A stretch of DNA of 64,000 nt from positions 321,719 through 385,718 of the forward strand of contig JBAZYF010000001.1 in NCBI GenBank assembly GCA_041659505.1, given 5' to 3'. A program made the position numbers and the translations under genes. Positions 1 through 64,000 of the stretch are shown piece by piece (positions within the stretch are counted from its first letter, which is position 1; each line of letters begins with the position of its first letter). The notes under the pieces were generated by a model that worked only from the letters and a program-made list of their open reading frames with translations, searched no databases and had not been told where the DNA came from. Source of the stretch: Parcubacteria group bacterium. Lineage in GTDB: Bacteria > Patescibacteriota > Minisyncoccia > Moranbacterales > UBA2206.

Positions 1-901
1 ATTCTTTGATGGCCTTTTCGGTAGCTTGTTCATTGCTAACTTTCCCAGCATTTTGTAACACACCCTTGCCATAATTTTTAACAAATTTATCTAATTCCGC
101 CACCCAATCAACCATACGCATTTTTTGTTTTTCTCGGGCTTTTATTTCAGCCAAATCAAAGAATGCCGAAACCATGCGGTTGAGCCGAAACAATTCGTCT
201 TCGGTAAGATAGTTTTTTGCCACTGTAACTTCAGATAATATTGGCAATACTCCAGCAAAAGTGGTCAGTCCCATAAAATCTTTTTTGGCATCGGCTCTTT
301 CGGCGATTGTTTCCGCGGCGGTGTACTGATTGGTCGCATAATGAAGTTTGTTTTGCACCACCTTAAAAAATGCAATTGATTCAGAACCATGAGGATCATA
401 ATCAATGCTCGTAGCATACAAATCCAACACCTGACGATAAAGAGCTTTTTCACTGCTTCGAATATCACGGATGCGATCAAGCAATTCTTTCCAATAATCT
501 CCCCCGCCGGTCCCCTTGAGCCTCTCATCGTCAATCACAAAACCTTTAACAATATACTCTCTTAATTTTTGCGTCGCCCAAATGCGGAATTGTGTACCGC
601 GTGATGATTTCACGCGATAGCCAACGGAAATAATTACATCAAGATTATAGTTTTTTACAAGGTAATTTTTGCCATCAGAAGCAGTTGTCGAGTATTCCTC
701 GGTAACTGAACTTTCCCCTAGCTCAGCCTCTTTGAAGATATTTTTTAGGTGCAAGCTAATATTATCGACACTGCAATCAAAAAGCTCCGCCATTTGCTTT
801 TGCGAAAGCCAAACGGTCTCGTCTTTCATCCGCACCTCAATCTTAGTCTCGCCGTCTGCGGTGTTATAGATAATTATTTGGTTTTGGATTGCTTTTTTCA
901 T
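1..901 (-). CDS. rhuM: RhuM-family virulence/fitness protein; ATG at 901, C-terminus runs past the window start
   Basis: My own minus-strand translation from ATG at 899-901 gives MKKAIQNQIIIYNTADGETKIEVRMKDETVWLSQKQMAELF...YLVKNYNLDVIISVGYRVKSSRGTQFRIWATQKLREYIVKGFVIDDERLK, which matches the RhuM family block. The frame stays open to position 1. The ORF-track entry 265..534 is an alternate frame of the same DNA. Confidence 0.8.
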   Translation of the reverse strand, partial: MKKAIQNQIIIYNTADGETKIEVRMKDETVWLSQKQMAELFDCSVDNISLHLKNIFKEAELGESSVTEEYSTTASDGKNYLVKNYNLDVIISVGYRVKSSRGTQFRIWATQKLREYIVKGFVIDDERLKGTGGGDYWKELLDRIRDIRSSEKALYRQVLDLYATSIDYDPHGSESIAFFKVVQNKLHYATNQYTAAETIAERADAKKDFMGLTTFAGVLPILSEVTVAKNYLTEDELFRLNRMVSAFFDLAEIKAREKQKMRMVDWVAELDKFVKNYGKGVLQNAGKVSNEQATEKAIKE

Positions 902-904
902 ATT

Positions 905-940
905 TTTTTATTACTGAATTTATTCAGGAATTATTTATAG
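905..940 (-). promoter_or_regulatory. Shared upstream motif (copy 1), directly 5' of the rhuM start
   Basis: TTATTACTGAATTTATTCAGGAATTATTTATAG contains the palindrome CTGAAT-TT-ATTCAG. A similar block occurs at 5064-5100, directly 5' of the AbrB-like gene. Confidence 0.4.
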
Positions 941-1105
941 CCATTAACTCACTTTGTCCAGAAACCGATGTCGGTGCCGAGAAGGAATACGAGAATAGCA
1001 AAAAGAATTTTTATTTTTTTATTTTCTGGATGAAGTAGTACTTGTTTATTTTTTGCAAGTTTGCGCCATTAACTTTTTTATTTAATAAGTTGATTTATTA
1101 TGTAA

Positions 1106-3793
1106 TTATCGTGCCTCAAACTCAATTTTTCTCAACTGAATCATTTCATCTTCTCTTTTTCTCTCTTCTTCCGCTTTTTCTTTGAATTTTTCAATCATTC
1201 TTAAGGCAAATTTTTTAACCCATCCTTCATTTTTATTAACATAATCTTCTAATAATTTGACTTTTTCTTTATAAGCCTCGGAAAAACCGTGTACCCCCAT
1301 AACTGTTCCCGTTGAATACATAACGGACTCGACTCTATCTAAGACTTCCTTATCGGTGGTTTTTTTCACAATTTCAAAGCAAATTTCAAACGGTGGAACA
1401 TTGACAGTTCTCAAGATATCAATTGCATTGTTAAAACTTTTTTTGTCTCCTCGATTAATAATATTTTTTAAAACATCTGCAAAAGATAAATTCATTTTTT
1501 CAATAAATTCACCTAATTCCCAATTATACACGCTCCAGTCTTTTGTCATTTTTTCGGACCATTCAGAAACATATTCAAGATACCCATTTTTTTGATCCTC
1601 ACTGATATATTTTATCAAATCATCATTGAAATGATACGGAATCGCGTTATATCGCCTGTCTTTAAATTTTTTCTTCGGATTTTCTTTATCGGCCTTCTGA
1701 ATTCTTTTTAAAAACACCTCCATCAATTGGTCGAAATATTTTTCACCAATACCTAAGAGAATATTTTGCGCGCTATGATCCAGATCACTCAATTCCACTA
1801 GCCTCTTTAAAATATAATTCCTCAAGCCATTACTCCAATTTGAGATATGCGCCATTCGCTTGCTATTCATAAAATCCAACTCCCTGACATATAAACTCAG
1901 TAATTCTTGGTTGCTTTCCATTTCTTCAATTATTAATTTCTCTATTGCAATAGGATTTTTTTCGAATATTTGCAAAAGTCCAGAAAATAAAGAGGAGTGC
2001 AATAATAATTTATTAGTTCCTTTCGCCCTCAAAAATTTATATTTTCCTTTGCCCACTATGGATTTCCTTAGTAAATCTATGTCGCTTTGCCTGACAACTT
2101 TTTTTATATCTTTTGCATCAATATACATTAAAGAAACGAATGCTGTGGAAAGCAAGTCGGATGATTTAATTTCAATTATTTTCTCGACATATCTATCCCA
2201 AAGTATAACATTGTTTTTTCGCCTAAAACCAGACAGAAAATAATCAACGAAGTTAATGAGTGGTTTTTTATTTTTAAATGCGTCATCTAATAACATTTCG
2301 GCAATCATTGGCTTTTCTTCGGCAATTCTTTGCATAAAATTGTTAAACCCCTGAAGCGTCCACCCCTCAATAACATTTTTATATTTTGCAATATTATCCA
2401 AAGTTTCAATCCATCCATTAACATTGTCGTCATTTATTTTTTTAAGAGAATCATCAATTTTATCATCCTTCTTTTTTTGCCAAGCCTCATAACCTCCTTC
2501 ATGATAAACAACATCGCCAATAAGCATTCTGTATAGCCCGTAGAATTCATCTTCTCTGATCTTTTTTGTTATGTTTTCAATCTTTTTCTTATCAATAAAT
2601 TCATCCCCTTTCGACATCCAATACAGCCTATTCTCAATTTCAAGAATAATTGGTGCTTCGGCTATAATACTGCTTTTTTTATCGAAAATTACTTTTTCAT
2701 AAAATCCTACAATATAATTCAAATCATCCGCAACAAACTTTCTTCCTTTTTCATCAATACTAGAGTGAACTCTGGAAGCGTTTTCAAGAACATTAAGTAA
2801 ACTGATTTTTTCTTTTATATCCTCACTGTGATTAAAAGTTTCCATAATTAAATTAATGGAGTCAACTCTTATCTTTTTCAGGTAATCGGTCGGAGATAAC
2901 GGACCTGATTTAAAGACCATCTTATTCGCCTCGACCATTTCTGTTCCCTCAAACTCAAATTGCAAAAACTCACCCACTACTAGATTTATAATTTCTAAAT
3001 ATTTATCCCGCTTTTTTTCTTTCCACCCCAAGATAATGTCTAAAATTTTTCTTTGTGTCGTGTAACCGATATTTTTCAGAGCGAAGTAATTATATTTGGT
3101 AAGATTTTTTATAGCATCTTTTGATTTTTCAGAAATCTTTCCGTCTATTTTTAGATCAATCAAAATCTCAAAAACATCTTCTGTCTTTATATATTTAATG
3201 TAGCTTAATAATTCAACGCATTTCAAAACAAGATCTTCATAATTCTTGCCATCATATGTTCCAAATTTAGTTTTATATTTTTTGACTCTGTTTGTTTTCT
3301 TGTTTTTAATAATATCCCTGACAATATCCAACGCAATTTCCGGAACTTTATATATAAATTCTTCCAGCAATTCTAATTTTTGAAAAATTTCATCATTATT
3401 TTTATTCTTCATTACCTCCATTTTCATTTTTAGCGACGTACTACTTAAAAATGAATTTGAAATGTCACTATCAATTTTTAGCAGTTTTGAAAAAGCCCTT
3501 TTCTTTTCTTCATGATTAAACAACTTTAAAATTTCTTCAATTTTTATAAAACGGAAAAACATAGTCCCTGCTTCTTTGCTATATTTCACAGTAAAAATAT
3601 CTCTTTCTTTTGAAACCAAGTCCATTTTTAATAAATCTTCTAGATATTTTTTTTGAAAATCTACAGTAACCCCGATAATATTTTCAATCTTTTCCATAAT
3701 TCCACTCTCGGTTTGCATATCTAAATGTCCCAATAAACTGATTATTGAGTAAAAATTATTTAATTTTTTTGGAATATTATTTTTTTTCATCAT
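1106..3793 (-). CDS. Large (895 aa) K/E/I/N-rich helical protein of unknown function; its start overlaps the stop of the upstream nuclease-like gene
   Basis: Long uninterrupted ORF. The MM start at 3788-3793 overlaps the stop of the 249-aa gene by 17 nt, suggesting translational coupling. I see no Walker, HEPN or other recognisable motif. The gene is very AT-rich compared with neighbouring housekeeping genes. Confidence 0.6.
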   Translation of the reverse strand: MMKKNNIPKKLNNFYSIISLLGHLDMQTESGIMEKIENIIGVTVDFQKKYLEDLLKMDLVSKERDIFTVKYSKEAGTMFFRFIKIEEILKLFNHEEKKRAFSKLLKIDSDISNSFLSSTSLKMKMEVMKNKNNDEIFQKLELLEEFIYKVPEIALDIVRDIIKNKKTNRVKKYKTKFGTYDGKNYEDLVLKCVELLSYIKYIKTEDVFEILIDLKIDGKISEKSKDAIKNLTKYNYFALKNIGYTTQRKILDIILGWKEKKRDKYLEIINLVVGEFLQFEFEGTEMVEANKMVFKSGPLSPTDYLKKIRVDSINLIMETFNHSEDIKEKISLLNVLENASRVHSSIDEKGRKFVADDLNYIVGFYEKVIFDKKSSIIAEAPIILEIENRLYWMSKGDEFIDKKKIENITKKIREDEFYGLYRMLIGDVVYHEGGYEAWQKKKDDKIDDSLKKINDDNVNGWIETLDNIAKYKNVIEGWTLQGFNNFMQRIAEEKPMIAEMLLDDAFKNKKPLINFVDYFLSGFRRKNNVILWDRYVEKIIEIKSSDLLSTAFVSLMYIDAKDIKKVVRQSDIDLLRKSIVGKGKYKFLRAKGTNKLLLHSSLFSGLLQIFEKNPIAIEKLIIEEMESNQELLSLYVRELDFMNSKRMAHISNWSNGLRNYILKRLVELSDLDHSAQNILLGIGEKYFDQLMEVFLKRIQKADKENPKKKFKDRRYNAIPYHFNDDLIKYISEDQKNGYLEYVSEWSEKMTKDWSVYNWELGEFIEKMNLSFADVLKNIINRGDKKSFNNAIDILRTVNVPPFEICFEIVKKTTDKEVLDRVESVMYSTGTVMGVHGFSEAYKEKVKLLEDYVNKNEGWVKKFALRMIEKFKEKAEEERKREDEMIQLRKIEFEAR

Positions 3794-4526
3794 TTTTTGA
3801 AATATATTTGAATTGTTCTTTTATATTTTCTGCTTCGTTTATCCTCTCTTGATTTAATAATTCATGTTCCTTTTTTAGCTTGTTGGTGCTTGGATCATTA
3901 ATAATTCTACCCACATCCTCTCCATTATAATTTCTTCGACTATTAACTTCTATAAATTCTCGTCTTAAGTCATTAATAATATCATCTTTACTTGCTAAAT
4001 TATTAGGCATTTGTTCGTTGCTGTACATTTTTTCCCAAATAGCAGGATACAAAGCAATGCATTTTTTTAATGATAAGCTTCCCGGTGACCACCATAAAAT
4101 TTGAGATTGACCAAGTCCCAAATTATTTATTTTTGGTATTGTGTCTAACAACCATTTATCCTGTTCTTTATATTTTGAAACTACACAATAGCAAGTTGGT
4201 CCAGTTTGACCCATTACCAACATGTCGATAATTTTGTCAGCTAGCTCTTTTTTATAAATTTTTTTTCCATACTTTCCTCTCAACTCATGACTCTTGCATT
4301 CAAACCACCAATCATACAGGACTCCATTATGTCTCCATTTTGCAGTTATATCCCTTCCGTTCTGATCTCCTGCTTGCTGAATACATGGCTCTAATATAAA
4401 CGTGCTTAATAAAAAACATTCTTTAATAAATATCTTTAAAAATTCACAAAATATTTTTTCAAACTTTGTTCCCTGTGCTTGAGAATTTTTATTTTTTTTA
4501 GTTTTAGTGAGATTACTTTTTGGCAT
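3777..4526 (-). CDS. Predicted PD-(D/E)xK (restriction-endonuclease-fold) nuclease, 249 aa
   Basis: Motif ...ILEPC...GDQNGRDITAKWRHNGVLYDWWFECKSH places an acidic residue, then D, then E-C-K at typical PD-(D/E)xK spacing. It is the first gene of an overlapping pair with the 895-aa ORF. Confidence 0.5.
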   Translation of the reverse strand: MPKSNLTKTKKNKNSQAQGTKFEKIFCEFLKIFIKECFLLSTFILEPCIQQAGDQNGRDITAKWRHNGVLYDWWFECKSHELRGKYGKKIYKKELADKIIDMLVMGQTGPTCYCVVSKYKEQDKWLLDTIPKINNLGLGQSQILWWSPGSLSLKKCIALYPAIWEKMYSNEQMPNNLASKDDIINDLRREFIEVNSRRNYNGEDVGRIINDPSTNKLKKEHELLNQERINEAENIKEQFKYISKNDEKK

Positions 4527-4549
4527 TTTTTCATGAACTTGAATATTTT

Positions 4550-4870
4550 TTATACAACCCGAATAAAAGTTCCACCCTCTCCGCTGAAGAATTGAAGGGG
4601 GTTTTTGCCATAGGCGTTGTCCAAACTTCTTCCTTTGGACTTATGTTCAACCAAAAGCATCCCCGACCAAAACAAATCAACAAAACCTTGATTTCCTCCG
4701 TATTTTTTCACATGCACTTCAAATTGCGCCAAACGCCTCCGAGTCAATCCAAGCACATTGAAAAATCCATCCCAAAAAGATTTGGCTTCCGCGTCTTCCG
4801 AGCCTTCATCTTCCCATTCTTTGGAAAATTCAATCGCTCTTGATTTTATTTCATTCCATGATAGTGGCAT
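4550..4870 (-). pseudogene. Truncated N-terminal nuclease domain of an MmeI-family (Type IIL) restriction-modification enzyme
   Basis: MPLSWNEIKSRAIEFSKEWEDEGSEDAEAKSFWDGFFNVLGLTRRRLAQFEVHVKKYGGNQGFVDLFWSGMLLVEHKSKGRSLDNAY...FFSG aligns well, as I remember it, with the MmeI N-terminus (MALSWNEIRRKAIEFSKRWED...GFVDLFWPGILLIEMKSRGKDLDKAYDQALDYFSG), including the D-x9-ExK catalytic residues. The ORF stops about 105 aa in, with no helicase-like or methyltransferase part downstream. The likely true start is the internal ATG at 4870, not the ORF-track start. Confidence 0.5.
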
Positions 4871-4880
4871 AAAATTATTC

Positions 4881-5060
4881 TTATTTCTTCCAATCCTTAA
4901 CCAATACCCCTCCCCGAACACGTTTCACTACGACCTTTTGTTTGTCCTTCCAGCCAAGCTCGCGGACGACTTCGATGGGCAGAGTGAGACCGATGGATTT
5001 TCCGCCACCGGATTTGGTTAATTTTCTGATATTACTTTCTTCTGCTTTTCGCCTTGGCAT
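4881..5060 (-). CDS. AbrB/MazE/SpoVT-family small DNA-binding protein (59 aa), antitoxin-like
   Basis: Not in the ORF track because it is under 60 aa. My translation is MPRRKAEESNIRKLTKSGGGKSIGLTLPIEVVRELGWKDKQKVVVKRVRGGVLVKDWKK. The segment KLTKSGGG-SIGLTLPIEVVRELGW is the AbrB/MazE swapped-hairpin signature. Confidence 0.5.
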   Translation of the reverse strand: MPRRKAEESNIRKLTKSGGGKSIGLTLPIEVVRELGWKDKQKVVVKRVRGGVLVKDWKK

Positions 5061-5063
5061 ATG

Positions 5064-5100
5064 TTTTGATTTATTACTGAATTAGTTCCTGAATTTATCC
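5064..5100 (-). promoter_or_regulatory. Shared upstream motif (copy 2), directly 5' of the AbrB-like gene start
   Basis: TTATTACTGAATTAGTTCCTGAATTTATCCTAA. The first 13 nt are identical to copy 1. Confidence 0.4.
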
Positions 5101-5271
5101 TAATTCTACAACAAATCATAGCTTTAGTAAAACAGGCTTTTTCACCAAAAAACCCGCGAATGAGCGGGGTGCTTTAAATTGCTTGGTAATAATTTAGTAA
5201 AACAAAGGTCGCCTTCGCGTACCTTCTGGCGGACTGCGTCACGCCGAAGGTCCGCTACGGCGAATCAATAG

Positions 5272-5358
5272 CGGAAGGAGAGGGATTTGAACCCTCGATG
5301 CCCGTTAAGGCATGCCGCATTTCGAGTGCGGTACTTTCAACCACTCAGCCATCCTTCC
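5272..5358 (-). tRNA. tRNA-Ser(CGA), long variable arm
   Basis: Reverse complement is GGAAGGATGGCTGAGTGGTTGAAAGTACCGCACTCGAAATGCGGC...CGAGGGTTCAAATCCCTCTCCTTCCG. The cloverleaf has a 7-bp acceptor stem, anticodon loop CTCGAAA and an extended variable arm. Confidence 0.8.
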
Positions 5359-5384
5359 AAGACTATCCTGAACTGAAAATTTTG

Positions 5385-5458
5385 TGTTCTCAGGGGGGTT
5401 CGAACCTCCGACCTCAGGTTCCGGAAACCTGCGCTCTATCCAACTGAGCTATGAGAAC
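5385..5458 (-). tRNA. tRNA-Arg(CCG)
   Basis: Reverse complement is GTTCTCATAGCTCAGTTGGATAGAGCGCAGGTTTCCGGAACCTGAGGTCGGAGGTTCGAACCCCCCTGAGAACA, with anticodon loop TTCCGGA. There is one A-C mismatch in the T stem. Confidence 0.7.
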
Positions 5459-5471
5459 TGAAAAACTTTTG

Positions 5472-5544
5472 TGGACTTGAGGAGAGTCGAACTCCTGACC
5501 CCTACAATGCGAATGTAGTGCTCTACCAACTGAGCTACAAGCCC
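5472..5544 (-). tRNA. tRNA-Ala(CGC)
   Basis: Reverse complement is GGGCTTGTAGCTCAGTTGGTAGAGCACTACATTCGCATTGTAGGGGTCAGGAGTTCGACTCTCCTCAAGTCCA. The G3-U70 Ala identity pair is present and the anticodon loop is TTCGCAT. Confidence 0.8.
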
Positions 5545-5644
5545 GAAATTAAGCATATTATCAATCTAGCACGCCTAATCGGTTTTGTGTAGTCTGGCAC
5601 GCGGAAAGACGTGGCAGTGCCACGTCTCTACAAGCATGCCCAAT

Positions 5645-6139
5645 CTAATTCCTGCCACAACCATGGCAGTTTGCGCCGGGACCAAAATTGCCGCCTGGGG
5701 TGATATTTTTCATCATCCCCCGCATCGGTCCTTGCTGTAGCCAGACATTATCCAGCCCGGTCATATCAATAACGATTCCTGTAGCAATAATTGCCAGGAC
5801 AAAACCCAAGATCAAAAACCAAAAATTCTTCTTATAGGAAAAATCAAATTTGCGCATTAAAACTACGCCGATTATTAATGCTAAAATTGCGACCAGCGGA
5901 ACCCAGAGCGGAAAACTGGTGAGCAATTGTTCTAGGCGAAATTGCCCCATCGGTCCGTGCGTACGAAACATAAAGCGCATCAGGCTGACTAAAAAAATTG
6001 CTGTGACGCTTGACGCAACCAATCCAGTGAAAACAAAGATTGATCCAAGGATAAAATAAATCCGGGGGCGCATCTTGATTTGACCTTTGTTAATTTTTTC
6101 CATCACGGCGCTGGAAATATTTACTGATTCTTTTGGCAT
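5645..6139 (-). CDS. Membrane protein in an operon with the ECF sigma factor (putative anti-sigma factor)
   Basis: Several hydrophobic segments. The start overlaps or abuts the stop of the sigma gene. Confidence 0.5.
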   Translation of the reverse strand: MPKESVNISSAVMEKINKGQIKMRPRIYFILGSIFVFTGLVASSVTAIFLVSLMRFMFRTHGPMGQFRLEQLLTSFPLWVPLVAILALIIGVVLMRKFDFSYKKNFWFLILGFVLAIIATGIVIDMTGLDNVWLQQGPMRGMMKNITPGGNFGPGANCHGCGRN

Positions 6140-6714
6140 ACTTTTTTCATTAATAATTTTGCGCGACTGATCCTAGTTGCCACTGTCCCCTGCGGTAGCT
6201 TTAAGATATCACCGATCTCTTCGTAGGATTTTTCTTCGATGCAATATAGCGCTAGCGGCTCGGAATAAGCCAGCGGGAGTTTGGCTAAACATTTTTCCAC
6301 CGCGGCGACAATTTCTTTTTGCGAATAATCTTTTTCCAAATCTTCCACGCTTTCAAAATCAAACTCTGGAAGCATCGGCAGTTCTTTTTGATATTTTTTC
6401 AAAACATTGAGCGCCTCGTTGTGCACGATGCGATAGATCCAGCTGGAAAATTTTTTCTTGAGATTAAACCCATTAAGATTAACAAAGGCGCTGATAAAAG
6501 CTTCCTGCACAACATCTTTGGCGCGGTGCTCATCTTTAACTAAATTATTAGCATAGCGCAAAAGCTTGGATTGATACCGCTCCATCAAGTACGCATAAAA
6601 TTCCTGATTTTCCAATCGAACTTTTTCCACAATCTCTTCATCGGTCAGTTTTTCAAAAGCGTTATTTTTGACAGCTTTATTTTGCATAATCTGATTATAG
6701 CAGAACTTACGCAT
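6121..6714 (-). CDS. RNA polymerase ECF-type sigma-70 factor
   Basis: Region 2 (YQSKLLRYA...DVVQEAFISAF...FSSWIYRIVHNEALN) and region 4 (LALYCIEEKSYEEIGDILKLPQGTVATRISRAKLLM) are recognisable. The annotated ATG lies inside the terminal repeat of element B1. The internal ATG at 6687 (MQNK...), preceded by TATAAT, is an alternative start. Confidence 0.75.
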   Translation of the reverse strand: MRKFCYNQIMQNKAVKNNAFEKLTDEEIVEKVRLENQEFYAYLMERYQSKLLRYANNLVKDEHRAKDVVQEAFISAFVNLNGFNLKKKFSSWIYRIVHNEALNVLKKYQKELPMLPEFDFESVEDLEKDYSQKEIVAAVEKCLAKLPLAYSEPLALYCIEEKSYEEIGDILKLPQGTVATRISRAKLLMKKVCQKNQ

Positions 6715-6879
6715 TCGCTCGAGTCAGCCGCATTTTCTAAAAAAATCTTGTCTGAGAATGCCTTTTTTCTTCAAAATTTTCCATTGGTTGCCGTCGATTG
6801 AGGGAAAATTTTGAAAAGAAAAAAGAGCGTTCGAGTTATTTTTTTAGAAAATACGGCTGTGAGGTGAAATGTATAAGTT
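6704..6879. repeat. Palindromic ~175-bp element, family B, copy 1 (abuts sigma-factor start)
   Basis: Near-identical to 35340-35517. Termini ACTTACGCATT...TTTTCTAAAAA / TTTTTAGAAAAT...ATAAGTT. Contains the internal palindrome TTCAAAATTTTCC / GGAAAATTTTGAA. Confidence 0.6.
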
Positions 6880-6937
6880 CTAAAAATATTAAGCTCCAGC
6901 AGAACTGGAGCTTAAATATAACTTGCCTCGTCAACGC

Positions 6938-7318
6938 TTAGCGATTTTGGCAATTCCCCATTCCCCTGCCGGCACCAGTACCATTTTTCAGTCCCAGTCC
7001 AAGTTCTGCGCGAATTTTTTGCGCTCCGGCTAAATCACCACTTTCTGCTAAACGATGCGCTTCGGCAAATCTCGCAAAATTGCTTTCATTCACAACTTGC
7101 ATCGCTCGACCGCGTCCCGCCATCAGACTTTTCCAAGCATTGTAATCATTATTTTTAAATGCTTCTAGCATTGCTTCGTGTCGCTCCTCCGAATAGTTAG
7201 GTCCCTTAACATTTGGATCGCCCTCGTATGCCTGCGAGCTATTAGCAAACGCCACTGCACCACCCAAAATAATTGCTAGCGCGCCTAATCCTATGATTGT
7301 TTTTTTCGTATTATTCAT
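6938..7318 (-). CDS. Small secreted or membrane-anchored hypothetical protein (126 aa)
   Basis: N-terminal hydrophobic signal/anchor (TIIGLGALAIILGGAVAFA). Nothing else recognisable. Confidence 0.45.
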   Translation of the reverse strand: MNNTKKTIIGLGALAIILGGAVAFANSSQAYEGDPNVKGPNYSEERHEAMLEAFKNNDYNAWKSLMAGRGRAMQVVNESNFARFAEAHRLAESGDLAGAQKIRAELGLGLKNGTGAGRGMGNCQNR

Positions 7319-7336
7319 ATAATTTTATTTGTTTAG

Positions 7337-7471
7337 GACTTACGCATTTGGCTGGGAAAAGTTCGCATGGTAATCTTTTTTAGCATCCTCAGGCTTTTGG
7401 TAAACCAGAGAGGGAAAACCAAGTTGCGGTAACCGTGCTTTCAGAATTTTTTCCAGGCAAATGCGTAAGTC
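7337..7471. repeat. Structured intergenic element, family A, copy 1
   Basis: Conserved ~75-nt core (TTTTTTAGCATCC.CAGG.CTTTTGGTAAACCAG..AGGGAAA.CCAA..TG.GG.AACCGTGCTTT.AGAAT) closed by a 25-bp inverted repeat (GACTTACGCATTTGGCTGGGAAAAG / TTTTTTCCAGGCAAATGCGTAAGTC). Confidence 0.6.
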
Positions 7472-7544
7472 CTATATTAGATTAATTAAGTTTATCGACC
7501 CTTCTAATATTAATACAATCTGAGATGCGTTTTTCTTTCACTTG

Positions 7545-7570
7545 CAAAAAAGCGCCCTTTTGAGGCGCTT
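7545..7570 (-). terminator. Rho-independent terminator after the DUF4340 gene
   Basis: AGCGCC-CTTTTGA-GGCGCT hairpin followed on the minus strand by TTTTTT. Confidence 0.7.
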
Positions 7571-7594
7571 TTAGACAAGTTAATCAGAAAAAAA

Positions 7595-8209
7595 CTAAAT
7601 GCTAGAAGATTTTGAGGTAGGAGTGGTTTTGGTTGGCGCATTGTTGGTAGGTGCGGTCTTGTCCGCACTTGCATCAGGAGCGGATTTTTGCCATTTGGTT
7701 GCGTCCCAAGTCAGTTTGTCTCGCAGGGCGCTTTCCACCAGATAGGTGTTTTTGATTCCGTCTTTTCGCATATAAAACTGGTTAGGCACACTGCTGGCTT
7801 TTCCCACTAGGAAAATATTGTCTTGGCCGTTTTTTGTGATGATCAGTTGAATAGCACTTGCACTGTCAACGCCAAATTTAGCTTGATTAGTTTCGGTTTG
7901 AGAAACCATTTCTCCGACTTTAAGACCCTTGAGTTCCGTAAAAAAGTCAGCCACTTTTTGAGCGTCTGCTTCATCATTGCCAATCAGCCATTTTCCGTCC
8001 TGGAAAGAAAGCGTTTTTTCCGCACTGGCATTTTTAATCACAATTTTCCCCACAGAACTTTCCGAGAAATCCGAAAAATTAAGACTGATATTTTTGGGCG
8101 CGCTGGCATCCTTGTTCCCATTAATCATCCGACCGACAAAAGGCAGGGCAACAATCACGGCCATGACAATAAAAACGCCTGTTAAAATTTTTAGCATTTG
8201 ATTATTCAT
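7595..8209 (-). CDS. DUF4340-like periplasmic protein associated with the GldG-type ABC system
   Basis: N-terminal TM anchor and position directly downstream of the GldFG-like gene. The C-terminus is a T/P/S-rich tail. Confidence 0.5.
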   Translation of the reverse strand: MNNQMLKILTGVFIVMAVIVALPFVGRMINGNKDASAPKNISLNFSDFSESSVGKIVIKNASAEKTLSFQDGKWLIGNDEADAQKVADFFTELKGLKVGEMVSQTETNQAKFGVDSASAIQLIITKNGQDNIFLVGKASSVPNQFYMRKDGIKNTYLVESALRDKLTWDATKWQKSAPDASADKTAPTNNAPTKTTPTSKSSSI

Positions 8210-8229
8210 AGTAAAAATAGGTTAATGAT

Positions 8230-10536
8230 TTAAGCTTCATAGACATCGTTTTTCCTTTTCTTTCGCCTCCAGAGACGCAGTGTGCCATAGCCGGAAACAG
8301 CGAGGAATACGAAAGCCAAGTTTCCGAATTTGATCAAATTGGGATCATCGCTATTGTCAAAAACCAATTTTCGCTCATCCAAATTTTTGATCTTTATATT
8401 CCCCAGCGAACTCTCTTGTCCGAGCCAAGAAAAAGTATCCAGCGCAAAAGACAGATTGGCTTGGCCATTTTGCAAAAACTGATCAGAAATGAAATTAGAA
8501 CTACCGACAACAATCACGTGCGACTGATTTTTATCTCCCGCTTTTGGTGCGAGGGCTAGAGCCAGTACCTTTTGCCCGAGTCCGCTCTGGCTGAATTTCT
8601 GGTTCGGTGTGATGTTAAATTGAGCCGATTGCGTCCCGCCATAAGCCGAGGAACTAAATAGATCAACCGCATCCCAACCCTTCCCATCAATCACGCCACT
8701 ATCCGCAGTCAAAGAACTGCTCCAAGGCAAAAGAATATTTTCCAGCTTAGTGGCAATCGGCAAAGAATTTTTATCCCTAATGGCTTGAATCCAAAATGGA
8801 TAGGGCAAAACAACCCGAGATTGTCCCGCTCCTCCAAAGCCAACCGCTTGATTGGATTTTAGATCATACACAAGATCTTTCCCCACTTCAACGCCCGTCT
8901 GTTCTTTAACAAAATCAGCCAGACTCTTTTCATTCACCGCCACACTCATATTCTCAGGAGAAATTGTCGTTCCATCAATCATAAAAAAGACGCTTCCGCC
9001 ATTGGCGATGAAATCTGCCACGGCTTTTTTTTCTTCATCGGAAAAATCCTGTGTCGGTCCGGCAATCACCAGCACCTTAAGACCTGTTGGGATAGAAAAA
9101 CTTTTGACCGGCGCGGGAGTACTCGTCGCGCTTTTGGTTTTATTCGCAGTTGTAGTGTCTTTGCTTGATGCGGCTGGTTCTGCTCCCGCCACCGCAACTG
9201 GTACAATTTCAAATTGCTTGGCTAATTCTTTTTGTAAAATTGTATAGTCACTAGCCAGCGCCTTCTCGCCATGCCCGGAAACAAATCCGACTTTCGGTTT
9301 ATTCTCCGCCGTCAATTCTTTGATAAAACTGGTCAGTTGGTATTCCAGATCATTGACATTCTGCACAAAAGGGATGCTCTCGTGCTTTCCGCCATAAGAA
9401 ACCGCCAGACCCAAGTAACCCTCATTGACTTGAAACTGCTCCTGAGAAACTACATTGAATTGCATCGGAGTTACGCCAAGAGACGCCGCTTCCTTGGCAA
9501 TTGCAGTGTCGCCCGACGGATTTTTATCGCTGACGTGAATATTGCCTTTGGAAAAAGCCTGATAGTCAGCCAAGATATCTTTCGTTTCTCGCAAGACTGG
9601 TTGCAACTGAGCCGGCAATTTATCGGAAGCATACAGCGTGACATTGACCACGTCCGGCAAATTCCCAGCGATGCCCCGCGTCGTGTCAGACAGTGTATAA
9701 ATTTTTTCCTCAGTCAGATCAAGCCGCCCAGGAATATTTACTCCGATAATATTCGAGAGGACAAAAATTCCCGCAAGCAAACTCACTGCTAATTTGATAT
9801 TGCGAAATGCGGACTTTCGGTTGCCATATTTATTTTTCACAAGTCCGAGATAGGCCAGACCAAGAAAAACCGCTGAGAGCGAAACGAAATACCACAGATC
9901 GCGCAAATCAATCACCCCGCGTGCCATTGAATTGAAATGGGTGGAAAGCGAAAGTTGTTCAAAAAAAGGCGCAAGCTCAAATGGCAATCTGGCGGTCATC
10001 AATTCCGTGCCGGAAATGATCAGAAAAAAACTGGCAATGATCGTTATGAGAAAAGCGGAAATCTGACTGGAAAAAAGACCGGAAATGACAATTCCAAGAC
10101 TCGCGAGAACCGACACAGCAAAAATACTGGCTAAATATTGACTGAAGATTTGTCCCCAATCGAGATTACCAAATTTGCCCAAACTCCAGGCGAGCGGAAA
10201 AATGAAAAGAAGGGTCAGGGCAAAAAAAATCACGATGCTCAAAAATTTTCCGATAATTAGCTGTGCTTGTTGCAAAGGATGAGTGAGCAAAAATTCCAAA
10301 GTGCCTTCACTTTTTTCCTCTGCGAGCGTTCCCATCGTAAGCGCCGGCACGATGATAAGCAATATCCAAGGCAAGATATCAAACAGCCCGCGCAGAGAAG
10401 CTTCGCCGACCAAAAAAACATTACGAAAAAAGAGAAATTCCCAGAGGAATAAAAAGGCCAGAATAATGATGTAGGCGGTCGGATTGTTAAAATAGTTCCG
10501 CAGTTCTTTTTTGATAATCGTTAGAATGTTTTTCAT
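8230..10536 (-). CDS. ABC-2 family permease fused to a GldG-like auxiliary domain
   Basis: The N-terminal ~240 aa form a multi-TM ABC-2 permease. The large extracytoplasmic domain ends in a C-terminal TM (AFVFLAVSGYGTLRLW). The gene sits downstream of an ABC ATPase. Confidence 0.65.
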   Translation of the reverse strand: MKNILTIIKKELRNYFNNPTAYIIILAFLFLWEFLFFRNVFLVGEASLRGLFDILPWILLIIVPALTMGTLAEEKSEGTLEFLLTHPLQQAQLIIGKFLSIVIFFALTLLFIFPLAWSLGKFGNLDWGQIFSQYLASIFAVSVLASLGIVISGLFSSQISAFLITIIASFFLIISGTELMTARLPFELAPFFEQLSLSTHFNSMARGVIDLRDLWYFVSLSAVFLGLAYLGLVKNKYGNRKSAFRNIKLAVSLLAGIFVLSNIIGVNIPGRLDLTEEKIYTLSDTTRGIAGNLPDVVNVTLYASDKLPAQLQPVLRETKDILADYQAFSKGNIHVSDKNPSGDTAIAKEAASLGVTPMQFNVVSQEQFQVNEGYLGLAVSYGGKHESIPFVQNVNDLEYQLTSFIKELTAENKPKVGFVSGHGEKALASDYTILQKELAKQFEIVPVAVAGAEPAASSKDTTTANKTKSATSTPAPVKSFSIPTGLKVLVIAGPTQDFSDEEKKAVADFIANGGSVFFMIDGTTISPENMSVAVNEKSLADFVKEQTGVEVGKDLVYDLKSNQAVGFGGAGQSRVVLPYPFWIQAIRDKNSLPIATKLENILLPWSSSLTADSGVIDGKGWDAVDLFSSSAYGGTQSAQFNITPNQKFSQSGLGQKVLALALAPKAGDKNQSHVIVVGSSNFISDQFLQNGQANLSFALDTFSWLGQESSLGNIKIKNLDERKLVFDNSDDPNLIKFGNLAFVFLAVSGYGTLRLWRRKKRKNDVYEA

Positions 10537-10590
10537 ACTGTTAAATAATAGTTAATAACATTTAAGCTTTGCTCTTGGTTGCTAGTAGGG

Positions 10591-10722
10591 CTTACACAAT
10601 CGCCAAAAAGTTGTTCGCACGTTCAACTTTTTTAGCATCCCAGGGCTTTTGGTAAACCAGCAAGGGAAAGCCAAAATGAGGAAACCGTGCTTTTGAGAAT
10701 GACTTTTTGGCGATTGTGTAAG
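10591..10722. repeat. Structured intergenic element, family A, copy 2
   Basis: Same core as copy 1, but the closing inverted repeat has a different sequence (CTTACACAATCGCCAAAAAG / CTTTTTGGCGATTGTGTAAG) that still pairs. That is stem covariation. Confidence 0.6.
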
Positions 10723-10745
10723 TCAGTTTGCCTAACAAAATAAAA

Positions 10746-11669
10746 CTAGGATTTAGTCAACACTTGGAAAATTTCTTCCAGTTTCTGTTCTTCTTCATGC
10801 AAATTCCAAACGATCCAATGATTTTCCCAGGTCAGCTTGGCAATATCTTTTTGCGCCGTATGCCCTTCTTCCAAAATCAACTTGCCTTCGATACGCTCAT
10901 TTTCTTTTTTAGTAACTTCCAGTTTTTTCAAATGCGCCAAAACACTGAGCCGCGCTTCAATTTCCCGGCCTTCCAGTTCGAAATTCAACACTTTTTCTTT
11001 TTGAGACAAGCGGGAAAGATCATCAGCTGTTCCATCGGCGACCAATTTTCCTTGGCTGATGATCAGGAGCCGACTGCAAACAGCCGAAGCCTCTTGCATC
11101 ACGTGAGTGCTAAGAATGATGGTGTGCTCTTTAGCTAAATCTTTGATCAACTGACGAATTTCTGCGCGCTGATTCGGATCCAAGCCTTCCGTCGGCTCGT
11201 CCATGATGATAATCTGCGGTTTGTGGATCAGTGCCGCCGCAATCCCCACCCGTTGCTTATAACCCTTAGAGAGCTCCCCAATCGGACGATGGAATACTTT
11301 TTCAATCCCGACCGCCTTCACAACAAACTCAAACGCTTCCGCTTTTTTCTCCGCCGCAATCTGATGCAGACTAGCGGCTAGATCCAGAAATTCCGCCACT
11401 TGCATATTTTTGTAGAGCGGATTGTTTTCCGGCAAGTACCCGATCTTTTTTTGCGCCGCGATTGAGTCTTTTTCGATATCCACTCCGTCAATCAAAATCT
11501 TACCTTTGTCCGAAGAGAGAAAACCGGTCAGCATCCGCATCGTCGTCGTCTTGCCGGCGCCGTTGGGTCCGAGAAATCCCAACACTTCGCCAGAATGAAT
11601 CTCGAAGGACAAATTATCTACCGCTTTCACACTACCAAATTTCTTGGTCAGATTCTCGACTTTGATCAT
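10746..11669 (-). CDS. ABC transporter ATP-binding protein (GldA-like)
   Basis: Walker A GPNGAGKTT, signature LSKGYKQRVGIAAAL and Walker B IIIMDEPTEGLD. Confidence 0.85.
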   Translation of the reverse strand: MIKVENLTKKFGSVKAVDNLSFEIHSGEVLGFLGPNGAGKTTTMRMLTGFLSSDKGKILIDGVDIEKDSIAAQKKIGYLPENNPLYKNMQVAEFLDLAASLHQIAAEKKAEAFEFVVKAVGIEKVFHRPIGELSKGYKQRVGIAAALIHKPQIIIMDEPTEGLDPNQRAEIRQLIKDLAKEHTIILSTHVMQEASAVCSRLLIISQGKLVADGTADDLSRLSQKEKVLNFELEGREIEARLSVLAHLKKLEVTKKENERIEGKLILEEGHTAQKDIAKLTWENHWIVWNLHEEEQKLEEIFQVLTKS

Positions 11670-11784
11670 AGGTTTGTTTTTGACTGATTATTGATTTAAA
11701 AAAGTTGGCGTTCGGAAGACCAGACCACCAACTCTTATTTTATAAAACTGAGTTTTCTTGTCAAGTAAGGCCAGTTTGACAAAT

Positions 11785-12285
11785 TCAAAAACGCTTCTGT
11801 CGGATATGGCAATAGGGTTCGTGTCCATTTTTGGCATAATATTTTTGGTGATAGCTTTCTGCCTCCCAAAAAGTTCCAGCCTTTTCCAGTTTCGTCACCA
11901 CGACATACCCTTTTACCTTGAGCAAACCGATCAGTTTTTCTGCAATGGATTTTTGCTCAGCATCCACGTAAAAAACAGCTGAACGATATTGCTCGCCGAT
12001 GTCCGGTCCCTGGCGATTAAGTTCAGTCGGGTCATGAATTTCGAAAAATAGCCGTGTCAACTGTTCATAGCTTGTCAGCGAGCTATCAAAAGTAACCTCT
12101 AGAGTTTCTGCATGACCGGTTTTTTTGGCTGAAACTTCCTCATAGGTCGGATTCTCCTTGAATCCGCCCATATAACCGACTTTAGTCAAAATGACTCCGG
12201 GCAGATTTTGGAAATAGTACTCCACACCCCAAAAGCAACCGCCGGCGAAATAGGCTTTTTGAATTTTGTTGTTATTATTTTTCAT
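11785..12285 (-). CDS. msrA: Peptide methionine sulfoxide reductase MsrA
   Basis: GGCFWG active-site motif. The likely start is the ATG at 12285 ([20 protein letters not shown]). The ORF-track start at 12318 is a GTG inside msrB. Confidence 0.85.
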
Positions 12286-12649
12286 CTGGTTTAAATTTAA
12301 GCGAAATTGAATTGACACAATGGCGTGTATCTTTCTCGGTCAATTTTTCTCCAAAGAAGATATGCCCGAGATGCGCCCCACAATTCGCACAAACAATTTC
12401 TGTCCGCATTCCGTCCTTGTCCGGAATTCTCTTCACAGACTTTGGCAACTCCGCGTCAAAACTGGGCCAACCGCAACCGGAATCAAATTTGTCATCCGAA
12501 CGATAAAGCGGAGCACCACACCGCCGACAAACAAATGTACCCCGAGCTTTGAAATTATTATACTCACCGGAAAACGGCGCTTCCGTGCCTTTGTGGACAA
12601 TGATGCGCTCTTCTTCGGAAGAAAGTTGGTTGAATTTTTTAGCTTTCAT
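12275..12649 (-). CDS. msrB: Peptide methionine sulfoxide reductase MsrB
   Basis: GCGWPSF and [17 protein letters not shown] motifs with the CxxC zinc site. Confidence 0.85.
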
Positions 12650-12941
12650 ATTATTGAATTATACATTATGTATACGATAAAAGCTCCAAAATCGATGCTG
12701 AATTGTTTTTATTTGAAGGTAGATATAAAAAAAGACCAATCACATATTGGTGGTCTTTTTTTACAGAGGCGCTCTTGAAAGCTTTGAAGTGGCAAATTCT
12801 GCCTTCATATGGCTTTGGCGGACTGCGTCAGCCGTGGGCTTCAGCATGGCGAAAGCGGAGAGTATGGGACGAAATTAGAACATACGTTTCAGTATGCAAT
12901 TAAGGTAAAACAAGAATTTAGCCTCCATTTCTCCTCCTTTC

Positions 12942-13511
12942 TTATTTTTTTCTCTTATATTCCTGTGCCGCCAGCTCTCTGGCTGATTTTCTATCTTTGG
13001 GCAGTTCAATTCCATGTGCCTTAATCATATCTTCCAACAACATCTTTCTCGTTTCATATTCCGTAATTGCATATTTTTTTCTATATCTTATATCTTTAAA
13101 TTTACAGTGAAAAATTTTATTTCTTATAGCATTAATTTCTCTATAAAAACTAGCGCCCTTGATTAATTTTTTATTTTCGGAAAAATATTTTTTCAGTAAT
13201 TTTTCATAGATATTAATTTTTTGTGTAAATGTCAGCTCTTCAAAAGCATACTCCATCATTCCATTGACTTGCGGCGTAACAACGATTGCTCCTCTTTTTA
13301 TGAAATCTGCACATACTTTCTCGATATTTTTTTCACAAAAAAATATTAACATTGAAACAAAATTGATCGCCTTATAATCAGCCTCGTCTATTCCAATACT
13401 TTTGCTAAAAAATTCAATAATCTCAGCTTCGAATTTATCATTAAGTTGAGCTTCTATTGCAAGGCTATCACGAGCTTTTTCCGATAATTTTTCCAGGCTA
13501 CTTTTTGCCAT
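12942..13511 (-). CDS. Hypothetical protein with a candidate HEPN Rx4H motif (189 aa)
   Basis: EINAIRNKIFH contains an R-x4-H motif within a predicted helical protein. The gene is AT-rich and sits next to an unknown 326-aa gene and tRNA-Cys. Confidence 0.4.
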   Translation of the reverse strand: MAKSSLEKLSEKARDSLAIEAQLNDKFEAEIIEFFSKSIGIDEADYKAINFVSMLIFFCEKNIEKVCADFIKRGAIVVTPQVNGMMEYAFEELTFTQKINIYEKLLKKYFSENKKLIKGASFYREINAIRNKIFHCKFKDIRYRKKYAITEYETRKMLLEDMIKAHGIELPKDRKSARELAAQEYKRKK

Positions 13512-13583
13512 TTGATTTGTGAACAGACATCATCCCCCTAGCTTTACTCCTTACAATTTTTTTTGAACGAAGTTAGAATTTAT

Positions 13584-14561
13584 TTAATCAACAACCCTAA
13601 TTCTATTGAAGTTTTTCCCCTTAAGCCCATCTATCTTAATTTCTTCCCATTCGTAGCGAGTCGACGCAAGTTGTGACGGTGATAAGATAATTTCTTTATA
13701 CGAATCATCACTTCTTTTCAGTGCGCCCACTCCAACCCAAAATTTTGCTATAGACGATTTTGTTGTTCCTACTGAGATAGTCGTTCCTGACGGCAATGGT
13801 TGTGTGAAAGCCAGAATCTTATCTGATCGAAAATGGTAATTCGCCATGCGTTTCGTGGCCATGTAGGCGCCATGGAGTTGCCATACTTTTTCACGCCAGC
13901 TAGGATCTTTTTCTTGCTCGGGAGTTATCTTGACGTTTAATTCCACCATAGCTCTTTGTGAATCAGTGAGAGCGGGTAGTTTTCCGGCAAATTTCTGCTT
14001 AAGCTCTGAAAGGTTTCGTTCCAATATTTCATTGAACTCTTCAGAAGAGGAAAATTGGGAGCTGACCGGCGTAATTGTCATCTTAAGATTCGAAGGCTGG
14101 TAAGCCTTAAGGAAATTTATAACTTCCTGAAATGATTCTACATACCTTTCGACATCACTTATCGGGATATTATCAAGTTTTGGGACAATAGAATCATCAA
14201 CAAAAAAGTCAAACCAAACACCAGGCTCGTAAATATCACATATGCCTTTTGCCCAGTTTGTATAATACATGAGAGAAAATAGTTCCGCCCAATCGGCATA
14301 GGGTGATTCTTCTAACCGCCAAAGCTTATAGGCGCCGTGAAGAAAAGTAATATTGATTGGTTTATTCTCAGCTATCAGGAGAGAAATAGCCTTATTGCAA
14401 TGGTCTATTAATTCTTCGTTCGCCGCGTATTTTCTAAATTTTTTAGACAAAAGCAGCCGTAAAATCTCAGCCTCAATAGAGTGAGCATCTTTTATCTTGG
14501 CTATGCTATTTGCTTCTCTTAGTTTGTTTAATTGTGCTTCAAAAAATTCTTGTGGTGTCAT
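13584..14561 (-). CDS. Hypothetical protein (326 aa), unknown function
   Basis: Long ORF. The likely start is the ATG at 14561 (MTPQEFFEAQ...); the ORF-track extension to 14633 runs through tRNA-Cys. Confidence 0.45.
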   Translation of the reverse strand: MTPQEFFEAQLNKLREANSIAKIKDAHSIEAEILRLLLSKKFRKYAANEELIDHCNKAISLLIAENKPINITFLHGAYKLWRLEESPYADWAELFSLMYYTNWAKGICDIYEPGVWFDFFVDDSIVPKLDNIPISDVERYVESFQEVINFLKAYQPSNLKMTITPVSSQFSSSEEFNEILERNLSELKQKFAGKLPALTDSQRAMVELNVKITPEQEKDPSWREKVWQLHGAYMATKRMANYHFRSDKILAFTQPLPSGTTISVGTTKSSIAKFWVGVGALKRSDDSYKEIILSPSQLASTRYEWEEIKIDGLKGKNFNRIRVVD

Positions 14562-14562
14562 G

Positions 14563-14636
14563 AGATGTGGGCAGGATTTGAACCTGCGTATTTTGCTCTG
14601 CAAGCAAATGCCTAAGCCAAGCTCGGCCACCACACC
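14563..14636 (-). tRNA. tRNA-Cys(GCA)
   Basis: Reverse complement is GGTGTGGTGGCCGAGCTTGGCTTAGGCATTTGCTTGCAGAGCAAAATACGCAGGTTCAAATCCTGCCCACATCT. The anticodon loop TTGCAGA gives GCA, and the U73 discriminator is typical of Cys. Confidence 0.7.
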
Positions 14637-14686
14637 GGAAACAATTTAAATAGTCAAATAGTGCCATGTTGAAAAAACAAGAAAAC

Positions 14687-14774
14687 TGGCGGAAGAGGGG
14701 GGATTCGAACCCCCGGTACCTTGCGGCACACACGCTTTCCAAGCGTGCCGTTTAAACCACTCACGCACCCTTCC
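14687..14774 (-). tRNA. tRNA-Ser(GGA), CCA encoded
   Basis: Reverse complement is GGAAGGGTGCGTGAGTGGTTTAAACGGCACGCTTGGAAAGCGTGTGTGCCGCAAGGTACCGGGGGTTCGAATCCCCCCTCTTCCGCCA. Anticodon loop TTGGAAA, with a long variable arm. Confidence 0.8.
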
Positions 14775-14915
14775 AAGAAAATCCTACTTAAACAAGACTC
14801 CAAATAACCACCCCACCCTATTTATTTGCCCATAATTGTATTTATAATAATTTAAGTGAATAATGCCACTTCTTCCCGATTCTAAGCGCTTTTTACTAAT
14901 TGCCTCTAAAAGCCT

Positions 14916-16328
14916 CTAGAAAGCCAATTCATAATATGTGTTTACTGAAGCACCCTTTGTAATAAAAATCTCGCAATCTCGCAATTTCTTTAAATCACTA
15001 TTTATCGTAGCTCGCGGTGTTCCCCTGAGTATTTTTTGACAATCCTGAATAGTAAGCCGACTCTTCAATAACAATACGTCAATTAATTTCACCTGTCTAT
15101 CATTAAGATTGCGATATTTTTCTCCTAAAAGTATTGCTTCAAAACTATTAACTGAGTTTCTAAATAAGGGTGATGGCAAATTCCATTCTTGCATTTTTTT
15201 AATCACAATATTAATGCCTCTTCCATATTCTTCCAAATATTTGAGATCCTTAAGTCTCGCAGCGATCATTGAGTTGCGACTAAACTGCGCTTCTTTGATG
15301 TTTTCCACAGTGACACCAGGAGGAAGAGAGCCGGGATTTGCAATTTCAATTCTATCTTTAAATATTCTAATTTGGTTACAAGTTTCAATAATTTTGTAGT
15401 CACGATGGATAATAGCATTTGCGATTAATTCACGAATTCCCTCTTCTGGATATTCGTATTTCTCTACTCGCTTTGTTCCAATTATAACCGCTTTTTTGGA
15501 AATATTCTTAAGAACAAACTTATATGAATCATCAATTAGCATGTCAAGTGTTCCTTTTATATCAGCAGAATCAATGATTTCCGATGACGGATCGCTTCCC
15601 GCATATCGCACACAACGAATAACATATCTATCATAAGGACTCTTGTTCTGTGGGATACTATTAGCAAAAATCAAATAGCCACCAATCGTTGGGCTATATG
15701 CGCCGTCAAAGCGAGTAATGATACCAAGATTTTCAAGAGTGATATCGCTAACTTCGTGACTAGCGCCTCGTTGAGTTTCCAGCTCACTCTGCGCAAGAAG
15801 ATCTACCACCTTGTCAACAGAAAGCTCTTCTTTATTAACACCCCTAGCTTCAGAACGATCAAACTGAAACTCTTTTGAAGTTGCGACATATGTTCGAAAT
15901 TCGTTATCAGTAATTCTACGACTAGTATTTCCCTCTCTAATATAGGCTCCGTTTGGTAGCCCAACTGGCTTAAAATAACATGGCATATAGTCTTTTGGAC
16001 ATTCAGGAATGTAAACTGCCAAAATTATTTTATCCTTGATTTTAATCACATGATATTCTGGTCGCAAGACAAAACTCATTTTATCATTAAAATATTCCGT
16101 AAGTTTTGTTTGCATAAGATCTAAATTCATGCAACCAGTAATTTCATTTTTTTCTTGACTGACACCAAAAACAACTAATCCTCCGCCGCGACGATTAGAA
16201 AAAGCCGAGATTGTTCTCCAAATATCATTCGGGATATTTTTACTAGCTGTTTTAAATTCTAGATCGGAAAGTTCCGATGCTATCTCTAGCCCATATTTTA
16301 CTTTCTTGATAATATCCTTCTCTGTCAT
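14916..16328 (-). CDS. Schlafen-like AlbA_2 / HATPase_c_4 ('RecG C-terminal-like') putative transcriptional regulator
   Basis: The N-terminal divergent-AAA/AlbA_2-like region is followed by the IANAIIHRDY motif typical of the HATPase_c_4 domain, and a C-terminal HTH-like tail. Confidence 0.55.
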   Translation of the reverse strand: MTEKDIIKKVKYGLEIASELSDLEFKTASKNIPNDIWRTISAFSNRRGGGLVVFGVSQEKNEITGCMNLDLMQTKLTEYFNDKMSFVLRPEYHVIKIKDKIILAVYIPECPKDYMPCYFKPVGLPNGAYIREGNTSRRITDNEFRTYVATSKEFQFDRSEARGVNKEELSVDKVVDLLAQSELETQRGASHEVSDITLENLGIITRFDGAYSPTIGGYLIFANSIPQNKSPYDRYVIRCVRYAGSDPSSEIIDSADIKGTLDMLIDDSYKFVLKNISKKAVIIGTKRVEKYEYPEEGIRELIANAIIHRDYKIIETCNQIRIFKDRIEIANPGSLPPGVTVENIKEAQFSRNSMIAARLKDLKYLEEYGRGINIVIKKMQEWNLPSPLFRNSVNSFEAILLGEKYRNLNDRQVKLIDVLLLKSRLTIQDCQKILRGTPRATINSDLKKLRDCEIFITKGASVNTYYELAF

Positions 16329-16375
16329 ACTTAGCTTTCTTTAAAGCAAGAGATTTTTTTAATTATTCTCCCTTA

Positions 16376-17839
16376 TTAATTTATCTCTCTTATCCCCACC
16401 AACCGCATCTTCTCTCCTCCAGGAATCCTGCCGAGAACTACCACCACCTTATCCCCCGCCTCGATCTTTTTCTCGCTTTTCAACCTTTCAATCATCGTTT
16501 CGATAAGTTGCTCCTTGTCCACATTCTCCAGAAGGTAGCTTTCTACCCCCCAGACCATTGAAAGTTGATTATAGACCTTTTCGCTCATTGTGGCAACATA
16601 ATTGTTTTGCATCGGACGGAAATGAGAAATAAGCCTTCCCGTCAGCCCTGAAACCGTAATGGCGACAATAGCCTTAGCCTTTGAGTCTCTGGCTAGGTTA
16701 TAGGCGCTTTCGATAATGGCGACATAGTCCTGATCTTTGTCATCACTCGGCGTGGCGCACTGCAAATCATCAAAACGGGAATCTTCCGTGTCTGTTATGA
16801 TTTGGCTCATCGTCGCTACTGCTTTTTGGGGAAATTTTCCGTTGGCCGATTCACCCGAGAGCATCACGGCATCAGTGTGGTCAATGACGGCATTGGACAC
16901 ATCAGAAACTTCCGCCCGCGTCGGGATCGGATTTTGGATCATTGATTCGAGCATCTGCGTCGCCACAATCACCGGTCGCACCGCCTTGATGCATTTAGCG
17001 ATAATTTCTTTTTGATAGATGACCACTTTTGTCTCATCCATTTCAATCCCCAAATCTCCGCGCGCCACCATAATCACGTCAGTCGCGGAAATTATTTCAT
17101 CAATATTTTTGATCGCTTCTTTTCTTTCAATCTTAGCTACAATTTGTGGAAGATTGTCCTCACGTCCCAGAAGTTTACGCATTTTTTCCCGCGTCTCTTC
17201 GATTTCTTTTCCATTAGACACAAAAGACAAAGCAATAAAATCCACTTCTCGGCTCATTGCGTAAGCCAGATCCTCTTCATCCTTTTTGGTCACTGCGCCA
17301 ATTTTGAGCTTTGAATCAGGCACATTCACCCCCTTGTGATTTTTAATCACTCCGCCATTAATCACTTCTGCTACGAGTGATTTTCCATCTTTTTCAACTA
17401 CCACTAAGCGCTTTAGTCCATCCTCGATTAAAATATTTTCTCCAATATTTATATCATTAACAATCTCCGGCCAATCGAGCATTATTTTTTTATTGGAAAT
17501 TTGGTCATTTGATATTGATTTGAAATTGGAAATTTGAAATTTGAAATTATCCCCTACCGACACATCTGAAATCCAAATGCACTCTCCATTGTTAATTTCC
17601 ACATCCTCACTCACGACCGTTCGTATTCGTGGCCCTTGTAGATCAACCATAATTCCCACCGGCACACCCAACTCTTGAGAAAGTTCCCGCACCATCGTGA
17701 TCACCTTACCATTGGAGTCATAGGTTCCATGAGAAAAATTGATCCGGCAAACATTCAGGCCGGCCAAAATTAATTCTTTCAATACTTCTTTCGAATCAGA
17801 GGCTGGTCCGATTGTCGCTACTATCTTAGTTTTTTTCAT
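16376..17839 (-). CDS. pyk: Pyruvate kinase, carrying a low-complexity in-frame insertion
   Basis: MKKTKIVATIGPAS...NFSHG...GPRIRT...MVARGDLGIE are canonical pyruvate kinase blocks. There is an extra DNFKFQISNFKSISNDQISNKKIM segment encoded by a GGAAATT-type repeat. Confidence 0.85.
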   Translation of the reverse strand: MKKTKIVATIGPASDSKEVLKELILAGLNVCRINFSHGTYDSNGKVITMVRELSQELGVPVGIMVDLQGPRIRTVVSEDVEINNGECIWISDVSVGDNFKFQISNFKSISNDQISNKKIMLDWPEIVNDINIGENILIEDGLKRLVVVEKDGKSLVAEVINGGVIKNHKGVNVPDSKLKIGAVTKKDEEDLAYAMSREVDFIALSFVSNGKEIEETREKMRKLLGREDNLPQIVAKIERKEAIKNIDEIISATDVIMVARGDLGIEMDETKVVIYQKEIIAKCIKAVRPVIVATQMLESMIQNPIPTRAEVSDVSNAVIDHTDAVMLSGESANGKFPQKAVATMSQIITDTEDSRFDDLQCATPSDDKDQDYVAIIESAYNLARDSKAKAIVAITVSGLTGRLISHFRPMQNNYVATMSEKVYNQLSMVWGVESYLLENVDKEQLIETMIERLKSEKKIEAGDKVVVVLGRIPGGEKMRLVGIREIN

Positions 17840-17884
17840 AATATTTTAGTTTATTGTTTATCTACTCTATATTGGCACAACAAA

Positions 17885-17927
17885 CAAAAACAGACAACCC
17901 CGAGAGGTTTGTCTGTTTTTTGAAACT
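17885..17927 (-). terminator. Rho-independent terminator after the DUF4870-like gene (bidirectional T-runs)
   Basis: AACAGACAACC...GGTTTGTCTGTT hairpin flanked by A- and T-runs. Confidence 0.6.
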
Positions 17928-17934
17928 TAGAAGT

Positions 17935-18309
17935 CTATTTGATCAATTCAAATCCGCCAATAATCGGTAATTTTTTCATCTCTCCCTTGGCAGAATTAAT
18001 GATGCCCATAATCGCCAAAACTATGATCAAAATTGAGCCCAGTGGCAAAATAATAAACCAACCCAGAAACGGAATAATTGTTCCCACTACATTTACTGCA
18101 ATGGCCGCCAAGAGCAGATTGAGCTGTTGGTTGGCATGAAACTTAGCAAACGGACTGTTTTTGGCATCTGATACTAACGGGATAAAAAACAAAATTGGGA
18201 TTATGTATCCAACGATCGCCATCGCTTTATTTTTCTCCGCATCTTCCTTATTCACTTGTGGAGCGACTGTAGGAGCTTGCCCGCCAGCCTCATTTTTTTG
18301 TTCGTCCAT
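17935..18309 (-). CDS. Small membrane protein (DUF4870/TM2-like)
   Basis: Two or three TM helices after a charged N-terminus. A terminator follows. Confidence 0.5.
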   Translation of the reverse strand: MDEQKNEAGGQAPTVAPQVNKEDAEKNKAMAIVGYIIPILFFIPLVSDAKNSPFAKFHANQQLNLLLAAIAVNVVGTIIPFLGWFIILPLGSILIIVLAIMGIINSAKGEMKKLPIIGGFELIK

Positions 18310-18377
18310 ATTTTTATTATTATATTACTTATGAATTACTTGCCCCTATTCTAGCATAACCCCAAATATCCGCAAGC

Positions 18378-18755
18378 TTAAGCGACGCCAGAAAGCTCCC
18401 GCAAAATTTCTTCTGGAATAGGATTCTTCTGCGGACTCACCCCCGGATACCGCCACGCACTAATAATTTTCAAAGGATTTTTTTCCAAAATTTTACATTT
18501 TGATTTTTGCATTTTACATTTTCTTTGGTACATCACCCAAACCTCATGCTTCCAAACTTCCTTGCCACTCACAATTTTTGGCGAAACTGGCTTCATGACA
18601 GCAATCGTCTTTTCCACAATCCCCTCCTCTTTTCTTTTGGGACTATTGATCACTCCCAAGATTTTTTGCTCGCTAAGGCCATAAAACCGCATCTTGAATT
18701 TCACGTGCTCGGTCCAACAGTAACGGCTGGTGTTTTTGGGGGATTTTGTAATCAT
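18378..18755 (-). CDS. Hypothetical protein (125 aa)
   Basis: ORF only; no recognisable motifs. Confidence 0.3.
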   Translation of the reverse strand: MITKSPKNTSRYCWTEHVKFKMRFYGLSEQKILGVINSPKRKEEGIVEKTIAVMKPVSPKIVSGKEVWKHEVWVMYQRKCKMQKSKCKILEKNPLKIISAWRYPGVSPQKNPIPEEILRELSGVA

Positions 18756-18774
18756 ACTGCTTTATCCGTAAATC

Positions 18775-19590
18775 CTAATCTTCCTGCTCATTAAACAGAT
18801 ACTTCTCCGGTTTCAGATAAAAAAACAAAGCCGTAAGATTGTGACCAAGAAATTTATTGTCTTTATAAAAAATATTATATTTAAACGCTTTTATTTTTTC
18901 CACTAATTTTTTACCATAATGAAAAGGTATTATAACATCTGCCTTACTGAGAAAAATTGAGATTTTTTTAACTTTTAGTTTATTAATATTATTTTCCGGA
19001 GCCAAGCTCTGCCAATATTCTTTTAGTTTTTTCAAAGTAATCTTCTTTCTCTTATAGACTTCCCTTATTTTTTGAGTACTAATCCCCTTCCACATTGACT
19101 CGGCCAAGCAACGCCCAGGGACGATCAGGAAAAGTTCATCAATAGTTGAATTATTATTTGCAATCATGCAAGTATTGATACAACCAATACTAACTCCGAT
19201 GAGTTTTATTTTTTTAAACTTATGTTTTTTCTTAATTTTTTCTATTTCTTCAATAATAGCCTTGCGTATTCTACTAAATTCCTCCAGAGTAATTTCCCAA
19301 TTCGCAGATAAAATTGCCTCAGGAAATTCATACTCAAGGAATGAATATCCTCTCTCGAGTATTTTTTTCCGGAGAAAATAATTAAGATAGAGACGTCCTC
19401 CCCACGGAGGGAGAATGACAAACAATTCTTCTGAATCCTTACTCTGCCAAAATTTCTTTTTTATCAACTTTCGAGCGGGAATTTTTTCGTCAAAAACCTG
19501 CCTACTATGTCTGATATAGAAAAATATTTTATCAAAGATCATATTGTGTATGTGTTTTGGAATTTTTCCGACATTTTTTAAGCCTTGCAA
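18775..19590 (-). CDS. Alpha/beta-hydrolase fold protein
   Basis: Nucleophile-elbow GVSIG motif. Confidence 0.45.
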   Translation of the reverse strand: MQGLKNVGKIPKHIHNMIFDKIFFYIRHSRQVFDEKIPARKLIKKKFWQSKDSEELFVILPPWGGRLYLNYFLRKKILERGYSFLEYEFPEAILSANWEITLEEFSRIRKAIIEEIEKIKKKHKFKKIKLIGVSIGCINTCMIANNNSTIDELFLIVPGRCLAESMWKGISTQKIREVYKRKKITLKKLKEYWQSLAPENNINKLKVKKISIFLSKADVIIPFHYGKKLVEKIKAFKYNIFYKDNKFLGHNLTALFFYLKPEKYLFNEQED

Positions 19591-19594
19591 AAAA

Positions 19595-20500
19595 TCAAAT
19601 ATTCATCCCTCTCAACGCCTTGATTCTTTCTTCGATGGGAGGATGGGTCATAAAAAGCGAGGAAACTTTTTTGCCTTTGAATGGGTTGGCGATAAAAAGA
19701 TGAGCTGTGGCACGGTTAGCGACTTCAAGCGGTTCCGTATCTTGGGAAATTTTTTCCAGAGCACTGGCAAGCCCTTCTGGGTAGCGGGTGAGCAGTGCCC
19801 CATCGGCGTCAGCCAGGAATTCCCTTTTTCGCGAAATTGCCAGTTGCATCAAAACTCCAGCAATCGGAGCTAGGATAGAAAGGACGATCGCCAGAACAAT
19901 AAAGAGTAACCGCAATTGCCCTCCTCCCTCGCTATCAGATCCTCTACGAAAAAACGCCCAGTGACGGAACCAATCGGCCAAAAGTGTCACGAAACCGACC
20001 ATAACTACGACGACTGTGGAAAGCAAGATATCGCGATTACCAATATGCGAAAGCTCATGAGCAATCACCGCCTCCAGTTCTGTTTTTTCTAAGCGAGCGA
20101 TAATTCCCGTTGTGAGGCAAATCACTCCATGCTCCGGATCTCGTCCAGTCGCAAAAGCGTTCATCGCCGAGTCTTGGATGACATAGATTTTAGGCACAGG
20201 AAGCCCCGCCGTAATGCAAAGATTTTCCACGAGATGATAAATCTCGCGATTGCTATCATGATCGATTTCCTTGGCGCTACTCATTGCCAAAACAATTTTA
20301 TCGCTCCACCAATAGGATCCAAAACTCATCACAACAGAAAAGATGACTGCGATGTAGAGAATGTTACTATTCCCCATCGCTCCGGCAAAAACATAACCAA
20401 CACCGATGACAAAGATCAAAAAGCCGGTGATGTAGACCCAGGTGAGACGCGTATTTTTATCTGCTTGATTGTATAATGTTGACATAAAATTCTGAACCAC
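19595..20500 (-). CDS. htpX: Zinc metalloprotease HtpX (M48)
   Basis: HELSHIGNRD zinc-binding motif, N-terminal TM helices and the conserved C-terminal FMTHPPIEERIKAL. Confidence 0.85.
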   Translation of the reverse strand: MVQNFMSTLYNQADKNTRLTWVYITGFLIFVIGVGYVFAGAMGNSNILYIAVIFSVVMSFGSYWWSDKIVLAMSSAKEIDHDSNREIYHLVENLCITAGLPVPKIYVIQDSAMNAFATGRDPEHGVICLTTGIIARLEKTELEAVIAHELSHIGNRDILLSTVVVVMVGFVTLLADWFRHWAFFRRGSDSEGGGQLRLLFIVLAIVLSILAPIAGVLMQLAISRKREFLADADGALLTRYPEGLASALEKISQDTEPLEVANRATAHLFIANPFKGKKVSSLFMTHPPIEERIKALRGMNI

Positions 20501-20607
20501 AGATTATCACATGAGCACACTGATTTCACTTGATTTTTTAATCAGTGCAATCAGGCAGATCAGTGCTAATCAGTGGTTCTGATAATTATAGCTCATTTAT
20601 TTTCTAT

Positions 20608-21687
20608 TTAAAAATGTCCATTTTTCAGACTATTTTTCAGCTCCGGAGAAACAGCACTATTTTCACTGAGCCAAAAAAGTAAATTGTCTTTCTTTTGACC
20701 TTCGGCCAGTGTCGTGCTGCCATCTTTATTCAGACTGAGCGGAGAAAGATAAAAATCTAAATTAGTACCTTTCACAGACACACCAACTGCCAAGCCCTCC
20801 ATCGTTTCAGGCGAAAAATATTGATCAAATACAAAATTACCGAGAGAATAAAAGATAGCTTTGTTTTTGTAAATCTCGATCGGCTGGACAACATGCGGAT
20901 GCGAACCAATGATCAGATCTGCTCCAGCATCGACAAAACTATGCGCCCAATCTTTTTGCTGAGTACTAGTAGTCCGCGCATATTCATTTCCCCAGTGGGC
21001 ATAAAGTACTACGAAATCATTGGCCTTTTTGAGTGCACTTATCTCCGCCGCAACACTCTGCGCGTCTTCTCCGAAAAACTGATTAAAAGCGACAAGGGCG
21101 ACCTTTTTCCCTGCAATTTCTTTTGTAAGCGGTTCGCTTTTGCCTTTAATATCGCCAAAATAGCCAACACCATTTTCTTTCAAAAAACTTTCCGTCTCCA
21201 TTAGTCCCTCTTTCCCAAAATTTAAAATATGATTATTACCAAGAAAAATAGAACTAGCGTGTGTGTGTTTTAGGAAATCTTTTGTCGCATTTTGGTCAAA
21301 AGTAAAACTCATATGCCCTTTCTCACCAGGCACAGTATTTTGCGAGACAGATTTATTTTCCGTCACCGGTCCTTCTAGGTTAAAAACTATTTCATCTGGT
21401 CCCAAAAATAGCCGCGCCATTTTTTCCGTGATAAACCCAACACCTTTTTTATCCGCAACGGTTCTGATTTGACGATCAAGCATCGCGTCTCCGGCGAAAA
21501 GAAAACTAAGCGACTTTTCTTCTTTTTTATCAGCCACAGGCAAAGAAACAGCCTTTTTTGAGGCCGTTTCCATTTTTTGTTCATTAACTATTTCCGTATT
21601 TGATTTGCCTGGTTTAACAAAAGCAAAACCTATCACGACCACAATAACCAGAAAGGCTAAACTGCAAATCAGAATTTTTTGTTTCAT
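20608..21687 (-). CDS. CapA/PgsA-family metallophosphatase (poly-gamma-glutamate synthesis-like)
   Basis: GDAMLDR, FNLEGP, GSHPHVVQ and SLGNFVFDQ blocks, with an N-terminal anchor. Confidence 0.7.
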   Translation of the reverse strand: MKQKILICSLAFLVIVVVIGFAFVKPGKSNTEIVNEQKMETASKKAVSLPVADKKEEKSLSFLFAGDAMLDRQIRTVADKKGVGFITEKMARLFLGPDEIVFNLEGPVTENKSVSQNTVPGEKGHMSFTFDQNATKDFLKHTHASSIFLGNNHILNFGKEGLMETESFLKENGVGYFGDIKGKSEPLTKEIAGKKVALVAFNQFFGEDAQSVAAEISALKKANDFVVLYAHWGNEYARTTSTQQKDWAHSFVDAGADLIIGSHPHVVQPIEIYKNKAIFYSLGNFVFDQYFSPETMEGLAVGVSVKGTNLDFYLSPLSLNKDGSTTLAEGQKKDNLLFWLSENSAVSPELKNSLKNGHF

Positions 21688-21712
21688 GTTTTATGCTACA
21701 TGTTGTATATAG

Positions 21713-22261
21713 TTAGAACTCCACTTTCACATTCTCCTTCTCCGCTCCGGCGGCTTCGAAAAATTCACGTTTGGTAAAATTCAAAGCGCTGGCCAAAATG
21801 TTGGTTGGAAAAACCTCGATTTTTGTATTGAAGTCACGCACATTGCCGTTGTAGAATCTTCGGGACGCCATAATCTTATCTTCTGTGTCAGTCAGCTCTC
21901 GTTGCAATTCCAAAAAGTTTTGGTTTGCTTTCAGTTCGGGATAATTTTCGGAAACAGCAAAAAGTGTTTTCAATGTTCCAGAAAGGGCATTTTCCGCCTC
22001 AGCCTTGTCCTGAGCATTTCCTGCTCCCATCGCTCGAGTTCTCGCTTCGGTCACTTTCTCAAAAACTTCCTTCTCGTGCGCCGCATAACCCTTCACGGTG
22101 CTTATCAAATTCGGAATCAAGTCATAGCGTCTTTTGAGTTGGACATCAATGTCACTCCATGCTTCATCTACACGATTTTTCAGGCGAATGAGACCGTTAT
22201 ACATACCCACTAGCCCCAGAGCCAACACTACGACGACCACGAGCACGATTATTCCCACCAT
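21713..22261 (-). CDS. lemA: LemA-family protein
   Basis: TM helix followed by YNGLIRLKNRVDEAWSDIDVQLKRRYDLIPNLISTVKGYAAHEKE, the LemA signature. Confidence 0.8.
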   Translation of the reverse strand: MVGIIVLVVVVVLALGLVGMYNGLIRLKNRVDEAWSDIDVQLKRRYDLIPNLISTVKGYAAHEKEVFEKVTEARTRAMGAGNAQDKAEAENALSGTLKTLFAVSENYPELKANQNFLELQRELTDTEDKIMASRRFYNGNVRDFNTKIEVFPTNILASALNFTKREFFEAAGAEKENVKVEF

Positions 22262-22421
22262 ATTTTTTAGCGTTAAAAATTACCCCTAGATTATAGCATT
22301 TTTGGAAAAAAATGCAAAAAAAAATAATCTATGCTAAAATTAAATTGTCAAATATGTGTGCACAAAAAAATGTCAGCCCATGGCTGATCCGCCTCGGGCG
22401 GATAATCACTAACAAAAAACT

Positions 22422-22874
22422 ATGCCAAATATTTCCAGCTACTATGTAGTACTACTCCCTATTGCCATCGGATTCACCGTTTGGGTGATCAAGTTTCTGG
22501 TTTTTTATATCCGGCACGATTTCAATTGGAGTCACGCCGTCAAACACGGAACCACCTATGGCCATATGCCCTCCGCCCACACTGGATTTATCACCTCACT
22601 CGTCACTTCTGTCGGATATTATGAAGGGATGGATTCCGGTGCTTTTGCCGTTGCTGTCGCGCTCGCTATCATCGTCGTTGATGACGCCTTGCGCCTAAGG
22701 ATCTATATGGGCGACCAAGGTCGCCGGCTTAACTTCATCATTGAACAGCTAAAGATCAGCAAAAAAGAATTCCCTCGCCTCAAAGAACGGGTCGGACACC
22801 GAAAAAGCGAAGTGATTGTCGGCGCGATTTTGGGAGTTCTCTTAACTTATCTATTGGCTACTTTCTTGAAATAG
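22422..22874 (+). CDS. Divergent PAP2 (DUF212) family membrane protein
   Basis: YGHMPSAHTG and GHRKSEV motifs. Confidence 0.7.
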   Translation: MPNISSYYVVLLPIAIGFTVWVIKFLVFYIRHDFNWSHAVKHGTTYGHMPSAHTGFITSLVTSVGYYEGMDSGAFAVAVALAIIVVDDALRLRIYMGDQGRRLNFIIEQLKISKKEFPRLKERVGHRKSEVIVGAILGVLLTYLLATFLK

Positions 22875-22903
22875 CTTTATTTAAAAATAATCACCAGTCA
22901 ATG

Positions 22904-23105
22904 TGTCATTCCCGCGACCGCGTGCTGCCTTAGCTTTAGCGGTGGAGCAAGGCGGGAATCCAGGTTTCACTAGTTGTAAACTCTAGAAAATTAAGTTGCA
23001 AGTGTAATAAACTTTATATATCAGTCAGTCTTGAATTTTAATAATTCGCTTCTTCTCAACTTTTAGCCTGAGGTGCCTGGATTCCCGCCTTCGCGGGAAT
23101 GACAC
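22904..23105. repeat. Terminal-inverted-repeat element, family C, copy 1 (with a 30-nt insertion in the 5' hairpin)
   Basis: GTGTCATTCCCGCG...GCGGGAATCCAGG at the 5' end is the exact reverse complement of the 3' end CCTGGATTCCCGCCTTCGCGGGAATGACAC. The interior is conserved across the three copies. Confidence 0.65.
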
Positions 23106-23107
23106 GT

Positions 23108-23134
23108 AAAAAAAGAACCGCACGGTTCTTTTTT
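23108..23134. terminator. Bidirectional terminator between the convergent PAP2 and murE genes
   Basis: AAAAAAA-GAACCG-CA-CGGTTC-TTTTTT. Confidence 0.65.
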
Positions 23135-23208
23135 ATATTTGAATTTAAATAAGTGTAATCAGGAAAATCAGTGCGAACCCGCCTGCTCGGCGTGGCGAAA
23201 TCAGTGGT

Positions 23209-24543
23209 TCAGATTTTTTTCAACTCCTCCTCAATCACCCTCCGATCATTCCAAGGAATTTTTTCTTTCCCCACTTGCATTATTTCTTCTGCGCCTTTGC
23301 CGGTGACTAAAATTATATCGCCGGGCTTGGCTAATTTTAGTGCGCTGGAGATGGCCAACCTTCTGTCTAAAATTCTCCAGCAGTTCTGATTCTCTTTCAG
23401 TTTTTTATTTTTCACCACGCCAGAAAATACGGCGTCGATGATTATTTGCGGATCTTCTCCATACGGGTCTTCATTAGTCACAAAGACATAATTCGCGCAA
23501 TTAGACACAATTTCTCCCATTATTGGACGCTTGCCTTTGTCACGATCTCCACAGGAACCAAACACCCAAATTAAGCTCTGCTTGGCTGTTTTTTGCTCGA
23601 TAATTAGCGCGCCTAATTTTTCCAAACTGTCCGGTGTTACCGCATAGTCGATTATAATTTTTACACCGAGAGCATTTTCCACCTCATCCATCCGCCCAAC
23701 GACTTTAGTAATTTTCGCCAGTGCCTTTTTTATTTTCTCCAGATCAATTTTTTGGGAAATTCCGACGCATATCGCTGCCAATGCATTTTCCACATTAAAC
23801 AGTCCTGGCAGATTTATCTTAAACTTATGCCTATCAATCTCAAACTCCGAACCATCAATCCCCAGTTTTATATTTCTGGCTTGGACAGTTTTTATTTTCT
23901 TATCTTTCAGCTCCGCCGTATCATTTTTTGTCGTATAAACATAAACATTTTTCGCCCCACAGTTCAAAAATTCCTCCGGCTGTTCCATATCAAGATTCAC
24001 AATCGCTGTTTTGACGCTCCTGAATAATCGCAATTTCACTCGGCGATATTCTTCCATCGTCGCGTGGTAATCCAAATGCTCGCGCGTCACATTCGTAATC
24101 ACGGCGCTAGCATATTTCACCCCCCAAACCCGGCTCTGATCGAGCGAATGTGATGATGTTTCCAAAACTAAATATTCACACTTGGCTTTTACCGCTTGAG
24201 CGATAAATTTTTGTGTCTCATATGCCGAAACAGTCGTAAACTTTGTCTTATTCACCCATTCCTTTTCTCCCATCTTAAAATTAATCGTCGAAATCATGGC
24301 TACGCGCGCGCCGGATTCTTCCAGAATTTTCGCAATCATCTGACTCGTAGTTGTTTTGCCATTTGTACCAGTGATGCCGATTACTTTAATCTTGCGAGAA
24401 GGAAAGCCATAGCGAATATTCGCCAAGACTGCTTGCGAAAGATGGTAGCTATTTTTGAGGTTTTGGGGAAAAAGCGCTTTGATAGACATAAAATAATTTT
24501 TGCTCATTTGCACTTCTATCTTACCAGCCAATGAGCAATTCAA
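23209..24543 (-). CDS. murE: Mur ligase, probably UDP-MurNAc-tripeptide synthetase MurE
   Basis: GITGTNGKTTT P-loop and Mur-ligase middle/C-terminal blocks. The MurE assignment is tentative. Confidence 0.65.
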   Translation of the reverse strand: MNCSLAGKIEVQMSKNYFMSIKALFPQNLKNSYHLSQAVLANIRYGFPSRKIKVIGITGTNGKTTTSQMIAKILEESGARVAMISTINFKMGEKEWVNKTKFTTVSAYETQKFIAQAVKAKCEYLVLETSSHSLDQSRVWGVKYASAVITNVTREHLDYHATMEEYRRVKLRLFRSVKTAIVNLDMEQPEEFLNCGAKNVYVYTTKNDTAELKDKKIKTVQARNIKLGIDGSEFEIDRHKFKINLPGLFNVENALAAICVGISQKIDLEKIKKALAKITKVVGRMDEVENALGVKIIIDYAVTPDSLEKLGALIIEQKTAKQSLIWVFGSCGDRDKGKRPIMGEIVSNCANYVFVTNEDPYGEDPQIIIDAVFSGVVKNKKLKENQNCWRILDRRLAISSALKLAKPGDIILVTGKGAEEIMQVGKEKIPWNDRRVIEEELKKI

Positions 24544-24658
24544 GCAAGAAAATTATTTAGAACCTGATTAATAGCACGTTACGACAGGGACTAAGTCCCC
24601 AATTGGGGACTTAGTCCCTATAGAACACTTTTTAGTTAAATTAGCATAAGTCATCATG

Positions 24659-25960
24659 CTATTCATAACGCAAAGCATCGAGAGCATGGGTCTTGGAAGC
24701 GCGACGTGCCGGCATGATGCCCGTGGCAAAACCAAGGAACGCCACAAAAGCGACGATGGCAATTACAAAATACATCGGGACAGAGATGAAGTTGACCACA
24801 TCCTCTCCTCTTTGTTTGGCGAAATAATTAAAGATGGCATTGGCGCCTTTTGCTGCGCCATAACCCATTGAAAATCCCAAAATTCCGCCGGAAAAACTAA
24901 TGATAGCCGCTTCGAAGATAAACATTTTGAACACATCGGCTCGTTTGGCGCCGAGGGCTTTCAAGATCCCCACTTCGCGGGTTCGTTGCAGAAGGGAAAC
25001 GCTCAAAGTATTGAGCATGCCCATGGCGGAAATGGACATAATGATCGTGCCAAAAACCACCATCACAATCTTTATTACATTGAAAAAAGAATTGACATCT
25101 GTCACTGTATCGCTGATGCTTTCCGTGGAAAAGCCCATCTGTTCGATGCGAGACCGGATAGAATTAAGATCGGCCTGGATGTTTACTTCAACTTTTCCCG
25201 CCTGTCCACCAGTCAAGCCGAAGTCTTCCTTGAGGTGATCATACATCGTGACGGCATATAATGAGGTATTTTTATTGCTGTCATCATTGATCAATCCGGC
25301 AATCTCAATGTCTTCTTTTTCTTGTTTTTTTGCAATGTCTTTGTTGATAATATCTTCTGAAATGATTACTTCATATTGAACAGTTTTGCCAATGATATCG
25401 GCTGGATTGTCATAGCCCATCAGTTGCGCCAGCTTTGGTGTGACAAAAACTTTTTCTTCCGTATCGCTAAAATTAGTCGACCCTTCTTTGATCCGCACAT
25501 TGGCCATTTCCATATACCCCCGCGTGTAGCCGTAGAGCACTGAATCGATTTTGGTGTCGTTGCTATAGAATTTCACGCCGATATTGACTGCCCTTTCTAC
25601 TCGCGTTACGCCCTCGGTGGCACGAATTTTTTCCATCGTTTCGTCATTAAGCGTGATCAGATTTTCCAAGCTACCATTACTCACCTCAACCACATTAGAA
25701 GGATTATTTTTCGTGATCTCGCGAATGACCATTTCTTGAATTCCAAAACCCAAAGAGATAAGAAAAGTAATGATCCCAATGCCAATGCCCACTCCGCCGA
25801 TCGTCAGAAAAGAGCGAATCTTGTTGGCTGCGATATTGCGCCAGCTGATAAGCGTGATGACGGAAAATTGCATATTCACACCAATATCCTCTCTTTCTTT
25901 TCCAAAGAGTCGATACGCTCGATCGAGCAGGCTATTTTTTATTTTTGAGATTATACTCAT
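24659..25960 (-). CDS. ABC transporter permease, MacB/FtsX-like
   Basis: N-terminal TM, large periplasmic domain and a C-terminal FtsX-type four-TM bundle. Overlaps the upstream ATPase (ATGA). Confidence 0.75.
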   Translation of the reverse strand: MSIISKIKNSLLDRAYRLFGKEREDIGVNMQFSVITLISWRNIAANKIRSFLTIGGVGIGIGIITFLISLGFGIQEMVIREITKNNPSNVVEVSNGSLENLITLNDETMEKIRATEGVTRVERAVNIGVKFYSNDTKIDSVLYGYTRGYMEMANVRIKEGSTNFSDTEEKVFVTPKLAQLMGYDNPADIIGKTVQYEVIISEDIINKDIAKKQEKEDIEIAGLINDDSNKNTSLYAVTMYDHLKEDFGLTGGQAGKVEVNIQADLNSIRSRIEQMGFSTESISDTVTDVNSFFNVIKIVMVVFGTIIMSISAMGMLNTLSVSLLQRTREVGILKALGAKRADVFKMFIFEAAIISFSGGILGFSMGYGAAKGANAIFNYFAKQRGEDVVNFISVPMYFVIAIVAFVAFLGFATGIMPARRASKTHALDALRYE

Positions 25961-26709
25961 TTTGTCATACAGCTTTTGGCCTGTGCTTCAATTGCACAAC
26001 TTTTAGCTTGTGTTTCATTGGAAATAATTTTTCCATCTTCCATGTTGATGATCCTTGTTCCGAAACAATATTGACTTGGATTGTGCGTAACCATCACAAC
26101 CGTGAGACCAAATTGTTTGTTGATATCTTCAATCAGCTTCATTAATTCATCCCCCGCTTTATGATCAAGATTGCCCGTCGGTTCATCAGCAATAATCAAT
26201 TGCGGATCAAGCAAGAGCGAGCGAGCCAGGGCGATACGTTGTTGTTGCCCTCCGGAAAGATCATACGGCCGGTGATTAGCCCACTTGCTCATACCCACGA
26301 GCTCAATCAGTTTGGCCGCTTTTGGGATCGATTCGTGAAAAGAAGCGCCAGCGATAACGGCAGGGATAGTGATATTTTCAATGACTGAAAGCGATTTGAT
26401 CCAAAAAGCTTGCTGAGGAATGAAACCGATATTTTTATTGCGAAAATGGGCGCGCCAGTCTTTGGAATAGCTCCAAATATCTTTGCCATCAATAATAATT
26501 TTGCCTTCCGTCGGCGGTTCCAATCCATAGATCGAATGGAGCAAGGTAGACTTTCCGCAACCAGACGGACCGATGAGCAGACAAAACTCTCCCTTCATTA
26601 TCTCAAAATCCAAACCAAAAAGAATGGGGATAACATTTTCACCAACCCGAAATTCCTTTTTTATATTCTCCACTCTAATTTTTACTTCGCCCATAAATTT
26701 GACATCCAA
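25957..26709 (-). CDS. ABC transporter ATP-binding protein, MacB/LolD-like
   Basis: GPSGCGKST, LSGGQQQRIALARSL and IIADEPTGNLD. Confidence 0.85.
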   Translation of the reverse strand: MDVKFMGEVKIRVENIKKEFRVGENVIPILFGLDFEIMKGEFCLLIGPSGCGKSTLLHSIYGLEPPTEGKIIIDGKDIWSYSKDWRAHFRNKNIGFIPQQAFWIKSLSVIENITIPAVIAGASFHESIPKAAKLIELVGMSKWANHRPYDLSGGQQQRIALARSLLLDPQLIIADEPTGNLDHKAGDELMKLIEDINKQFGLTVVMVTHNPSQYCFGTRIINMEDGKIISNETQAKSCAIEAQAKSCMTK

Positions 26710-29700
26710 CCGAAACGCGACGCAAACGTTCCCGTGATCACTTCAGTCGCGCTCGCTTTAGCTTTCTCTACTACCACGCTGGTAATTTCAGTTTTCGTTA
26801 AGTTACCCACTGCGTCATAACACTCTGCTTCATAACTATATACCTGTCCTGGTTCGGCTGGAATAGTGATGAGGTGATAGGTATTAAGACCATCACTGGA
26901 AACGGTTTGCTCTAAAGTTGAAGTGACTACTCCTTTGGCATATTTAACTTTGACATTCGTTTCCTCATCGGTTTCTATCTTGATGTATACATTGGCTTGT
27001 GAGTTATTGCCTCGTCCCAGCACCTTTCCCAGTGAGCGATTAGTGACAACTTTTGGCGGACGGGAATCAGATTTAGTGGTGATTTTTTGCTCCAGAGGCG
27101 TAATATTGATTCCATTGTCATCGGTGCCAGTGATGGACAGGGTATACTCCTTAGCGGGATCAAGCCCTTCAATTCTTGCTTCATGCTCAGTCACTTTTTC
27201 GGAAGTGAGAAATGTGTGCGGGGAGCTTTCTTCGCTACTTTTGAAATAAACCAAGGTGGTGGTGGGGACGTTTGTCAGATATCTGATAACGATTGTCGGT
27301 AAATCGACATTTTCTTCGTTCTGGACGGTTACATCACTAGCTGTTGGCTGTTTCGGAGTAACAAAGGTGTATTCATCGGAAGAAAATTCATTCAAATCAG
27401 CATCGACGCAAGAAATTTTGAGTGTGTACGTGCTATCAGCGGAAAGATTATTTATCCGTTGCACATGACTTGCTCCGCCCGACTCTTCCTTATTCGTGCC
27501 CGCTCCATAGCTAAGCGTGCAGGCGGCGCTGACATTAGTTTCCCAGGAAACGATCGCTTCATTGAGCACAATGTTAGTAATCAGCACCTCAGAAATTGTC
27601 GGCGGTGGAAGAGTGATAAAATTTAGTATATCAGACATACCGATATTACCGTCCGGATCAATATACTTCACACGATAAAAATATTTTGTTCCGGCCGAAA
27701 GGCCTGTGACATCAACCATGTGATCGGTGAGGGAGTCAACTTGTCCATTGGTCTTGCCAAAACTGGACGATGTGCCATATTCCACAAATGAACTGGCTAC
27801 ACGATTAGTCGCCCAAGTAAAGTTAGCCGCGAACGATTGGACAGTTACTTTTGGCACACCAACCAGAGTTGGCGCTGTAGTATAGCGACCAGTTGGAGTT
27901 AAAGAAACAATACTAGTCGGGATAGAATAATTATTAGTCTTATCTTTTGATTTGACATAATAGTAGTACAATTTACTTTCTAGGTTAGTGTCTACGAAAG
28001 CTGAACCAGTCGTCATCGCAATTTCATCACCAAAATTAATTCCGTCATCTGAGCGAAAAATAGCATAACCGGCAAAATTCCCTTCATCATAAGTTGTCGG
28101 AGCGCTCCATTTGAGCGCTATGCTATATTCCGCAGCTTCACGATCCGATGTGTCAAAAGCCTGAGCATTAAGCGGAGGACCAGGCGCAGTTGTTCTCGCG
28201 TAAAAAAACACATCTGCCGGATGCTCCCAATCCACATCGTCTGGATTAGTCTTTGATCCGCCCTCACTCATCGCTACGATATGGAAAGTATTTTTCCCAA
28301 ATTGCGTAGCAAACGGTCCAGGACCAGCTGATGTAGCCGTTGTTTCTACGGTATTAAAAGGCGTAGGATCATAATTAACGGAATAAAAGTAAGTGATCTT
28401 ACTAGAATCGCCCGCATAAGATTCGGGAATATGCCAAGTGAAAGTAAAATTATTGGTCACATTATCTTCATTGCTCGGGTTGACTTCAAGCCCAATCGGT
28501 TTGGATGCGGCGCCCCCGCTCCAGAAAAAATACTTAGCCCCAGAAACAGTTTCATTACCAGCGACATCTAAAACTTTTAGATAAAATTCATTTTCATTTG
28601 GCTGATAGGGCTCCACTATCTGAGAAAGTGTCCCCAATTCCGTAAGTTCATGCCAAGTATCAGGAGTTTCGTTGCCTAGTCTGTACTGAAATCGATCTAT
28701 TCCCGATTGATCATCTTCCGCATCATCCAACCAAGACCAAGTGAATTTACTAGAGGAAGAATAACTGCTTGGATTGGCAGAAATGTTGGTCGGCAAGGTC
28801 GGCGCTGTTTTATCAAGCTGATAAATAAACCCTGTATAACTTTCCGATGGCAGCCCGACGTTGTCTACGGCTGCTATTTTTAAATAATATTTTTTTCCAC
28901 TATCTGTTGGAAGGAGCGTCGGAGCGGAAAAGGTGTTCCCCTCTTGAAAATCACCGTTTGCAATCGCATCAGGGCACTCTTCTTCCGTACCAAAGCAAAC
29001 ATAATATCCGGAGATTCCCGAGCCACCCGGATTCGGATTATCGCTAGCGCCATTCGCTTCTCCCGCCACCGGCCATTCAAAATAAGGCGTATCATATCCA
29101 TACCAATTTTGGCCGGTTGGATACTCCTCATCAGTAACATTTGTAATGATTACTCGAGGATCTTCCGCGGAAGTTGCTTCCTTGCTATAAGCTGTTACCG
29201 CAGAGGGACTATTTGGTTGCTCGATATCTTGATAGTAATAGATAGAAAAATCATCCACCCGAGGAGAAAAGATCTGATCGGCAGAAGCAAAGCCGATCCG
29301 AACTTGAATATATTGCCTGGGATCAGAGTTTATATTGAACACGTGACGATTGCCATAAACATGCTCATTGGATACTGGCGTCCAAGTTGACCAATCAGCT
29401 TCATCTTCCGGCAAAAGAGAACCGCTCTCGGATGTTCTGGTTTCAAAAGTTAAAAAGTTATTAACTTCATCAGGCAACGTATAATCGATAGAGATATTTC
29501 CCCATCTGTACACTGAATTATGCGTGTCAATAACACCGGAAACATAATTACCAGTCTTCGAAAAACCGACCTGATTGGCGCTTGAACTAACAACGTAGTT
29601 AAAAAGTCCGTCTTGAAAAGAACTGTAAGTATAGGTAGCATTTCCGGAAGTAATCCAGTTTCGATTGGAAACGTTTGTTCCCGATCCTCCGGTAGTGACC

Positions 29701-32700
29701 ACTGCCGGAACCTTACTGGTAGTGTTATTTAAATTTTCCCAAGTATAAACCGGGCCGGTTTGTGAGGCATTGAAACGGTAATATTCATTACCCGTAGCTA
29801 CATTTCCCCCTCCGCGTGTCACATAAATATAGCCATCTCCACCATCCATCATAGCTGACCCAGCTCCAGCCGCCCCAGGAAGCGGACCAATATTGGTCCA
29901 GCCCGTCCCAAACTTATAACGATAGACACTTGTACTACTACCACCTTGTGTCTTATATATATATTCATTATCACTTGCGTCTTTGTAGTATAAAATTTTT
30001 GATCCATCGTTGGAATTACAACTGCCCGTGCCAGTCATAGCCAACCAGACCGGAGTATCTGTTTCCTTTGTGTCATATTTCCACCAAACAGTATTGGCGC
30101 CTCCTTGAGTCAGATAAATATATCTTGAACCGTCATAAGTCATCGATGAACCGGTGGCTATTTGAAGACTAGGTAGATTACTCAAAACATTCGACCAGGA
30201 ATTTTTGTTTACATCATAACGGAAAAAATATGGACTCTTGGTATCTGTCCGACGCGTTCTCAGACCGCCGGGAACATAATAAATAGAGCCACCCTCCAAA
30301 CTTCCATCTACATAGGCGGCGCTGGCTCCATTAAACGCTCCCACCGGTAGCCGAGCTAATTCATTCGAAGCTCCTGTGGAAACGTCATATTTTTCAAAAG
30401 TATTATCATAGCCACCACGAAACATATAGAGATTCCTACTGTCGTCATCAACCGTAAAAGCGCCGTTAGTGAAGGGAAAGAAAGAATCAACATTATTATT
30501 GTTCCCTTTCGGAATTTCTGGACCAAATAGGCCCCTTTGCGGTGTCTCCCAACTGTTCTCGGCAACATTAAACCGGTAAAAAAGATTGGTATTGCCACCA
30601 CGCATAAAATAAATATACCCATCATATGCAACTAGCGATGCTCCGGGATATGCCACCAGACTCGGAGCGTCGGGAAGATTAGACCAATCATCGGTTTTAA
30701 TATCGTACTTCAAAAAAGACTGATGGAAATTATTATACGCAGCGTTATTTCCTGTAATGGCATAAATTGAATCAGTTTCACTATCATAGGTCAGACTTCC
30801 ACCGTTATAAAATCCTTCCGGCGCCGGAGTAAGTGGCGTCCAAGTATTTTTTACCTCTCCATAATCTGCGTCATTACCAAAAGAATACTTGGCAAAATAG
30901 GAATACTGATTTCCCTGAATCACATACATATTGTTACGTTCGTCATAAACAGAATCCCCACCTTCTCCGGTAAACTGTCCGCTGGCCGCATCATAAGGAT
31001 TGCCAAAATCGGCATTTTCAATGGACGCCGGGCTGTAGGGGTTTTTCCACCCTCCGGTGCATCCGCTCACTCCATTACAGGTATCATAAATCAAAAGGAC
31101 ATCATCTGTTCCTGGCATAGCATAAATATAACGCGAACCATCATAAGTCAGATTACTTCCCGCCGCAAAAGATTTGGGAGCGTTCCCCAATTCCACCCAG
31201 GAATTATTAAGAATATTATAAGTCCAAAAAGCCGCCGCGTTAACGACAACCTCATTGCCCGCTCCTCGAGTCGCATAAAGATACCCTTCGGGACCCTCCA
31301 CGAGCGAACCACCCGTATTGGAGTTGTAGGGAGTCGTGGCTCTGGTTGTCCAAGTGTCCGTTTCAATTTCGTAGCGGTAAAAAATTTTTAAATTATTCCC
31401 TGCCATTGTATAGAGGCAATGATTGTCATTGAACTGATATGGCGGCTCGACGTCAGTGTCATCTTTGCACCTGCCCAGCGCCAATTCTCCTCCACCATAA
31501 ACATTACCCAAGAGAGTGCTTAAACGATTTTGATTCCAAAAACCAGAGACAGGACTTAATTTCAATGATGCCGCGTCCCCCGTACCAAAAACAGCTACGT
31601 CAGAAGAAGACCCTCCGCTAGTGAAATCATTCGTGCTCGTTACTACGCTATGCAAAGGATCCACGCCTGTAGCAGTGGAAACACCGGCATAATTATACAC
31701 AAAAGCATCCCAAATTTCATTCGCCATCTTGCCTTCATTATCTTTTGTTTTTATTTTCAAATGATAATCTCCCGTTGAAAGTGGCGTATTGGCCAAATAA
31801 GTCGCACCGGATTGGAATGACCAATTACTGCCTGTCACCGGTTCGGAACAATTACTATCACTGTCAAAACAAACATAATATCCATTAATGCCAGATCCAT
31901 TATCAGTCATTCCTAACCAAGAAAAATAAGGATGTTCATAGGGATAACCCTCGCTATATTCTGATTCTATGGCAAATCCTCCTACTTGCTGGGAATATCC
32001 CTGAAGACTTGATGGGTTAGTCGGCACTTGGCTGTTGTGATTATAGGAAAACGTGTAGTCATAAACAGTAGGCGTGTTCTGTCCGTCTGTCGAAACAAAA
32101 TTTATCTTAATTTTGATATATCTTCGGGTTCCCTCCGATGAAGAGATGTCTGCCGTCAAAAGGCCATCCTCCTCTTGTGCGTTATCCACTTCGTGCCAGT
32201 TACTACTATTGGTTTCGTCCGGCCAGTTGGCATTATCCGCATCAGTCATGGTCGAGAAAGTTATTCCGGTATTAAGTGGGATATCCACATTAGCGCTGAT
32301 ACCCTCCCAACTGGAAACCGTCGAGAGATCCATCGCCTGGCTGATGTACGTACCCGCTGATACTGATGAATTAACAAAATTGTGAGCACCTATTTGAAAA
32401 TGTCGCATGGAAGTCTGATCCTGAGCAGTTCCATAATTTCCTATTAGGGCATACAAAGAGCTTCCTCCTGAATATTCTATGTTGGCTCCTTGCCACACCC
32501 CTCGACCAAAAGTATATTTTTCGGTCGCCGGCAGTTTTCGCCAGGAATTATTGGAAATATCATATTCCCAAATTTCATCTTTGTAATATCCCGCTAGCGC
32601 GTAAATCTTACCGGCAAAGTAAGTCATAGTTGTTCCGTAATATTGAGCAAACGGAGTTGAGGCCAGCTTACTCCATACCCAAGAACCGGTAGAATTGGAA

Positions 32701-34709
32701 TACTTCAAGAAAGTCGTTTCCCCGTCTCCCAAAGTCAGATAGATATCGGTGCTGTTGACTTCTTCGCTAAAATATGTTCCTGGTGAAACCATCCGAGCGC
32801 CAACATTAGCAAAATACGCGACGCCTCCAACAACAATATCATTAGTCGCGCCACTAATACGAGCACAAGCAGAAAAACTAGTACCACAATCATAGAAGTA
32901 ACTTGAAATCGGGCTAGCTCCTCCGCCCGGCATTACATAATAATGACTGCCATTATAAATTATTCCTCCGCCATTCCCAACTGTCGGCATTCCAGTGGGA
33001 ACAGAAGAACCCCAACTCCCCGGAGCAGCTTGAGTAGTATCAAAAGTATAAACGGATGTTCCGCGCGGATAATATATAACTCCGGAAACCTCGTTAATTG
33101 TTCCGGTTGCATCAGCTGTTACGCTCGCTATTGATCCTCGCGTAATCCAGTCATTTTGCGAAACATCGTATTCATTGAAATAAACCGAATTGCCAGAAAC
33201 GGCGAAAACAGAGCTATCCTCCGCAACTGTCTTGCCATTCCAAATCAGATCGCCACCTGTTCCCACAGCCCTTAAGGTACCGGCTCCGTCCTGGACTTGC
33301 TCCGGACCGACCCATTGATGACCAATTGCTCCGCTTGGGTCATATTTCCAAAGATCAGTCGTTGCCGCACTTCCATTGCTGGCTCTTATGACATAAATAT
33401 TTTTATCCGTTTCATTGTAAGTCAAAGAAGAATAATTATTGTTTCCGGGAGCATTATCCACTGTAAACCAAGTATTTTTTTGTCCCGGACAAGTGCCGTC
33501 TGACCCATCATCACAAGTAATCTGATAGCGATAGAAGGTGGCCGTGTTAGTGGAACGCAAAAAGAAGAGACTTTTGGCGTGGCCCGCTCCTCCGCCATCC
33601 CAATAGACTCCCTTTTGCTCCCCATTAAAGTTAGCTAGAGTATTTGCCATTAGCTCCCAACTGCCCATATCATCATCCGTCGCGGGAATTAAAAAACGAT
33701 AAAAACTTGCAGTATTGCTTCCCCGAATTGCATAAAGATATCCATCATGACCATAGACAAGATCCCCTCCGGTATTAACGGTGGCTGGTGAAGTTATGCC
33801 GGATAAGTTTTGCCAATAAGGATCATCGGCATTTACATGATATTTATAAAAGTCACCGCTGGCATTTCCCCGTAAAAAATAAACGTCCGCACCGTCAGTT
33901 TCGATAGATGATCCATAGTAAGTAGAATCCCGCAAATCCGGAAGCTGTTTCCAACTTTGAGTCGCAATATTGAATTCATAAAATTTTTGTAAATATCCCC
34001 CAAAAATAGCATATATTTTCCCCGTTCCTTCGGTTGCGCCGGGAATAAAAGTCATATCAGCACCATAATTGGCGGGAAAAGGAAGATCCGGCAATGTTTC
34101 CCAGCGATCATTTACTGTGTCATAACGCCAAAATTCTTTATCCGCATATCCTCGCATAACATATAAATAGTTCCAGGCCATCTTGGAAGCACTGCCAAAA
34201 TATATTGTGTCCGGCGGAGCCGCCCACAGCCTAGCATCCCAGCTCCCCTGTGGCGCTAGCTGAATAGCATCTTGGCTAGTATTAGTGGTTACGCCGGTCA
34301 ATGACCCTAACTCCCAATCAAACGCAGAAGTCACTGTTTTGAATTGGGGTGAGGCGAGAATCGTTGGGATAATTCCGCCCAAAAAGACAAAAATTACAAA
34401 AGTAACAGTTAGGCGCAAAGTGGTTTTTGAAGCAAAAAGGATAATTTTAGTAAAGATCTTCTTTATATAACCAAAGATCGCTACCCATTTGCGCCGACGA
34501 AGATAGCTTTTCCCCAGGCTATGCTTGGAAGCCAAGTCATAATCTTGCAAAAATCCGCCCAGGCTTTCTTGGGTGATGAGAATTTTTTTCTTCCGTCTGC
34601 GCCTGCTTTCCAGATGAAAAAAGGTGAAAAATTTTCCCCACAAAAACGCCGTCTTTTTTTGAGAATATCTGGAAAGTCTATTTTTTTTATGTTTGGTCAG
34701 GTTGATCAA
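26682..34709 (-). CDS. Giant (2675 aa) membrane-anchored surface protein with repeated Kelch-type beta-propeller motifs and fibronectin-III-like domains
   Basis: N-terminal TM (VTFVIFVFLGGIIPTILA), dozens of Y-x-x-R/G-G...W-x-x-L repeats (YVMRGYADKEFWRYDTVNDRWETLPDLP and similar) and FN3-like blocks toward the C-terminus. The stop overlaps the ABC ATPase start. Confidence 0.75.
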   Translation of the reverse strand: MINLTKHKKNRLSRYSQKKTAFLWGKFFTFFHLESRRRRKKKILITQESLGGFLQDYDLASKHSLGKSYLRRRKWVAIFGYIKKIFTKIILFASKTTLRLTVTFVIFVFLGGIIPTILASPQFKTVTSAFDWELGSLTGVTTNTSQDAIQLAPQGSWDARLWAAPPDTIYFGSASKMAWNYLYVMRGYADKEFWRYDTVNDRWETLPDLPFPANYGADMTFIPGATEGTGKIYAIFGGYLQKFYEFNIATQSWKQLPDLRDSTYYGSSIETDGADVYFLRGNASGDFYKYHVNADDPYWQNLSGITSPATVNTGGDLVYGHDGYLYAIRGSNTASFYRFLIPATDDDMGSWELMANTLANFNGEQKGVYWDGGGAGHAKSLFFLRSTNTATFYRYQITCDDGSDGTCPGQKNTWFTVDNAPGNNNYSSLTYNETDKNIYVIRASNGSAATTDLWKYDPSGAIGHQWVGPEQVQDGAGTLRAVGTGGDLIWNGKTVAEDSSVFAVSGNSVYFNEYDVSQNDWITRGSIASVTADATGTINEVSGVIYYPRGTSVYTFDTTQAAPGSWGSSVPTGMPTVGNGGGIIYNGSHYYVMPGGGASPISSYFYDCGTSFSACARISGATNDIVVGGVAYFANVGARMVSPGTYFSEEVNSTDIYLTLGDGETTFLKYSNSTGSWVWSKLASTPFAQYYGTTMTYFAGKIYALAGYYKDEIWEYDISNNSWRKLPATEKYTFGRGVWQGANIEYSGGSSLYALIGNYGTAQDQTSMRHFQIGAHNFVNSSVSAGTYISQAMDLSTVSSWEGISANVDIPLNTGITFSTMTDADNANWPDETNSSNWHEVDNAQEEDGLLTADISSSEGTRRYIKIKINFVSTDGQNTPTVYDYTFSYNHNSQVPTNPSSLQGYSQQVGGFAIESEYSEGYPYEHPYFSWLGMTDNGSGINGYYVCFDSDSNCSEPVTGSNWSFQSGATYLANTPLSTGDYHLKIKTKDNEGKMANEIWDAFVYNYAGVSTATGVDPLHSVVTSTNDFTSGGSSSDVAVFGTGDAASLKLSPVSGFWNQNRLSTLLGNVYGGGELALGRCKDDTDVEPPYQFNDNHCLYTMAGNNLKIFYRYEIETDTWTTRATTPYNSNTGGSLVEGPEGYLYATRGAGNEVVVNAAAFWTYNILNNSWVELGNAPKSFAAGSNLTYDGSRYIYAMPGTDDVLLIYDTCNGVSGCTGGWKNPYSPASIENADFGNPYDAASGQFTGEGGDSVYDERNNMYVIQGNQYSYFAKYSFGNDADYGEVKNTWTPLTPAPEGFYNGGSLTYDSETDSIYAITGNNAAYNNFHQSFLKYDIKTDDWSNLPDAPSLVAYPGASLVAYDGYIYFMRGGNTNLFYRFNVAENSWETPQRGLFGPEIPKGNNNNVDSFFPFTNGAFTVDDDSRNLYMFRGGYDNTFEKYDVSTGASNELARLPVGAFNGASAAYVDGSLEGGSIYYVPGGLRTRRTDTKSPYFFRYDVNKNSWSNVLSNLPSLQIATGSSMTYDGSRYIYLTQGGANTVWWKYDTKETDTPVWLAMTGTGSCNSNDGSKILYYKDASDNEYIYKTQGGSSTSVYRYKFGTGWTNIGPLPGAAGAGSAMMDGGDGYIYVTRGGGNVATGNEYYRFNASQTGPVYTWENLNNTTSKVPAVVTTGGSGTNVSNRNWITSGNATYTYSSFQDGLFNYVVSSSANQVGFSKTGNYVSGVIDTHNSVYRWGNISIDYTLPDEVNNFLTFETRTSESGSLLPEDEADWSTWTPVSNEHVYGNRHVFNINSDPRQYIQVRIGFASADQIFSPRVDDFSIYYYQDIEQPNSPSAVTAYSKEATSAEDPRVIITNVTDEEYPTGQNWYGYDTPYFEWPVAGEANGASDNPNPGGSGISGYYVCFGTEEECPDAIANGDFQEGNTFSAPTLLPTDSGKKYYLKIAAVDNVGLPSESYTGFIYQLDKTAPTLPTNISANPSSYSSSSKFTWSWLDDAEDDQSGIDRFQYRLGNETPDTWHELTELGTLSQIVEPYQPNENEFYLKVLDVAGNETVSGAKYFFWSGGAASKPIGLEVNPSNEDNVTNNFTFTWHIPESYAGDSSKITYFYSVNYDPTPFNTVETTATSAGPGPFATQFGKNTFHIVAMSEGGSKTNPDDVDWEHPADVFFYARTTAPGPPLNAQAFDTSDREAAEYSIALKWSAPTTYDEGNFAGYAIFRSDDGINFGDEIAMTTGSAFVDTNLESKLYYYYVKSKDKTNNYSIPTSIVSLTPTGRYTTAPTLVGVPKVTVQSFAANFTWATNRVASSFVEYGTSSSFGKTNGQVDSLTDHMVDVTGLSAGTKYFYRVKYIDPDGNIGMSDILNFITLPPPTISEVLITNIVLNEAIVSWETNVSAACTLSYGAGTNKEESGGASHVQRINNLSADSTYTLKISCVDADLNEFSSDEYTFVTPKQPTASDVTVQNEENVDLPTIVIRYLTNVPTTTLVYFKSSEESSPHTFLTSEKVTEHEARIEGLDPAKEYTLSITGTDDNGINITPLEQKITTKSDSRPPKVVTNRSLGKVLGRGNNSQANVYIKIETDEETNVKVKYAKGVVTSTLEQTVSSDGLNTYHLITIPAEPGQVYSYEAECYDAVGNLTKTEITSVVVEKAKASATEVITGTFASRFGWMSNLWAK

Positions 34710-34881
34710 CTTTTTTTATTTTTACATTTTTTAACACACCGCGATGACTTGCATTTTTGCAAGTTTGCCAAAAATTCTATATAAATAAATACAAAAAAAC
34801 ATTTGGTTTTTTCGCCATTTATCACTCTAATTATTATACCATAAAATTTATTAAAAAAAAGCAGCCCGTCAAATATAAACC

Positions 34882-34907
34882 AAGCCCCGGAAATATTTCC
34901 GGGGCTT
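34882..34907 (-). terminator. Terminator-like hairpin after the response-regulator gene
   Basis: Perfect 9-bp stem AAGCCCCGG-AAATATTT-CCGGGGCTT, followed on the minus strand by a GGTTTATATTT T-rich tract. Confidence 0.5.
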
Positions 34908-34946
34908 GTGAAAAAAAGTTGGAATGTTTCAGAAAAACAAGAAACG

Positions 34947-35330
34947 TTAATCACTGACAATTTCCTTCACCCGCTCAATAATTTGCGCCATTTTCCACTC
35001 TGCTTTGAGCATATATTCTTGGATACCCAATTTTTTCGCCTCTTCAATTTTATGCATATCGCTGATATTGGTCAGTAAAATCACAGGAACATTATTCCCC
35101 CACGCATCATGCCTTAATTTTTCCAGCATCTCAAGGCCGTCCATGTTAGGCATGGCGATATCCAGAAGAATCACCAATGGGTGAATTTCTAATGCCTTCT
35201 CTAATCCTTCTGCGCCATCTTTGGCGAGTGCGACGGAAAACCCGGAAGTGCCGAACTTATCGCTCAAAATTTCTCGCATATCCTCTTCGTCATCAACGAT
35301 GAGAATTTTTCTTTCTTTGTCGTTTGCCAT
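34947..35330 (-). CDS. Single-domain response-regulator receiver (CheY-like)
   Basis: ILIVDDEEDMREI...ILLDIAMPNMDG...PVILLT receiver blocks. The probable ATG is at 35330; the track's GTG start is at 35339. Confidence 0.8.
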   Translation of the reverse strand: MANDKERKILIVDDEEDMREILSDKFGTSGFSVALAKDGAEGLEKALEIHPLVILLDIAMPNMDGLEMLEKLRHDAWGNNVPVILLTNISDMHKIEEAKKLGIQEYMLKAEWKMAQIIERVKEIVSD

Positions 35331-35339
35331 TTTATTCAC

Positions 35340-35517
35340 GACTTACGCATTTACCCGAGTCAACTGTATTTTCTAAAAAAACGTGTCTGAGAATGCCTTT
35401 TTTCTTCAAAATTTTCCACTGGTTGCCTTTGATAGAGGGAAAATTTTGAAAAGAAAAAAGAGCGTTCGAGTTATTTTTTTAGAAAATACGGTTGCGAGGT
35501 AAGACGCGTAAATCCTA
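35340..35517. repeat. Palindromic ~175-bp element, family B, copy 2 (abuts response-regulator start)
   Basis: About 90% identical to copy 1 over ~170 bp. Confidence 0.6.
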
Positions 35518-35532
35518 TTATTAATAAAAAAT

Positions 35533-37524
35533 TTAAATTAATTTTCTCGTTCCTTCTTTTTTGGGCATACCAGATTCTGGCAAAATAACCGTGAAAGTCG
35601 TGCCTTTGTTTTCAATCGAATCAAATTTGATCGTTCCGCCGGAATGTTCAATGATTGCTTTTATGATATAGAGCCCCAGACCAGTCCCCTCGGCGTCTTT
35701 TTCTTTGGCATTATCCGCTCGGAAAAAACGAGTAAAAATATCGGATTTCTGATTGTCCGTGATGCCAATCCCCTGATCAACCACTCGAATCACAATGTTA
35801 GGTGATTTTTGAGAGATTTCCAAGACTACCTTACCATCTCGCTTGGAATATTTGATCGCATTGGTCAAGAGATTCTGAAAGATCATCGTTATCAATTGCT
35901 GATCTCCTTTGAGCATTATCTTCTTTCCGGAAAACTTTTTCTCAATAGAAATATTTTGGATCGAACTGAATGAGCTGAGATCTTTAACAAGATTTTCTGC
36001 CAATCGCACCAGATCAATCTCTTTTGTTTCAATTGAAAAAGTGCCCATTTCCAGCCGAGAAGTATTAAGGAGCGCCCGCACCAACTCAACCATCCGGTTG
36101 GTAGCATGGCTGATTTTTTCCAAATATGTTTTTTGTTTTTCCGAAAAACCCCGCTGATCTTCCAGCAGCGCTTCACTATGCCAACTGATGATGGAGAGCG
36201 GGGTGCGCAACTGATGGGAAGCCAAAGAGACAAACTCGGTCTTGGCTTTGTCAATTTCATTTTCCTTGGTGATATCACGAAAAACCAAAATGGCACCGAT
36301 TAATTTGTTCTCGGAAATGACCGGCGAAGCCGTAATGAAAACGGGAATTTTTCTGCCAGAATGGACACAAAAATATTTTCCTGAAATTTTTTCCCCGCTA
36401 GTGATCGTTTTTTGCAAAGGCTTTTCTTTGTTTGAAAGTTTTTTTTCAAATTCATCTTCAACTTCATACAGCTCCGCTGTGGTTTTCCCCAAAAGCTCTT
36501 TACTCGGCCTGCCCAAGATGACCTCGGTCTGCCTGTTGACTAAAATCACTTTGCCCTTTTTGTCGATCGCGATGATGCCCTCTCCGACACTATCCAAAAA
36601 AGCCTCCTCCTTTGCTTTGTCCTCAGTAATATTCCTCGCACAAGCCACTATCTCATTCGTCTTCGCTTTAACTTTTTTTTCCATCTGCGTATGAAGAATT
36701 TCCAATTCAAGCGCCATCTGATTGAATGTTTTGGCGATCATCCCAAATTCATTGTCTCCGACAATATCTATCCTAGTTTTGAAATCACTGCTAAATTTAG
36801 CGATAGATTTGGTAATTTTATCGATCGGACGCAAGGCATATTGCAGATAGAAAAACAGGAAGAGTGGGAAAAAAATAGAAATTACTCCCAAGACTTCCCA
36901 AAGCACCATCCGCATGTCTCGTTCATAGGCCAGTATCGTTTCCGCGGGAATATCCACGCCAACAATGGCGATCGCCTCACCCTTCTCATTGAAAATTGGA
37001 GCATAGCCGGACAACCAACAGCCCCATTTGTCGCAACTGATTTGTTTGTCAGTTGTCTTGGCCTCAAAAGCCTTCGCCATTTCCGGAAAAGCCGAGATTT
37101 CATATTCTTCTTCAAAATCAACACCCACTTCATTTTCCTCAATCGCCCCGTTGCCATTCCGATCCTGGGTGTCATTTGCGCTAACGATGAACTTTAAGAT
37201 ATTGCGATAAGCGGATTTTTTCATGAGATAGATGTCATCAACTTCCGGATTGTTCATTTTGATTTTTTGAAGCATCCCTTTCAGCTCCAGATAGTTATCA
37301 CTGGCTGTGTCCGCTTCCGTCTGGATCGCCGCCACTTTTTCCGGATCAATAACCGCCGCCGAAGAAGAAGCGATAGCAAGCAATTTTTCCTGAGAAACTT
37401 CCCGGATCAGCGCTTGGCGAGTTTGATAGGTGATAACACCAACTACTATGAGGATTGTGACGACGACGACTTCTAAAACTAAGATGACTCTTGTTCTAAA
37501 ACTGATATCTCTTATTTTTTTCAT
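35533..37524 (-). CDS. Sensor histidine kinase with extracytoplasmic sensor, HAMP-like, PAS and HisKA-HATPase domains
   Basis: H-box SHQLRTPLSII and G-box GTGLGLYIIKAIIEHSGG, with two TM segments. Confidence 0.85.
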   Translation of the reverse strand: MKKIRDISFRTRVILVLEVVVVTILIVVGVITYQTRQALIREVSQEKLLAIASSSAAVIDPEKVAAIQTEADTASDNYLELKGMLQKIKMNNPEVDDIYLMKKSAYRNILKFIVSANDTQDRNGNGAIEENEVGVDFEEEYEISAFPEMAKAFEAKTTDKQISCDKWGCWLSGYAPIFNEKGEAIAIVGVDIPAETILAYERDMRMVLWEVLGVISIFFPLFLFFYLQYALRPIDKITKSIAKFSSDFKTRIDIVGDNEFGMIAKTFNQMALELEILHTQMEKKVKAKTNEIVACARNITEDKAKEEAFLDSVGEGIIAIDKKGKVILVNRQTEVILGRPSKELLGKTTAELYEVEDEFEKKLSNKEKPLQKTITSGEKISGKYFCVHSGRKIPVFITASPVISENKLIGAILVFRDITKENEIDKAKTEFVSLASHQLRTPLSIISWHSEALLEDQRGFSEKQKTYLEKISHATNRMVELVRALLNTSRLEMGTFSIETKEIDLVRLAENLVKDLSSFSSIQNISIEKKFSGKKIMLKGDQQLITMIFQNLLTNAIKYSKRDGKVVLEISQKSPNIVIRVVDQGIGITDNQKSDIFTRFFRADNAKEKDAEGTGLGLYIIKAIIEHSGGTIKFDSIENKGTTFTVILPESGMPKKEGTRKLI

Positions 37525-37662
37525 TTATTTTTTATTAATTGACTCTTTGTTTTTTATCATAACACGGATATGGAAAATTCAAAAAAATATTTTTTTACAG
37601 TATTCATTTTTATGCTATAATTTAGTCATCAAGAAGTCAGTTTGTGAGAATTATCACCAATT

Positions 37663-38691
37663 ATGCCCAATATCAACAAATTTTTTCAACGCTTATCTTC
37701 GAAAAACAAATACTTGCCTGCCGGATTAGCTACGCTCATTTTGGCTGTTCTTTTTTTGTCCGGTTTTTTTCTCGGCAGAAAGATGCAAACCGGAGACAAT
37801 GGGCAAAGCAAGGAGATCCGCCAATCATCCGGATATGCTTTTATTAACCCGCTTTTGGAATGCGAAGTTGGGAATGAATCACCAATCTTGAAATCAGCCG
37901 AGTTGAAAGTAAAAAAAGCGATCCAGGAGCAGATAATTGACAAAAACCCCTCCGCCAGCATTGCTTTTTATTATCGGGATCTGAATAATGGTCCGACATT
38001 TGGAATCAATGAACAGTCCAGCTATTCCCCAGCCAGTCTTTTGAAAGTTCCAATCATGTTGGCCTACTATAAATATTCCGAGCACGATCCGACTATTTTT
38101 GGGAAATCACTCACCGCGGGAAAACCAGCCACTGAGTTTTCCCAGCAGATCCAGCCGGAAAAACGGATTTCGGAAGGCAAGAGCTACACCGTTTCGCAAT
38201 TGATTGAAGCGATGATCAAATACTCTGACAACGATGCAACCAATCTTTTGTTTCAAAATGTCAACCAAAAAGATTTCGGCGCGGTCTTTTCCGATCTGGG
38301 AATCAATATGCCGGAAATCTACAATGCGAACAACTCGATGACCGTCAAAGATTATGCCTCTTTTTTCCGCATCCTCTATAACGCATCCTACCTAAACCGA
38401 GGACTTTCCGAGCAAGCATTAGCACTACTCGGAACGGTTGATTATAAGGGCGGACTCTTAGCTGGAACTCCGAAGGGAATTACAGTTGCCCATAAATTCG
38501 GAGAGCGAGAATCATTAGGTGATGATAAACAAGTCGTGAGGCAACTGCATGATTGCGGGATCGTGTACCATCCGCAAAGACCCTATCTGCTCTGCGTGAT
38601 GACCAAAGGGCAGGATTTCACCAAGCTTTCCCATATAATCGCCGGAATTTCTAAAATCATCTACGACCAAGTCGATTCCGGAGCACGTTGA
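37663..38691 (+). CDS. Class-A beta-lactamase-like serine hydrolase with N-terminal anchor
   Basis: S-x-x-K (SPASLLK), SDN loop (YSDNDATN) and K-F-G in place of the KTG triad, with an N-terminal TM. Confidence 0.6.
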   Translation: MPNINKFFQRLSSKNKYLPAGLATLILAVLFLSGFFLGRKMQTGDNGQSKEIRQSSGYAFINPLLECEVGNESPILKSAELKVKKAIQEQIIDKNPSASIAFYYRDLNNGPTFGINEQSSYSPASLLKVPIMLAYYKYSEHDPTIFGKSLTAGKPATEFSQQIQPEKRISEGKSYTVSQLIEAMIKYSDNDATNLLFQNVNQKDFGAVFSDLGINMPEIYNANNSMTVKDYASFFRILYNASYLNRGLSEQALALLGTVDYKGGLLAGTPKGITVAHKFGERESLGDDKQVVRQLHDCGIVYHPQRPYLLCVMTKGQDFTKLSHIIAGISKIIYDQVDSGAR

Positions 38692-38781
38692 AAATAAGGT
38701 TACCAAAAAAGAGACGGATTTTTCAATCCGTCTTTTTTTAACTTGAGTTTTTTTGATTTAGAACTTACGCAAGTCCCGCAA

Positions 38782-39759
38782 TTATTTCCCACCTACAATC
38801 ACCAGCACATCTGCTTTCGGCACCGCTTCTCCCGCAGGAACCGCAGTTAAAACTTCCCCGTCGATTGCACTGGCCAAATCGGTCGCAAATTGGCCGTTAT
38901 TACCGGAAAGATCGATGACGGTTGTTTTCAGATAATCTCCAGCTGCACTGGTCTTTTTCACCACATCAATATTAGTATTGACCGAAATGATCGTCTGCGC
39001 CATCTTCTCCGCCACACCTTTCACGCTAGTCCCGTTATAGACCGCCACACGAAAACGTTTGTCTATCGGCGTTATTGCTTGATCAATTATCTGAGTTGCC
39101 GCCTTGCCTACTTCGTTCTGATTTACAATTTGCGCAACCATTCCTATTTGGTCTGCATTTTGCGTATCAGCTCCGGCTACTTGCGCCTCTGTCGCCACCA
39201 GCGCCGTCTGGTTTTCCGCGTGCGCCACTATCTTATCTTCTTCTGAAGAAAACGGTGTTGTTTCGACAATCTTTCCACTCGAAGTTCGATAGATAATCGC
39301 TTTTTTCGCCCCGACATAAATCACCGCTTTGTCATCGGCGGACACATCGGAAGAAAAAGCTTGTCCGGTCAATTTTTCCACATCCCCCGCTGTCGCAATA
39401 ATGGGATCTTCCCCACTGGGAAGTTCCGCCAAATTGCTGACATTGCCCAAGACCAACTCGCGGTCATTTTTTTCCAAAATAGTCGGCGTCTTCACTAATT
39501 GTACATATTTATTGCGGTAGTAATAGGTAAAAAATCCTAAAACAAAACAAGAAACAACCAGAAGCGGAACAACAAACAAGACAACCCTGTTCCTCTTTTT
39601 TTCTTTCCCGGTTGCTTTGGAAGCAATTTTTATTTTTTCTTCTATGGCTGTTTTGTTTTTTTTCTCGATTTTTTTCGGCGCCTTTTTTTTCGCGGAAAAA
39701 AGTTTCGCGATCTTTTTTTCTTTGACGGATGCGCCGTCTGTCTCCACTTCGATTTCCAT
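38782..39759 (-). CDS. LytR_C-domain (LytR/CpsA/Psr C-terminal) membrane protein
   Basis: Lys-rich N-terminus, a TM helix and a C-terminal block RVAVYNGTSVKGVAEKMAQTI typical of LytR_C. Confidence 0.5.
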   Translation of the reverse strand: MEIEVETDGASVKEKKIAKLFSAKKKAPKKIEKKNKTAIEEKIKIASKATGKEKKRNRVVLFVVPLLVVSCFVLGFFTYYYRNKYVQLVKTPTILEKNDRELVLGNVSNLAELPSGEDPIIATAGDVEKLTGQAFSSDVSADDKAVIYVGAKKAIIYRTSSGKIVETTPFSSEEDKIVAHAENQTALVATEAQVAGADTQNADQIGMVAQIVNQNEVGKAATQIIDQAITPIDKRFRVAVYNGTSVKGVAEKMAQTIISVNTNIDVVKKTSAAGDYLKTTVIDLSGNNGQFATDLASAIDGEVLTAVPAGEAVPKADVLVIVGGK

Positions 39760-39836
39760 AATTTCAAAAATTAATATTTTTATTTCTTCTTACAATTTTA
39801 TTATACAATATTTTTTAGCTTATTGCTATATAACGC

Positions 39837-40931
39837 TTAGCAAAAACTTTTCACTTTTTGAATAAATCGATAAAGCCAATACTTTACCGGATTTATGATA
39901 ATATCATAACTCCCAGGGAAAACCGTCGGCAAAGTTTTCGGCGCAAAGCCAAGTTTGAATTTCGTAATTCCACTCCAAGTATTTTTACCGTTCACTGTTT
40001 CCTGCTCGCCTGCCGAAGCCTTGGCGTAGGCAGGTTCGCTGTTAACTGTTTTTATCCCCCCGAAATCATACCTCATGCATCCCGCCTTTTTCGCGTCGCA
40101 AATTTGTCGCCACTGCAAAAGATAGGGCGCCATCACGTTGCGAAAATTATCATCCGATGCGCCGTGGAGATAGATACAAGTCTCGCCATAAAAAACAACT
40201 AGATTAGCCGCAATAATTTTTCCTTCATATTGGGCAACATACAATTTCAAGTTGTCCCCCGGAATAATTTCCAGCATCTGACGATAATAATTTTCCGGAT
40301 GCGCCACAATCCCCTGCCGCCTTGCCATCACCCCAGTCAACCTTAAAAACTCCTCGATGTATTTTTTTTCTTTAATTTGATCATTGGGATTTGAAAATTT
40401 ATTGGAAATTGGAAATTGGAAATTGGAAATTACTTTCACTAAAACATTATGTTTTTGTGAAAGTTTGATATTATACCGAGTTTTCGCCTTCATCTCCGCC
40501 AAAAGCTCTTCTTCGCTTTTCGCAATATCAATGACATATAGCTCTTTGGGCTGCATATCGTGTGGCGCCTTCGCTATTTTATAATTTATATTTTTTCTAA
40601 TCGCTTCCAGCAATTCTTCCGTCTCCGGATCAATCCGGATCCAACCCGCATTGTTTTCTTTTGCTAATTTTATCAGTTCTCCAAAATCGGAGCCAGGCTC
40701 CGGAGCTCCGGAGCCTGGCTCCGATTTTACCTCTGGTCCTCTCGGAACATAAAAATATTTCCCCACCACCGGAAGTTTATGAAAAATTATATTCGCCCAA
40801 AAATTTTCAGAAGAAAGATGAAAAGTTTTCCGCCCCACACTCTCTTGAAATTGACGCCACACCTCCGACTGCAAAAATTCTCCAAAAGGAGAATCGTTTT
40901 GCATAAAATTATTTTTAGCCAATGTTTCCAT
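39837..40931 (-). CDS. FemAB-family peptidoglycan bridge-forming (amino-acyl transferase) protein
   Basis: FemAB-type blocks (KTRYNIKLSQKHNV..., LYVAQYEGKIIAANLVVFYGETCIYLHGASDD, LQWRQICDAKKAGCMRYDFGGI). I moved the start to the ATG at 40931 (METLAKNN...), because the ORF-track N-terminal extension runs across a GC-rich repeat element. Confidence 0.6.
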   Translation of the reverse strand: METLAKNNFMQNDSPFGEFLQSEVWRQFQESVGRKTFHLSSENFWANIIFHKLPVVGKYFYVPRGPEVKSEPGSGAPEPGSDFGELIKLAKENNAGWIRIDPETEELLEAIRKNINYKIAKAPHDMQPKELYVIDIAKSEEELLAEMKAKTRYNIKLSQKHNVLVKVISNFQFPISNKFSNPNDQIKEKKYIEEFLRLTGVMARRQGIVAHPENYYRQMLEIIPGDNLKLYVAQYEGKIIAANLVVFYGETCIYLHGASDDNFRNVMAPYLLQWRQICDAKKAGCMRYDFGGIKTVNSEPAYAKASAGEQETVNGKNTWSGITKFKLGFAPKTLPTVFPGSYDIIINPVKYWLYRFIQKVKSFC

Positions 40932-40955
40932 TTTCAGAAATACTAAATTTATATC

Positions 40956-40997
40956 CCCTTCTCCCTCCGGGAGAAGGTGGCCGAAGGCCGGATGAGG
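40956..40997. repeat. GC-rich double-hairpin (REP-like) element
   Basis: CCCTTCTCC-CTCCGG-GAGAAGGTGGCCGAAGGCCGGATGAGG is nearly identical to 57006-57049. Related hairpins are at 41085-41110, 41140-41175, 49166-49225 and 56964-56987. Confidence 0.6.
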
Positions 40998-41203
40998 GAA
41001 AGGGCTATATATTAAGAAAAGACTAGCTTTGTTTAGAATTATTCTTAACCTATTGCCCTTGCCCTCACCTGTCACGAGTACGTGACATCCTCTCCCGGAG
41101 GGAGAAGAGGAATTGAAAAAACTATTCCATAGCCTCACTGTCCTACGGACATCCCTGCCTACCGGCAGGCAGGCTCTCCCGAAGGGAGAGGAGGGTATTG
41201 CAA

Positions 41204-41776
41204 TTATTTTCTCCCGATATTCTTCAGCGCCATCCCCACTCTCTTCCCAATATCTTTCACATCCCCCGACACACTCTTCAGCGCTTCCCGCGCTTCATAA
41301 GCGCTATAGCCCATCGCCATCAGCGCCTCAATCGATTGCGAATCGCCAGTCGTTTCGTCTTGATCACCCTGCGAAATTGTTCCCACTTTATTTTTCAACT
41401 CCAAAATCACCCGGCCGGCGGTTTTTTTGCCCACGCCGGAAACTTTCGTGAGAATGGAAGTGTCTTCATTCACAATCGCCGCCTTGATCGTTTTCGGGCT
41501 GGCAATCGCCAGGATGCTCGAAGCGGCTTTAGGTCCGATACCGGAAATAGAAATCAAAAGCTCAAACATCTCCTGCTCTTCTTCAGTCAAAAATCCAAAC
41601 AGCGCCAGCACATCTTCACGCACATGAGTATAAATAAACAGCTCGACACTCTCCGTCCCGGCAATTTTCGCCAAAGAATAACTATTCATCTGGACCTTAT
41701 ACCCAATATCATGCACATCTAAAATGACATAGTTTTCCCTGATAGTATCAATTTTTCCCTTAATTTTTCCAATCAT
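41204..41776 (-). CDS. ruvA: Holliday junction branch-migration protein RuvA
   Basis: MIGKIKGKI...YVILDVHDIGYKV N-terminal OB domain and the HhH pair GIGPKAASSILA / VSGVGKKTAGRVILEL. Confidence 0.9.
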   Translation of the reverse strand: MIGKIKGKIDTIRENYVILDVHDIGYKVQMNSYSLAKIAGTESVELFIYTHVREDVLALFGFLTEEEQEMFELLISISGIGPKAASSILAIASPKTIKAAIVNEDTSILTKVSGVGKKTAGRVILELKNKVGTISQGDQDETTGDSQSIEALMAMGYSAYEAREALKSVSGDVKDIGKRVGMALKNIGRK

Positions 41777-42005
41777 AATTATTCCGTGTCATCCTCGCCC
41801 CCGTTTTCACGAGGATAAACTCCGGCGGGGATCCAGTCTCACAGCCCTTGATTTATACACAAAACTATCACACTTACAGAGATAGTGAAGAAAGTTTTAT
41901 ACTCTACATTATATACGACCCAGCCAAAAATTGCACGCCCAAAAGAAAAAGGGAAGCACAGTTATATGCACTTCCCTTTTCAAGTATCTATTATTTAAGT
42001 ATCTA

Positions 42006-42809
42006 TTATTTTTTGTGAGCTACAAAAATGATCTGCTCACTATTTTCATCGTATGGACTACCCCACCAATTGCCATAAGCCTCACAAGACACAAACCCGG
42101 CGTCAAGACACCAATCGACAAACTCATCTTTTTCAAAAACTCTGACCGAATAATCCTTTCTCACTAGTGTTCCGTCGGGCCTGATAATAATCCAGGCTCC
42201 GTCCATTCTTTTGGTTATGGCACTATACCGATCAATGATTTGTAGTTGATTTCCCGATATAAGTTTCCTAATCTCGTTTTCCTTGTACTTCCCTGCCCGC
42301 ACTCGCGACAGATTGACGTCGGTTTCCATTAAAAATTTTCCACCGGGCTTCAGTGCCCTAAAAAAATTTCGTAAAACTTCCCGATTGTCACTGTCAGTCT
42401 CGAAGAAACCAAAGGAGTAACACATATTGATTATGTGATCAAACTGGTTGAAATAAGCGATATCTAGCATACTTTCTTTCCTGAAATCAACTGCAATTCC
42501 CAGCTCCCTTAAACGATCAATCGCATTTTTAAGATGCGTCGCATTAATATCAATACCGACAATAGCATAGCCCCTCTTTGCCAATTCAATGCTGTGCCTG
42601 CCATAGCCACAAGGAATATCCAAGATTCTTTCGCCACCGGTCATGCCCAACAATCTGACAACACCATCAACATCTTCCTCTGTTCGTTCTACAATCGTTC
42701 TATTTTTATCTTCCAAATATCCTTCCTTGGAATTATCCCCCTCCATGTAAAATTCACCAAAAAAATCATACTTTTCATCCCACCAATCAGAATCGATTTC
42801 ATTTTTCAT
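42006..42809 (-). CDS. Class I SAM-dependent methyltransferase
   Basis: Motif I ILDIPCGYGRHSIELA. Confidence 0.65.
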   Translation of the reverse strand: MKNEIDSDWWDEKYDFFGEFYMEGDNSKEGYLEDKNRTIVERTEEDVDGVVRLLGMTGGERILDIPCGYGRHSIELAKRGYAIVGIDINATHLKNAIDRLRELGIAVDFRKESMLDIAYFNQFDHIINMCYSFGFFETDSDNREVLRNFFRALKPGGKFLMETDVNLSRVRAGKYKENEIRKLISGNQLQIIDRYSAITKRMDGAWIIIRPDGTLVRKDYSVRVFEKDEFVDWCLDAGFVSCEAYGNWWGSPYDENSEQIIFVAHKK

Positions 42810-42997
42810 AATACCCTCCTCCTTGATTTAATTGATAAATAACTCTGTTAAATATTCAACTAGCCTATCTAATTTTCAATTTAACTGCTTATTGTATCCC
42901 AAAAACCCAAATCTGTCACTACTTAGGTCAAGAGATATGTGAATATTGACAATATATGGCTTATTTGATATACTAATACTAACGACCCTTTCTTCGT

Positions 42998-43139
42998 CAC
43001 GCCATAGTCACAAGTACTCTTGGGACGAAGGCGGACTGAGTCACGCCATAGCTTAAGTAAAGGCGGACTGCGCCACGCCGTAGCCCAAGCGAAGGCGGAC
43101 TGCGCCACGCCGTAGCCCAAGCGAAGACGGGTATAGTCC
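42998..43139. repeat. Tandem array of 32-bp repeats (two identical and two or three degenerate units) upstream of a TrmB gene
   Basis: AGGCGGACTGCGCCACGCCGTAGCCCAAGCGA occurs twice, preceded by AGGCGGACTGAGTCACGCCATAGCTTAAGTAA. The motif GGCGGACTGCGYCA also occurs at 5231 and 12806. Confidence 0.7.
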
Positions 43140-43156
43140 AATAAACCACCAAATTC

Positions 43157-43891
43157 ATGCTCCAAGACAACCTCCAAAAAATCGGCCTAGACAAGAAAGA
43201 AAGCCAAGTCTATCTGGCGCTTTTGGAGTTGGGTAGCGCCAATATCGGGCAGATTGCCAAAAAATCCGCCGTTAAACGGACAACGGTCTATGATATTTTA
43301 GATTCCTTGAAAGAAAAAGGCCTATTAGGTCAGACTAAAAGCAAGAATCACACGCTCTTTTTCGCCGAAAACCCAGAAAAATTGGAACGACAGATCGAAG
43401 AAAAGAAAAAAATTATCCTAAAAGTGATGCCAGAACTTCTTTCCATCGCCAACCGATTGGAGAAAAAGCCTAAAATCAAGTTTTTTGAAGGAAAAGCTGG
43501 CATCAAAGAAGTTTATGAGGACACTCTGAAATATCCCGACCAAGAAATTTTAGCTTGGGCAACGGACGACGCGTTGAAATATTTCGACGCGCAGTATCTG
43601 TGGCATGAATATGTCCCCGCTCGGATAAAAAATCGCATTTGGGAGCGCACAATTGCGCCAAACAATGAACAAATGCGCCACGTCAAATCCTATGACCAAA
43701 AACACCTGCGCCAGATCCGCTTCGCGCCGGAAAACGAAACGCTCTTTGAAGTAGAAATTAATCTCTACGGCAAAAAACTGATCGGCATCATGGCCTTCGA
43801 AGAACAGATCGGCCTCATCATTGAAAGCGAAAAAATCTTCAACACTTTGAAAAGTATTTTTGAAATCAATTGGAAGGCGTTGGAGAAATAA
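43157..43891 (+). CDS. TrmB-family transcriptional regulator
   Basis: N-terminal wHTH LQKIGLDKKESQVYLALLELGSANIGQIAKKS plus the TrmB C-terminal domain. Confidence 0.7.
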   Translation: MLQDNLQKIGLDKKESQVYLALLELGSANIGQIAKKSAVKRTTVYDILDSLKEKGLLGQTKSKNHTLFFAENPEKLERQIEEKKKIILKVMPELLSIANRLEKKPKIKFFEGKAGIKEVYEDTLKYPDQEILAWATDDALKYFDAQYLWHEYVPARIKNRIWERTIAPNNEQMRHVKSYDQKHLRQIRFAPENETLFEVEINLYGKKLIGIMAFEEQIGLIIESEKIFNTLKSIFEINWKALEK

Positions 43892-43947
43892 CCCAAAACG
43901 TGCATTTTTTGTTATGCTTGGTATAATAAAACGTAATAAAAAAATTT

Positions 43948-44463
43948 ATGATAAAAAATGAAAAGCAACCTGCTATACCCAATGAAAGGATAATGAGCCA
44001 GATCTATTTCATCCGCGGGGAAAAAGTGATGTTTGACCGCGATTTAGCCGAGCTTTATGGCGTGGAAACTAGATTGCTTAAACAGGCAGTAAAAAGAAAC
44101 TTGGATCGATTTCCCGCAGACTTCATGTTTCAACTAAATAAAAAAGAACTTGAAATTTGGAGATCACAAATTGTGATGTCCAAAAGTGATAAGCAAGGAT
44201 TAAGATGGCTGCCAATTGTTTTCACCGAACAAGGCGTAGCGATGCTTTCGGCAGTTTTGAAAAGTAAGCGCGCCGTAGCAGTTAGCATCCAAATAGTACG
44301 GACATTCGTGAAGTTGCGAGAAATTCTTTCTACCCACAAGCAACTACGCGAAAAAGTTGAGCTGATGGAGGATAAGTATGACAAAAGTTTTAAGGTAGTT
44401 TTTCAAATGATTGCACAACTGATGAAGGAAGACGCGGAGCCGAAGAAACGTATTGGATTTTAA
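43948..44463 (+). CDS. ORF6N-domain (antirepressor-like) DNA-binding protein
   Basis: IRGEKVMFDRDLAELYGVETRLLKQAVKRNLDRFPADFMFQL...LPIVFTEQGVAMLSAVLKSKRAVAVSIQIVRTFVKLRE matches the ORF6N pattern. Confidence 0.65.
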   Translation: MIKNEKQPAIPNERIMSQIYFIRGEKVMFDRDLAELYGVETRLLKQAVKRNLDRFPADFMFQLNKKELEIWRSQIVMSKSDKQGLRWLPIVFTEQGVAMLSAVLKSKRAVAVSIQIVRTFVKLREILSTHKQLREKVELMEDKYDKSFKVVFQMIAQLMKEDAEPKKRIGF

Positions 44464-44480
44464 CTATTTTCAAAAATTTT

Positions 44481-47216
44481 ATGGAAACCCCCAAACCCGA
44501 AAAACTCATCCTTATCGACGGTAATGCTATCATCCATCGATCATACCACGCTCTCCCGCCGTTCACCACCAAAAATGGCGAGCTAGTGAATGCAGTTTAT
44601 GGATTTGCCTCAACTTTGCTTTCCATCATTGCCAAGTTCGAGCCGAAATATATCATAGCCACTTTTGATTTGGCCGGACCGACTTTTCGCCACATTGAAT
44701 ATGCGGAGTATAAGGCGACGCGCGCGAAAGCGGATGATGCGCTTTATGCGCAGATTCCTCGCGTCAAGGAAGTGACCGAGGCGTTTGGTATTCCGATTTA
44801 TGCTGTCGCCGGCTTTGAAGCGGATGATGTGATTGGAACACTCGCAAAACAAGCGAGGGAAAACTCTCGGGAGCTAGAGACTATTATCGTCACGGGCGAT
44901 ATGGACACATTGCAATTAGTCGATGATGTGACTTCGGTGTACACGATGCGCCGGGGACTGACTGACGCCGTGCTCTATGGCAAGGCGGAAATTTTTGAAC
45001 GCTTCTCACTGGCACCGGAACAGTTGATTGACTACAAAGGTCTGCGCGGAGATCCGTCAGATAATATTCCGGGCGTAAAAGGCATCGGCGAAAAAACCGC
45101 TATCGAACTTTTGAAGACTTACGGCACATTGGAAAATGTTTATGCCCATTTGGAAGACATCAAAAAACCACTGCGGGAGAAACTGGAGAAAGATAAAATG
45201 ATTGCGATTCAGAGCAAAGGACTGGCCACAATTTCCCGAGTTGTCCCGGTCACGCTAGATCTGGAAAAAGCGGTAACAAAAGATTTTGACAAAGAAAAAT
45301 TGGTCGCGCTTTTCACGGAACTTAATTTTCATAGTCTCAAAAAAAGACTATTGGGAAATACGACTGACAGCAAATCAAATAAAGCTGACCAGAAAAATGC
45401 TCCGACGGAAAAATCAGAAGGTATTAAAGATTTTAAATTTGAAATAGCTGACCAGAAAAATTTTCCAGAACTGCTCGCGAATCTAAAGGAGCAAAAAGAA
45501 CTGGCTATCAAGCTTAGAACTAATGGCGTCTCTGTGCACGCTAGCACGCTTTCTGGCATTGCCATTGGCTATAAGACTGGTCGCGCAATCTATTTCGATT
45601 TAGAGAATAAAGAAATTTTTTCGGAAATAAAAACACTCTTGGAAAATCCACAGACGGAAAAAATTTGTTTTGACTTGAAAAGTGATTGGGAGGTTTTGCA
45701 AAACGCCGGGGTAAATCTCGCCGGAAACTATTTCGATATTCTGCTTTCCAGCTATGTTCTTAGCCCGGGCCGGAAAATAACTTTGCCTGATCTCGTCGCG
45801 GAATTTTTACAAGAAGAAATGGCCGAAGAATCCAAAAAGGGCCAACTAGGCCTTGAGATTGAAAGTACCGAAGACATTGCCCAAAAAAATTGCGCCGTCG
45901 CCGACTATATTTTCAAACTGAAAAAAATCCAAAAAGAAGAAATCGAAAAAATCAGTGCGGAGCAAGTGAAATCTGGAAATTCTCCGGCGCACACGCTCAG
46001 TACGGTTTTTTGCGAACTGGAAATTCCCCTGGCTAAAGTTTTGGCACAAATGGAACTATCTGGCATCAAATTAGACACTATGATTTTTGCCGGCATTTCC
46101 GAAACGATCACGAAACGCATTGCGAAGCTCGAAGAAAATATCTATGCGCTTTCCGGCACAACTTTCAACATCGCCTCTCCCAAGCAACTCTCTGAGGTGC
46201 TGTTTGAAAAAATGCACTTGCCGGTCGGAAACATTAAAAAAGGTAAATTCGGCGTCATCTCAACGGCTTCGGCGGAACTGGAAAAATTGAAAGGTGAACA
46301 TAAGATCATTGAAAAAATCGAAGAATACCGCGAAATCACAAAACTGAAAAATACCTATCTCGACACCCTGCCAGAAATGGTCGACAAAAATTCCCGCCTC
46401 CATTCTACTTTCAACCAAGCCGTCACCGCCACCGGTCGCCTCTCATCCTCTGATCCCAATTTGCAAAACATTCCCACCCGCACCGATCTGGGACAACTTT
46501 TGCGCACGGCGTTTGTCGCTGAAACTGGTCACAAACTCGTCAGCGCCGATTATTCTCAAATTGATCTGCGCGTAGTCGCTCATGTTAGTAGTGACAAAAA
46601 AATGATCGAGCTGTTTCATAAAGACGAAGACATCCACCGTGCCACTGCGGCGGAAATCAACAACCTCACGCTCTCGCAAGTGACGGACAAAATCCGCCGC
46701 ACCGCCAAAGAGCTAAACTTTGGTGTGATTTATGGCATGGGCTCCTTCGGTTTTTCCGCCCGCGCCGGCATTTCACGCGATGATGCGAAAAGATTTATCG
46801 ATGCCTATTTTGAAAAATTCCAAGGGGTGGCGAAATATATGCAAGGGATTCGCGAATCCGCCAAAACCAACGGCTACGTCGAAACAGAAATCGGCCGCCG
46901 GAGATATATTCCAGAAATCAACTCATCCAATTTTCAGTTACAAAGCGCCGCCGAACGGATGGCGATCAATATGCCCATCCAAGGCCTCGCCTCAGACATC
47001 ATGAAAATCGCTATGCTCCACGTCACTAAAGAATTTGAAAATAATCCCGATGTCAAAATGCTTCTCCAAGTCCACGATGAAATTATTCTCGAAGTCAAAG
47101 AAGATCTGGCCGAAGAAGTAGCGCAAAAAATCAAAACGATTCTTGAAAAAGCCTACACTCTCAAAGTTCCACTCGTGGCGAACGTTGAGATTGGGGATAA
47201 TTGGGGAGAATTGTAG
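44481..47216 (+). CDS. polA: DNA polymerase I
   Basis: 5'-nuclease N-terminus (LILIDGNAIIHRSYHAL), polymerase motif A (DYSQIDLRV), motif B (RRTAKELNFGVIYG) and motif C (VHDEIILE). Confidence 0.9.
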   Translation: METPKPEKLILIDGNAIIHRSYHALPPFTTKNGELVNAVYGFASTLLSIIAKFEPKYIIATFDLAGPTFRHIEYAEYKATRAKADDALYAQIPRVKEVTEAFGIPIYAVAGFEADDVIGTLAKQARENSRELETIIVTGDMDTLQLVDDVTSVYTMRRGLTDAVLYGKAEIFERFSLAPEQLIDYKGLRGDPSDNIPGVKGIGEKTAIELLKTYGTLENVYAHLEDIKKPLREKLEKDKMIAIQSKGLATISRVVPVTLDLEKAVTKDFDKEKLVALFTELNFHSLKKRLLGNTTDSKSNKADQKNAPTEKSEGIKDFKFEIADQKNFPELLANLKEQKELAIKLRTNGVSVHASTLSGIAIGYKTGRAIYFDLENKEIFSEIKTLLENPQTEKICFDLKSDWEVLQNAGVNLAGNYFDILLSSYVLSPGRKITLPDLVAEFLQEEMAEESKKGQLGLEIESTEDIAQKNCAVADYIFKLKKIQKEEIEKISAEQVKSGNSPAHTLSTVFCELEIPLAKVLAQMELSGIKLDTMIFAGISETITKRIAKLEENIYALSGTTFNIASPKQLSEVLFEKMHLPVGNIKKGKFGVISTASAELEKLKGEHKIIEKIEEYREITKLKNTYLDTLPEMVDKNSRLHSTFNQAVTATGRLSSSDPNLQNIPTRTDLGQLLRTAFVAETGHKLVSADYSQIDLRVVAHVSSDKKMIELFHKDEDIHRATAAEINNLTLSQVTDKIRRTAKELNFGVIYGMGSFGFSARAGISRDDAKRFIDAYFEKFQGVAKYMQGIRESAKTNGYVETEIGRRRYIPEINSSNFQLQSAAERMAINMPIQGLASDIMKIAMLHVTKEFENNPDVKMLLQVHDEIILEVKEDLAEEVAQKIKTILEKAYTLKVPLVANVEIGDNWGEL

Positions 47217-47345
47217 AAATATAGTAGGTTAGCTTTTTTCACAACTCAAGAAAATAGCCAGGAAAATATTGCCCGAAGAAAAAATAATTGATATCATTCC
47301 AGCATCAATTGAAGAATTTCATAAATTGATCAACGGGATTAAAAA

Positions 47346-49019
47346 ATGAAAAAAACTTTATCCATAATTATACTCATGTTGTTGCTACCAATAGGAGTTA
47401 TGGCAACATTTCAGATACCATCGGATCGCTCCATCACATGGACAGGAAATGCTGGAGTAAATGGAGGCATTCCGATTAGAACTACTATTTGCCAAACTAT
47501 TACAGCATCTAGTGGAGACAGGACAGCTGAAATCCAGACCGCCATAAACAACTGCCCATCAGGTCAGGTAGTATTGCTAGGTGCTGGGACATTTAACATA
47601 TCTGGGTTACAAATGAAAACCGACGTCACTTTGCGTGGTTCTGGCATGGGATCAACAATAATCGTGCCAAGTGGTTCTGAGTTTATTCATTTTGGAGCTT
47701 ATGGGGTAGATTATGGTACAGCCGTTGGGCTATCAAGTGGATTAACTAAAGGTTCAACCTCAATCACAACCTCTGGGAATCACGGATGGAATGTGGGTGA
47801 TTGTATTGTTATCGATCAATTAAACAATGCGGCAGGAGACCCGCCAGTCACTAATGTCGGAGAAGGTGGCAGTATGACCATGAGCGGCCGAACAGGAGAT
47901 GGGACAAGGGCAATCCAACAAGTAGTCAAATTGGTAGCACCTACATCTGGAACCACGGCAACGCTTGAAATCCCGCTATACTGGACTATGGATGGTACAA
48001 AAACACCGCAGGCAGCAAAAGTAACAATGCAAGTTACAAACGCTGGGATTGAGGATTTAACTTTTAACTCATCCTACTTCTATAACGTTACCATTTTCAA
48101 TGCCGATAATTGCTGGCTGAAGGGAGTGGAGTTGAATGGATTTTCCGAATCTGGAATGGGAATTTATTTGACAAATGCTTATAGAATCCAGATTGAAAAA
48201 TGCAATTTTCATCAGGTGGTTGCCGGGACAGCTAATGACAACTACGCAATTACCTCAGCAATGACGGGTAGCGCGCATCTGATTCAAAATAACACAATCC
48301 ATAACGTATCCTGTGGGGTAGTGATTCAGGGTGGATTTTCTGGCGGAGTCATTGCTTACAATTATCTGACAAACATATGGCAAGAGGTATATCCAACCGC
48401 AAATAGATATGCAATCGGACTTCATGGTGGGCATCAATTTCAAAACTTATTTGAGGGAAATGTAATCGAAGGTGCTCTTTTTAGTTCTGATAATTACTGG
48501 GGGTCAAATAGCAATAATACATTATTCCGAAACAGAATCCATATGGATTATACGAAAGTGGATCAACTGGTCACTCTTGGGGTGTCAAACAACCAAACAT
48601 ACTACAATGTGATTGGAAATTATCTTGGCACTGCCGGACAGGACGACGCATATGAAACCACAACTATCCCGTATGCACCATCATCTAAATATATTTATTT
48701 TACCCCTTCTGGGGCATGTAAAACAACAATGCTCCGACATGGAAACTGGGACGCAGTAACGGCAGGACAAAAATGGTGTGATAGTAGCGGAGAGCCTGGA
48801 TGTCAAGGTGCAACTGTAGATCATTCATTGCCTGATTCACTTTATTATGACTCAAAACCAGCATTTTTCGGGTCCATCGCATGGCCACCAATTAATCCAG
48901 AAACCCCTTTTGTCGCTGATATTCCTGCGAAAGTATATTATGATACTGGTTCATGGCCAGATACAGGAGGCGATGACACCACGCCACCAAATGTGCCTAG
49001 CGGGCTGAGCGTGGAATAA
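47346..49019 (+). CDS. Secreted right-handed beta-helix (pectate-lyase-fold) protein
   Basis: Signal peptide MKKTLSIIILMLLLPIGVMA followed by repeated NxxIxN/GG beta-helix rungs (NNTIHNVSCGVVIQGG). It ends abruptly at TTPPNVPSGLSVE, which may be a C-terminal truncation. Confidence 0.55.
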   Translation: MKKTLSIIILMLLLPIGVMATFQIPSDRSITWTGNAGVNGGIPIRTTICQTITASSGDRTAEIQTAINNCPSGQVVLLGAGTFNISGLQMKTDVTLRGSGMGSTIIVPSGSEFIHFGAYGVDYGTAVGLSSGLTKGSTSITTSGNHGWNVGDCIVIDQLNNAAGDPPVTNVGEGGSMTMSGRTGDGTRAIQQVVKLVAPTSGTTATLEIPLYWTMDGTKTPQAAKVTMQVTNAGIEDLTFNSSYFYNVTIFNADNCWLKGVELNGFSESGMGIYLTNAYRIQIEKCNFHQVVAGTANDNYAITSAMTGSAHLIQNNTIHNVSCGVVIQGGFSGGVIAYNYLTNIWQEVYPTANRYAIGLHGGHQFQNLFEGNVIEGALFSSDNYWGSNSNNTLFRNRIHMDYTKVDQLVTLGVSNNQTYYNVIGNYLGTAGQDDAYETTTIPYAPSSKYIYFTPSGACKTTMLRHGNWDAVTAGQKWCDSSGEPGCQGATVDHSLPDSLYYDSKPAFFGSIAWPPINPETPFVADIPAKVYYDTGSWPDTGGDDTTPPNVPSGLSVE

Positions 49020-49321
49020 AGAGCTAAGAAAATTTGAAAATAATCCGGAAGTGGAAATCGGAAATAATTGAGGGGAATTGTAAAACTAGCTAACAACTAT
49101 TTTATTATGCTTCATTGTTATCAATATTGTTAATAATCATGAATCATTAAACACGAATTGCTTATCCCCTCTCCTTAACAAGGAGATTTTACCTTCAACG
49201 ACTTGGAGGGAAAAGGGTGAGGCGAATTTAACTTTACTAATTAAAAACATAGAAAAAAGGAGTTGCAATGATTGGCAACTCCTTTTGATTATACCTGCAG
49301 AAAAAATCTTTTCCCCCTTTC

Positions 49322-50068
49322 TTATTTCGCGATAAAAATTTTGTAGATAGGATCATCTAAAAACTTCCGCCAGAAATTTTCCCCGTATTTCCGAATCCCC
49401 TCATTAGATACAAAGCACGGAAGCCATTCAACAGAAAACCCGATTTTTTCCAGGACTTCCTGGTAAGTTTTTTCACTCCAATAGATATCATCGAAGTCAA
49501 GAAATTTACTACCACCAAAATCAGATAGAGAAACATTGGACGGCTCGCCTTCTCGGCCAGTTGGTGATGAAATTCTTACGCCATAACCATCGTAGTCAGA
49601 GAAAGGAACGACGACCGCCAAAAATTCACCACCGGACTTGAGTACTTTCTTGACGTTGGAAAACAATTTTTCCAGCATTGCTCGTTCCGTACAGTAATGT
49701 ACCGATAAAATTGCCGTGACCAAATCGAATTTTCCCAAATCGCTCAAGTCATCAATAGCATTTCTGATTAAATATTTGATGGGTTCGTAAGAATCAATTT
49801 CCCGTGCTGTAATAATTTCTTTTTCAGAAATATCAATGCCTACAACTCTCCGCGCTCCGCATGAAAGTGCTAGACGACTGGAATTGCCCATGCCACAACC
49901 AACATCCAATACTCTCTTTCCAGAAAGATCGCCTAAATGCTTAACCAACGATGGCTGGAGAGTTAACTCTCGTAGTTCTCGTCTCGAAGCCTTGGCATAT
50001 TCATTTGCATTGGCATCATACATCACGGCAGTATCTGCAAACATCTTGTCCTGATTAATTTTTGACAT
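49322..50068 (-). CDS. Class I SAM-dependent methyltransferase
   Basis: Motif I VLDVGCGMGNSS. Confidence 0.65.
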   Translation of the reverse strand: MSKINQDKMFADTAVMYDANANEYAKASRRELRELTLQPSLVKHLGDLSGKRVLDVGCGMGNSSRLALSCGARRVVGIDISEKEIITAREIDSYEPIKYLIRNAIDDLSDLGKFDLVTAILSVHYCTERAMLEKLFSNVKKVLKSGGEFLAVVVPFSDYDGYGVRISSPTGREGEPSNVSLSDFGGSKFLDFDDIYWSEKTYQEVLEKIGFSVEWLPCFVSNEGIRKYGENFWRKFLDDPIYKIFIAK

Positions 50069-50269
50069 ATTATTTATTCCTTTTTTTAATGTGCAAATTT
50101 AATTTTCCCTCCATCTCAAGCCTCAAAACAATTTTGAAACTTGGGAAAAGGAGGCGAGCATAGTGCGATGATACGCGTGCTCGCCTTTCCTACAATAAAG
50201 AACGATTTAGGAGAATTAAGAGATATCTTCCTCAAGGATTATCTCTTGTTTTACCGGCTTAGATCTGTT

Positions 50270-50778
50270 TTATTGATGTGGAACTTCCAAATGCCAGTTG
50301 CCATTTTTAAAGCCATCATATTTTTGGTTAAACTTATCACCAAAAATCAGGGGCTTAATACTTTCCCAGAATTTCAAAAGTCTGGTCAAGCCCGATGAAT
50401 CATATTCAGCATAGCGATTTATTTGTATCATCATAAATAAATTTTCACGCTCTACACCATAATAAACCCAGAGTCTAACGCACCCGTCTTTCGTAGTGGT
50501 CGACATGCAATGGAAAGAACCATGGTACTTGTCAAAGTCATCTGAAGAAATCCATCCAAGCTTGCAAAAAACATTCTTTGCTTCTTCCTTCCTGTCATTG
50601 TCTTTCCATAGATTAATCAAGTTGTTACAGAATTCAATGCACTCCTCATCGGAATTCAACATTTGAAATGCTTTGCTGATAGGAATGCGACTTCTATTAA
50701 TAGTATCGTGAAAATAGAAAATAGCCACTTTCTCCCGATCATGAAAAGCTTTTTCGCCGATTATGATAGTATTCAATA
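50270..50778 (-). CDS. Hypothetical protein (169 aa)
   Basis: An ATG at 50778 (MSDILNTIIIGEK...) is preceded by AGGAGA, so I chose it over the track's 243-aa call. Confidence 0.4.
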
Positions 50779-51124
50779 TATCGCTCATTACTATTCTCCT
50801 TGTTTTAAAGGTACATTTTTTTGTCTCCCCGAGAATCCATTTCTCAGCTTGACTCCGGAGTATAGCACGTCTATTGTTTATTGTCAACAGTAATCTTGCG
50901 ACAATATTGACATAAGTTTTAAACTGATGTATAATTAAGCCAGGATAAGGGATTTTTGGAATTTGGTCAGTTTGAGATTGACAGAAATCGATAGTGGACA
51001 TTTTGCGGACAGTCTCTACGAATTACGAATTTGTACGAATATACGAATGTAAAAATAACCCCCATGTGACTAGTTTTAGTTATATTTTAGTCAAACTTTA
51101 ATATAACTTGACTATAGTTTTAGT

Positions 51125-52375
51125 TTGATATATACTATAGTCATAATTGTTAACTTATTCATTTTTATGCTCTACAAAAGAAAAATTAACGATGAAATCC
51201 TAAAATTCCTTGATTTAGAGGAAATAATTGTTTTGCATGGCGCCCGGCAAGTTGGTAAGACGCATATTTTACTGTGGCTGGAAGATTATCTGAAAAGCAA
51301 AGGAGAGGATGTATATTACATAGATTTGGAAGATTCGCGGTATAAAAAGCTACTAGACCTAGGAACCGCTGAATTTATCACCCACCTGAAGGAGGAGGGA
51401 CATTTCCCGAAAGAGAGCAAAAAAACTTTTGTATTTATTGATGAAATTCAGTATCTGGACAATCCTTCTGAGTTTTTGAAACTGATTGCCGATCATCACA
51501 AAAATATCAAGTTGATCGTGTCGGGATCTTCCAGCTTTGAGATAAAAAGCAAATTCAAAGATTCGCTTGTCGGACGAACGATTAATTTTGAAATTTTTAA
51601 CCTATCTTTTGAGGAATACTTAATGTTCAAAAAATACACCTATACTCCAAGTAAAAAAACAACAGCGCTAAAGCAAGCCGAATTAAGAGCTCTCTACAGA
51701 GAATTCGTTTTGTTTGGCGGCTATCCAAAAGTGGCACTGATTGACAATATTGAATTAAAAGAAAAGCGCTTGCAGCAAATCATTGATACCTACATCAGAA
51801 AAGATATCAAAGAATTAGCCAACATCGATAATATTGAAAGTTTCAACAAATTATTGGAGGTTTTGGCATCGCAAAGCGGTCAATTGGTTAATAGCAAAGA
51901 ATTAGCCAACACTTGCAAGCTATCCGCAATAACGATTGAAAAATATTTATTCATTCTCGAACAAACCTACATAATAAAATTAGTCAGGCCCTATAATAAA
52001 AACATTCGCAGCGAACTTTCTAAGATGCCAAAAGTATTCTTTTATGATTCTGGATTGATGCAGATGCTTTGGCTCAAAAGTTTGCAAAAAGAGCTTATTG
52101 GCAATGTTTTTGAAACTAGTATTTTCAGTGAACTCGTGAAAAAATATGGGAGAGATAAGGTTTATTATTGGCGGACAAAAGATAAAAAAGAAATTGATTT
52201 TATCGCTATTCCCAAAAATGAAATTGTTCCCATCGAAGTTAAAATTAATTTTAACAAAGCTAATCTATCGGCCATAAACTATTTTTTAGAAAATTATAAA
52301 CTGAGCAAATATCAAATAATTGGTCTTGATGGATATGAACAAAGAAAGGGCTGGGTTTATCCCTGGGAGATTTAA
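51125..52375 (+). CDS. AAA+ ATPase of the DUF4143 / AAA_14 type (COG1373-like)
   Basis: Walker A HGARQVGKTH, Walker B FVFIDEIQ and a C-terminal DUF4143-like block. The true start is probably internal. Confidence 0.6.
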   Translation: MIYTIVIIVNLFIFMLYKRKINDEILKFLDLEEIIVLHGARQVGKTHILLWLEDYLKSKGEDVYYIDLEDSRYKKLLDLGTAEFITHLKEEGHFPKESKKTFVFIDEIQYLDNPSEFLKLIADHHKNIKLIVSGSSSFEIKSKFKDSLVGRTINFEIFNLSFEEYLMFKKYTYTPSKKTTALKQAELRALYREFVLFGGYPKVALIDNIELKEKRLQQIIDTYIRKDIKELANIDNIESFNKLLEVLASQSGQLVNSKELANTCKLSAITIEKYLFILEQTYIIKLVRPYNKNIRSELSKMPKVFFYDSGLMQMLWLKSLQKELIGNVFETSIFSELVKKYGRDKVYYWRTKDKKEIDFIAIPKNEIVPIEVKINFNKANLSAINYFLENYKLSKYQIIGLDGYEQRKGWVYPWEI

Positions 52376-52393
52376 AATAAATTACACCTTTTT

Positions 52394-53140
52394 ATGGAAA
52401 ACGAACTAAAACAACTTGGGCTCACACCCAATGAAATCAAGATCTATAACGCGCTGTTGGAATTGGGCGAAAATACGGTGGGGCCACTGATCAAAAAGCT
52501 GGGGATGCATCGCCAGGTGGCTTATGACGCGCTGGAAGGATTAGAAAGTAAAAAGATGATTTTGAAAACTACCAAAAATAACCGCTTGGTTTTTCGGGTG
52601 GCTAATCCGCAAAATATTCTCGACAACATCAAGCAACAAGAAATCATCGCTTCTAGTTTGGTCGAAGAAATCAATTCCAAACTAACCGGTCAACAAAAAG
52701 GTCAAGAGATTCGAGTTTATGAAGGCGCCAAGGCTTATCGAGAGTTAATTAAAAGAAAAGATGATTTGATGCCGGAGAATTCGCAATACCTAGTTGTCAC
52801 TGGCGCGGCGATGAAATTCAAAGAAATAATGCTCAAATCCGGTGTGTTTGAAAGAAGTAACCGCATCCGCATGAAAAAAAATATCAAGACAAAATTGATT
52901 TTTGGCAACATCAGCTCCGCGGAAGCCCAGCTTGTCAAACGCGCCAACTCGGAATATCGCTTTTTGCCGGAAGGCTATTCTTCGCCAACATCATTTGACA
53001 TTTGGCACGACTCCATCACTCTCAATTCCTATGGCTCGGGAAACGGCGATGATATGTTTTGCATCGAAATCAAAAACGAAGACTTCCGCCAGTCTTATCT
53101 GACCTATTTCGATCTGCTTTGGAAGATGGCGAAAAAATAA
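52394..53140 (+). CDS. TrmB-family transcriptional regulator
   Basis: N-terminal LKQLGLTPNEIKIYNALLELGENTVGPLIKK wHTH. Confidence 0.7.
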   Translation: MENELKQLGLTPNEIKIYNALLELGENTVGPLIKKLGMHRQVAYDALEGLESKKMILKTTKNNRLVFRVANPQNILDNIKQQEIIASSLVEEINSKLTGQQKGQEIRVYEGAKAYRELIKRKDDLMPENSQYLVVTGAAMKFKEIMLKSGVFERSNRIRMKKNIKTKLIFGNISSAEAQLVKRANSEYRFLPEGYSSPTSFDIWHDSITLNSYGSGNGDDMFCIEIKNEDFRQSYLTYFDLLWKMAKK

Positions 53141-53148
53141 TTGAAATG

Positions 53149-53991
53149 CTATTTATTCAAAAGCCTCTTATTCTCCGGATTTTTTATAAAATTCTTTTTA
53201 GAAACCAGCGATCTGCCCAACTTAGTTTCCAATTCTTTTCTGGCATTGCCAGCAATTCTTCCGCCAATCTTTGCATCATCTTTCAGCTTTTTCACGCCTT
53301 TGGAATTTTCATTTTTATGAATTTCCGTTGTCGACCGCTCGCCAAGCATCGTAAAAATCAGCTCGAAATCATCCATATGATCACGCAAGTTTTCGCGCTT
53401 CAAGCCTTTTAGTTTTTTGTATTCAACCGGCGTCACGCCAAAAGTCGCTTTAGAAATTTCCGCTGTCAAAATTTCATAATCTCGATTTTCTCTTGCGCCT
53501 CGCTTTTGCCACTCATCCGTCAGTTCTTCGCGAATTACAATCCCGCGCATGCGCTTTTCGATCCAATCCTCGGAATAGCCCTTGAGCTTATAGAGTGCTC
53601 TGGTTCTTTTGGCTGCCAATTCCGGATCTTCGATTTCCTGCACTCGCTCATAACCAACTTTCGCCAGCCAGCGCTTCAGAGGCTCGGCTTTGGGCGAAGG
53701 AATTGATTGAATAATGCGAAACATCCCTTCGGTGTTAGCGCAATCGGTTTCACGCATTTTTCCATCAGGAGCCAGCAATTTCAACTGTCTACAAATTGTA
53801 GATAGTTGAAACTCGGCCTCATCTTTAACTCTTGCCTTCATCGCAGTCCAATAAACACTTGGGCGATCGCTATCTGTAAGCGCATAAATTACATCCACAA
53901 CCGAAAACCACCATTCATTTTGATAGATGATTTTTCGAATTTCCTTGCCCTTGAAAACGGCAACTTTCGTGGAGAAAATATTTTTGTTCAT
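53149..53991 (-). CDS. BRO-N-domain protein, DinD (DNA-damage-inducible protein D)-like
   Basis: N-terminal FKGKEIRKIIYQNEWWFSVVDVIYAL resembles Bro-N/DinD. The overall architecture resembles DinD-type proteins. Confidence 0.5.
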   Translation of the reverse strand: MNKNIFSTKVAVFKGKEIRKIIYQNEWWFSVVDVIYALTDSDRPSVYWTAMKARVKDEAEFQLSTICRQLKLLAPDGKMRETDCANTEGMFRIIQSIPSPKAEPLKRWLAKVGYERVQEIEDPELAAKRTRALYKLKGYSEDWIEKRMRGIVIREELTDEWQKRGARENRDYEILTAEISKATFGVTPVEYKKLKGLKRENLRDHMDDFELIFTMLGERSTTEIHKNENSKGVKKLKDDAKIGGRIAGNARKELETKLGRSLVSKKNFIKNPENKRLLNK

Positions 53992-54077
53992 ATTTTTTTG
54001 TTTTAAAAAAATTATAGTGTTATTGTACCATTATAAATATCTTTTTGCAACTACTCCTTTTTTAGGCATAGAAAAAA

Positions 54078-54103
54078 GGGAATTGCTATGATAAGCAATT
54101 CCC
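54078..54103 (-). terminator. Terminator after the REC-fusion gene
   Basis: GGGAATTGC-TATGATAA-GCAATTCCC followed on the minus strand by TTTTTTCT. Related hairpins with an AATGAT loop are at 49258-49284 and 56222-56250. Confidence 0.55.
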
Positions 54104-54164
54104 CTTAAACCCTAAAACAAAGAACTAATGCGAGAGCAGCTCTGTTGCGCTGCTCTCCGAACCA

Positions 54165-55028
54165 TCATTCAAACATCGCTGAAAGCGGGAGCACTCCTAC
54201 GCCCCTTGCTTCCCATCTTTTTTCATACCGCCGAAGTTGTTCTTTATCGTCCTTCCCCTCTCCATTAGAGAGATATAAAACTGCCAAATAATAATCACTC
54301 GGACGGTTTTTGTTATATTTTTTTAGCCATATAGATATGGCATTATTTTCCCCTTCGAGACCTTTTCGACTTCCCTTTATGCGAATCCTTCGATCTGCAA
54401 CAAAAAGAAAGTCTCCTTCTTTCCTGACACTACCCCGAAGAGGAACATGCCAAGCCACCTCAAGAAAACTGGGAGGATCAATATCAACAGGATACAGGGA
54501 GACACAGAGTACTTCATGCTCTCCTTCTGAAACATCAACACGAAAATCTGGAGACTCACATGATTCAAATGCGCGTTCGAGCGCATCTACCCTTTCCGCT
54601 CTGCGCACCTGAGTTTGGTGATTCCTCTCGTCGATTAAACTTATCTCTGCGAGAGTGTCCTTTCGCACTCTCTCCCTCTCCAATTCCGAAACAGCAAGTG
54701 CGGCAACCAATACTTCCGCGGCTTCTTTTTTTAGCGCACTTTTCAGCGCACCTCTCCTTGCCAACTCGATATTGCAATCCGAATCGGACGAAGCGGCAAC
54801 GAAGAGGATGTTACGACTTTTCAAATAATCAGCGATTTCAATTGTGTTGCCACCGATTATGCAAAAGTCCAGAATCGCTCCAGCAATTTTTTCAGTCGTT
54901 AGTGTTTGAGATCTCCAATCAGCGACACTCTCAAGCTCAACGACTTCAAAACCATTGGAGTTCAGAACCTTTTGCCATCCATCCCGGATTGATTTTATAT
55001 CTTCTACTATCACTATTGTATTTTTCAT
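54165..55028 (-). CDS. Receiver-like (REC) domain fused to an uncharacterised C-terminal domain
   Basis: IVIVEDIKSIR...AILDFCI...ILFVAASSD is receiver-like. The C-terminal ~170 aa are unknown. Local GC content is visibly higher than in neighbouring genes. Confidence 0.45.
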   Translation of the reverse strand: MKNTIVIVEDIKSIRDGWQKVLNSNGFEVVELESVADWRSQTLTTEKIAGAILDFCIIGGNTIEIADYLKSRNILFVAASSDSDCNIELARRGALKSALKKEAAEVLVAALAVSELERERVRKDTLAEISLIDERNHQTQVRRAERVDALERAFESCESPDFRVDVSEGEHEVLCVSLYPVDIDPPSFLEVAWHVPLRGSVRKEGDFLFVADRRIRIKGSRKGLEGENNAISIWLKKYNKNRPSDYYLAVLYLSNGEGKDDKEQLRRYEKRWEARGVGVLPLSAMFE

Positions 55029-55080
55029 TTCTCTCTCCCTGCTCCATTTCTACCCCGCCGATGCAGACGGCAATTCATTG

Positions 55081-55305
55081 CTACCATCGTTTTATTCCAG
55101 CTACTGCAAGAATTGTCCCAAAAACACTCAATACAACTATTCCAGTAGCAGATAACATCCCCATACTTTGACATGATCTTCCGCCTTCAAATCCAAATTC
55201 CCAAATTAAGGCAAGAACCATGAGTGCCAATCCAACCAAAATCATCAAGAAACCTTTCTTTTTCATTTTCTTCTCCTTTTCACTCCTTCGTTTATTGCTA
55301 TACAT
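55081..55305 (-). CDS. Small two-TM membrane protein
   Basis: Lys-rich N-terminus and two hydrophobic helices. Sits directly upstream of the REC-fusion gene. Confidence 0.35.
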   Translation of the reverse strand: MYSNKRRSEKEKKMKKKGFLMILVGLALMVLALIWEFGFEGGRSCQSMGMLSATGIVVLSVFGTILAVAGIKRW

Positions 55306-55406
55306 ATTCGATTTTAAAATAACTCTCTAATTCAGCTTAACGAGAAAGTATAGCACCAAAATACTATTTTGTCAATATATTTTGATGATAATATAATGAT
55401 ATTGAC

Positions 55407-56195
55407 TTGGCTATAATAAAGGTGTATAACATAAGCATGTCAAATAATCTTGATAAAAATTTATTATCAAATCTCCAAGCGCTAGGCCTGTCTGAAAAAG
55501 AAGCGGTTGTTTATGTCGATCTTTTGAAAAAAGCCCGGCCAGTCGGCAGTTCCAAGATAGTGACTAGCACCGGACTTCACGGGCAATATGTCTATAATTC
55601 GCTCTATGCACTAGAAGAAAAGGGGCTGGTCAAGCACAGTATCGTGAATGGTCGCAAGAAATTTGAATCCAATCCACCGGCACGTATCAACAACTTAATT
55701 GAAGAAAAACGGCTAGTGGCAAAAAAGACACTAGAACAACTAAGTGACATCGCTGTCCGCCCAATAGGGCAAGAATTCGAAGTGTATCAAGGCGAAACCG
55801 CCTACATCCAAAGGCAGTTCGATACCTTGGAAATTATGCCTGAAGGCGAAGAAATGGTAATTATTTCCACCGATTGGGGCGAGTTGTTCACTGAGAAGCG
55901 GACGGATTTTCTTGATGCCTATGAAAAACGGCGCAATGAAAAAAAAATTTCTATTCGTTTCATTCTAAATGAAGGGCTACGCAAAGTCGCCAAGCGATCA
56001 GACGAGACGCGCCTCCGGACTCAGTACCGCTTCCTACCGGATCATCACAGCTATGGCGGAATTTGCGTCTTCAATGATGCGGTAGATTTCTTCCTGAAAG
56101 GTGACCCAATTACTGTTTTTTCTTTCAAAAACCAAAAAACTACCGCCGGTTATCGCAATTTTTTTGAAGTATTGTGGGGAATGGGGAAAGAATAG
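55407..56195 (+). CDS. TrmB-family transcriptional regulator
   Basis: LQALGLSEKEAVVYVDLLKKARPVGSSKI wHTH; the third paralogue in the window. Confidence 0.65.
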   Translation: MAIIKVYNISMSNNLDKNLLSNLQALGLSEKEAVVYVDLLKKARPVGSSKIVTSTGLHGQYVYNSLYALEEKGLVKHSIVNGRKKFESNPPARINNLIEEKRLVAKKTLEQLSDIAVRPIGQEFEVYQGETAYIQRQFDTLEIMPEGEEMVIISTDWGELFTEKRTDFLDAYEKRRNEKKISIRFILNEGLRKVAKRSDETRLRTQYRFLPDHHSYGGICVFNDAVDFFLKGDPITVFSFKNQKTTAGYRNFFEVLWGMGKE

Positions 56196-56264
56196 ACAAA
56201 GAATTTATACATAGAAAAAAGGGCACGGCCACAATAGGCAGTTCCCTTTTTTTATTTTTTTTGA

Positions 56265-56570
56265 TCATATGCTTTTTTTCCTTAGTTTTTCGACCAATGC
56301 ATCTGATACAACATTAGCCAAGATTGTCATTGCGTGCTCAATGGCGGTGCGCGTCAAGGTGAAATTTAATAGAGTCAAGAGCGATTCTATCGCCAAGGCA
56401 AGCGTTTCATCCTTGACCCCCATAGTATCAATTGAGAAAAAAGCAACAAATTCTCTTTTTTGATTTTCAAAGAACAATTTTGCATCTTCCTCATTTTTGA
56501 TACCCGCAATTTGCACCGTGAGCAGACGATCTGCCCTATTTTTCAAAACAACAAAATTATGTTTTCTCAT
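56265..56570 (-). CDS. Hypothetical protein (101 aa)
   Basis: ORF with a plausible terminator downstream; no motif recognised. Confidence 0.3.
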   Translation of the reverse strand: MRKHNFVVLKNRADRLLTVQIAGIKNEEDAKLFFENQKREFVAFFSIDTMGVKDETLALAIESLLTLLNFTLTRTAIEHAMTILANVVSDALVEKLRKKSI

Positions 56571-56691
56571 GATTGCTCCTCCTTTTTTTTGGTTGTTGTT
56601 TTTAAAATTAGATTTGGCTACAAAAATCAGCCTGATGCAAAAAAATCTTTTTTATGCTAGTCTAGAAAAGCTAAATTTTGATTGATAAAGT

Positions 56692-57633
56692 ATGCCAGAA
56701 CTGCCAGAAGTTGAGACAATTACAACAGATTTAAACCAAAAAGTCAAGGGATTGATTATTACAAAATTTTGGTCAGATTTTCCGTCGGCCATAAAAGGCA
56801 CGACGCTTTTGCAGTTTCAACGCGAGATGAAAAACAAAAAAATCCTTTCCGCCCAGCGGGTGGGGAAAAATATATTCCTCCATCTTTCTGGCGGGAAATC
56901 GCTGCATATTCATTTGCGGATGACGGGACATTTGCTTGTGAAATTAAATCCACCTCACCCTAGCCCTCTCCTTAGTAAGGAGAGGAGACAAAAATACAAA
57001 AAAAGCCCTTCTCCTTACCAAGGAGAAGGTGGCCGTAGGCCGGATGAGGTGGATTTTTTCAACGATAAGGTCAATCAATATATTCACCACATTTGGTATT
57101 TAAATAAAAACAAGACATTGGAATTTTCTGATTTGCGAAAGTTTGCAACGATGCGACTTCTGGAGACAAATAGTATTAAAAAATATTTGGCGGAAAAAAA
57201 GATTGGTATTGATGCGATGAGTGAACAGTTTACGCTGACAAAATTCAATGAACTGCTTGACGCTAAACCAAAAATGCTCATTGGCATCTTCCTCCTTGAT
57301 CAAAGTATCATTTCCGGCATTGGAAACATCTATCGCAGTGAGATTCTTTTTGCCTCCGGAGTTTTGCCAGAACGCAAAAATGAAAGTCTGGAAAAAGACG
57401 AGCGCAAAAAAATCTTTCTGGCCACAAAAAAAATCCTAAAACTGGCCATCAAAATGCGCGGAACATCCGACAGTGATTATCGCGACTCAGATGGTGCGCC
57501 GGGACATTTTCAAGAAATGCTAAAAGTCTATCGTCGAGATAAATTGCCATGTCCCGCAAAATGCGGCGGACTAATTTTGCGCAAAAAAATGGCACAAAGA
57601 AGTGTGTTCTTTTGTGCCAAATGCCAGAAATAA
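56692..57633 (+). CDS. mutM: Formamidopyrimidine-DNA glycosylase (Fpg/MutM), with an in-frame repeat-derived insertion
   Basis: MPELPEVETI N-terminus with catalytic P2/E3 and the C-terminal zinc finger CPAKCGG...FFCAKCQ. The ~35-aa segment NPPHPSPLLSKERRQKYKKSPSPYQGEGGRRPDEVDFF is encoded by the GC-rich double-hairpin repeat. Confidence 0.8.
   Translation: MPELPEVETITTDLNQKVKGLIITKFWSDFPSAIKGTTLLQFQREMKNKKILSAQRVGKNIFLHLSGGKSLHIHLRMTGHLLVKLNPPHPSPLLSKERRQKYKKSPSPYQGEGGRRPDEVDFFNDKVNQYIHHIWYLNKNKTLEFSDLRKFATMRLLETNSIKKYLAEKKIGIDAMSEQFTLTKFNELLDAKPKMLIGIFLLDQSIISGIGNIYRSEILFASGVLPERKNESLEKDERKKIFLATKKILKLAIKMRGTSDSDYRDSDGAPGHFQEMLKVYRRDKLPCPAKCGGLILRKKMAQRSVFFCAKCQK
57006..57049. repeat. GC-rich double-hairpin (REP-like) element inside the fpg coding sequence
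   Basis: CCCTTCTCCTTACCAAGGAGAAGGTGGCCGTAGGCCGGATGAGG. It is translated in frame as part of Fpg. Confidence 0.6.
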
Positions 57634-57646
57634 TCTAACTTTTTTT

Positions 57647-57817
57647 GTGTCATTCCCGCGAAGGCGGGAATCCAGGTTCCACTAGTTTTAAACTCTGAAA
57701 AATCGAGCCACAGGTCTGACAAGCTCTCGGTTTCAGAAAGTCTTGCATTTTAACAATTTGTTTTTACTTTATTTTTAACCTGAGGTGCCTGGATTCCCGC
57801 CTTCGCGGGAATGACAC
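57647..57817. repeat. Terminal-inverted-repeat element, family C, copy 2
   Basis: 171 bp with 30-bp perfect terminal inverted repeats, in a convergent intergenic region. Confidence 0.65.
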
Positions 57818-57836
57818 GGTTCTTGTTTATATAAAA

Positions 57837-57857
57837 GACGCAGCAGTGCTGCGTCTC
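57837..57857 (-). terminator. Conserved terminator-like hairpin after the DUF1653 gene
   Basis: GACGCAG-CAGTG-CTGCGTC followed on the minus strand by TTTTAT. The copy at 5608-5626 has compensatory stem changes. Confidence 0.5.
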
Positions 57858-57867
57858 TACGATATTT

Positions 57868-58086
57868 CTATTTTACAAATTTAAACCGCGGAACTTTTTT
57901 ACCATCAATCACAACTTCTTCCAGAAACGTTTTCTTCGGCCTAACCCAAAGAGCATTTTCGCCGAATTCTTTGCTAGCATAGAGAGCGCGATAGACAACC
58001 AATTCTTCCAACGTTTCGCTATGATGTGCCACGCCAAGCACTTCATAGTATTTGCCTTTATAGTGTTGATATTTTCCTAACTTCAT
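57868..58086 (-). CDS. DUF1653-family small protein
   Basis: YQHYKGKYYEVLGVAHHSETLEELVVYRALY matches the DUF1653 consensus. Confidence 0.6.
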   Translation of the reverse strand: MKLGKYQHYKGKYYEVLGVAHHSETLEELVVYRALYASKEFGENALWVRPKKTFLEEVVIDGKKVPRFKFVK

Positions 58087-58143
58087 GCTTTAAGAATTTA
58101 AAATTGATTGAAAATTGTGAATTGTGAATTGAAAATTTCACCT

Positions 58144-59967
58144 TTACCATCCTCCCCCACCACCGCCTCCTCCGCCACCGCCTGAACCGCCGCCACCGCC
58201 AGCACCTGAGCCGGAAGAAGTATTGGCGGCCATTGCCGAAGACAAGCTGTCGATCTGCGATGAAAAACTATCCGCGTCAAAGGATGCAAGACTGCTACCA
58301 ACAAACCAACCAGGGTGATAGGAATTGAAATAATCTTCGCCATAGATTTCTTTCATTTTCTTAATCCAGAGTTTCGTCATTCCAAACATAATCGCGTAGG
58401 GTAAAAGTTTTTCAAAAATATTTTCTTTCTCATAAAATTGGTCACGGTACTTTTCTGCCGTTTCCATGTAGAGCTTGAAACCTTGCGTTTTCCAAAAAAC
58501 TTCAGCCCCAGAAGATGTTCTTTTGGGCATCAAAAAGGCGAAAATAAAGAGAATAATCGTAGTGAAGATCATTGCCGGCAAACTCAGAAAGGAATAAGCC
58601 GCAAGGATAAATGTCAAAAACACAAAAGCAACACCTAAAATCAAAAAGGCGACTTGGAAACTCAAGCCAGCAACTTCGATAAACTTTTTCTCCTCCAAGT
58701 TTTTTATGGTTTCTTTTTTAATCTTCGATATGCTTTGGTAAAACTTATTGCGAAGCGACGAAAGCATCACTTCGTCTTTCCCTGAAAATACACCTTCGAT
58801 CAAAACTTGCTCCGGCTGGGAAAGTTCGGCTATTCTTGCCTGATCAATTATTTTCAATCGAAAATCTTTGCCGATATGCAAAAAATTCAAGGTCTTTTCT
58901 ATGAAACTTTTTTGCTTGTCTGAAAATTCAGAGACCACTTCCTTAGCGGGACCATCCGGCACAGAATCAAGTCCTTCGGTCTCCTCGATCTGGATAATTT
59001 TTTTGACTGCCAGATTGATGATTGCGGCGGTGATATATTCATTCTTTAATGTTCCATTGAAAAAAAGCGTCCCCAATTCCAATGGAGAAAGCTTTTCCGG
59101 CACATCAAACTCAGTGATGATTGTTTTGTCCATTCTGGGATCTTTGCCATATTTATTCCAAAGGCCGAAGCAAATTGCAAAAGCGACAAGCGGAATGATA
59201 AACCAAAGATAAAAAGCATACTTTTCAATAAACGTCGGGGCATAGGGCGTGAAAATATTTTTCGAGAAAGTGATTGAGGCCGTGATTCCTTCGCCAATAC
59301 CAAGCATGCCAGTTGACTGGAATTGCAAGATATTATCGCTGATCCAAGAATAATTGGCACCAGCCTGGCTTTTACTGCCAATACTGCCGGTATAATAATC
59401 CACTTTAGTATTATTTTTTGTGACTTCAGCAGGAAAAACTATTGTGCCAGTAAAGTTGTCTGTTTCAATGTCCCAAAAATTACCGTTCAAGTTCCAATAA
59501 AGCTCGTCAAAAGCAGGATTATCAAAAAGGATGGTATTTTTTATTTTATAGGTTATGAGATAATTATTCACTCCGGTCACGGTCCGATCAGGATCACCAA
59601 TCTTCCACGTCACCGTATTATTCGAATAGTTTTTTTGCGTGGAATATTGCAAGCTTTTTCCAGCAAAATCCGTGATACTCACAAGTTCGACCGGCATCGA
59701 GATTGTTTCGTCCGTCGTACGAAAAACAGTCGGCAAAGTGCGGAAAATTCCGTGTTTGCCGGAAGCCATCCCACAATCAGCTGTGATTCTCTCTGCGATG
59801 AGTAATGTTGAATCTTTGTTGACTAAAATTTCTGATTGAAAATCTTTGATATACCAATCAGTGACATTGGTCCGCGCAGTAACAGCAGCTCGCGCGTCGA
59901 CTCCAAAAAGCGAGAATGCCAATCCAGCTACAATCAAAACAAAAAAGTATTTTCTCATATAATTCAT
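58144..59967 (-). CDS. DUF2207-family membrane protein with a C-terminal poly-Gly tail
   Basis: Signal peptide, large extracytoplasmic N-domain, TM helices and a C-terminal run of glycines. Confidence 0.6.
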   Translation of the reverse strand: MNYMRKYFFVLIVAGLAFSLFGVDARAAVTARTNVTDWYIKDFQSEILVNKDSTLLIAERITADCGMASGKHGIFRTLPTVFRTTDETISMPVELVSITDFAGKSLQYSTQKNYSNNTVTWKIGDPDRTVTGVNNYLITYKIKNTILFDNPAFDELYWNLNGNFWDIETDNFTGTIVFPAEVTKNNTKVDYYTGSIGSKSQAGANYSWISDNILQFQSTGMLGIGEGITASITFSKNIFTPYAPTFIEKYAFYLWFIIPLVAFAICFGLWNKYGKDPRMDKTIITEFDVPEKLSPLELGTLFFNGTLKNEYITAAIINLAVKKIIQIEETEGLDSVPDGPAKEVVSEFSDKQKSFIEKTLNFLHIGKDFRLKIIDQARIAELSQPEQVLIEGVFSGKDEVMLSSLRNKFYQSISKIKKETIKNLEEKKFIEVAGLSFQVAFLILGVAFVFLTFILAAYSFLSLPAMIFTTIILFIFAFLMPKRTSSGAEVFWKTQGFKLYMETAEKYRDQFYEKENIFEKLLPYAIMFGMTKLWIKKMKEIYGEDYFNSYHPGWFVGSSLASFDADSFSSQIDSLSSAMAANTSSGSGAGGGGGSGGGGGGGGGGGW

Positions 59968-60070
59968 TTTATTTTTAATAGCTCAATCTTAACATACAAA
60001 TGGCTTTTTAAAAAAATAAAGGGGTGTGGGTTATAAAATTAAAACTCACACCCCACCTGAAATGAACGTA

Positions 60071-60472
60071 TCAACCATAGGCCACCTCTTTTTTAGAAAG
60101 AAGAGGCCAAGCACACTGAGTTATGCGATCTTCTTCATCCAACTTATATGCGCCACATCTTTCCGCCACCTTTGTCGGCTTAAGTATCACCCTATTGATC
60201 AACCGGCACACATTGCCACAGACACCTGCGCCCACAAAGAAGCTCCTGACACAATTACTACAACTTCTTGTTATTAAAGCTACCTCCTTTTTGCATTCAT
60301 CACAAAGCATCGTAGTTGTAAATTCATCCGTTTGATCGAACAGACACCGACACTTCATGATGCAGTTATCATCACAAAACATCAGCATTCTGACTCTGCA
60401 TCCGATCGACGACTTACATCTATAGCATCCGAAATACTCATCATTAACATTAAGCCTTGCACTTTCTCTCAT
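60071..60472 (-). CDS. Cysteine-rich small protein (133 aa, about 20 Cys)
   Basis: ORF with an AAGGAG RBS 6 nt upstream. CxxC, CxxxC and CxC clusters, no signal peptide. Confidence 0.45.
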   Translation of the reverse strand: MRESARLNVNDEYFGCYRCKSSIGCRVRMLMFCDDNCIMKCRCLFDQTDEFTTTMLCDECKKEVALITRSCSNCVRSFFVGAGVCGNVCRLINRVILKPTKVAERCGAYKLDEEDRITQCAWPLLSKKEVAYG

Positions 60473-60484
60473 ATCTTCTCCTTT

Positions 60485-60682
60485 CTAAGCATGCCCATCT
60501 ATGCGATGATAGCAGGGGTTTTTACATGCTTCGTGAAATTCGGTTAATATTATTTCCGGGGTAGTTTTATCCCAGATGCAATTAAGCAGGAAACAACGCC
60601 CTTCGCACCATCTGTTTAGAATAAAAACACAGCCGACATTTTTGCCACATACTGGACAAACAAAAAGTACGGTTGAAGACAT
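60485..60682 (-). CDS. Cysteine-rich small protein (65 aa)
   Basis: AGGAGG RBS upstream. CPVCG...C...C...C...C pattern. Confidence 0.4.
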   Translation of the reverse strand: MSSTVLFVCPVCGKNVGCVFILNRWCEGRCFLLNCIWDKTTPEIILTEFHEACKNPCYHRIDGHA

Positions 60683-60756
60683 AAAATCAATCCTCCTTTT
60701 TTTCTTTTTTTATGCCAAAGCTATTACACCTTTGGGCATAATCCAAATCTCTATTT

Positions 60757-61080
60757 TTAGGAAATACCGAACAACCACCAACTTCCTTTGCACTTAAGAC
60801 AACTTTTTTCCTCAGGAGATGTGTCTGTGACTAAATCGACGACTTCATCGATTTTTTGACATGAAGTATTTCCCTTGCTCGTCGCAATTTCCACATATCC
60901 CCAAGAAAAAACGCCAGGATCTCCCTTCGCTCGTGCCTTAGTACATTTTGGATTTTTATCGTTATCCAGAATTGTCGGAATTTCTGGATACAGCGGACAA
61001 TCTCCTGCCAGCGACCTTTTTTCCAGAGAGCAACGACTTCCTCTGAAAATTCCACATTCTCCACAGCAGATATCATTCAT
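60757..61080 (-). CDS. Cysteine-rich small protein (107 aa)
   Basis: AAGGAG RBS upstream. N-terminal CCGECG...C...C, a central CTK and a C-terminal CLKCKG. Confidence 0.45.
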   Translation of the reverse strand: MNDICCGECGIFRGSRCSLEKRSLAGDCPLYPEIPTILDNDKNPKCTKARAKGDPGVFSWGYVEIATSKGNTSCQKIDEVVDLVTDTSPEEKSCLKCKGSWWLFGIS

Positions 61081-61409
61081 AATTCTTACTCCTTTAGCTA
61101 GAATTAAGAAAATACAAATACCACAAATTGTTAAAGAAACAAAAAACCGGTTCCCTCCTAGGACCGGCTTTGGTTTTTGTAAAATGATTTTTCTCTATGC
61201 GCTAATCTTCATTTCTCAAAAACCAAAGCCGGCCGGTGGTAATCCCGGACATATTATTATTGACTCGCTTGGTTGTTTGATAAATACTGTGCATGCGATA
61301 AATATAGCAAACGGTCAAATTCTGTCAATAGTCGCTACGTTCTGTCAAAGCCTTCCCTATTTCGGAGTATTGCGATATAATAGGAAAGTAATTTTTAAAC
61401 TTAAATTTA

Positions 61410-62591
61410 ATGGGAAGTAAGAAAAAAACTATCGCGATTATTGTTGTAATAATACTGATTGCGGGTGGTGGTTATTGGTTTTTCAAAAACCAAAATCAGC
61501 AGGCAGCGAAAAAACAAATTGATCTTAACCCTAAAAAGGCCGCACAAACTGGTCCGCTCAATAGTGAAAACGTCAGCCCGATTTCCGGATTGGCTTGTGA
61601 GAATTGGAAAAATCGTTCCGTAGCAGTTATGCAACCAGCTGATGTGCTCGCGAGACCAGCCGCCGGATTTTCACAGGCTGACATGGTAATTGAAATGCCC
61701 GCCTACACTTCTTCTGTGACACGCCTGATGGGAGTCTATCTTTGCGACATTCCAAAAGAAATTGGCGCAATTAGAAGTGCCCGCCATGACTACATCGCCC
61801 TTGCCAAGGGACTTGATTCCGTGTATATCAATTGGGGTGGTTCGCATTTCGCGCTAGATCTTTTGAAAGACAAAACACTGATTGATAACATTGATTGCTT
61901 AGTTTATTCTGGAAAATATTGCGATCGTTGGGATTGGAAAAATGACCCCAAGATGCGGATGGAAGACTCCGGCCACGTCAAAGCGGAAAAAGTACAGCAA
62001 GCCATGACTGACTTGGGCTATCGGACGGAAAATAAATTTGTCGGCTATCCCCATCAAGCGGAAACTCCGCTCGAAGACCGGCCCAGTGGCGGACATCTGC
62101 GTGTCGCCTTTGCCAATCCCTACGATGCTACCTACGACTACGACAAAGCCACCAATTCCTATCTGCGCACCTGGGATGAAACAGCCGACACAGACCGAAA
62201 CAACGGCCAAAGATTGGCACCAAAAAATGTCGTCGTAATTTTTGCTAAATCGGAACAAATCACCAATACCCAAGATTATGTCGGCCAAGGCTTGCAAGAT
62301 CCATGGAAGAATGTCGAAGAAATCAAAAAAACCGGCGTCGAAAGCATCAGTGGGCGCTATAATAATGTGGAAATTGGCGACCCGTGGTACGATGCAACAG
62401 ACTCTGGCGAAGCGCACTATTATATGAATGGAAAAGAAATGACCGGCACTTGGAAAAAAGACCGTTCCAGCCTAGACAGCAAGCTCTTTTTCTATGACCA
62501 GAGCGGACAAGAGATTCAGTTCGTGCCCGGACAGATCTGGCTGGAAATCTTGGAGCCTGGACAAAATCTAAAATGGACTCCAGCAGAATAA
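61410..62591 (+). CDS. DUF3048-family (YerB-like) exported protein
   Basis: N-terminal TM/signal and a conserved ISGLACENWKNRSVAVMQPADVLARPAAGFSQADMVIEMP block. Confidence 0.55.
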   Translation: MGSKKKTIAIIVVIILIAGGGYWFFKNQNQQAAKKQIDLNPKKAAQTGPLNSENVSPISGLACENWKNRSVAVMQPADVLARPAAGFSQADMVIEMPAYTSSVTRLMGVYLCDIPKEIGAIRSARHDYIALAKGLDSVYINWGGSHFALDLLKDKTLIDNIDCLVYSGKYCDRWDWKNDPKMRMEDSGHVKAEKVQQAMTDLGYRTENKFVGYPHQAETPLEDRPSGGHLRVAFANPYDATYDYDKATNSYLRTWDETADTDRNNGQRLAPKNVVVIFAKSEQITNTQDYVGQGLQDPWKNVEEIKKTGVESISGRYNNVEIGDPWYDATDSGEAHYYMNGKEMTGTWKKDRSSLDSKLFFYDQSGQEIQFVPGQIWLEILEPGQNLKWTPAE

Positions 62592-62608
62592 TTTAGTGAA
62601 AAATATCG

Positions 62609-63583
62609 ATGATTATTTTTTTCTACGGCGATGACGCTTTCCGGTCAAGTGAAAAAGTACTGGAAATAAAAAATAAGTTTTCTCTCAATGACAAATCCAA
62701 CGCGGGTTTGTCTTTGTTTGATGCGACTGATTCAAAAACCGGCGCACTGGAAAAAATGCGCTCCGCCCTTTCAGCTTCCGGACTGTTCTCCACCAAAAAA
62801 TTATTCATCGCCAAAAATATCATCACGGAAACTCCAACTGACGAACAGGCCAAGCTCCTGAAATTTCTGAAAGACAATATTGAAAAAATAAAACTCGACG
62901 CTGACGCGGTCGTGATCTTTTGGGAAAAAGGCAGCCCGCGAAAAAACAATGCACTGTTCAAATTTCTCCTGGAGAATGCTAAGAAACAAAATTTTGAAAA
63001 ACTCACAGGACTAAAGTTAAGCCAATGGATTTTGGCAAAAATTAAAGAGGCCTCTCTAGAAGCCTCTATTTCAAAATCCGCTTTGGAAAAACTGATCACC
63101 TATGTCGGCAATGACACAGCTCTGCTGACGCAGGAAATTGAAAAATTAATCGACTATTCTGAGACGGAGTTGATCAGTGACGCGACGGTTGATCTTTTAG
63201 TCAAAGCCGAAATGGATAATAATATTTTCGAAACAATCGAAGCGATGTCCGCCAATAGAAAGCCCAAAGCACTGGAACTGTTCCATCGCCATCTCGACCA
63301 GGGCGACGATCCGTTCTATCTTTTTTCGATGCTTGTCTACCAATTTAGAAATCTTTTGCGCATTGCTTCGCTCCAAGAAAATGGAATTTTTAGCGAATTT
63401 GAAATCGCAAAACAATCCAAGCTCCATCCCTATGTGGTGAAAAAAAGCATGAATCAGGCCAGAAATTTCGGCGAAAAAAAACTGATTGCCATCCACAAAA
63501 AACTCGGCGCACTCGACGCAAAAATCAAAACCGGCCAAGCCGATATCAAATTGTCTTTGGATAAATTTATTGTGGAATTATAA
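62609..63583 (+). CDS. holA: DNA polymerase III delta subunit
   Basis: MIIFFYGDDAFRSSEKVLEIKNKF N-terminus and overall delta-subunit architecture (~320 aa). Confidence 0.7.
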   Translation: MIIFFYGDDAFRSSEKVLEIKNKFSLNDKSNAGLSLFDATDSKTGALEKMRSALSASGLFSTKKLFIAKNIITETPTDEQAKLLKFLKDNIEKIKLDADAVVIFWEKGSPRKNNALFKFLLENAKKQNFEKLTGLKLSQWILAKIKEASLEASISKSALEKLITYVGNDTALLTQEIEKLIDYSETELISDATVDLLVKAEMDNNIFETIEAMSANRKPKALELFHRHLDQGDDPFYLFSMLVYQFRNLLRIASLQENGIFSEFEIAKQSKLHPYVVKKSMNQARNFGEKKLIAIHKKLGALDAKIKTGQADIKLSLDKFIVEL

Positions 63584-63638
63584 ATAAATTTATCCCTGCC
63601 ACTAAAGAAAACCTTGCTAAAAAAATGTCTAGCATTAG

Positions 63639-63810
63639 GTGTCATTCCCGCGGAGGCGGGAATCCAGGTTCCACTAATTATAAAAGTTTTAGAAAGTCGA
63701 GCTGCAAGTGCAATAAACTTTCTATTTAGGCAAGTCTTGAATTTTAATAATTCGTTTTTCTTTATTTTTAACTTGAGGTGACTGGATTCTCGCCTCCGCG
63801 GGAATGACAC
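63639..63810. repeat. Terminal-inverted-repeat element, family C, copy 3
   Basis: 172 bp with the same termini and conserved interior. Confidence 0.65.
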
Positions 63811-64000
63811 AATAAAAAAAACGGCAGTTTATAGACTTGCCGCAAGTCTTCGATGACGATAGAATCATTTAAAAAAAGATTCTACCGCCCTCAATGATCC
63901 CTCGAACCGCAGGAAGTATTGGTGGCAATAACCGCCACACGTCCCGCGACAATTCGGGGGCATGAAATAGTCGTAATAAATTCTATGCAACAGTACCTCC

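What the first reader, a model, noticed from the sequence alone, without database searches (positions are those of the whole stretch)
40956..57062. GC-rich double-hairpin repeats scattered in intergenic DNA, one copy translated in frame inside fpg and another extending the FemAB ORF
The element CCCTTCTCC-N6-8-GGAGAAGGTGGCCG-A/T-AGGCCGGATGAGG occurs at 40956-40997 and 57006-57049. Related CCTCTCC...GGAGAGG hairpins are at 41085-41175, 49166-49225 and 56964-56987. In fpg the repeat contributes about 35 in-frame residues (NPPHPSPLLSKERRQKYKKSPSPYQGEGGRRPDEVDFF) between conserved Fpg blocks without breaking the frame. That is an unusual case of a REP-like element tolerated inside an essential repair enzyme. 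Upstream of femAB the same element keeps an ORF open for 69 extra codons.
Basis: seen in the sequence. Interest (0 to 1): 0.55.

Follow-up and report, generated by a model that had tools for sequence, protein, structure and literature searches.

The report
Triplex-motif DNA repeats inside fpg
A GC-rich repeat of a known, unexplained kind (a BoxC-type "intrastrand triplex motif") sits in frame in a floppy surface loop of the DNA-repair gene fpg of a Moranbacteria genome, and near-identical copies occur in many bacterial phyla, sometimes also inside genes.

Summary
GGAGAAGGTGGCCGWAGGCCGGATGAGG occurs at 40970-40997 and 57022-57049, with none expected by chance. Related, partly decayed units lie at 41062-41195, 49166-49222 and 56953-56985.

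The elements are not classical REPs. Each unit reads Y (CCTTCTCC), loop, R (GGAGAAGG), loop, RH (GGATGAGG). RH is the mirror of R and gives only G*G, A*A and T*A triads. That is the class II intrastrand triplex motif described as BoxC/PIT/TM_ECO (PMC4666352). The left unit in fpg is 85% identical to an E. coli intergenic copy. The right unit is a variant with a covarying mini-hairpin in loop 2.

In fpg, a 111-nt inverted doublet encodes residues N86-D121. It lies in a beta-hairpin loop inside the N-terminal domain and is predicted disordered. Relatives at 85-87% identity have an empty site. About 45% of CPR (Candidate Phyla Radiation) Fpg genes sampled carry some insert in this loop.

The FemAB "extension" is an ORF artefact, because homologues start at M70.

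The same 28-nt core occurs across many phyla with no linked transposase, and lies in frame in FolC, MurG, an ABC exporter and other genes. How it spreads is unknown. Verdict: a new variant and context of a known kind, of moderate interest.

The parts
56946..57056 (+). Inverted (tail-out) doublet of two triplex-motif units inside fpg. It is 111 nt long and is translated as residues N86-D121.
   Evidence: Closing stem AAATCCACCTCA/TGAGGTGGATTT. RNA fold -56 kcal/mol, z = -8.7; DNA fold z = -8.7. In frame. Three of six frames are open over the 111 nt.
56953..56985 (-). Left unit, a class II triplex motif read on the minus strand: CCTCTCC-TTACTAA-GGAGAGGG-CTA-GGGTGAGG.
   Evidence: Perfect Y/R/RH in the strict scan. 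It is 85% identical over 41 nt to an E. coli intergenic copy upstream of flgH, CCCCTCTCCC-TCGA-GGGAGAGGG-CTA-GGGTGAGGGGG.
56986..57005 (+). A-rich spacer between the two units (encodes RQKYKKS).
   Evidence: Length and sequence vary among relatives carrying the doublet.
57006..57049 (+). Right unit 'U': Y CCCTTCTCC, loop TTACCAA, R GGAGAAGG, T, mini-hairpin GGCCGTAGGCC, RH GGATGAGG.
   Evidence: All eight triads are canonical for the purine motif (read directly from the sequence). L124 carries GGTCGAAGACC, which keeps the mini-hairpin pairing.
56692..57633 (+). fpg/mutM gene (313 aa) hosting the doublet.
   Evidence: Pfam Fapy_DNA_glyco, H2TH and zf-FPG. PDB Fpg hits at E = 1e-31. The AlphaFold2 model matches Fpg structures with TM-score 0.77-0.82 by target length. 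pLDDT is below 50 for residues 88-120.
40957..40998 (+). Intergenic U unit between ruvA and femAB. It is the first half of a tail-in doublet.
   Evidence: ruvA and femAB are identified.
41062..41111 (-). Inverted partner unit: CCCTCACC, hairpin TGTCACGAGTACGTGACA, TCCTCTCCC-GGA-GGGAGAAGAGGA.
   Evidence: Long hairpin across 40954-41111 (I7, 15, 24). L029 carries the same unit with compensatory changes, TGTCGCGAGTACGCGACA.
41133..41195 (-). Third unit, imperfect, with two nested small hairpins in loop 2 (TGTCCTACGGACA and CTGCCTACCGGCAGGCAG).
   Evidence: The CTGCC..GGCAG hairpin family also occurs in the Fpg loops of L123, L125 and L126.
49166..49222 (+). Decayed unit between convergent gene ends: CCCCTCTCC-TTAACAA-GGAGA, then an interruption, then GGAGGG-AAAA-GGGTGAGG.
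40932..41138 (-). Open frame upstream of femAB (69 codons from a GTG). It is not coding sequence.
   Evidence: The 150 best FemAB homologues begin aligning at query residues 59-89 or later, at or near their own N-termini in the full-length alignments.
39837..40931 (-). femAB gene from its probable true start, M70.
   Evidence: Pfam FemAB; alignment A2.

Best explanation
What it is. The repeats belong to the GC-rich 'intrastrand triplex motif' kind, known as BoxC, PIT or TM_ECO. Each unit has three parts on one strand:
- a pyrimidine arm Y (CCTTCTCC or CCCTCTCC)
- its Watson-Crick purine partner R (GGAGAAGG or GGAGAGGG)
- a third block RH (GGATGAGG or GGGTGAGG)

RH is the mirror image of R. When the strand is single, it can fold Y-R into a hairpin and lay RH antiparallel on R through G*G:C, A*A:T and T*A:T triads. 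This is a class II purine-motif triplex.

The commonest unit here ('U') carries a 4-bp mini-hairpin in the R-RH loop, where E. coli copies have 3 nt. Units occur alone or as inverted doublets.

In this genome. One doublet lies between ruvA and femAB. Another was copied or inserted into the A-rich DNA that encodes a hypervariable beta-hairpin loop of Fpg. The gene stays in frame, and the insert is most likely translated as a 36-residue peptide rich in Pro, Ser, Lys, Arg, Glu and Gly. That peptide is predicted disordered and leaves the glycosylase fold intact.

Shown:
- identity of the motif and the stem and triad covariation
- the empty site in close relatives
- DNA-level conservation exceeding that of the host gene
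- occurrence across phyla and in other genes
- absence of a linked mobility gene

Inferred:
- The insert is translated.
- Selection acts on single-stranded DNA structure.
- Spread is by a host-encoded or replication/recombination route (template switching, gene conversion) rather than a dedicated transposase.
- Only copies that land in permissive loops or linkers survive.
For: Motif identity
- Three perfect Y/R/RH units are found in the window and none in 100 shuffles.
- Of 341 Y-R hairpins outside the copies selected by my search pattern, 111 have a compatible RH within 34 nt 3'. Only 5 do in a control window 120 nt further on. RH covaries with R.
- The published TM_ECO pattern is CCCTCNCCC-N3-6-GGGNGAGGG-N3-GGGNGAGGG. 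That paper also reports inverted pairs, no transposase nearby and locus instability (PMC4666352).
- The left unit is directly similar to an E. coli copy.

Structure under constraint
- 129 of 132 copies have the Y arm.
- There are 32 different inner-stem extensions. 75 of 129 copies have at least 2 extra base pairs, against 14% in shuffles.
- The two variable positions of the mini-hairpin are complementary in all but 2 of 129 copies.
- Compensatory changes are seen in L029 and L124.

Insertion rather than ancient loop
- Sites are empty in P0010-12 (L180, L181).
- Filled and empty alleles interleave on the Fpg tree.
- The element is about 85-90% identical where the flanks are 60% identical.

Tolerated
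- pLDDT is below 50 only in the insert and a few short segments elsewhere, and the fold matches Fpg.

General phenomenon
- At least 120 genomic stretches from many phyla carry the core.
- In-frame copies have Pfam domains on both sides in five genes.
- A copy lies inside FemAB of L068.
- No gene family recurs next to the element.
Against: - Triplex formation was not, and cannot be, tested here. For TM_ECO it was shown only for isolated single strands in vitro, not in vivo.
- U fails the strict TM_ECO pattern: its stems are 8 nt rather than 9, and loop 2 is 12 nt rather than 3.
- The RH block also pairs with the partner unit's tail in doublets, so part of its conservation could come from ordinary hairpin pairing.
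- Translation of the insert is inferred only from the intact frame.
- No insertion event with clean target-site signatures was captured.
Confidence: 0.8

Rival explanations
1. They are classical REP/REPIN elements: short palindromes in inverted doublets, spread by a single-copy RAYT (Y1/HUH) transposase.
For: - They are GC-rich imperfect palindromes.
- Inverted doublets with a spacer are common: 83 of 117 copies have a partner.
- About half lie within 80 nt after a stop codon.
- The doublets fold into long hairpins.
Against: - There is no GTAG or CGTC tag at the unit end, which marks the REP superfamilies (PMC3733652, abstract).
- No recurrent neighbouring gene appears in 120 loci.
- REPs are described as lineage-specific and vertically inherited (abstracts), whereas this 28-nt core is shared across phyla.
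- The mirror relation between R and RH is not a REP property.
Confidence: 0.12
2. The doublet is a MITE: a non-autonomous transposon with terminal inverted repeats, moved by a DDE transposase encoded elsewhere.
For: - It has 10-12-nt terminal inverted repeats, (A)ATCCACCTCA...TGAGGTGGAT(T), in both the window and L182.
- Its size is about 100 nt.
- It is present or absent among relatives.
- The genome hosts other MITE-like families.
Against: - No target-site duplication is recognisable.
- Units also occur solo and in the opposite (tail-in) arrangement, with unrelated spacers.
- No parent IS or transposase lies nearby.
- The 'TIR' is simply the RH block and its complement.
Confidence: 0.1
3. 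The segment is an old, functional part of Fpg in this lineage, kept by selection on the protein.
For: Several orthologues carry a similar peptide at the same place, including distant ones (P0013, P0030, P0032, P0042).
Against: - Sister sequences have empty sites.
- The same DNA occurs outside genes and in other phyla.
- Conservation is at the nucleotide level, including loop and third-codon positions, while the flanks are saturated.
- The same loop holds unrelated repeat families in other CPR Fpg genes.
- The segment is predicted disordered.
Confidence: 0.03
4. The units act mainly as RNA structures, for example as 3' stabilisers or terminators or as translational pause sites. Their conservation would then reflect RNA function.
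For: - They are enriched just after stop codons, with a rough 2:1 bias for the sense orientation.
- The predicted RNA folds are very stable.
- The stems covary.
Against: - Both orientations are common.
- There is no U-tract.
- No Rfam family matches.
- PIT/TM elements showed no promoter or terminator activity in E. coli, and purine-motif triplexes do not form in RNA (PMC4666352).
- The R/RH mirror rule has no RNA rationale.
Confidence: 0.15

Closest known systems
BoxC / PIT / TM_ECO intrastrand triplex motif repeats (Hoyne et al. 2000, as cited in Holder et al.; Holder et al. 2015, PMC4666352)
   Same: - The Y-R-RH order is the same, with RH the mirror of R.
- The blocks are nearly the same (CCCTCTCC / GGAGAGGG / GGGTGAGG).
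- The left unit has a 3-nt loop 2.
- Inverted pairs combine two unit types.
- The stems are extraordinarily conserved while the loops vary.
- No transposase lies nearby.
- Copies are present, absent or partly deleted among close relatives.
   Different: - Stems are 7-8 nt rather than 9, and loop 1 reaches 7 nt.
- The U unit has a 12-nt loop 2 folded into a covarying mini-hairpin. That lies outside the 1-6-nt loops searched by the paper's ITxF (intrastrand triplex finder) tool.
- TM_ECO was reported as always intergenic in E. coli MG1655 and was listed in 262 proteobacterial genomes. Here the units are found in Patescibacteria and many other phyla, and in frame inside genes.
Rickettsia palindromic elements (RPE; Ogata et al. 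2000) and other in-frame small repeats such as BRE and RUP/SPRITE (review PMC3184786)
   Same: These are palindromic repeats of about 100 nt inserted in frame into protein genes. They are tolerated because they land in loops and stay open in several frames.
   Different: - The sequence family is unrelated.
- RPEs are confined to Rickettsia, whereas this core is shared across phyla.
- Nothing comparable to the triplex-type mirror block was noted for RPEs in the review I read; I did not examine RPE sequences.
REP/BIME and REPIN-RAYT systems
   Same: They are short GC-rich palindromes, often as inverted doublets, and mostly lie between genes near 3' ends.
   Different: There is no GTAG/CGTC tag and no RAYT was seen. 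The elements are not lineage-specific, and they have an additional mirror (RH) block.
GC clusters and double-hairpin elements of fungal mitochondrial genomes (recalled from memory, not tested)
   Same: They are GC-rich hairpin modules scattered through an AT-rich genome, sometimes inside coding regions.
   Different: They occur in organelles rather than bacteria. No sequence relation was examined.

Membership tests
Intrastrand triplex motif (BoxC/PIT/TM_ECO) | Three blocks on one strand in the order pyrimidine arm, complementary purine arm, third block (class II) | tested here: met
   Units at 40957-40998(+), 57007-57049(+) and 56952-56985(-). None is found in 100 shuffles.
Intrastrand triplex motif (BoxC/PIT/TM_ECO) | Third block antiparallel to the purine arm, giving only G*G:C, A*A:T or T*A:T triads | tested here: met
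   All 7-8 triads are canonical in the three units. 111 of 341 independent hairpins meet the rule, against 5 of 341 in the control window, and RH covaries with R.
Intrastrand triplex motif (BoxC/PIT/TM_ECO) | Published TM_ECO pattern: 9-nt stems, loop 1 of 3-6 nt, loop 2 of 3 nt | tested here: not met
   The left unit has 7-8-nt stems, a loop 1 of 7 nt and a loop 2 of 3 nt. U has 8-nt stems, a loop 1 of 3-7 nt and a loop 2 of 12 nt with a mini-hairpin.
Intrastrand triplex motif (BoxC/PIT/TM_ECO) | Sequence similarity to E. coli copies | tested here: met
   The left unit is 85% identical over 41 nt to an intergenic copy upstream of flgH. The U consensus has no E. coli match.
Intrastrand triplex motif (BoxC/PIT/TM_ECO) | Intergenic location only (as reported for E. 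coli MG1655) | tested here: not met
   Copies lie in frame in fpg and in FolC, MurG, an ABC exporter, a Type ISP enzyme, a VapE-like protein and FemAB elsewhere.
Intrastrand triplex motif (BoxC/PIT/TM_ECO) | Forms a stable triplex as an isolated single strand | not testable with these tools
   This needs CD, NMR or UV melting. ViennaRNA does not model triplexes.
REP/REPIN-RAYT | GTAG or CGTC tetranucleotide at one end of the palindrome | tested here: not met
   No such conserved tag is seen in the 132 aligned copies.
REP/REPIN-RAYT | A RAYT (Y1 transposase) gene flanked by the repeats in the same genome | tested here: inconclusive
   No recurrent gene family was found in 120 loci of up to 8 kb. 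Whole genomes were not scanned.
MITE | Terminal inverted repeats plus target-site duplication | tested here: inconclusive
   A 10-12-nt inverted repeat is present. No duplication is recognisable, and the loop is too diverged for a clean comparison of filled and empty sites.
Rickettsia palindromic elements | In-frame insertion in protein genes with the fold preserved | tested here: met
   This holds as behaviour only. It is not the RPE sequence family, and the host is not Rickettsia.

The most novel reading that the evidence does not exclude
These triplex-type units could be a pan-bacterial form of selfish or self-propagating DNA that needs no transposase. They would copy themselves through structure-induced replication or repair events such as template switching or gene conversion. 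They would cross phyla, possibly on phages (99 viral-contig stretches carry the core). They would preferentially settle in permissive protein loops and linkers. In small CPR genomes they would then be a regular source of protein loop variation, with Fpg and FemAB as repeatedly hit examples.
Probability: 0.2. Interest if true: 0.75.

Novelty: new variant of a known kind. Interest (0 to 1): 0.45.

Why it matters
BoxC/PIT/TM motifs have been known for decades, yet no function or means of spread has been established for them. This locus adds three things:
- A variant with a structured second loop, which the published ITxF search settings (loops of 1-6 nt) would not pick up.
- Evidence that essentially the same 28-40-nt core is shared by distant phyla, including Patescibacteria, with no mobility gene nearby.
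- Clear cases where the motif sits in frame inside ordinary enzymes. These give natural filled and empty alleles with which to study how it arrives and decays.

For annotation, it explains a class of odd Pro/Ser/Gly/Arg-rich inserts and spurious N-terminal extensions in genomes assembled from metagenomes.

Tried and rejected
- **Rfam.** At gathering score the window gave only tRNAs. Permissive scans of both loci gave only sub-threshold hits, mostly to microRNA precursor hairpins, which reflects generic long hairpins.
- **Peptide search.** A search of the protein database with the insert peptide returned a single 59-aa hit. It was useless for a census of in-frame copies (one search was a parameter error).
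- **Literature string searches.** Searches for the DNA strings and for typical translated peptides found nothing. The RIME paper (PMC177356) is not held.
- **Neighbouring genes.** Clustering ORFs from 120 loci to find a linked transposase showed only common housekeeping families.
- **Plasmids, E. coli and phages.** PLSDB plasmid hits (90 records, mostly rhizobial) carry no annotation under the match. The U consensus has no match in E. coli and only 4 weak matches in GenBank phages.
- **Ideas dropped.** I considered a link to the 16S 3' end/anti-Shine-Dalgarno sequence, a sigma-54 promoter, integron attC sites and small ribozymes. Nothing beyond superficial resemblance supported any of them.
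- **Orientation analysis.** The orientation relative to genes is rough. ORF calling in high-GC loci is noisy, and my GC3 (third-codon GC content) filter missed known low-GC genes.
- **Clean insertion event.** Comparing L122 (right unit only) with the window gave no clean event. L122 looks like a decayed left unit.

Full report
**Source and context**

The window comes from a Candidatus Moranbacteria (Patescibacteria/CPR) genome assembled from a metagenome. The Fpg protein matches a database entry at 100% identity. Its closest named relatives are from Moranbacteria, and its longest contig is 656 kb. G+C is about 41%.

Genes around the finding:

| Gene | Coordinates | Strand |
|---|---|---|
| femAB | 39837-40931 | - |
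| ruvA | 41204-41776 | - |
| polA | 44481-47216 | + |
| TrmB-like regulator | 55407-56195 | + |
| fpg | 56692-57633 | + |
| DUF2207 | 58144-59967 | - |

Yes.
- The 28-nt string GGAGAAGGTGGCCGWAGGCCGGATGAGG occurs exactly twice, at 40970-40997 and 57022-57049. None of 100 dinucleotide shuffles contained it.
- Both copies are preceded by the complementary arm CCCTTCTCC.
- The fpg ORF reads through the element without a stop.

**Anatomy**

The fpg element is one 111-nt unit (56946-57056) closed by a 12-bp stem, AAATCCACCTCA/TGAGGTGGATTT. It folds far better than shuffled sequence, with z = -8.7 as RNA and as DNA. It contains two sub-units in inverted orientation.

- *Right unit ('U', 57006-57049).* It reads CCCTTCTCC, loop, GGAGAAGG, T, GGCCGTAGGCC, GGATGAGG.
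- *Left unit.* On the minus strand it reads CCTCTCC-TTACTAA-GGAGAGGG-CTA-GGGTGAGG.

In both units the last block is the mirror image of the purine arm. Laid antiparallel on that arm, it gives only G*G, A*A and T*A contacts.

That is the definition of a class II purine-motif intrastrand triplex. Holder et al. (NAR 2015, PMC4666352) describe this for the repeat once called BoxC or PIT, which they name TM_ECO. Their pattern is CCCTCNCCC-N3-6-GGGNGAGGG-N3-GGGNGAGGG.

A strict scan for such units finds three in the window and none in 100 shuffles.

The left unit is 85% identical over 41 nt to an E. coli intergenic copy upstream of flgH, CCCCTCTCCC-TCGA-GGGAGAGGG-CTA-GGGTGAGGGGG.

The intergenic cluster at 40957-41195 holds:
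- a U unit;
- after a 64-nt spacer, an inverted partner (41062-41111);
- a third, imperfect unit with extra nested hairpins.

**Is the triplex-type architecture more than a reading of three examples?**

I scanned one genome per species for the U core. These come from:
- Alpha-, Gamma- and Deltaproteobacteria, including isolates of Xanthomonas, Rhizobium, Legionella, Pseudomonas, Brevundimonas and Stenotrophomonas;
- Bacteroidota, Planctomycetota and Acidobacteriota;
- Melainabacteria, a Bifidobacteriaceae MAG, and three Patescibacteria.

Findings on the 132 copies:
- 129 have the pyrimidine arm.
- The inner part of the first stem differs among copies (32 versions) yet stays paired. 75 of 129 have at least two extra pairs, against 14% of shuffles.
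- The two variable positions of the mini-hairpin are complementary in all but two copies.

These copies were selected by my pattern, so I also tested hairpins the pattern did not select:
- Of 341 pyrimidine/purine hairpins in the same loci, 111 have a compatible third block within 34 nt downstream.
- Only 5 do in a control window 120 nt further on.
- The third block changes with the purine arm: GAGAGGG with GGGTGAG, GAGAAGG with GGATGAG, GGGGAAG with GATGGGG.

So the three-block design is a property of the family.

Partners: of 117 copies with full flanks, 51 have an inverted partner downstream and 32 have one upstream, as in fpg. About 36 are solo. This matches the inverted pairs of two unit types reported for E. 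coli.

**Is the Fpg segment an insertion or an old feature?**

The stretch between MTGHLLVK and YF.DKVNQY is a beta-hairpin loop inside the N-terminal domain. Pfam aligns residues 1-154 to a 117-position profile.

*Presence and absence among relatives*
- Relatives at 85-87% identity (P0010-P0012; DNA in L180, L181) have a short Lys-rich loop and no element.
- On a tree built without the loop, filled and empty alleles interleave. For example, P0006 is filled and its sister P0012 is empty.

*The same element in a distant Fpg*
- L182 (63% identical protein) carries the same doublet at the same place.
- There the flanking coding DNA is 60% identical, and 38% at third codon positions.
- The element is about 85-90% identical, loop sequence included.
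- Close relatives show the same excess: about 95% in the element against 68-72% at third positions in the flanks.

*Variants within the element*
- L122 has a decayed left unit.
- L123 and L124 have further small hairpins nested inside a unit.
- L124 has a compensatory GGTCGAAGACC mini-hairpin.

This fits the partial deletions that Holder et al. describe for palindromic TM pairs.

*Structure*
- The AlphaFold2 model places residues 88-120 at pLDDT below 50, between strands 79-85 and 130-137.
- The rest of the model matches solved Fpg structures with TM-score 0.77-0.82.
- Conserved Fpg sequence features are present: the N-terminal PELPEVE, the MTG motif corresponding to the Met77 studied in the MutM structures, the H2TH domain and the zinc finger.

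I conclude that this is a passenger insertion, probably translated. The conservation lies in the DNA, not in the protein.

**The loop is a hot spot**

Among 60 CPR Fpg genes, 27 have an expanded loop. The inserts come from several unrelated repeat families:
- triplex-type units, in the window, L121-124, L132, L140, and L134/L147/L178 (the last three with a different mini-hairpin);
- a CCTGCC...GGCAGG hairpin, in L125, L126 and L131;
- GGAAATT heptamer runs encoding ISNFQFPISN, in eight loci;
- others.

Whether this reflects a target preference for the A-rich loop DNA, or only tolerance of the loop, is not resolved.

**FemAB**

The ORF from the GTG at 41138 runs through the intergenic doublet for 69 codons. 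The 150 best homologues begin aligning at query residues 59-89 or later, at or near their own N-termini in the full-length alignments. So the gene starts at M70 (40931), or possibly M79, and the extension is an artefact.

FemAB is itself a target, though.
- In another Moranbacterium (L068) a U unit lies in frame after GRKTFEI.
- The window's own femAB carries three other repeat-derived in-frame segments (listed under things noticed).

**Beyond this genome**

In-frame U copies with Pfam domains on both sides occur in:
- a C39-peptidase ABC exporter (L012; linker between the membrane and ATPase domains);
- a BT4734/VapE-like protein (L018);
- FolC (L039; a whole doublet);
- a Type ISP restriction enzyme (L089);
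- MurG (L099; interdomain linker).

A single U unit is open in five of six frames. The fpg doublet is open in three of six.

No gene family recurs beside the element in 120 loci, in agreement with Holder et al..

Other distribution results:
- The U consensus is absent from E. coli.
- It is present in 90 plasmids, mostly rhizobial, in unannotated DNA.
- The U core pattern is present in 99 stretches of predicted viral contigs. Some of those may include host DNA.

Between the window and L029, the two units of the intergenic doublet are 90-95% identical with compensatory changes. The spacer and the flanks are unrelated. That points to constraint on, or homogenisation of, the units themselves.

**How it most likely works**

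*Shown.* This is a three-block, structure-constrained DNA repeat of the BoxC/TM kind. It is inserted in frame in a disordered loop and is polymorphic among relatives.

*Inferred.*
- The relevant structure forms in single-stranded DNA during replication, repair or transcription. According to the cited work, purine-motif triplexes do not form in RNA.
- Such structures stall polymerases and provoke slippage, template switching or gene conversion. That would both copy and erode the units.
- Intragenic copies persist only where the encoded peptide is harmless.

The means of spread between genomes is unknown.

**Verdict**

The element is a new variant (structured loop 2), in a new host range and a new context (in-frame, CPR), of a known but unexplained repeat kind. 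In-frame palindromic repeats as such have precedents: RPE, BRE and RUP. I rate the interest as moderate.

Noticed in passing
window 57647-57818; also 22903-23109 and 63639-63810: This is a MITE-like element of about 172 nt with inverted ends of about 30-46 nt, GTGTCATTCCCGCGAAGGCGGGAATCCAGG. The copy right after fpg fills the fpg-DUF1653 spacer, which is only 9 and 56 nt in relatives L180 and L181. The 22903 copy has an extra roughly 30-nt insert inside its left end.
   Followed up: partly
window 40683-40728 (inside femAB): A perfect 46-nt palindrome, AAAATCGGAGCCAGGCTCCGGAGCTCCGGAGCCTGGCTCCGATTTT, lies in frame in femAB and encodes KSEPGSGAPEPGSDF. This loop is variable among homologues.
   Followed up: partly
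window 39999-40042 (inside femAB); L125/L131 Fpg loop: A GCCTGCC...GGCAGG hairpin encoding PAYAKASAGEQ is in frame in femAB. The same hairpin family (PAYAKAPAGRQ) fills the Fpg loop of other Moranbacteria, and a short form (CTGCCTACCGGCAGGCAG) is nested at 41155-41172.
   Followed up: partly
window 40365-40432 and 17482-17549: GGAAATT heptamer runs are 75% alike between the two sites. The femAB copy is translated as ISNFQFPISNKFSNPNDQIK. Similar peptides fill the Fpg loop in at least eight other CPR loci (L141, L156, L158, L164, L165, L168, L174, L175).
   Followed up: partly
window 43026-43130 and 5207-5266: A 32-nt tandem repeat (three copies) built on GGCGGACTGCGCCACGCC lies between genes. 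A related single hairpin lies next to the tRNA-Ser/Arg/Ala cluster.
   Followed up: no
window 41934-41979, 49241-49286, 54061-54106, 56204-56249: Four hairpins downstream of genes share flanking sequence (CATAGAAAAAAGG...stem-loop...CCTTT). They look like intrinsic terminators with a common upstream motif.
   Followed up: no
window 7334-7474 and 10586-10722; 6740-6892 and 35375-35527: There are two more repeat families. One is an element of about 140 nt with 29-31-nt inverted ends, present in two copies. The other is a 153-nt direct repeat, 88% identical between its two copies.
   Followed up: no
L121 1982-2073: A close relative has a second triplex-motif doublet in the spacer just after fpg. 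Its U unit has the same loop 1 (TTGCCAA) as the U unit inside that genome's fpg, where the window and L122-L124 have TTACCAA. This hints at copying or gene conversion within one genome.
   Followed up: no
L073 and L021 (Patescibacteria loci): The ATP synthase alpha subunit (L073; GPASTRGDDRSSTRGGQ) and gamma subunit (L021; GNPARNAAHSAAGGD) appear to carry short repeat-like inserts.
   Followed up: no
contig of P0032 (no DNA available): A reverse-transcriptase gene (RVT_1) lies immediately upstream of, and overlaps, an fpg that carries the doublet.
   Followed up: no

What the first reader, a model, noticed from the sequence alone, without database searches (positions are those of the whole stretch)
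47030..49085. Degenerate copy of the polA 3' end downstream of the beta-helix gene, suggesting a cassette inserted at the polA terminus
49031-49084 (AAATTTGAAAATAATCCGGAAGTGGAAATCGGAAATAATTGAGGGGAATTGTAA) reads KFENNPEVEIGNN*GEL*. It mirrors two pieces of the polA C-terminus, KEFENNPDV (47030-47056) and EIGDNWGEL-stop (47189-47216), with the intervening ~50 codons deleted. The 1.8-kb segment between the real polA stop and this remnant carries only the secreted beta-helix protein, which itself ends abruptly. A displaced duplicate of a gene's 3' end on the far side of foreign DNA is the usual scar of site-specific integration into that 3' end.
Basis: seen in the sequence. Interest (0 to 1): 0.5.

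Follow-up and report, generated by a model that had tools for sequence, protein, structure and literature searches.

The report
Displaced polA tail marks gene insertion
A decayed 54-base copy of the end of the DNA polymerase I gene sits just past a foreign enzyme gene in this Candidatus Moranbacteria genome, marking where about 2 kb of DNA was inserted; this is an ordinary recombination scar, not a new kind of mobile element.

Summary
Window 49030-49083 is a decayed copy of the polA 3' end. Its first piece matches polA 24/28, including 16 exact bases. Its second piece matches 32/43. A 132-nt (44-codon) internal deletion separates them, and there is an in-frame TGA. No shuffle or other window segment reaches this score.

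The decisive evidence is comparative. In relative L004/L021 the ~100 nt after the true polA stop are homologous to the DNA after the relic's stop, in the same register (+4/+4). Seven relative haplotypes have polA followed directly by the methyltransferase gene, which is the empty site. None of 21 haplotypes has the beta-helix gene or a relic.

So about 2 kb was inserted: a replacement polA tail plus an intact secreted beta-helix, depolymerase-like gene. The resident tail was pushed downstream.

Site-specific integration is not supported. No recombinase was found, the insert carries a single gene, and the same insert appears nowhere else. The insert's two edges match the edges of a different cassette (AbiE) in relatives L020/L022. 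The two polA tails differ mostly at synonymous sites, as two alleles would. I favour homology-anchored recombination between two strain haplotypes with one illegitimate joint. The beta-helix gene is not truncated. Interest is low to moderate.

The parts
44481..47216 (+). Intact polA (DNA polymerase I, 911 aa).
   Evidence: Pfam finds the 5'-3' exonuclease, 3'-5' exonuclease and DNA_pol_A domains along the full length. The C-terminus EIGDNWGEL* is the same as in relatives.
47032..47216 (+). The functional polA 3' segment that has a second, decayed copy downstream. The pieces retained in the relic correspond to 47032-47059 and 47179-47216.
47217..47242 (+). 26 nt after the polA stop. They resemble the post-stop sequence of relatives: L004 (about 75% with gaps, by eye) and L020/L022, which share the 11-mer GCTTTTTTCAC (47232-47242) at nearly the same distance from the stop. 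This is the left frame of the insert.
   Evidence: The position-specific chance estimate of about 0.01 is my own rough figure.
47243..47345 (+). Novel spacer upstream of the beta-helix gene. It has no match in any relative, contains promoter-like hexamers (TTGCCC-17-TATCAT with TG at 47269-47297), and has no terminator between polA and the gene.
47346..49019 (+). Cargo gene: a secreted right-handed beta-helix protein (557 aa) that resembles polysaccharide depolymerases and GH28 enzymes. It is intact.
   Evidence: Homologs carry PF12708/PF13229. The closest are only 59-64% identical and none is in a Moranbacteria relative. The C-terminus aligns with the family. The AF2 core has pLDDT 80-97 and the best Foldseek hits are phage tailspike or capsule depolymerases. 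Its codon usage is the most deviant of 20 window genes.
49021..49033 (+). GAGCTAAGAAAAT. It is identical to the last codons of AbiEii plus 6 nt in L022 (12/13 in L020/L060), where it lies 10 nt before the conserved terminator. This is the right frame of the insert. It overlaps the polA relic by 3 nt (AAT), which is the putative illegitimate joint.
49030..49083 (+). Relic of the resident polA 3' end. It reads KFENNPEVEIGNN*GEL*, has a 132-nt internal deletion with its junction in 49046-49058, an in-frame TGA at 49069-49071, and a stop at 49081-49083.
49084..49254 (+). Ancestral spacer downstream of polA. It is homologous to the DNA right after the polA stop in L004/L021 (73% over 104 nt, E = 4e-12, starting at +4 in both) and partly to L048. 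It contains the terminator-like hairpin 49170-49186.
49255..49286 (.). Conserved hairpin terminator AAAAGGAGTTGC...GCAACTCCTTTT, found after the methyltransferase gene in most relatives that carry that gene.
   Evidence: (I11).
49322..50068 (-). Convergent class I SAM-dependent methyltransferase gene. It is the right-hand neighbour of polA in genomes with the empty site.

Best explanation
Window 49030-49083 is the original 3' end of polA from a Candidatus Moranbacteria chromosome. In that chromosome polA was followed directly by a ~230-nt spacer and a convergent methyltransferase gene.

About 2 kb of DNA was joined in front of this original tail: a replacement polA tail (~185 nt), 26 nt of post-stop sequence, a promoter-bearing spacer, and an intact secreted beta-helix gene. 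polA stayed intact and the resident tail became a non-coding duplicate. The relic then lost 132 nt between short imperfect repeats and acquired a nonsense codon. (This much is shown; probability about 0.9.)

The most likely mechanism (inferred; probability about 0.5) is homology-anchored recombination with DNA from a related strain that already carried the gene after polA. One crossover was homologous, inside polA. The other joint was illegitimate, at 3-8 nt of microhomology (...GAGCTAAGAAAAT|TTGAAAATAATCC...). Two routes give this result:
- homology-facilitated illegitimate recombination of a linear fragment;
- a single crossover by a circularised fragment.
Both routes are expected to leave a partial duplication of the anchor gene. 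No dedicated integrase is needed.
For: 1. The relic is significant and collinear with the polA tail.
2. The relic's stop codon aligns with the true polA stop of L004/L021. The next ~100 nt are homologous from +4 in both. The relic is therefore in the ancestral position.
3. The empty site occurs in 7 relative haplotypes. The insert and the relic are absent from all 21 haplotypes examined.
4. The beta-helix gene has no close homolog in relatives (best match 64%). Its codon usage is deviant.
5. The insert's edges match the edges of the AbiE cassette in L020/L022: an 11-mer 12-16 nt after the polA stop, and a 13-mer at the right end.
6. Of the 10 differences between the two tails, 9 are at third codon positions and 7 are synonymous. 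Seven relic states are alleles seen in relatives. Most divergence therefore arose while both copies were coding, in two lineages. My rough binomial test gives p about 0.006 against local duplication followed by decay.
7. No recombinase was found.
8. Partial duplications of 109-950 bp of the anchor gene are the usual experimental product of such events (PMC3240628). [quoted passage not shown]
Against: - No donor haplotype (polA, beta-helix gene, then terminator, with no relic) was found.
- The flank matches are short (11 and 13 nt). Their significance depends on position and rests on my own rough estimates.
- The 13-mer can also be aligned to polA with three gaps.
- Sliding identity along polA shows no breakpoint, because all relatives are 75-90% identical and mosaic.
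- Synonymous-biased divergence would also be expected for an element-borne replacement tail.
- An integrase acting in trans from outside the 64-kb window cannot be excluded.
- The direction of the event (which block was incoming) is not resolved.
Confidence: 0.6

Rival explanations
1. This is site-specific integration. A small integrative element carried an attP that mimics the polA 3' end and recombined at the 16-nt core AATTTGAAAATAATCC. That regenerated polA and displaced the resident tail as attR. The integrase and the rest of the element were later lost, or the cassette was mobilised in trans.
For: - An exact 16-nt direct repeat flanks the insert.
- polA is restored in frame.
- Divergence between the tails is mostly synonymous, as expected for a functional mimic.
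- The site downstream of polA is a hot spot carrying different cassettes in relatives.
Against: - No tyrosine or serine recombinase or transposase was found in the insert, the island, or 38 larger ORFs.
- The insert is 2 kb with one gene, and it ends 1-11 nt after that gene's stop.
- The other cassettes at this locus have no polA repeat.
- The unit was not found elsewhere or in viral contigs.
- The 16-mer is nearly invariant among polA alleles, so its identity needs no att explanation.
- The post-stop 26 nt and the right-end 13-mer look like chromosomal haplotype sequence.
Confidence: 0.15
2. This is a local event in one genome. Either a ~215-bp target duplication arose from staggered breaks or replication template switching during insertion of foreign DNA, or a tandem duplication arose and the gene then inserted between the copies. 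The downstream copy then decayed neutrally.
For: - The layout is duplication, insert, duplication.
- A possible CTAA shared by the relic's left edge and this strain's own polA allele (my reading).
- Gene relics are common in this island.
Against: - Nine of 10 differences are at third codon positions and 7 are synonymous. A neutral relic should carry about four times more changes than the constrained copy (rough p about 0.006).
- The post-stop parts of the two copies are only about 50% alike. They resemble different relatives' haplotypes, L020/L022 versus L004.
Confidence: 0.15
3. The resemblance is chance or low-complexity similarity in AT-rich intergenic DNA. There is no relic.
For: - The pieces are short (28 and 43 nt) and A/T-rich.
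- A lenient gapped score was matched by other window chunks in a first, poorly designed test.
Against: - Proper ungapped and chained scores exceed all 3000 shuffles and all 1666 window chunks.
- The relic also hits the polA ends of relatives (L020, E = 3e-5; L048, 22/23).
- Its stop codon and downstream flank are in register with the true polA stop of L004.
Confidence: 0.01

Closest known systems
C-terminal or 3'-end displacement at Rhs, CDI and T6SS effector-immunity loci, attributed to homology-facilitated illegitimate recombination (PMC5361080, which cites Jackson et al. 2009)
   Same: Incoming DNA shares a conserved upstream anchor with the resident gene and brings a new 3' part plus new downstream genes. 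The resident 3' end is shifted downstream and remains as an orphan relic. No integrase is involved.
   Different: The anchor here is a housekeeping gene (polA), and the two tails encode the same C-terminus rather than a new toxin domain. Only one displacement is seen, not an array. The host is a Candidatus Moranbacteria (CPR) bacterium.
Insertion-duplication by single crossover of a circularised fragment, and homology-facilitated illegitimate recombination as measured experimentally (PMC3240628)
   Same: Both give a partial duplication of the end of the anchor gene flanking the inserted DNA (109-950 bp in E. coli lacZ; about 185-215 bp here). One joint is non-homologous.
   Different: This is a natural, old event. 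The duplicate has since lost 132 nt and gained point changes. The donor and the route of DNA entry are unknown.
Integrase-mediated islands and prophages that insert into the 3' end of tRNA, tmRNA or protein genes and carry a replacement 3' end (general knowledge, not read here)
   Same: The target gene is regenerated by incoming sequence. The displaced original 3' fragment lies at the far end of the insert. A short identical core is present at both ends.
   Different: There is no integrase. The insert is 2 kb with a single cargo gene. The same unit does not recur elsewhere. The flanks look like chromosomal haplotype sequence.

Membership tests
Integrase-mediated integrative element targeting a gene 3' end | A tyrosine or serine recombinase gene inside or next to the insert | tested here: not met
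   Pfam on the insert ORF, all island genes and 38 larger window ORFs gave no integrase, recombinase or transposase. The rest of the genome was not available.
Integrase-mediated integrative element targeting a gene 3' end | A direct repeat (att core) at both ends of the insert | tested here: inconclusive
   The 16-nt exact repeat is at 47032-47047 and 49031-49046. However, this stretch is nearly invariant among polA alleles, so homology alone explains it.
Integrase-mediated integrative element targeting a gene 3' end | The target gene is restored by incoming sequence | tested here: met
   polA is full length with a family-typical C-terminus.
Integrase-mediated integrative element targeting a gene 3' end | The same element recurs in other genomes, at the same site, or as a phage or plasmid | tested here: not met
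   The exact protein occurs only in same-strain contigs L001 and L002. The closest homologs (59-64%) are in other contexts. There were no viral-contig hits, and it is absent from 21 relative haplotypes.
Homology-facilitated illegitimate recombination or single-crossover insertion-duplication | One junction lies inside sequence homologous to a resident gene (the anchor) | tested here: met
   The left side of the insert is continuous, in-frame polA.
Homology-facilitated illegitimate recombination or single-crossover insertion-duplication | The other junction joins non-homologous positions at a few bases of microhomology | tested here: inconclusive
   49021-49033 equals the right end of the L022 cassette (13/13) and overlaps the polA relic by AAT. 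The match is short and the donor was not found.
Homology-facilitated illegitimate recombination or single-crossover insertion-duplication | Partial duplication of the anchor flanking the insert | tested here: met
   Compare the 109-950 bp duplications reported in PMC3240628.
Homology-facilitated illegitimate recombination or single-crossover insertion-duplication | The two copies derive from different lineages (donor and recipient alleles) | tested here: inconclusive
   Nine of 10 differences are at third codon positions, 7 are synonymous, and 7 relic states are seen in relatives. The post-stop flanks resemble different haplotypes. The sample is small.
Homology-facilitated illegitimate recombination or single-crossover insertion-duplication | The host has a route for DNA uptake and RecA-dependent recombination | not tested
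   Only ruvA was seen in the window. com and recA genes were not looked for because the whole genome is not available here.
Right-handed parallel beta-helix glycosidase, lyase or depolymerase (PF12708/PF13229 superfamily) - the cargo | Beta-helix fold | tested here: met
   The AF2 model core (residues ~45-400) consists of repeated short strands with block pLDDT up to 97, but overall pLDDT is 62 and residues 404-524 are poor. The top Foldseek PDB hits are LKA1 gp49 tailspike (E = 7e-11), Klebsiella K1 capsule lyase and GH28. Homologs carry PF12708/PF13229.
Right-handed parallel beta-helix glycosidase, lyase or depolymerase (PF12708/PF13229 superfamily) - the cargo | Direct profile match and catalytic residues | tested here: not met
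   The protein itself has no Pfam hit at E <= 1e-3. It has only weak N-terminal matches to polygalacturonase. Catalytic residues were not examined.

The most novel reading that the evidence does not exclude
The end of polA may be a dedicated landing site in Candidatus Moranbacteria. Small cassettes without an integrase (beta-helix enzyme, AbiE, MntA/HepT-like, Fic) would be inserted there between fixed frame sequences (...GCTTTTTTCAC | cassette | GAGCTAAGAAAAT...) by a recombinase encoded elsewhere in the genome. That would be an integron-like system in a CPR lineage, and the polA relic would be a by-product of one imprecise event.
Probability: 0.06. Interest if true: 0.6.

Novelty: new member of a known kind. 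Interest (0 to 1): 0.27.

Why it matters
This is a clean example, resolved at the level of the junction sequences, of how a reduced-genome CPR bacterium gained a secreted polysaccharide-depolymerase-like enzyme. The gene was inserted next to an essential gene without harming it. The region downstream of polA also turns out to be a hypervariable slot in this lineage, holding toxin-antitoxin modules, Fic and a methyltransferase in different relatives. This is useful for annotation: the relic should not be called a gene, and the beta-helix gene should be flagged as acquired. It is also a small data point on recombination-driven gene gain in CPR bacteria. It does not reveal a new mechanism.

Tried and rejected
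- My first significance test used zero gap-extension cost. It was too lenient and was replaced by ungapped and chained scores.
- I suspected the beta-helix ORF was truncated at the start of an Fn3 domain (...DTTPPNVPSGLSVE*). This was rejected because many family members end at the same aligned position.
- I looked for an imported tract or breakpoint in polA by sliding identity against 9-17 relatives. No signal emerged, because all relatives are mosaic at 75-90% identity.
- I tested whether a TTAGCTAA palindrome marks cassette boundaries. It is not enriched (8 observed against 6.1 expected).
- A search for a phage origin of the cargo gene found no viral-contig relatives.
- The contexts of the closest cargo homologs (L054-L056) are not next to polA.
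- Rfam and tRNA scans of the region found nothing, so there is no RNA-gene target.
- A PDB sequence search gave only weak hits.
- I asked whether the IS200-like transposase seen in L059 could explain the cassettes. It cannot: the shared sequences lie outside the variable parts and are too short to be element ends.
Full report
**Observation**

The window comes from a Candidatus Moranbacteria (Parcubacteria/CPR) genome. The polA product is 100% identical over its full length to P0001, named by its source as a Parcubacteria group bacterium protein, and 83-91% identical to a series of Moranbacteria proteins.

polA (44481-47216) is intact and has all its domains. Downstream lie a 129-nt spacer, a 557-aa ORF (47346-49019), the short sequence in question, a ~240-nt spacer, and a convergent methyltransferase gene (49322-50068).

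Window 49030-49083 translates to KFENNPEVEIGNN*GEL*.

- The repeat finder pairs 49031-49058 with polA 47032-47059 (24/28, with an exact 16-mer).
- It also pairs 49046-49088 with 47179-47221 (32/43).
- The two offsets differ by 132 nt, so 44 codons are missing. The junction lies in 13 nt that align to both polA sites, which is the signature of a deletion between short imperfect repeats.

My first test was too permissive. With ungapped scoring the best segment scores 20, against 9.5 +/- 1.3 (maximum 15) in 3000 dinucleotide shuffles. The two-segment chain scores 28, against a maximum of 25. None of 1666 other window chunks reaches 28. The same self-search in 21 relatives' loci gives nothing comparable.

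**The relic is the resident polA tail, still in its ancestral place**

I fetched the loci of polA relatives from genomes and metagenomes.

In L004/L021 the polA stop is followed by a 230-nt spacer and then the methyltransferase gene. That spacer is homologous to the DNA that follows the relic's stop in the window:

- 73% over 104 nt (E = 4e-12), starting 4 nt after the stop in both;
- 84% over the conserved terminator and the end of the methyltransferase gene.

The relic also matches the polA ends of other relatives, sometimes better than its own genome's copy (L020, 31/38, E = 3e-5; L048, 22/23).

polA is followed directly by the methyltransferase gene in L004/L021, L005, L027, L044, L058 and L061, with gaps of 78-230 nt. 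None of the 21 haplotypes has the beta-helix gene or a polA relic. Two contigs from other sequencing runs (L001, L002) are 100% identical to the window, so the arrangement is stable in this strain.

**The cargo gene**

The 557-aa protein starts with a signal-peptide-like N-terminus (read by eye). It belongs to a large family whose members carry PF12708/PF13229, although it has no direct Pfam hit itself.

- The predicted core is a beta-helix (block pLDDT up to 97; C-terminal third poor).
- Its best structural matches are phage tailspike and capsule depolymerases and GH28 enzymes.
- Its closest homologs are only 59-64% identical and sit in unrelated contexts. No viral relative was found.
- Its codon usage is the most deviant of 20 window genes, and its GC3 is 0.35 against 0.49 for polA.
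- It is not truncated: many family members of 560-590 aa end at the same aligned position.

**The locus is a hot spot**

In the deeper relatives L025 and L063, polA is followed directly by mutM. In the window, mutM lies 9.5 kb away at 56692-57633. The DNA between them varies among relatives:

- methyltransferase, Bro-N, TrmB paralogs and a DUF4143 ATPase;
- AbiEi/AbiEii in L020/L022;
- a nucleotidyltransferase pair (MntA/HepT-like, judged from the sequence) in L007;
- Fic in L045/L062.

L057 carries fragments of a Bro-N gene right after polA, so gene relics are normal here.

**Mechanism**

No integrase, recombinase or transposase was found in the insert, the island, or 38 larger ORFs of the window. 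There is no tRNA or known RNA target.

The edges of the insert are informative.

- The 26 nt after the current polA stop end in GCTTTTTTCAC. This 11-mer lies 12 nt after the polA stop in L020/L022, just before their AbiE cassette. Beyond it the sequences diverge.
- At the right end, 49021-49033 (GAGCTAAGAAAAT) is identical to the last codons of AbiEii plus 6 nt in L022 (12/13 in L020). There it lies 10 nt before the conserved terminator.
- This 13-mer overlaps the polA relic by AAT.

The window therefore reads as an occupied, L022-like frame joined out of register to an empty, L004-like block (polA tail, spacer, terminator, methyltransferase gene). That is one illegitimate joint with microhomology. 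These flank matches are short. My position-specific chance estimates (about 0.01 and about 0.001) are rough.

The two polA tails differ at 10 of 53 comparable positions. Nine of these are third codon positions, 7 are synonymous, and 7 of the relic's states are alleles present in relatives.

- A relic that decayed after a local duplication should carry most of the changes, at random codon positions. A rough binomial test gives p about 0.006 against that.
- The tails therefore most likely come from two lineages.

Sliding identity along polA shows no breakpoint, because every relative is a 75-90% mosaic. I cannot say which block was the incoming one.

The favoured reading is homology-anchored recombination with DNA from a related strain. 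This could be homology-facilitated illegitimate recombination, or a single crossover by a circularised fragment. Experiments show that such events commonly leave 109-950-bp duplications of the anchor gene's end (PMC3240628). Shifting a gene's old 3' end downstream by this route has been proposed for T6SS and Rhs loci (PMC5361080).

The later 132-nt deletion removed most of the direct repeat. By inference, this would stabilise the insertion against loss by recombination between the copies.

No terminator-like site lies between polA and the new gene. The old polA terminator-like hairpin (49170-49186) now follows the new gene.

**Verdict**

The inference of an insertion with an empty site in relatives is supported. 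The site-specific-integration mechanism and the abrupt end of the beta-helix gene are not supported. This is a new example of a known kind of scar. It is of modest interest, mainly as a documented gene gain in a CPR genome.

Noticed in passing
window 41204-57633; loci L025, L063, L057, L061, L062: The stretch between ruvA/polA and mutM is a hypervariable island in Candidatus Moranbacteria. polA and mutM are adjacent in L025 and L063. Elsewhere the gap holds TrmB paralogs, ORF6N and Bro-N genes, a DUF4143 ATPase, methyltransferases, toxin-antitoxin pairs and Fic.
   Followed up: partly
L057 8794-9011: Fragments of a Bro-N gene lie directly after polA in the relative with the most similar upstream gene order (87% over 103 nt and 27/28 to window 53151-53253 and 53777-53804). 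This is another gene relic at the same locus.
   Followed up: no
L059 10110-10520: An IS200-like Y1 transposase gene (PF01797) lies about 450 nt beyond the AbiEi/AbiEii cassette that follows polA in that relative.
   Followed up: no
window 49255-49286 and relatives: A 12-bp-stem hairpin, AAAAGGAGTTGC...GCAACTCCTTTT, is conserved after the methyltransferase gene in most relatives that carry that gene. It is probably a bidirectional terminator.
   Followed up: partly
window 49100-49151; L004 5415-5470; L048 318-378; L007 11163-11222: An A/T-rich imperfect palindrome (TTATCAATATTGTTAATAATCA...) in the old polA downstream spacer recurs in relatives. One copy follows a TrmB-family gene in L007. It is single-copy in the window and could be a regulator binding site.
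   Followed up: partly
window 26682-34709 (-): A 2675-aa ORF, by far the largest in the window. It was not examined.
   Followed up: no
window 43157-43891, 52394-53140, 55407-56195: Three TrmB-family regulator paralogs lie within 13 kb around polA. Further divergent copies occur in every relative's island.
   Followed up: no
P0124-P0126: The closest beta-helix homologs carry a C-terminal extension with a GGCFIATAAYGSYL motif and a hydrophobic tail, which looks like a sorting or anchor signal. The window protein lacks it.
   Followed up: no

What the first reader, a model, noticed from the sequence alone, without database searches (positions are those of the whole stretch)
60071..61400. Operon of three cysteine-rich small proteins with strong ribosome-binding sites, preceded by a long inverted repeat and TTCTGTCAA direct repeats
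Three consecutive minus-strand ORFs (107, 65 and 133 aa) each have an AAGGAG or AGGAGG site at correct spacing. They contain 10, 9 and about 20 cysteines in CxxC, CxxxC and CxC clusters, have no signal peptides, and match nothing I recognise. Candidates are metal-binding or metallothionein-like proteins, redox sensors or RiPP-related proteins. The 320-bp leader (61081-61400) contains an inverted repeat ACCGGCTTTGGTTTTT...AAAAACCAAAGCCGG (61163-61233) and two TTCTGTCAA direct repeats (61320-61328 and 61340-61348) that look like operator or attenuator features. Downstream is a DUF2207 membrane protein with a poly-Gly tail.
Basis: seen in the sequence. Interest (0 to 1): 0.55.

Follow-up and report, generated by a model that had tools for sequence, protein, structure and literature searches.

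The report
Variable cysteine-rich mini-protein operon with attenuator
A small group of uncultured Parcubacteria carries a self-contained operon of tiny cysteine-rich proteins with no known relatives, whose gene content differs between near-identical strains and which sits behind a strongly conserved RNA leader that looks like a classic transcription attenuator; it is real and unclassified, but its function is still unknown.

Summary
Three tightly packed minus-strand ORFs with good ribosome-binding sites, the 24-nt-arm inverted repeat and the two TTCTGTCAA copies are all at the stated coordinates. The real cysteine counts are 9, 8 and 15, not 10, 9 and about 20.

The ORFs are real genes. ORF1 has dN/dS of 0.1-0.23 against its homologues, and core cysteines are conserved in each family. 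They are orphans: an exhaustive HMMER search of 1.84 billion representative proteins found only two ORF1-family clusters, one of them the window's own protein. Pfam, NCBIfam, PHROGs, PADLOC and PDB gave no significant match.

The same slot between DUF3048 and DUF2207 was recovered in five other lineages. It holds at least five small Cys families (A, B2, C1, D, E) in varying combinations, with cassette swaps between strains about 96% identical. In the window, ORF1 is frameshift-truncated, ORF2 is a C1 paralogue and ORF3 is a C1+B2 fusion.

The TTCTGTCAA repeats are TTGACA -35 boxes. The hairpin is the antiterminator of a four-segment leader: anti-antiterminator, antiterminator, then terminator with a U-run. 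A 29-30-codon ORF starts at the predicted transcription start. The leader is far more conserved than neighbouring synonymous sites.

Metallothionein and RiPP readings are not supported. Zinc- or iron-sulfur-binding mini-proteins are likely but unproven.

The parts
61301..61328 (-). Sigma-70-type promoter: TTGACA, 16-nt spacer, TG-c-TATATT (11 of 12, extended -10). The -35 is the downstream TTCTGTCAA/TTGACAGAA copy.
   Evidence: The same geometry (TTGACA, 16-17 nt, TAnnTT, 6 nt, ATG) is present in L014, L001, L012 and L013.
61340..61348 (-). Second TTGACAGAA copy, 20 bp upstream. It gives a weaker promoter-like match (10 of 12) and is not conserved.
   Evidence: It is absent from the L001 group (30-nt gap). 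L014 has only a degenerate TTGAATAGA.
61202..61294 (-). Leader ORF of 30 codons plus stop (MHSIYQTTKRVNNNMSGITTGRLWFLRNED*). Its ATG lies 7 nt after the -10 hexamer, at the predicted transcription start (leaderless). Its stop lies in the loop of hairpin P1.
   Evidence: L014 has a 30-codon homologue whose indels are multiples of 3. L001, L012 and L013 have a 29-codon ORF. Being open by chance is about 23% per lineage, so this evidence is weak on its own.
61262..61286 (-). Segment 0 (anti-antiterminator), containing the invariant ACAnCCAAG. In the nascent RNA it pairs with the 5' arm of P1.
   Evidence: all five lineages. Invariant columns.
61233..61248 (-). Small hairpin P0b (CCGG-GAUUACCA-CCGG) with an invariant AUUA in the loop. 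In the L001 group the stem is CCAGUC/GACUGG.
61164..61232 (-). It has 23-24 bp, a 21-nt loop, and a predicted energy of -31 kcal/mol.
   Evidence: Across five lineages 91% of cells pair, 16 of 23 pairs are invariant, and covariation is not significant. It contains G-U pairs, which are valid only in the minus-strand RNA.
61141..61167 (-). Leader terminator: CCGGUCCUAGGAGGGAACCGG followed by U6. Its 5' arm (CCGG) is also the base of the P1 3' arm, so the two structures exclude each other.
   Evidence: All five lineages have an equivalent hairpin plus U5-7, with different 3'-arm sequences. The scan tool reported it on the plus strand.
60757..61080 (-). ORF1 (107 aa, family A). The N-domain is CxxC-x7-C-x10-C-x17-C. 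The gene is truncated by a frameshift after CLKC. RBS AAGGAG at 61089-61094.
60690..60788 (-). Relic of the ORF1 C-terminal 4-Cys module, readable only in the +1 frame (KEVGGCSVFPKNRDLDYAQRCNSFGIKK...).
   Evidence: (BLASTP E = 2e-9 against P0003). The same 107-aa allele occurs in three other assemblies.
60485..60682 (-). ORF2 (65 aa), a divergent paralogue of family C1. RBS AAGGAGG at 60692-60698.
   Evidence: It was called as a gene in an ENA assembly (P0006).
60071..60472 (-). ORF3 (133 aa), a fusion. Residues 1 to about 64 are family C1 (a separate 66-74-aa gene in L014 and L015). Residues about 67-133 are family B2 (separate 60-68-aa genes in L001, L012, L014 and L015).
60010..60054 (-). 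Operon-end intrinsic terminator (GGGGUGUG.../...CACACCCC followed by a U-run), lying before the DUF2207 gene.
   Evidence: (I4). Equivalent terminators are present in L001, L012, L013 and L014.

Best explanation
This is a self-contained transcription unit (promoter, 150-nt regulatory leader, 2-4 small genes, terminator). It is confined to a narrow clade of Parcubacteria/Moraniibacteriota and sits between the DUF3048 and DUF2207 genes.

Shown:
- The genes encode soluble 55-142-aa proteins from at least five unrelated orphan families (A, B2, C1, D, E).
- The four families with several members each have their own conserved set of cysteines: four or five in A, four in B2, seven in C1 and eight in D. 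E is known from a single sequence.
- The gene set is reshuffled between lineages, and even between about 96%-identical strains, by cassette replacement, fusion (window ORF3), duplication (ORF2) and frameshift loss (ORF1 tail).

Inferred for the proteins: the cysteine sets most likely hold structural Zn(Cys)4 sites, or possibly iron-sulfur clusters, that stabilise mini-domains acting as intracellular binding modules.

Inferred for expression: it is gated by a trp-type transcription attenuator. In the nascent RNA, segment 0 pairs with segment 1, so segment 2 pairs with segment 3 and forms a terminator. If segment 0 is masked, segments 1 and 2 form the long hairpin P1 and RNA polymerase reads through.

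The most likely trigger, at about 50%, is a ribosome translating the leaderless 29-30-codon leader ORF. A ribosome stalled early would switch the operon on; a ribosome that reaches the stop codon in the P1 loop would switch it off.
For: Coding:
- ORF1 dN/dS is 0.10-0.23 with saturated dS.
- Conserved Cys columns are present in families A, B2, C1 and D.
- All three window ORFs have strong, correctly spaced RBSs.

Orphan status:
- The exhaustive profile search returned only P0002 (the window's own protein) and P0004.
- Word-indexed searches found only the same few lineages.
- Nothing significant came from Pfam, NCBIfam, PHROGs, PADLOC, PDB, IMG/VR or INPHARED.

Cassette variability:
- Gene maps of L001, L012, L013, L014 and L015 differ.
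- L012 and L001 are about 96% identical up to ORF1 codon ~132 and 93.5% identical again from the operon terminator. Between those points lie 432 versus 255 bp with no detectable similarity.

Leader:
- The promoter matches 11 of 12 positions.
- P1 is predicted at -22 to -31 kcal/mol in all five lineages.
- Terminator hairpins of -10 to -16 kcal/mol followed by U5-7 occur in all five, with different 3'-arm sequences.
- P1 and the terminator share nucleotides, and the two states have comparable energies.
- Segment 0 pairs with segment 1 in all five nascent-RNA folds.
- Leader nucleotide identity is 80-89%, against 48-51% at third codon positions of the adjacent DUF3048 gene.
- No conserved second promoter lies between the terminator and ORF1; spacings after the TTrACA block are 21, 21, 14 and 9 nt.
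- The covariance model finds exactly one copy per locus.
Against: - Metal binding is inferred only from cysteine patterns. Both AlphaFold models are unusable (pLDDT 37 and 39), and no zinc-ribbon or Fe-S Pfam model is matched significantly.
- P1 is conserved in sequence, so covariation is not significant (57 of 500 shuffles reach the observed score).
- In the window itself the antiterminated state is 7.8 kcal/mol more stable and the terminator is weak. This copy may read through largely constitutively.
- The leader ORF would be open by chance in about 23% of shuffles per lineage. Its reading frame over the hairpin differs between the two leader groups, and only the window has a run of identical codons (NNN).
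- The transcription start site is predicted, not measured.
Confidence: 0.55

Rival explanations
1. The attenuator architecture is the same, but the switch is set by a small ligand, metal ion or RNA-binding protein. The binding site would be the segment 0 / P0b / segment 1 three-way region, as in a riboswitch or protein-dependent antiterminator. The leader ORF would be incidental.
For: - The AUUA in the P0b loop and the ACAnCCAAG block are invariant.
- The leader ORF is not statistically compelling.
- The peptide frame is not conserved across the hairpin between the two leader groups.
Against: - No Rfam family matches, even at E <= 10; only generic hairpin hits appear.
- Only one copy exists per locus and none elsewhere in 64 kb.
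- No candidate regulator gene is conserved next to the operon.
- The ATG sits exactly at the predicted +1 in all five lineages, and indels in the window/L014 pair keep the frame.
Confidence: 0.3
2. The 150-nt promoter-to-terminator unit is an independent small RNA gene. The Cys-rich ORFs downstream would be expressed separately or only by leak-through.
For: - It is a complete promoter-plus-terminator unit and the most conserved piece of the locus.
- A conserved TTrACA block follows the terminator.
Against: - Spacing from that block to any -10-like hexamer is 21, 21, 14 and 9 nt, so it is not a conserved promoter.
- P1 and the terminator are mutually exclusive, which is a cis-regulatory design.
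- The unit is always directly upstream of a family-A gene.
Confidence: 0.15
3. The proteins are metal-storage or detoxification proteins (metallothionein-like) under metal-responsive control.
For: - Cysteine is abundant and lies in CxxC, CxxxC and CxC clusters.
- There is one very weak hit of the L012 64-aa protein to a nickel-binding family: 15.8 bits against a cut-off of 125.
Against: - Cys is 5-16%, with 3-12 aromatic residues per protein and hydrophobic cores.
- There is no Pfam metallothionein hit.
- There is no Zur- or Fur-like box, and no ArsR/SmtB gene adjacent.
- Strain-level cassette turnover is not expected for metal homeostasis genes.
Confidence: 0.05
4. The ORFs are RiPP precursor peptides (for example ranthipeptide- or sactipeptide-like).
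For: Tandem small Cys-rich genes that vary between strains.
Against: - No radical-SAM, YcaO, LanM or peptidase-transporter gene appears among the larger ORFs scanned (43-64 kb and the largest ORFs elsewhere in the window) or among the called neighbours in any homologous locus.
- There are no NCBIfam precursor hits.
- The proteins are 55-142 aa and conserved along their whole length, rather than having a conserved leader and a variable core.
Confidence: 0.04
5. The window's copy is a decaying relic with little or no present function.
For: - ORF1 is frameshifted and has lost its C-terminal module.
- The window's terminator is weak.
- Family-A content varies; L014 lacks 14 residues and the C-terminal module.
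Against: - The identical allele was found in three other assemblies.
- The ORF1 N-domain is under purifying selection.
- ORF2 and ORF3 are intact, with strong RBSs.
- The leader is 80% identical to L014 against 51% at neutral-like sites.
Confidence: 0.1

Closest known systems
Ribosome-mediated transcription attenuators of amino-acid operons (E. coli trpL, hisL, pheL type); from my own knowledge
   Same: - Four successive RNA segments form mutually exclusive 0:1, 1:2 and 2:3 helices, and the last is a terminator with a U-run.
- A short leader ORF overlies the first segments, with its stop codon just before the third.
- The whole unit lies between a strong promoter and the first structural gene.
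   Different: - No Rfam leader family matches.
- The leader ORF appears leaderless: its ATG is at the predicted +1.
- No conserved run of regulatory codons is present; NNN occurs only in the window.
- The controlled genes are not biosynthetic.
- The host is a CPR bacterium.
Small one-domain zinc-finger or zinc-ribbon proteins (CPxCG-type 'mu-proteins' of archaea; YacG-like); from my own knowledge
   Same: - Soluble proteins of 55-140 aa.
- CGECG and CPVCG knuckle motifs.
- Conserved cysteines in sets of four or eight.
- Families C1 and D have CxxC or Cx(1-2)C at both ends.
   Different: - No significant Pfam or PDB match; the best is YacG at E = 0.1.
- Families A and B2 have one CxxC plus two isolated Cys rather than two knuckles.
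- The fold could not be predicted.
Bacterial metallothioneins (SmtA/BmtA)
   Same: Small, Cys-rich and cytoplasmic.
   Different: - Much lower Cys fraction.
- Many aromatic and hydrophobic residues.
- No family match.
- No metal-regulator context.
Variable small-gene cassette loci behind a fixed regulatory element (anti-CRISPR/aca operons, bacteriocin-immunity arrays, integron cassettes). This is an analogy only, from my own knowledge.
   Same: - A conserved promoter, leader and first gene are followed by tightly packed small ORFs.
- Those ORFs are swapped between near-identical strains at sharp breakpoints.
- L012's B2 gene resembles that of distant L014 (75% nt) more than that of its near-identical relative L001.
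   Different: - The slot is chromosomal and flanked by core genes.
- Composition matches the flanks.
- No integrase, attC, HTH regulator, phage or defence-system match was found.

Membership tests
trp/his-type ribosome-mediated attenuator | Overlapping alternative helices ending in an intrinsic terminator (hairpin plus U-run). | tested here: met
   Predicted in all five lineages. This is a thermodynamic prediction only.
trp/his-type ribosome-mediated attenuator | A short translated leader ORF that overlaps the first segments and ends before the antiterminator's 3' arm. | tested here: inconclusive
   An ORF of 29-30 codons runs from the predicted +1 to the P1 loop in all five lineages. Such an ORF arises in about 23% of shuffles, and translation was not tested.
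trp/his-type ribosome-mediated attenuator | A run of codons for the sensed amino acid within the leader ORF. | tested here: not met
   The window has AAU x3. L014 has N-L-N. The L001 group has a single N followed by C. No conserved run exists.
Known riboswitch or leader RNA families (Rfam 15) | A match to a covariance model at the gathering score. | tested here: not met
   Only tRNAs reach gathering score in the window. In the leader only sub-threshold generic miRNA-hairpin hits appear.
Zinc ribbon / small zinc-finger proteins | A sequence match to a zinc-ribbon family model. | tested here: not met
   Best Pfam E-values are 0.04-0.36, below the cut-offs, and only for the second CPDC of the L001 68-aa protein. 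PDB YacG scores E = 0.1.
Zinc ribbon / small zinc-finger proteins | Four conserved Cys ligands arranged as two knuckles. | tested here: inconclusive
   C1 and D have terminal CxxC or Cx(1-2)C pairs. A and B2 have CxxC plus two single Cys.
Zinc ribbon / small zinc-finger proteins | Bound Zn and the zinc-ribbon fold. | not testable with these tools
   The AlphaFold models have pLDDT 37 and 39, so no fold search was meaningful.
Bacterial metallothionein | Very high Cys content with few or no aromatic residues, and a family match. | tested here: not met
   Cys is 5-16% with 3-12 aromatic residues per protein. There is no Pfam hit.
RiPP precursor | A neighbouring maturation enzyme, and a precursor with a conserved leader and a variable core. 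| tested here: not met
   No such enzyme appears among the scanned larger ORFs of the window or the called genes in six loci. Conservation is spread over the whole proteins. There is no NCBIfam precursor hit.
Ferredoxin-type 4Fe-4S protein | The CxxCxxCxxxCP motif and a Fer4 family match. | tested here: not met
   The L013 D protein has CQICQQCIGC, but the third Cys is His in L014. There is no Pfam hit.
Anti-phage defence or phage-borne genes | A match to PADLOC or PHROGs models, or presence on viral contigs. | tested here: not met

The most novel reading that the evidence does not exclude
The locus is a CPR-specific 'cassette array'. A fixed regulatory head (leaderless-uORF attenuator plus family-A gene) drives a recombining, strain-variable set of metal-stabilised mini-proteins. 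These would take part in a conflict or host-interaction process, for example inhibitors of phage or host proteins. The attenuator would fire when translation is perturbed. That would be a new kind of hypervariable intracellular effector locus in ultra-small bacteria.
Probability: 0.15. Interest if true: 0.7.

Novelty: new variant of a known kind. Interest (0 to 1): 0.42.

Why it matters
CPR/Patescibacteria genomes are full of unannotated small genes and almost nothing is known about their gene regulation. This locus gives a concrete, testable example of transcription attenuation in this group, possibly ribosome-dependent and leaderless. It also gives a set of five orphan Cys-rich mini-protein families whose strain-level cassette turnover suggests adaptive, rapidly changing roles. 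If the families prove to bind metal and the leader proves to sense translation, the locus would be a compact model for regulation and small-protein innovation in organisms that cannot yet be grown alone. If not, it remains an ordinary lineage-specific hypothetical operon.

Tried and rejected
1. Known-family assignment. Pfam, NCBIfam, PHROGs, PADLOC and PDB sequence searches were run on all window ORFs and eight homologues or paralogues. Nothing was significant.

2. Structure route. AlphaFold2 was run on the intact family-A protein (3-sequence alignment) and on ORF3 (6-sequence alignment). The results were pLDDT 37 and 39, so no fold search was run.

3. My early idea that all proteins are built from one repeated module (CxxC..F..C..A..C..Y). 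Profile-profile comparisons between families A, A-C-terminal, B2, C1 and D gave E = 0.05-0.24 and probability <= 1%. This is not supported, so they are treated as separate families.

4. Formal covariation for P1. It is not significant because the stem is conserved in sequence.

5. Leader ORF significance by shuffling. About 23% of shuffles have an ORF at least as long, so this is weak on its own.

6. Zur and Fur box searches in the leader gave no match there.

7. A second promoter between the leader terminator and ORF1. The conserved TTrACA block has non-conserved spacing to any -10-like hexamer, so this was rejected.

8. Programmed +1 frameshift to rescue the ORF1 tail. An AAA-G slip site is conceivable, but there is no stimulatory element and the closest relative, L014, lacks the module altogether. 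I consider it unlikely (below about 5%).

9. Foreign origin. GC content is the same as the flanks, and there are no viral or phage matches.

10. More distant DUF3048 loci (L007-L011). They lack both DUF2207 synteny and any Cys-rich cluster.

11. Literature. Searches for CPR cysteine-rich small proteins and for a DUF2207/DUF3048 link found nothing relevant.
Full report
**1. Observation**

The three minus-strand ORFs are at the stated coordinates: 61080..60757 (107 aa), 60682..60485 (65 aa) and 60472..60071 (133 aa).
- Each has a strong Shine-Dalgarno site: AAGGAG with an 8-nt spacer, AAGGAGG with 9 nt, and AAGGAG with 5 nt. The ORF3 site overlaps the ORF2 stop codon.
- Hydropathy shows no membrane segment or signal peptide.
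- The inverted repeat has arms 61164-61187 and 61209-61232, 24 nt, 92% complementary.
- The 220-nt leader folds better than all 200 shuffles, z = -3.76.
- TTCTGTCAA occurs exactly at 61320-61328 and 61340-61348. This is only weakly above chance: 3 in the window against 0.75 expected, and 6 of 100 shuffles reach 3.
- The downstream gene is a DUF2207 protein with a poly-Gly-Trp tail. The divergent upstream gene is DUF3048.

**2. Source and relatives**

ORF1 is identical to a hypothetical protein of a 'Parcubacteria group bacterium' MAG. It recurs unchanged in three other assemblies.

Homologues are extremely rare.
- A word-indexed search of 5.8 billion proteins found one other ORF1 cluster, P0003 from Moraniibacteriota, at 59% identity.
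- An exhaustive HMMER profile search of 1.84 billion representatives returned only the window's own protein and one other cluster, represented by P0004.
- ORF3 alone found only a fragment of itself.
- A mixed profile of ORF3, ORF2 and paralogues added P0005 and P0007-P0009.

From these I recovered five further loci: L001/L006, L012, L013, L014 and L015. All lie in the same slot. DUF3048 is on one side wherever the contig reaches that far (L015 is too short). On the other side is DUF2207, except in L013, where it is DUF1653.

More distant DUF3048 loci (46-60% identity) have neither the synteny nor any Cys-rich cluster.

**3. The ORFs are real genes**

- ORF1 against its homologues gives dN/dS of 0.10-0.23 with saturated synonymous sites.
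- The plus-strand 181-aa ORF across the leader has no counterpart in L001.
- ORF2 and ORF3 have no close orthologues, but they have clear paralogues or orthologous modules with conserved cysteines.

**4. Anatomy of the cluster**

The small proteins fall into at least five families.

| Family | Members | Conserved cysteine pattern |
|---|---|---|
| A | ORF1, P0003, P0004, L012, L014 92-aa | N-domain CxxC-x7-C-x10-C-x17-C; plus a C-terminal 4-Cys module in the three full-length members |
| B2 | five members | Four invariant Cys: CxxC-x12-14-C-x15-16-C |
| C1 | four members | Seven conserved Cys, including CDDxC and a terminal CxxCKK |
| D | two members | Eight conserved Cys |
| E | one member (L012) | 8 Cys in the single sequence; conservation cannot be assessed |

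Profile-profile comparisons do not show that the families are related to each other (E = 0.05-0.24).

Gene content differs by lineage.

| Lineage | Cassette order |
|---|---|
| Window | A (truncated) - C1' - C1+B2 fusion |
| L014 | A - B2 - C1 - D |
| L012 | A - B2 - E |
| L015 | A - B2 - C1 |
| L001 | A - B2 |
| L013 | A - D |

So window ORF3 is a fusion of two modules that are separate genes elsewhere, and ORF2 is a divergent C1 paralogue.

Window ORF1 is truncated. Relative to both intact homologues, the stretch between two conserved Cys codons is 16 nt instead of 21 or 27. The remaining C-terminal module is readable only in the +1 frame. The same allele in three other assemblies rules out a sequencing error.

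**5. Cassette turnover**

- L012 and L001 are about 96% identical in DNA up to about codon 132 of the A gene and 93.5% identical again from the operon terminator. The 432 versus 255 bp between those points share no detectable similarity.
- L015 is a third variant on the same backbone.
- L012's B2 gene is 75% identical in DNA to that of the distant L014. It has no detectable nucleotide similarity to the B2 gene of its near-identical relative L001. The aligned proteins are also very different.
- Flanking DUF3048 proteins are 56-75% identical between lineages, while family A is 46-59% identical and ORF3-C against the L001 68-aa protein is 32%.
- GC content matches the flanks.
- There are no matches in IMG/VR, INPHARED, PHROGs or PADLOC.
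- In L014 a RadC gene and a Phd/YefM-domain gene are inserted between DUF3048 and the leader promoter, so the slot tolerates insertions.

**6. The leader**

- The downstream copy is the -35 of an 11-of-12 promoter: TTGACA, 16 nt, TG-c-TATATT.
- The upstream copy is missing in the L001 group. L014 has only a degenerate version.
- In all five lineages an ATG lies exactly 7 nt after the -10 hexamer.

The nucleotide sequence from that point to the end of a U-run (about 150 nt) is far better conserved than third codon positions of the adjacent gene.

| Pair | Leader identity | DUF3048 third-position identity |
|---|---|---|
| Window vs L014 | 80% | 51% |
| L001 vs L013 | 89% | 48% |

The structural features are as follows.
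- **Hairpin P1.** It contains G-U pairs, which are valid only in the sense-strand RNA.
- **Overlap with the terminator.** The base of the P1 3' arm is also the 5' arm of a hairpin followed by U5-7. That hairpin's 3' arm differs in sequence between lineages yet keeps complementarity.
- **Upstream pairing.** In the nascent RNA, an upstream block containing the invariant ACAnCCAAG pairs with the P1 5' arm in all five lineages.
- **Energies.** Constraint folding gives comparable energies for the two states in L001, L012 and L013. In the window the read-through state is favoured by 7.8 kcal/mol.

This is the four-segment logic of a trp-type attenuator.

A 29-30-codon ORF begins at the predicted +1 and stops in the P1 loop in every lineage.
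- Between the window and L014 its indels are multiples of three.
- Its frame over the hairpin differs between the two leader groups.
- An ORF that long arises in about 23% of shuffles.

I therefore rate ribosome control at about 50% and ligand or protein control at about 30%. Other checks:
- No Rfam family matches.
- No Zur- or Fur-like box is present.
- A covariance model of the leader finds one copy per locus and none elsewhere in the window.
- Formal covariation for P1 is not significant, because the stem is conserved in sequence.

**7. What the proteins do**

This step is inference. Three features fit structural Zn(Cys)4 or Fe-S mini-domains:
- conserved cysteines in sets of four, seven or eight;
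- CGECG and CPVCG knuckles;
- hydrophobic and aromatic cores in soluble proteins of 55-142 aa.

No model could be obtained (pLDDT 37 and 39) and no family is matched, so this is unproven.

Metallothionein is unlikely on composition and context.

RiPP precursors are unlikely for three reasons.
- No maturation enzyme was seen among the scanned larger ORFs of the window, or among the called neighbours of any related locus.
- No NCBIfam precursor model is matched.
- The proteins are conserved along their whole length.

The strain-level cassette exchange is more typical of conflict or adaptation loci than of housekeeping functions. There is no direct evidence for that reading.

**8. Verdict**

The features are best described as follows:
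- an orphan, clade-restricted, cassette-variable operon of Cys-rich mini-proteins;
- expression gated by a strongly conserved attenuator-type leader;
- in the window, one gene truncated by a frameshift and one gene formed by fusion.

The kinds of parts are known (small Cys4 proteins, a terminator/antiterminator leader). The families and the particular combination are not described. Interest is moderate.

Noticed in passing
window 57647-57817 and 63639-63810; solo end at 23076-23103: There are two direct copies of a roughly 171-bp MITE-like element with 46-bp terminal inverted repeats (GTGTCATTCCCGCGAAGGCGGGAATCCAGG...), 5,992 bp apart. They bracket the block DUF1653-DUF2207-Cys operon-DUF3048-holA. 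The element is the source of the spurious 'WIPAFAGMT/VIPAEAGIQ' ORFs. It is present in the same-lineage locus L003 but in none of the other related loci, so it is probably unrelated to the operon.
   Followed up: partly
L014 2001-3448: In one related lineage a RadC gene and a 243-aa Phd/YefM-antitoxin-domain gene are inserted between DUF3048 and the leader promoter of the Cys operon. The 243-aa protein has no PADLOC hit.
   Followed up: partly
window 61100-61140 (leader, after the terminator); A8 columns 208-230: A block TTCnTTrACAAT directly after the leader terminator is conserved in all five lineages. Its spacing to any -10-like hexamer is not conserved. Its function is unexplained.
   Followed up: partly
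window 61233-61248 (P0b loop): The loop of the small hairpin between segment 0 and P1 carries an AUUA that is invariant in all five lineages, although the stem sequence differs (CCGG/CCGG versus CCAGUC/GACUGG). It could be a recognition site.
   Followed up: no
window 26682-34709 (-): A giant 2,675-aa ORF with many Kelch repeats and a purple-acid-phosphatase N-domain-like segment.
   Followed up: no
window 56692-57633 (+): The Fpg/MutM homologue (313 aa) appears to carry a roughly 30-aa proline/lysine-rich insertion (…PPHPSPLLSKERRQKYKKSPSPYQGEGGRRPDEV…) after the N-terminal domain. Domain identity comes from the precomputed Pfam hits.
   Followed up: no
window 58144-59967 (-); L001 6725-8443; L014 4650-6368: The DUF2207 protein ends in a conserved poly-glycine run closed by a single Trp (…GGGGGGGGGGGW) in all three lineages.
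   Followed up: no
window 43948-44463 (+), 53149-53991 (-), 43157-43891 (+), 52394-53140 (+): ORF6N-domain and Bro-N-domain proteins (often phage-associated DNA-binding domains) and several TrmB-family regulators are scattered through the neighbourhood. TrmB genes also recur near the related loci.
   Followed up: no
window 1106-3793 (-), 47346-49019 (+), 50270-51001 (-): Large ORFs of 895, 557 and 243 aa have no Pfam match at E <= 1e-5.
   Followed up: no
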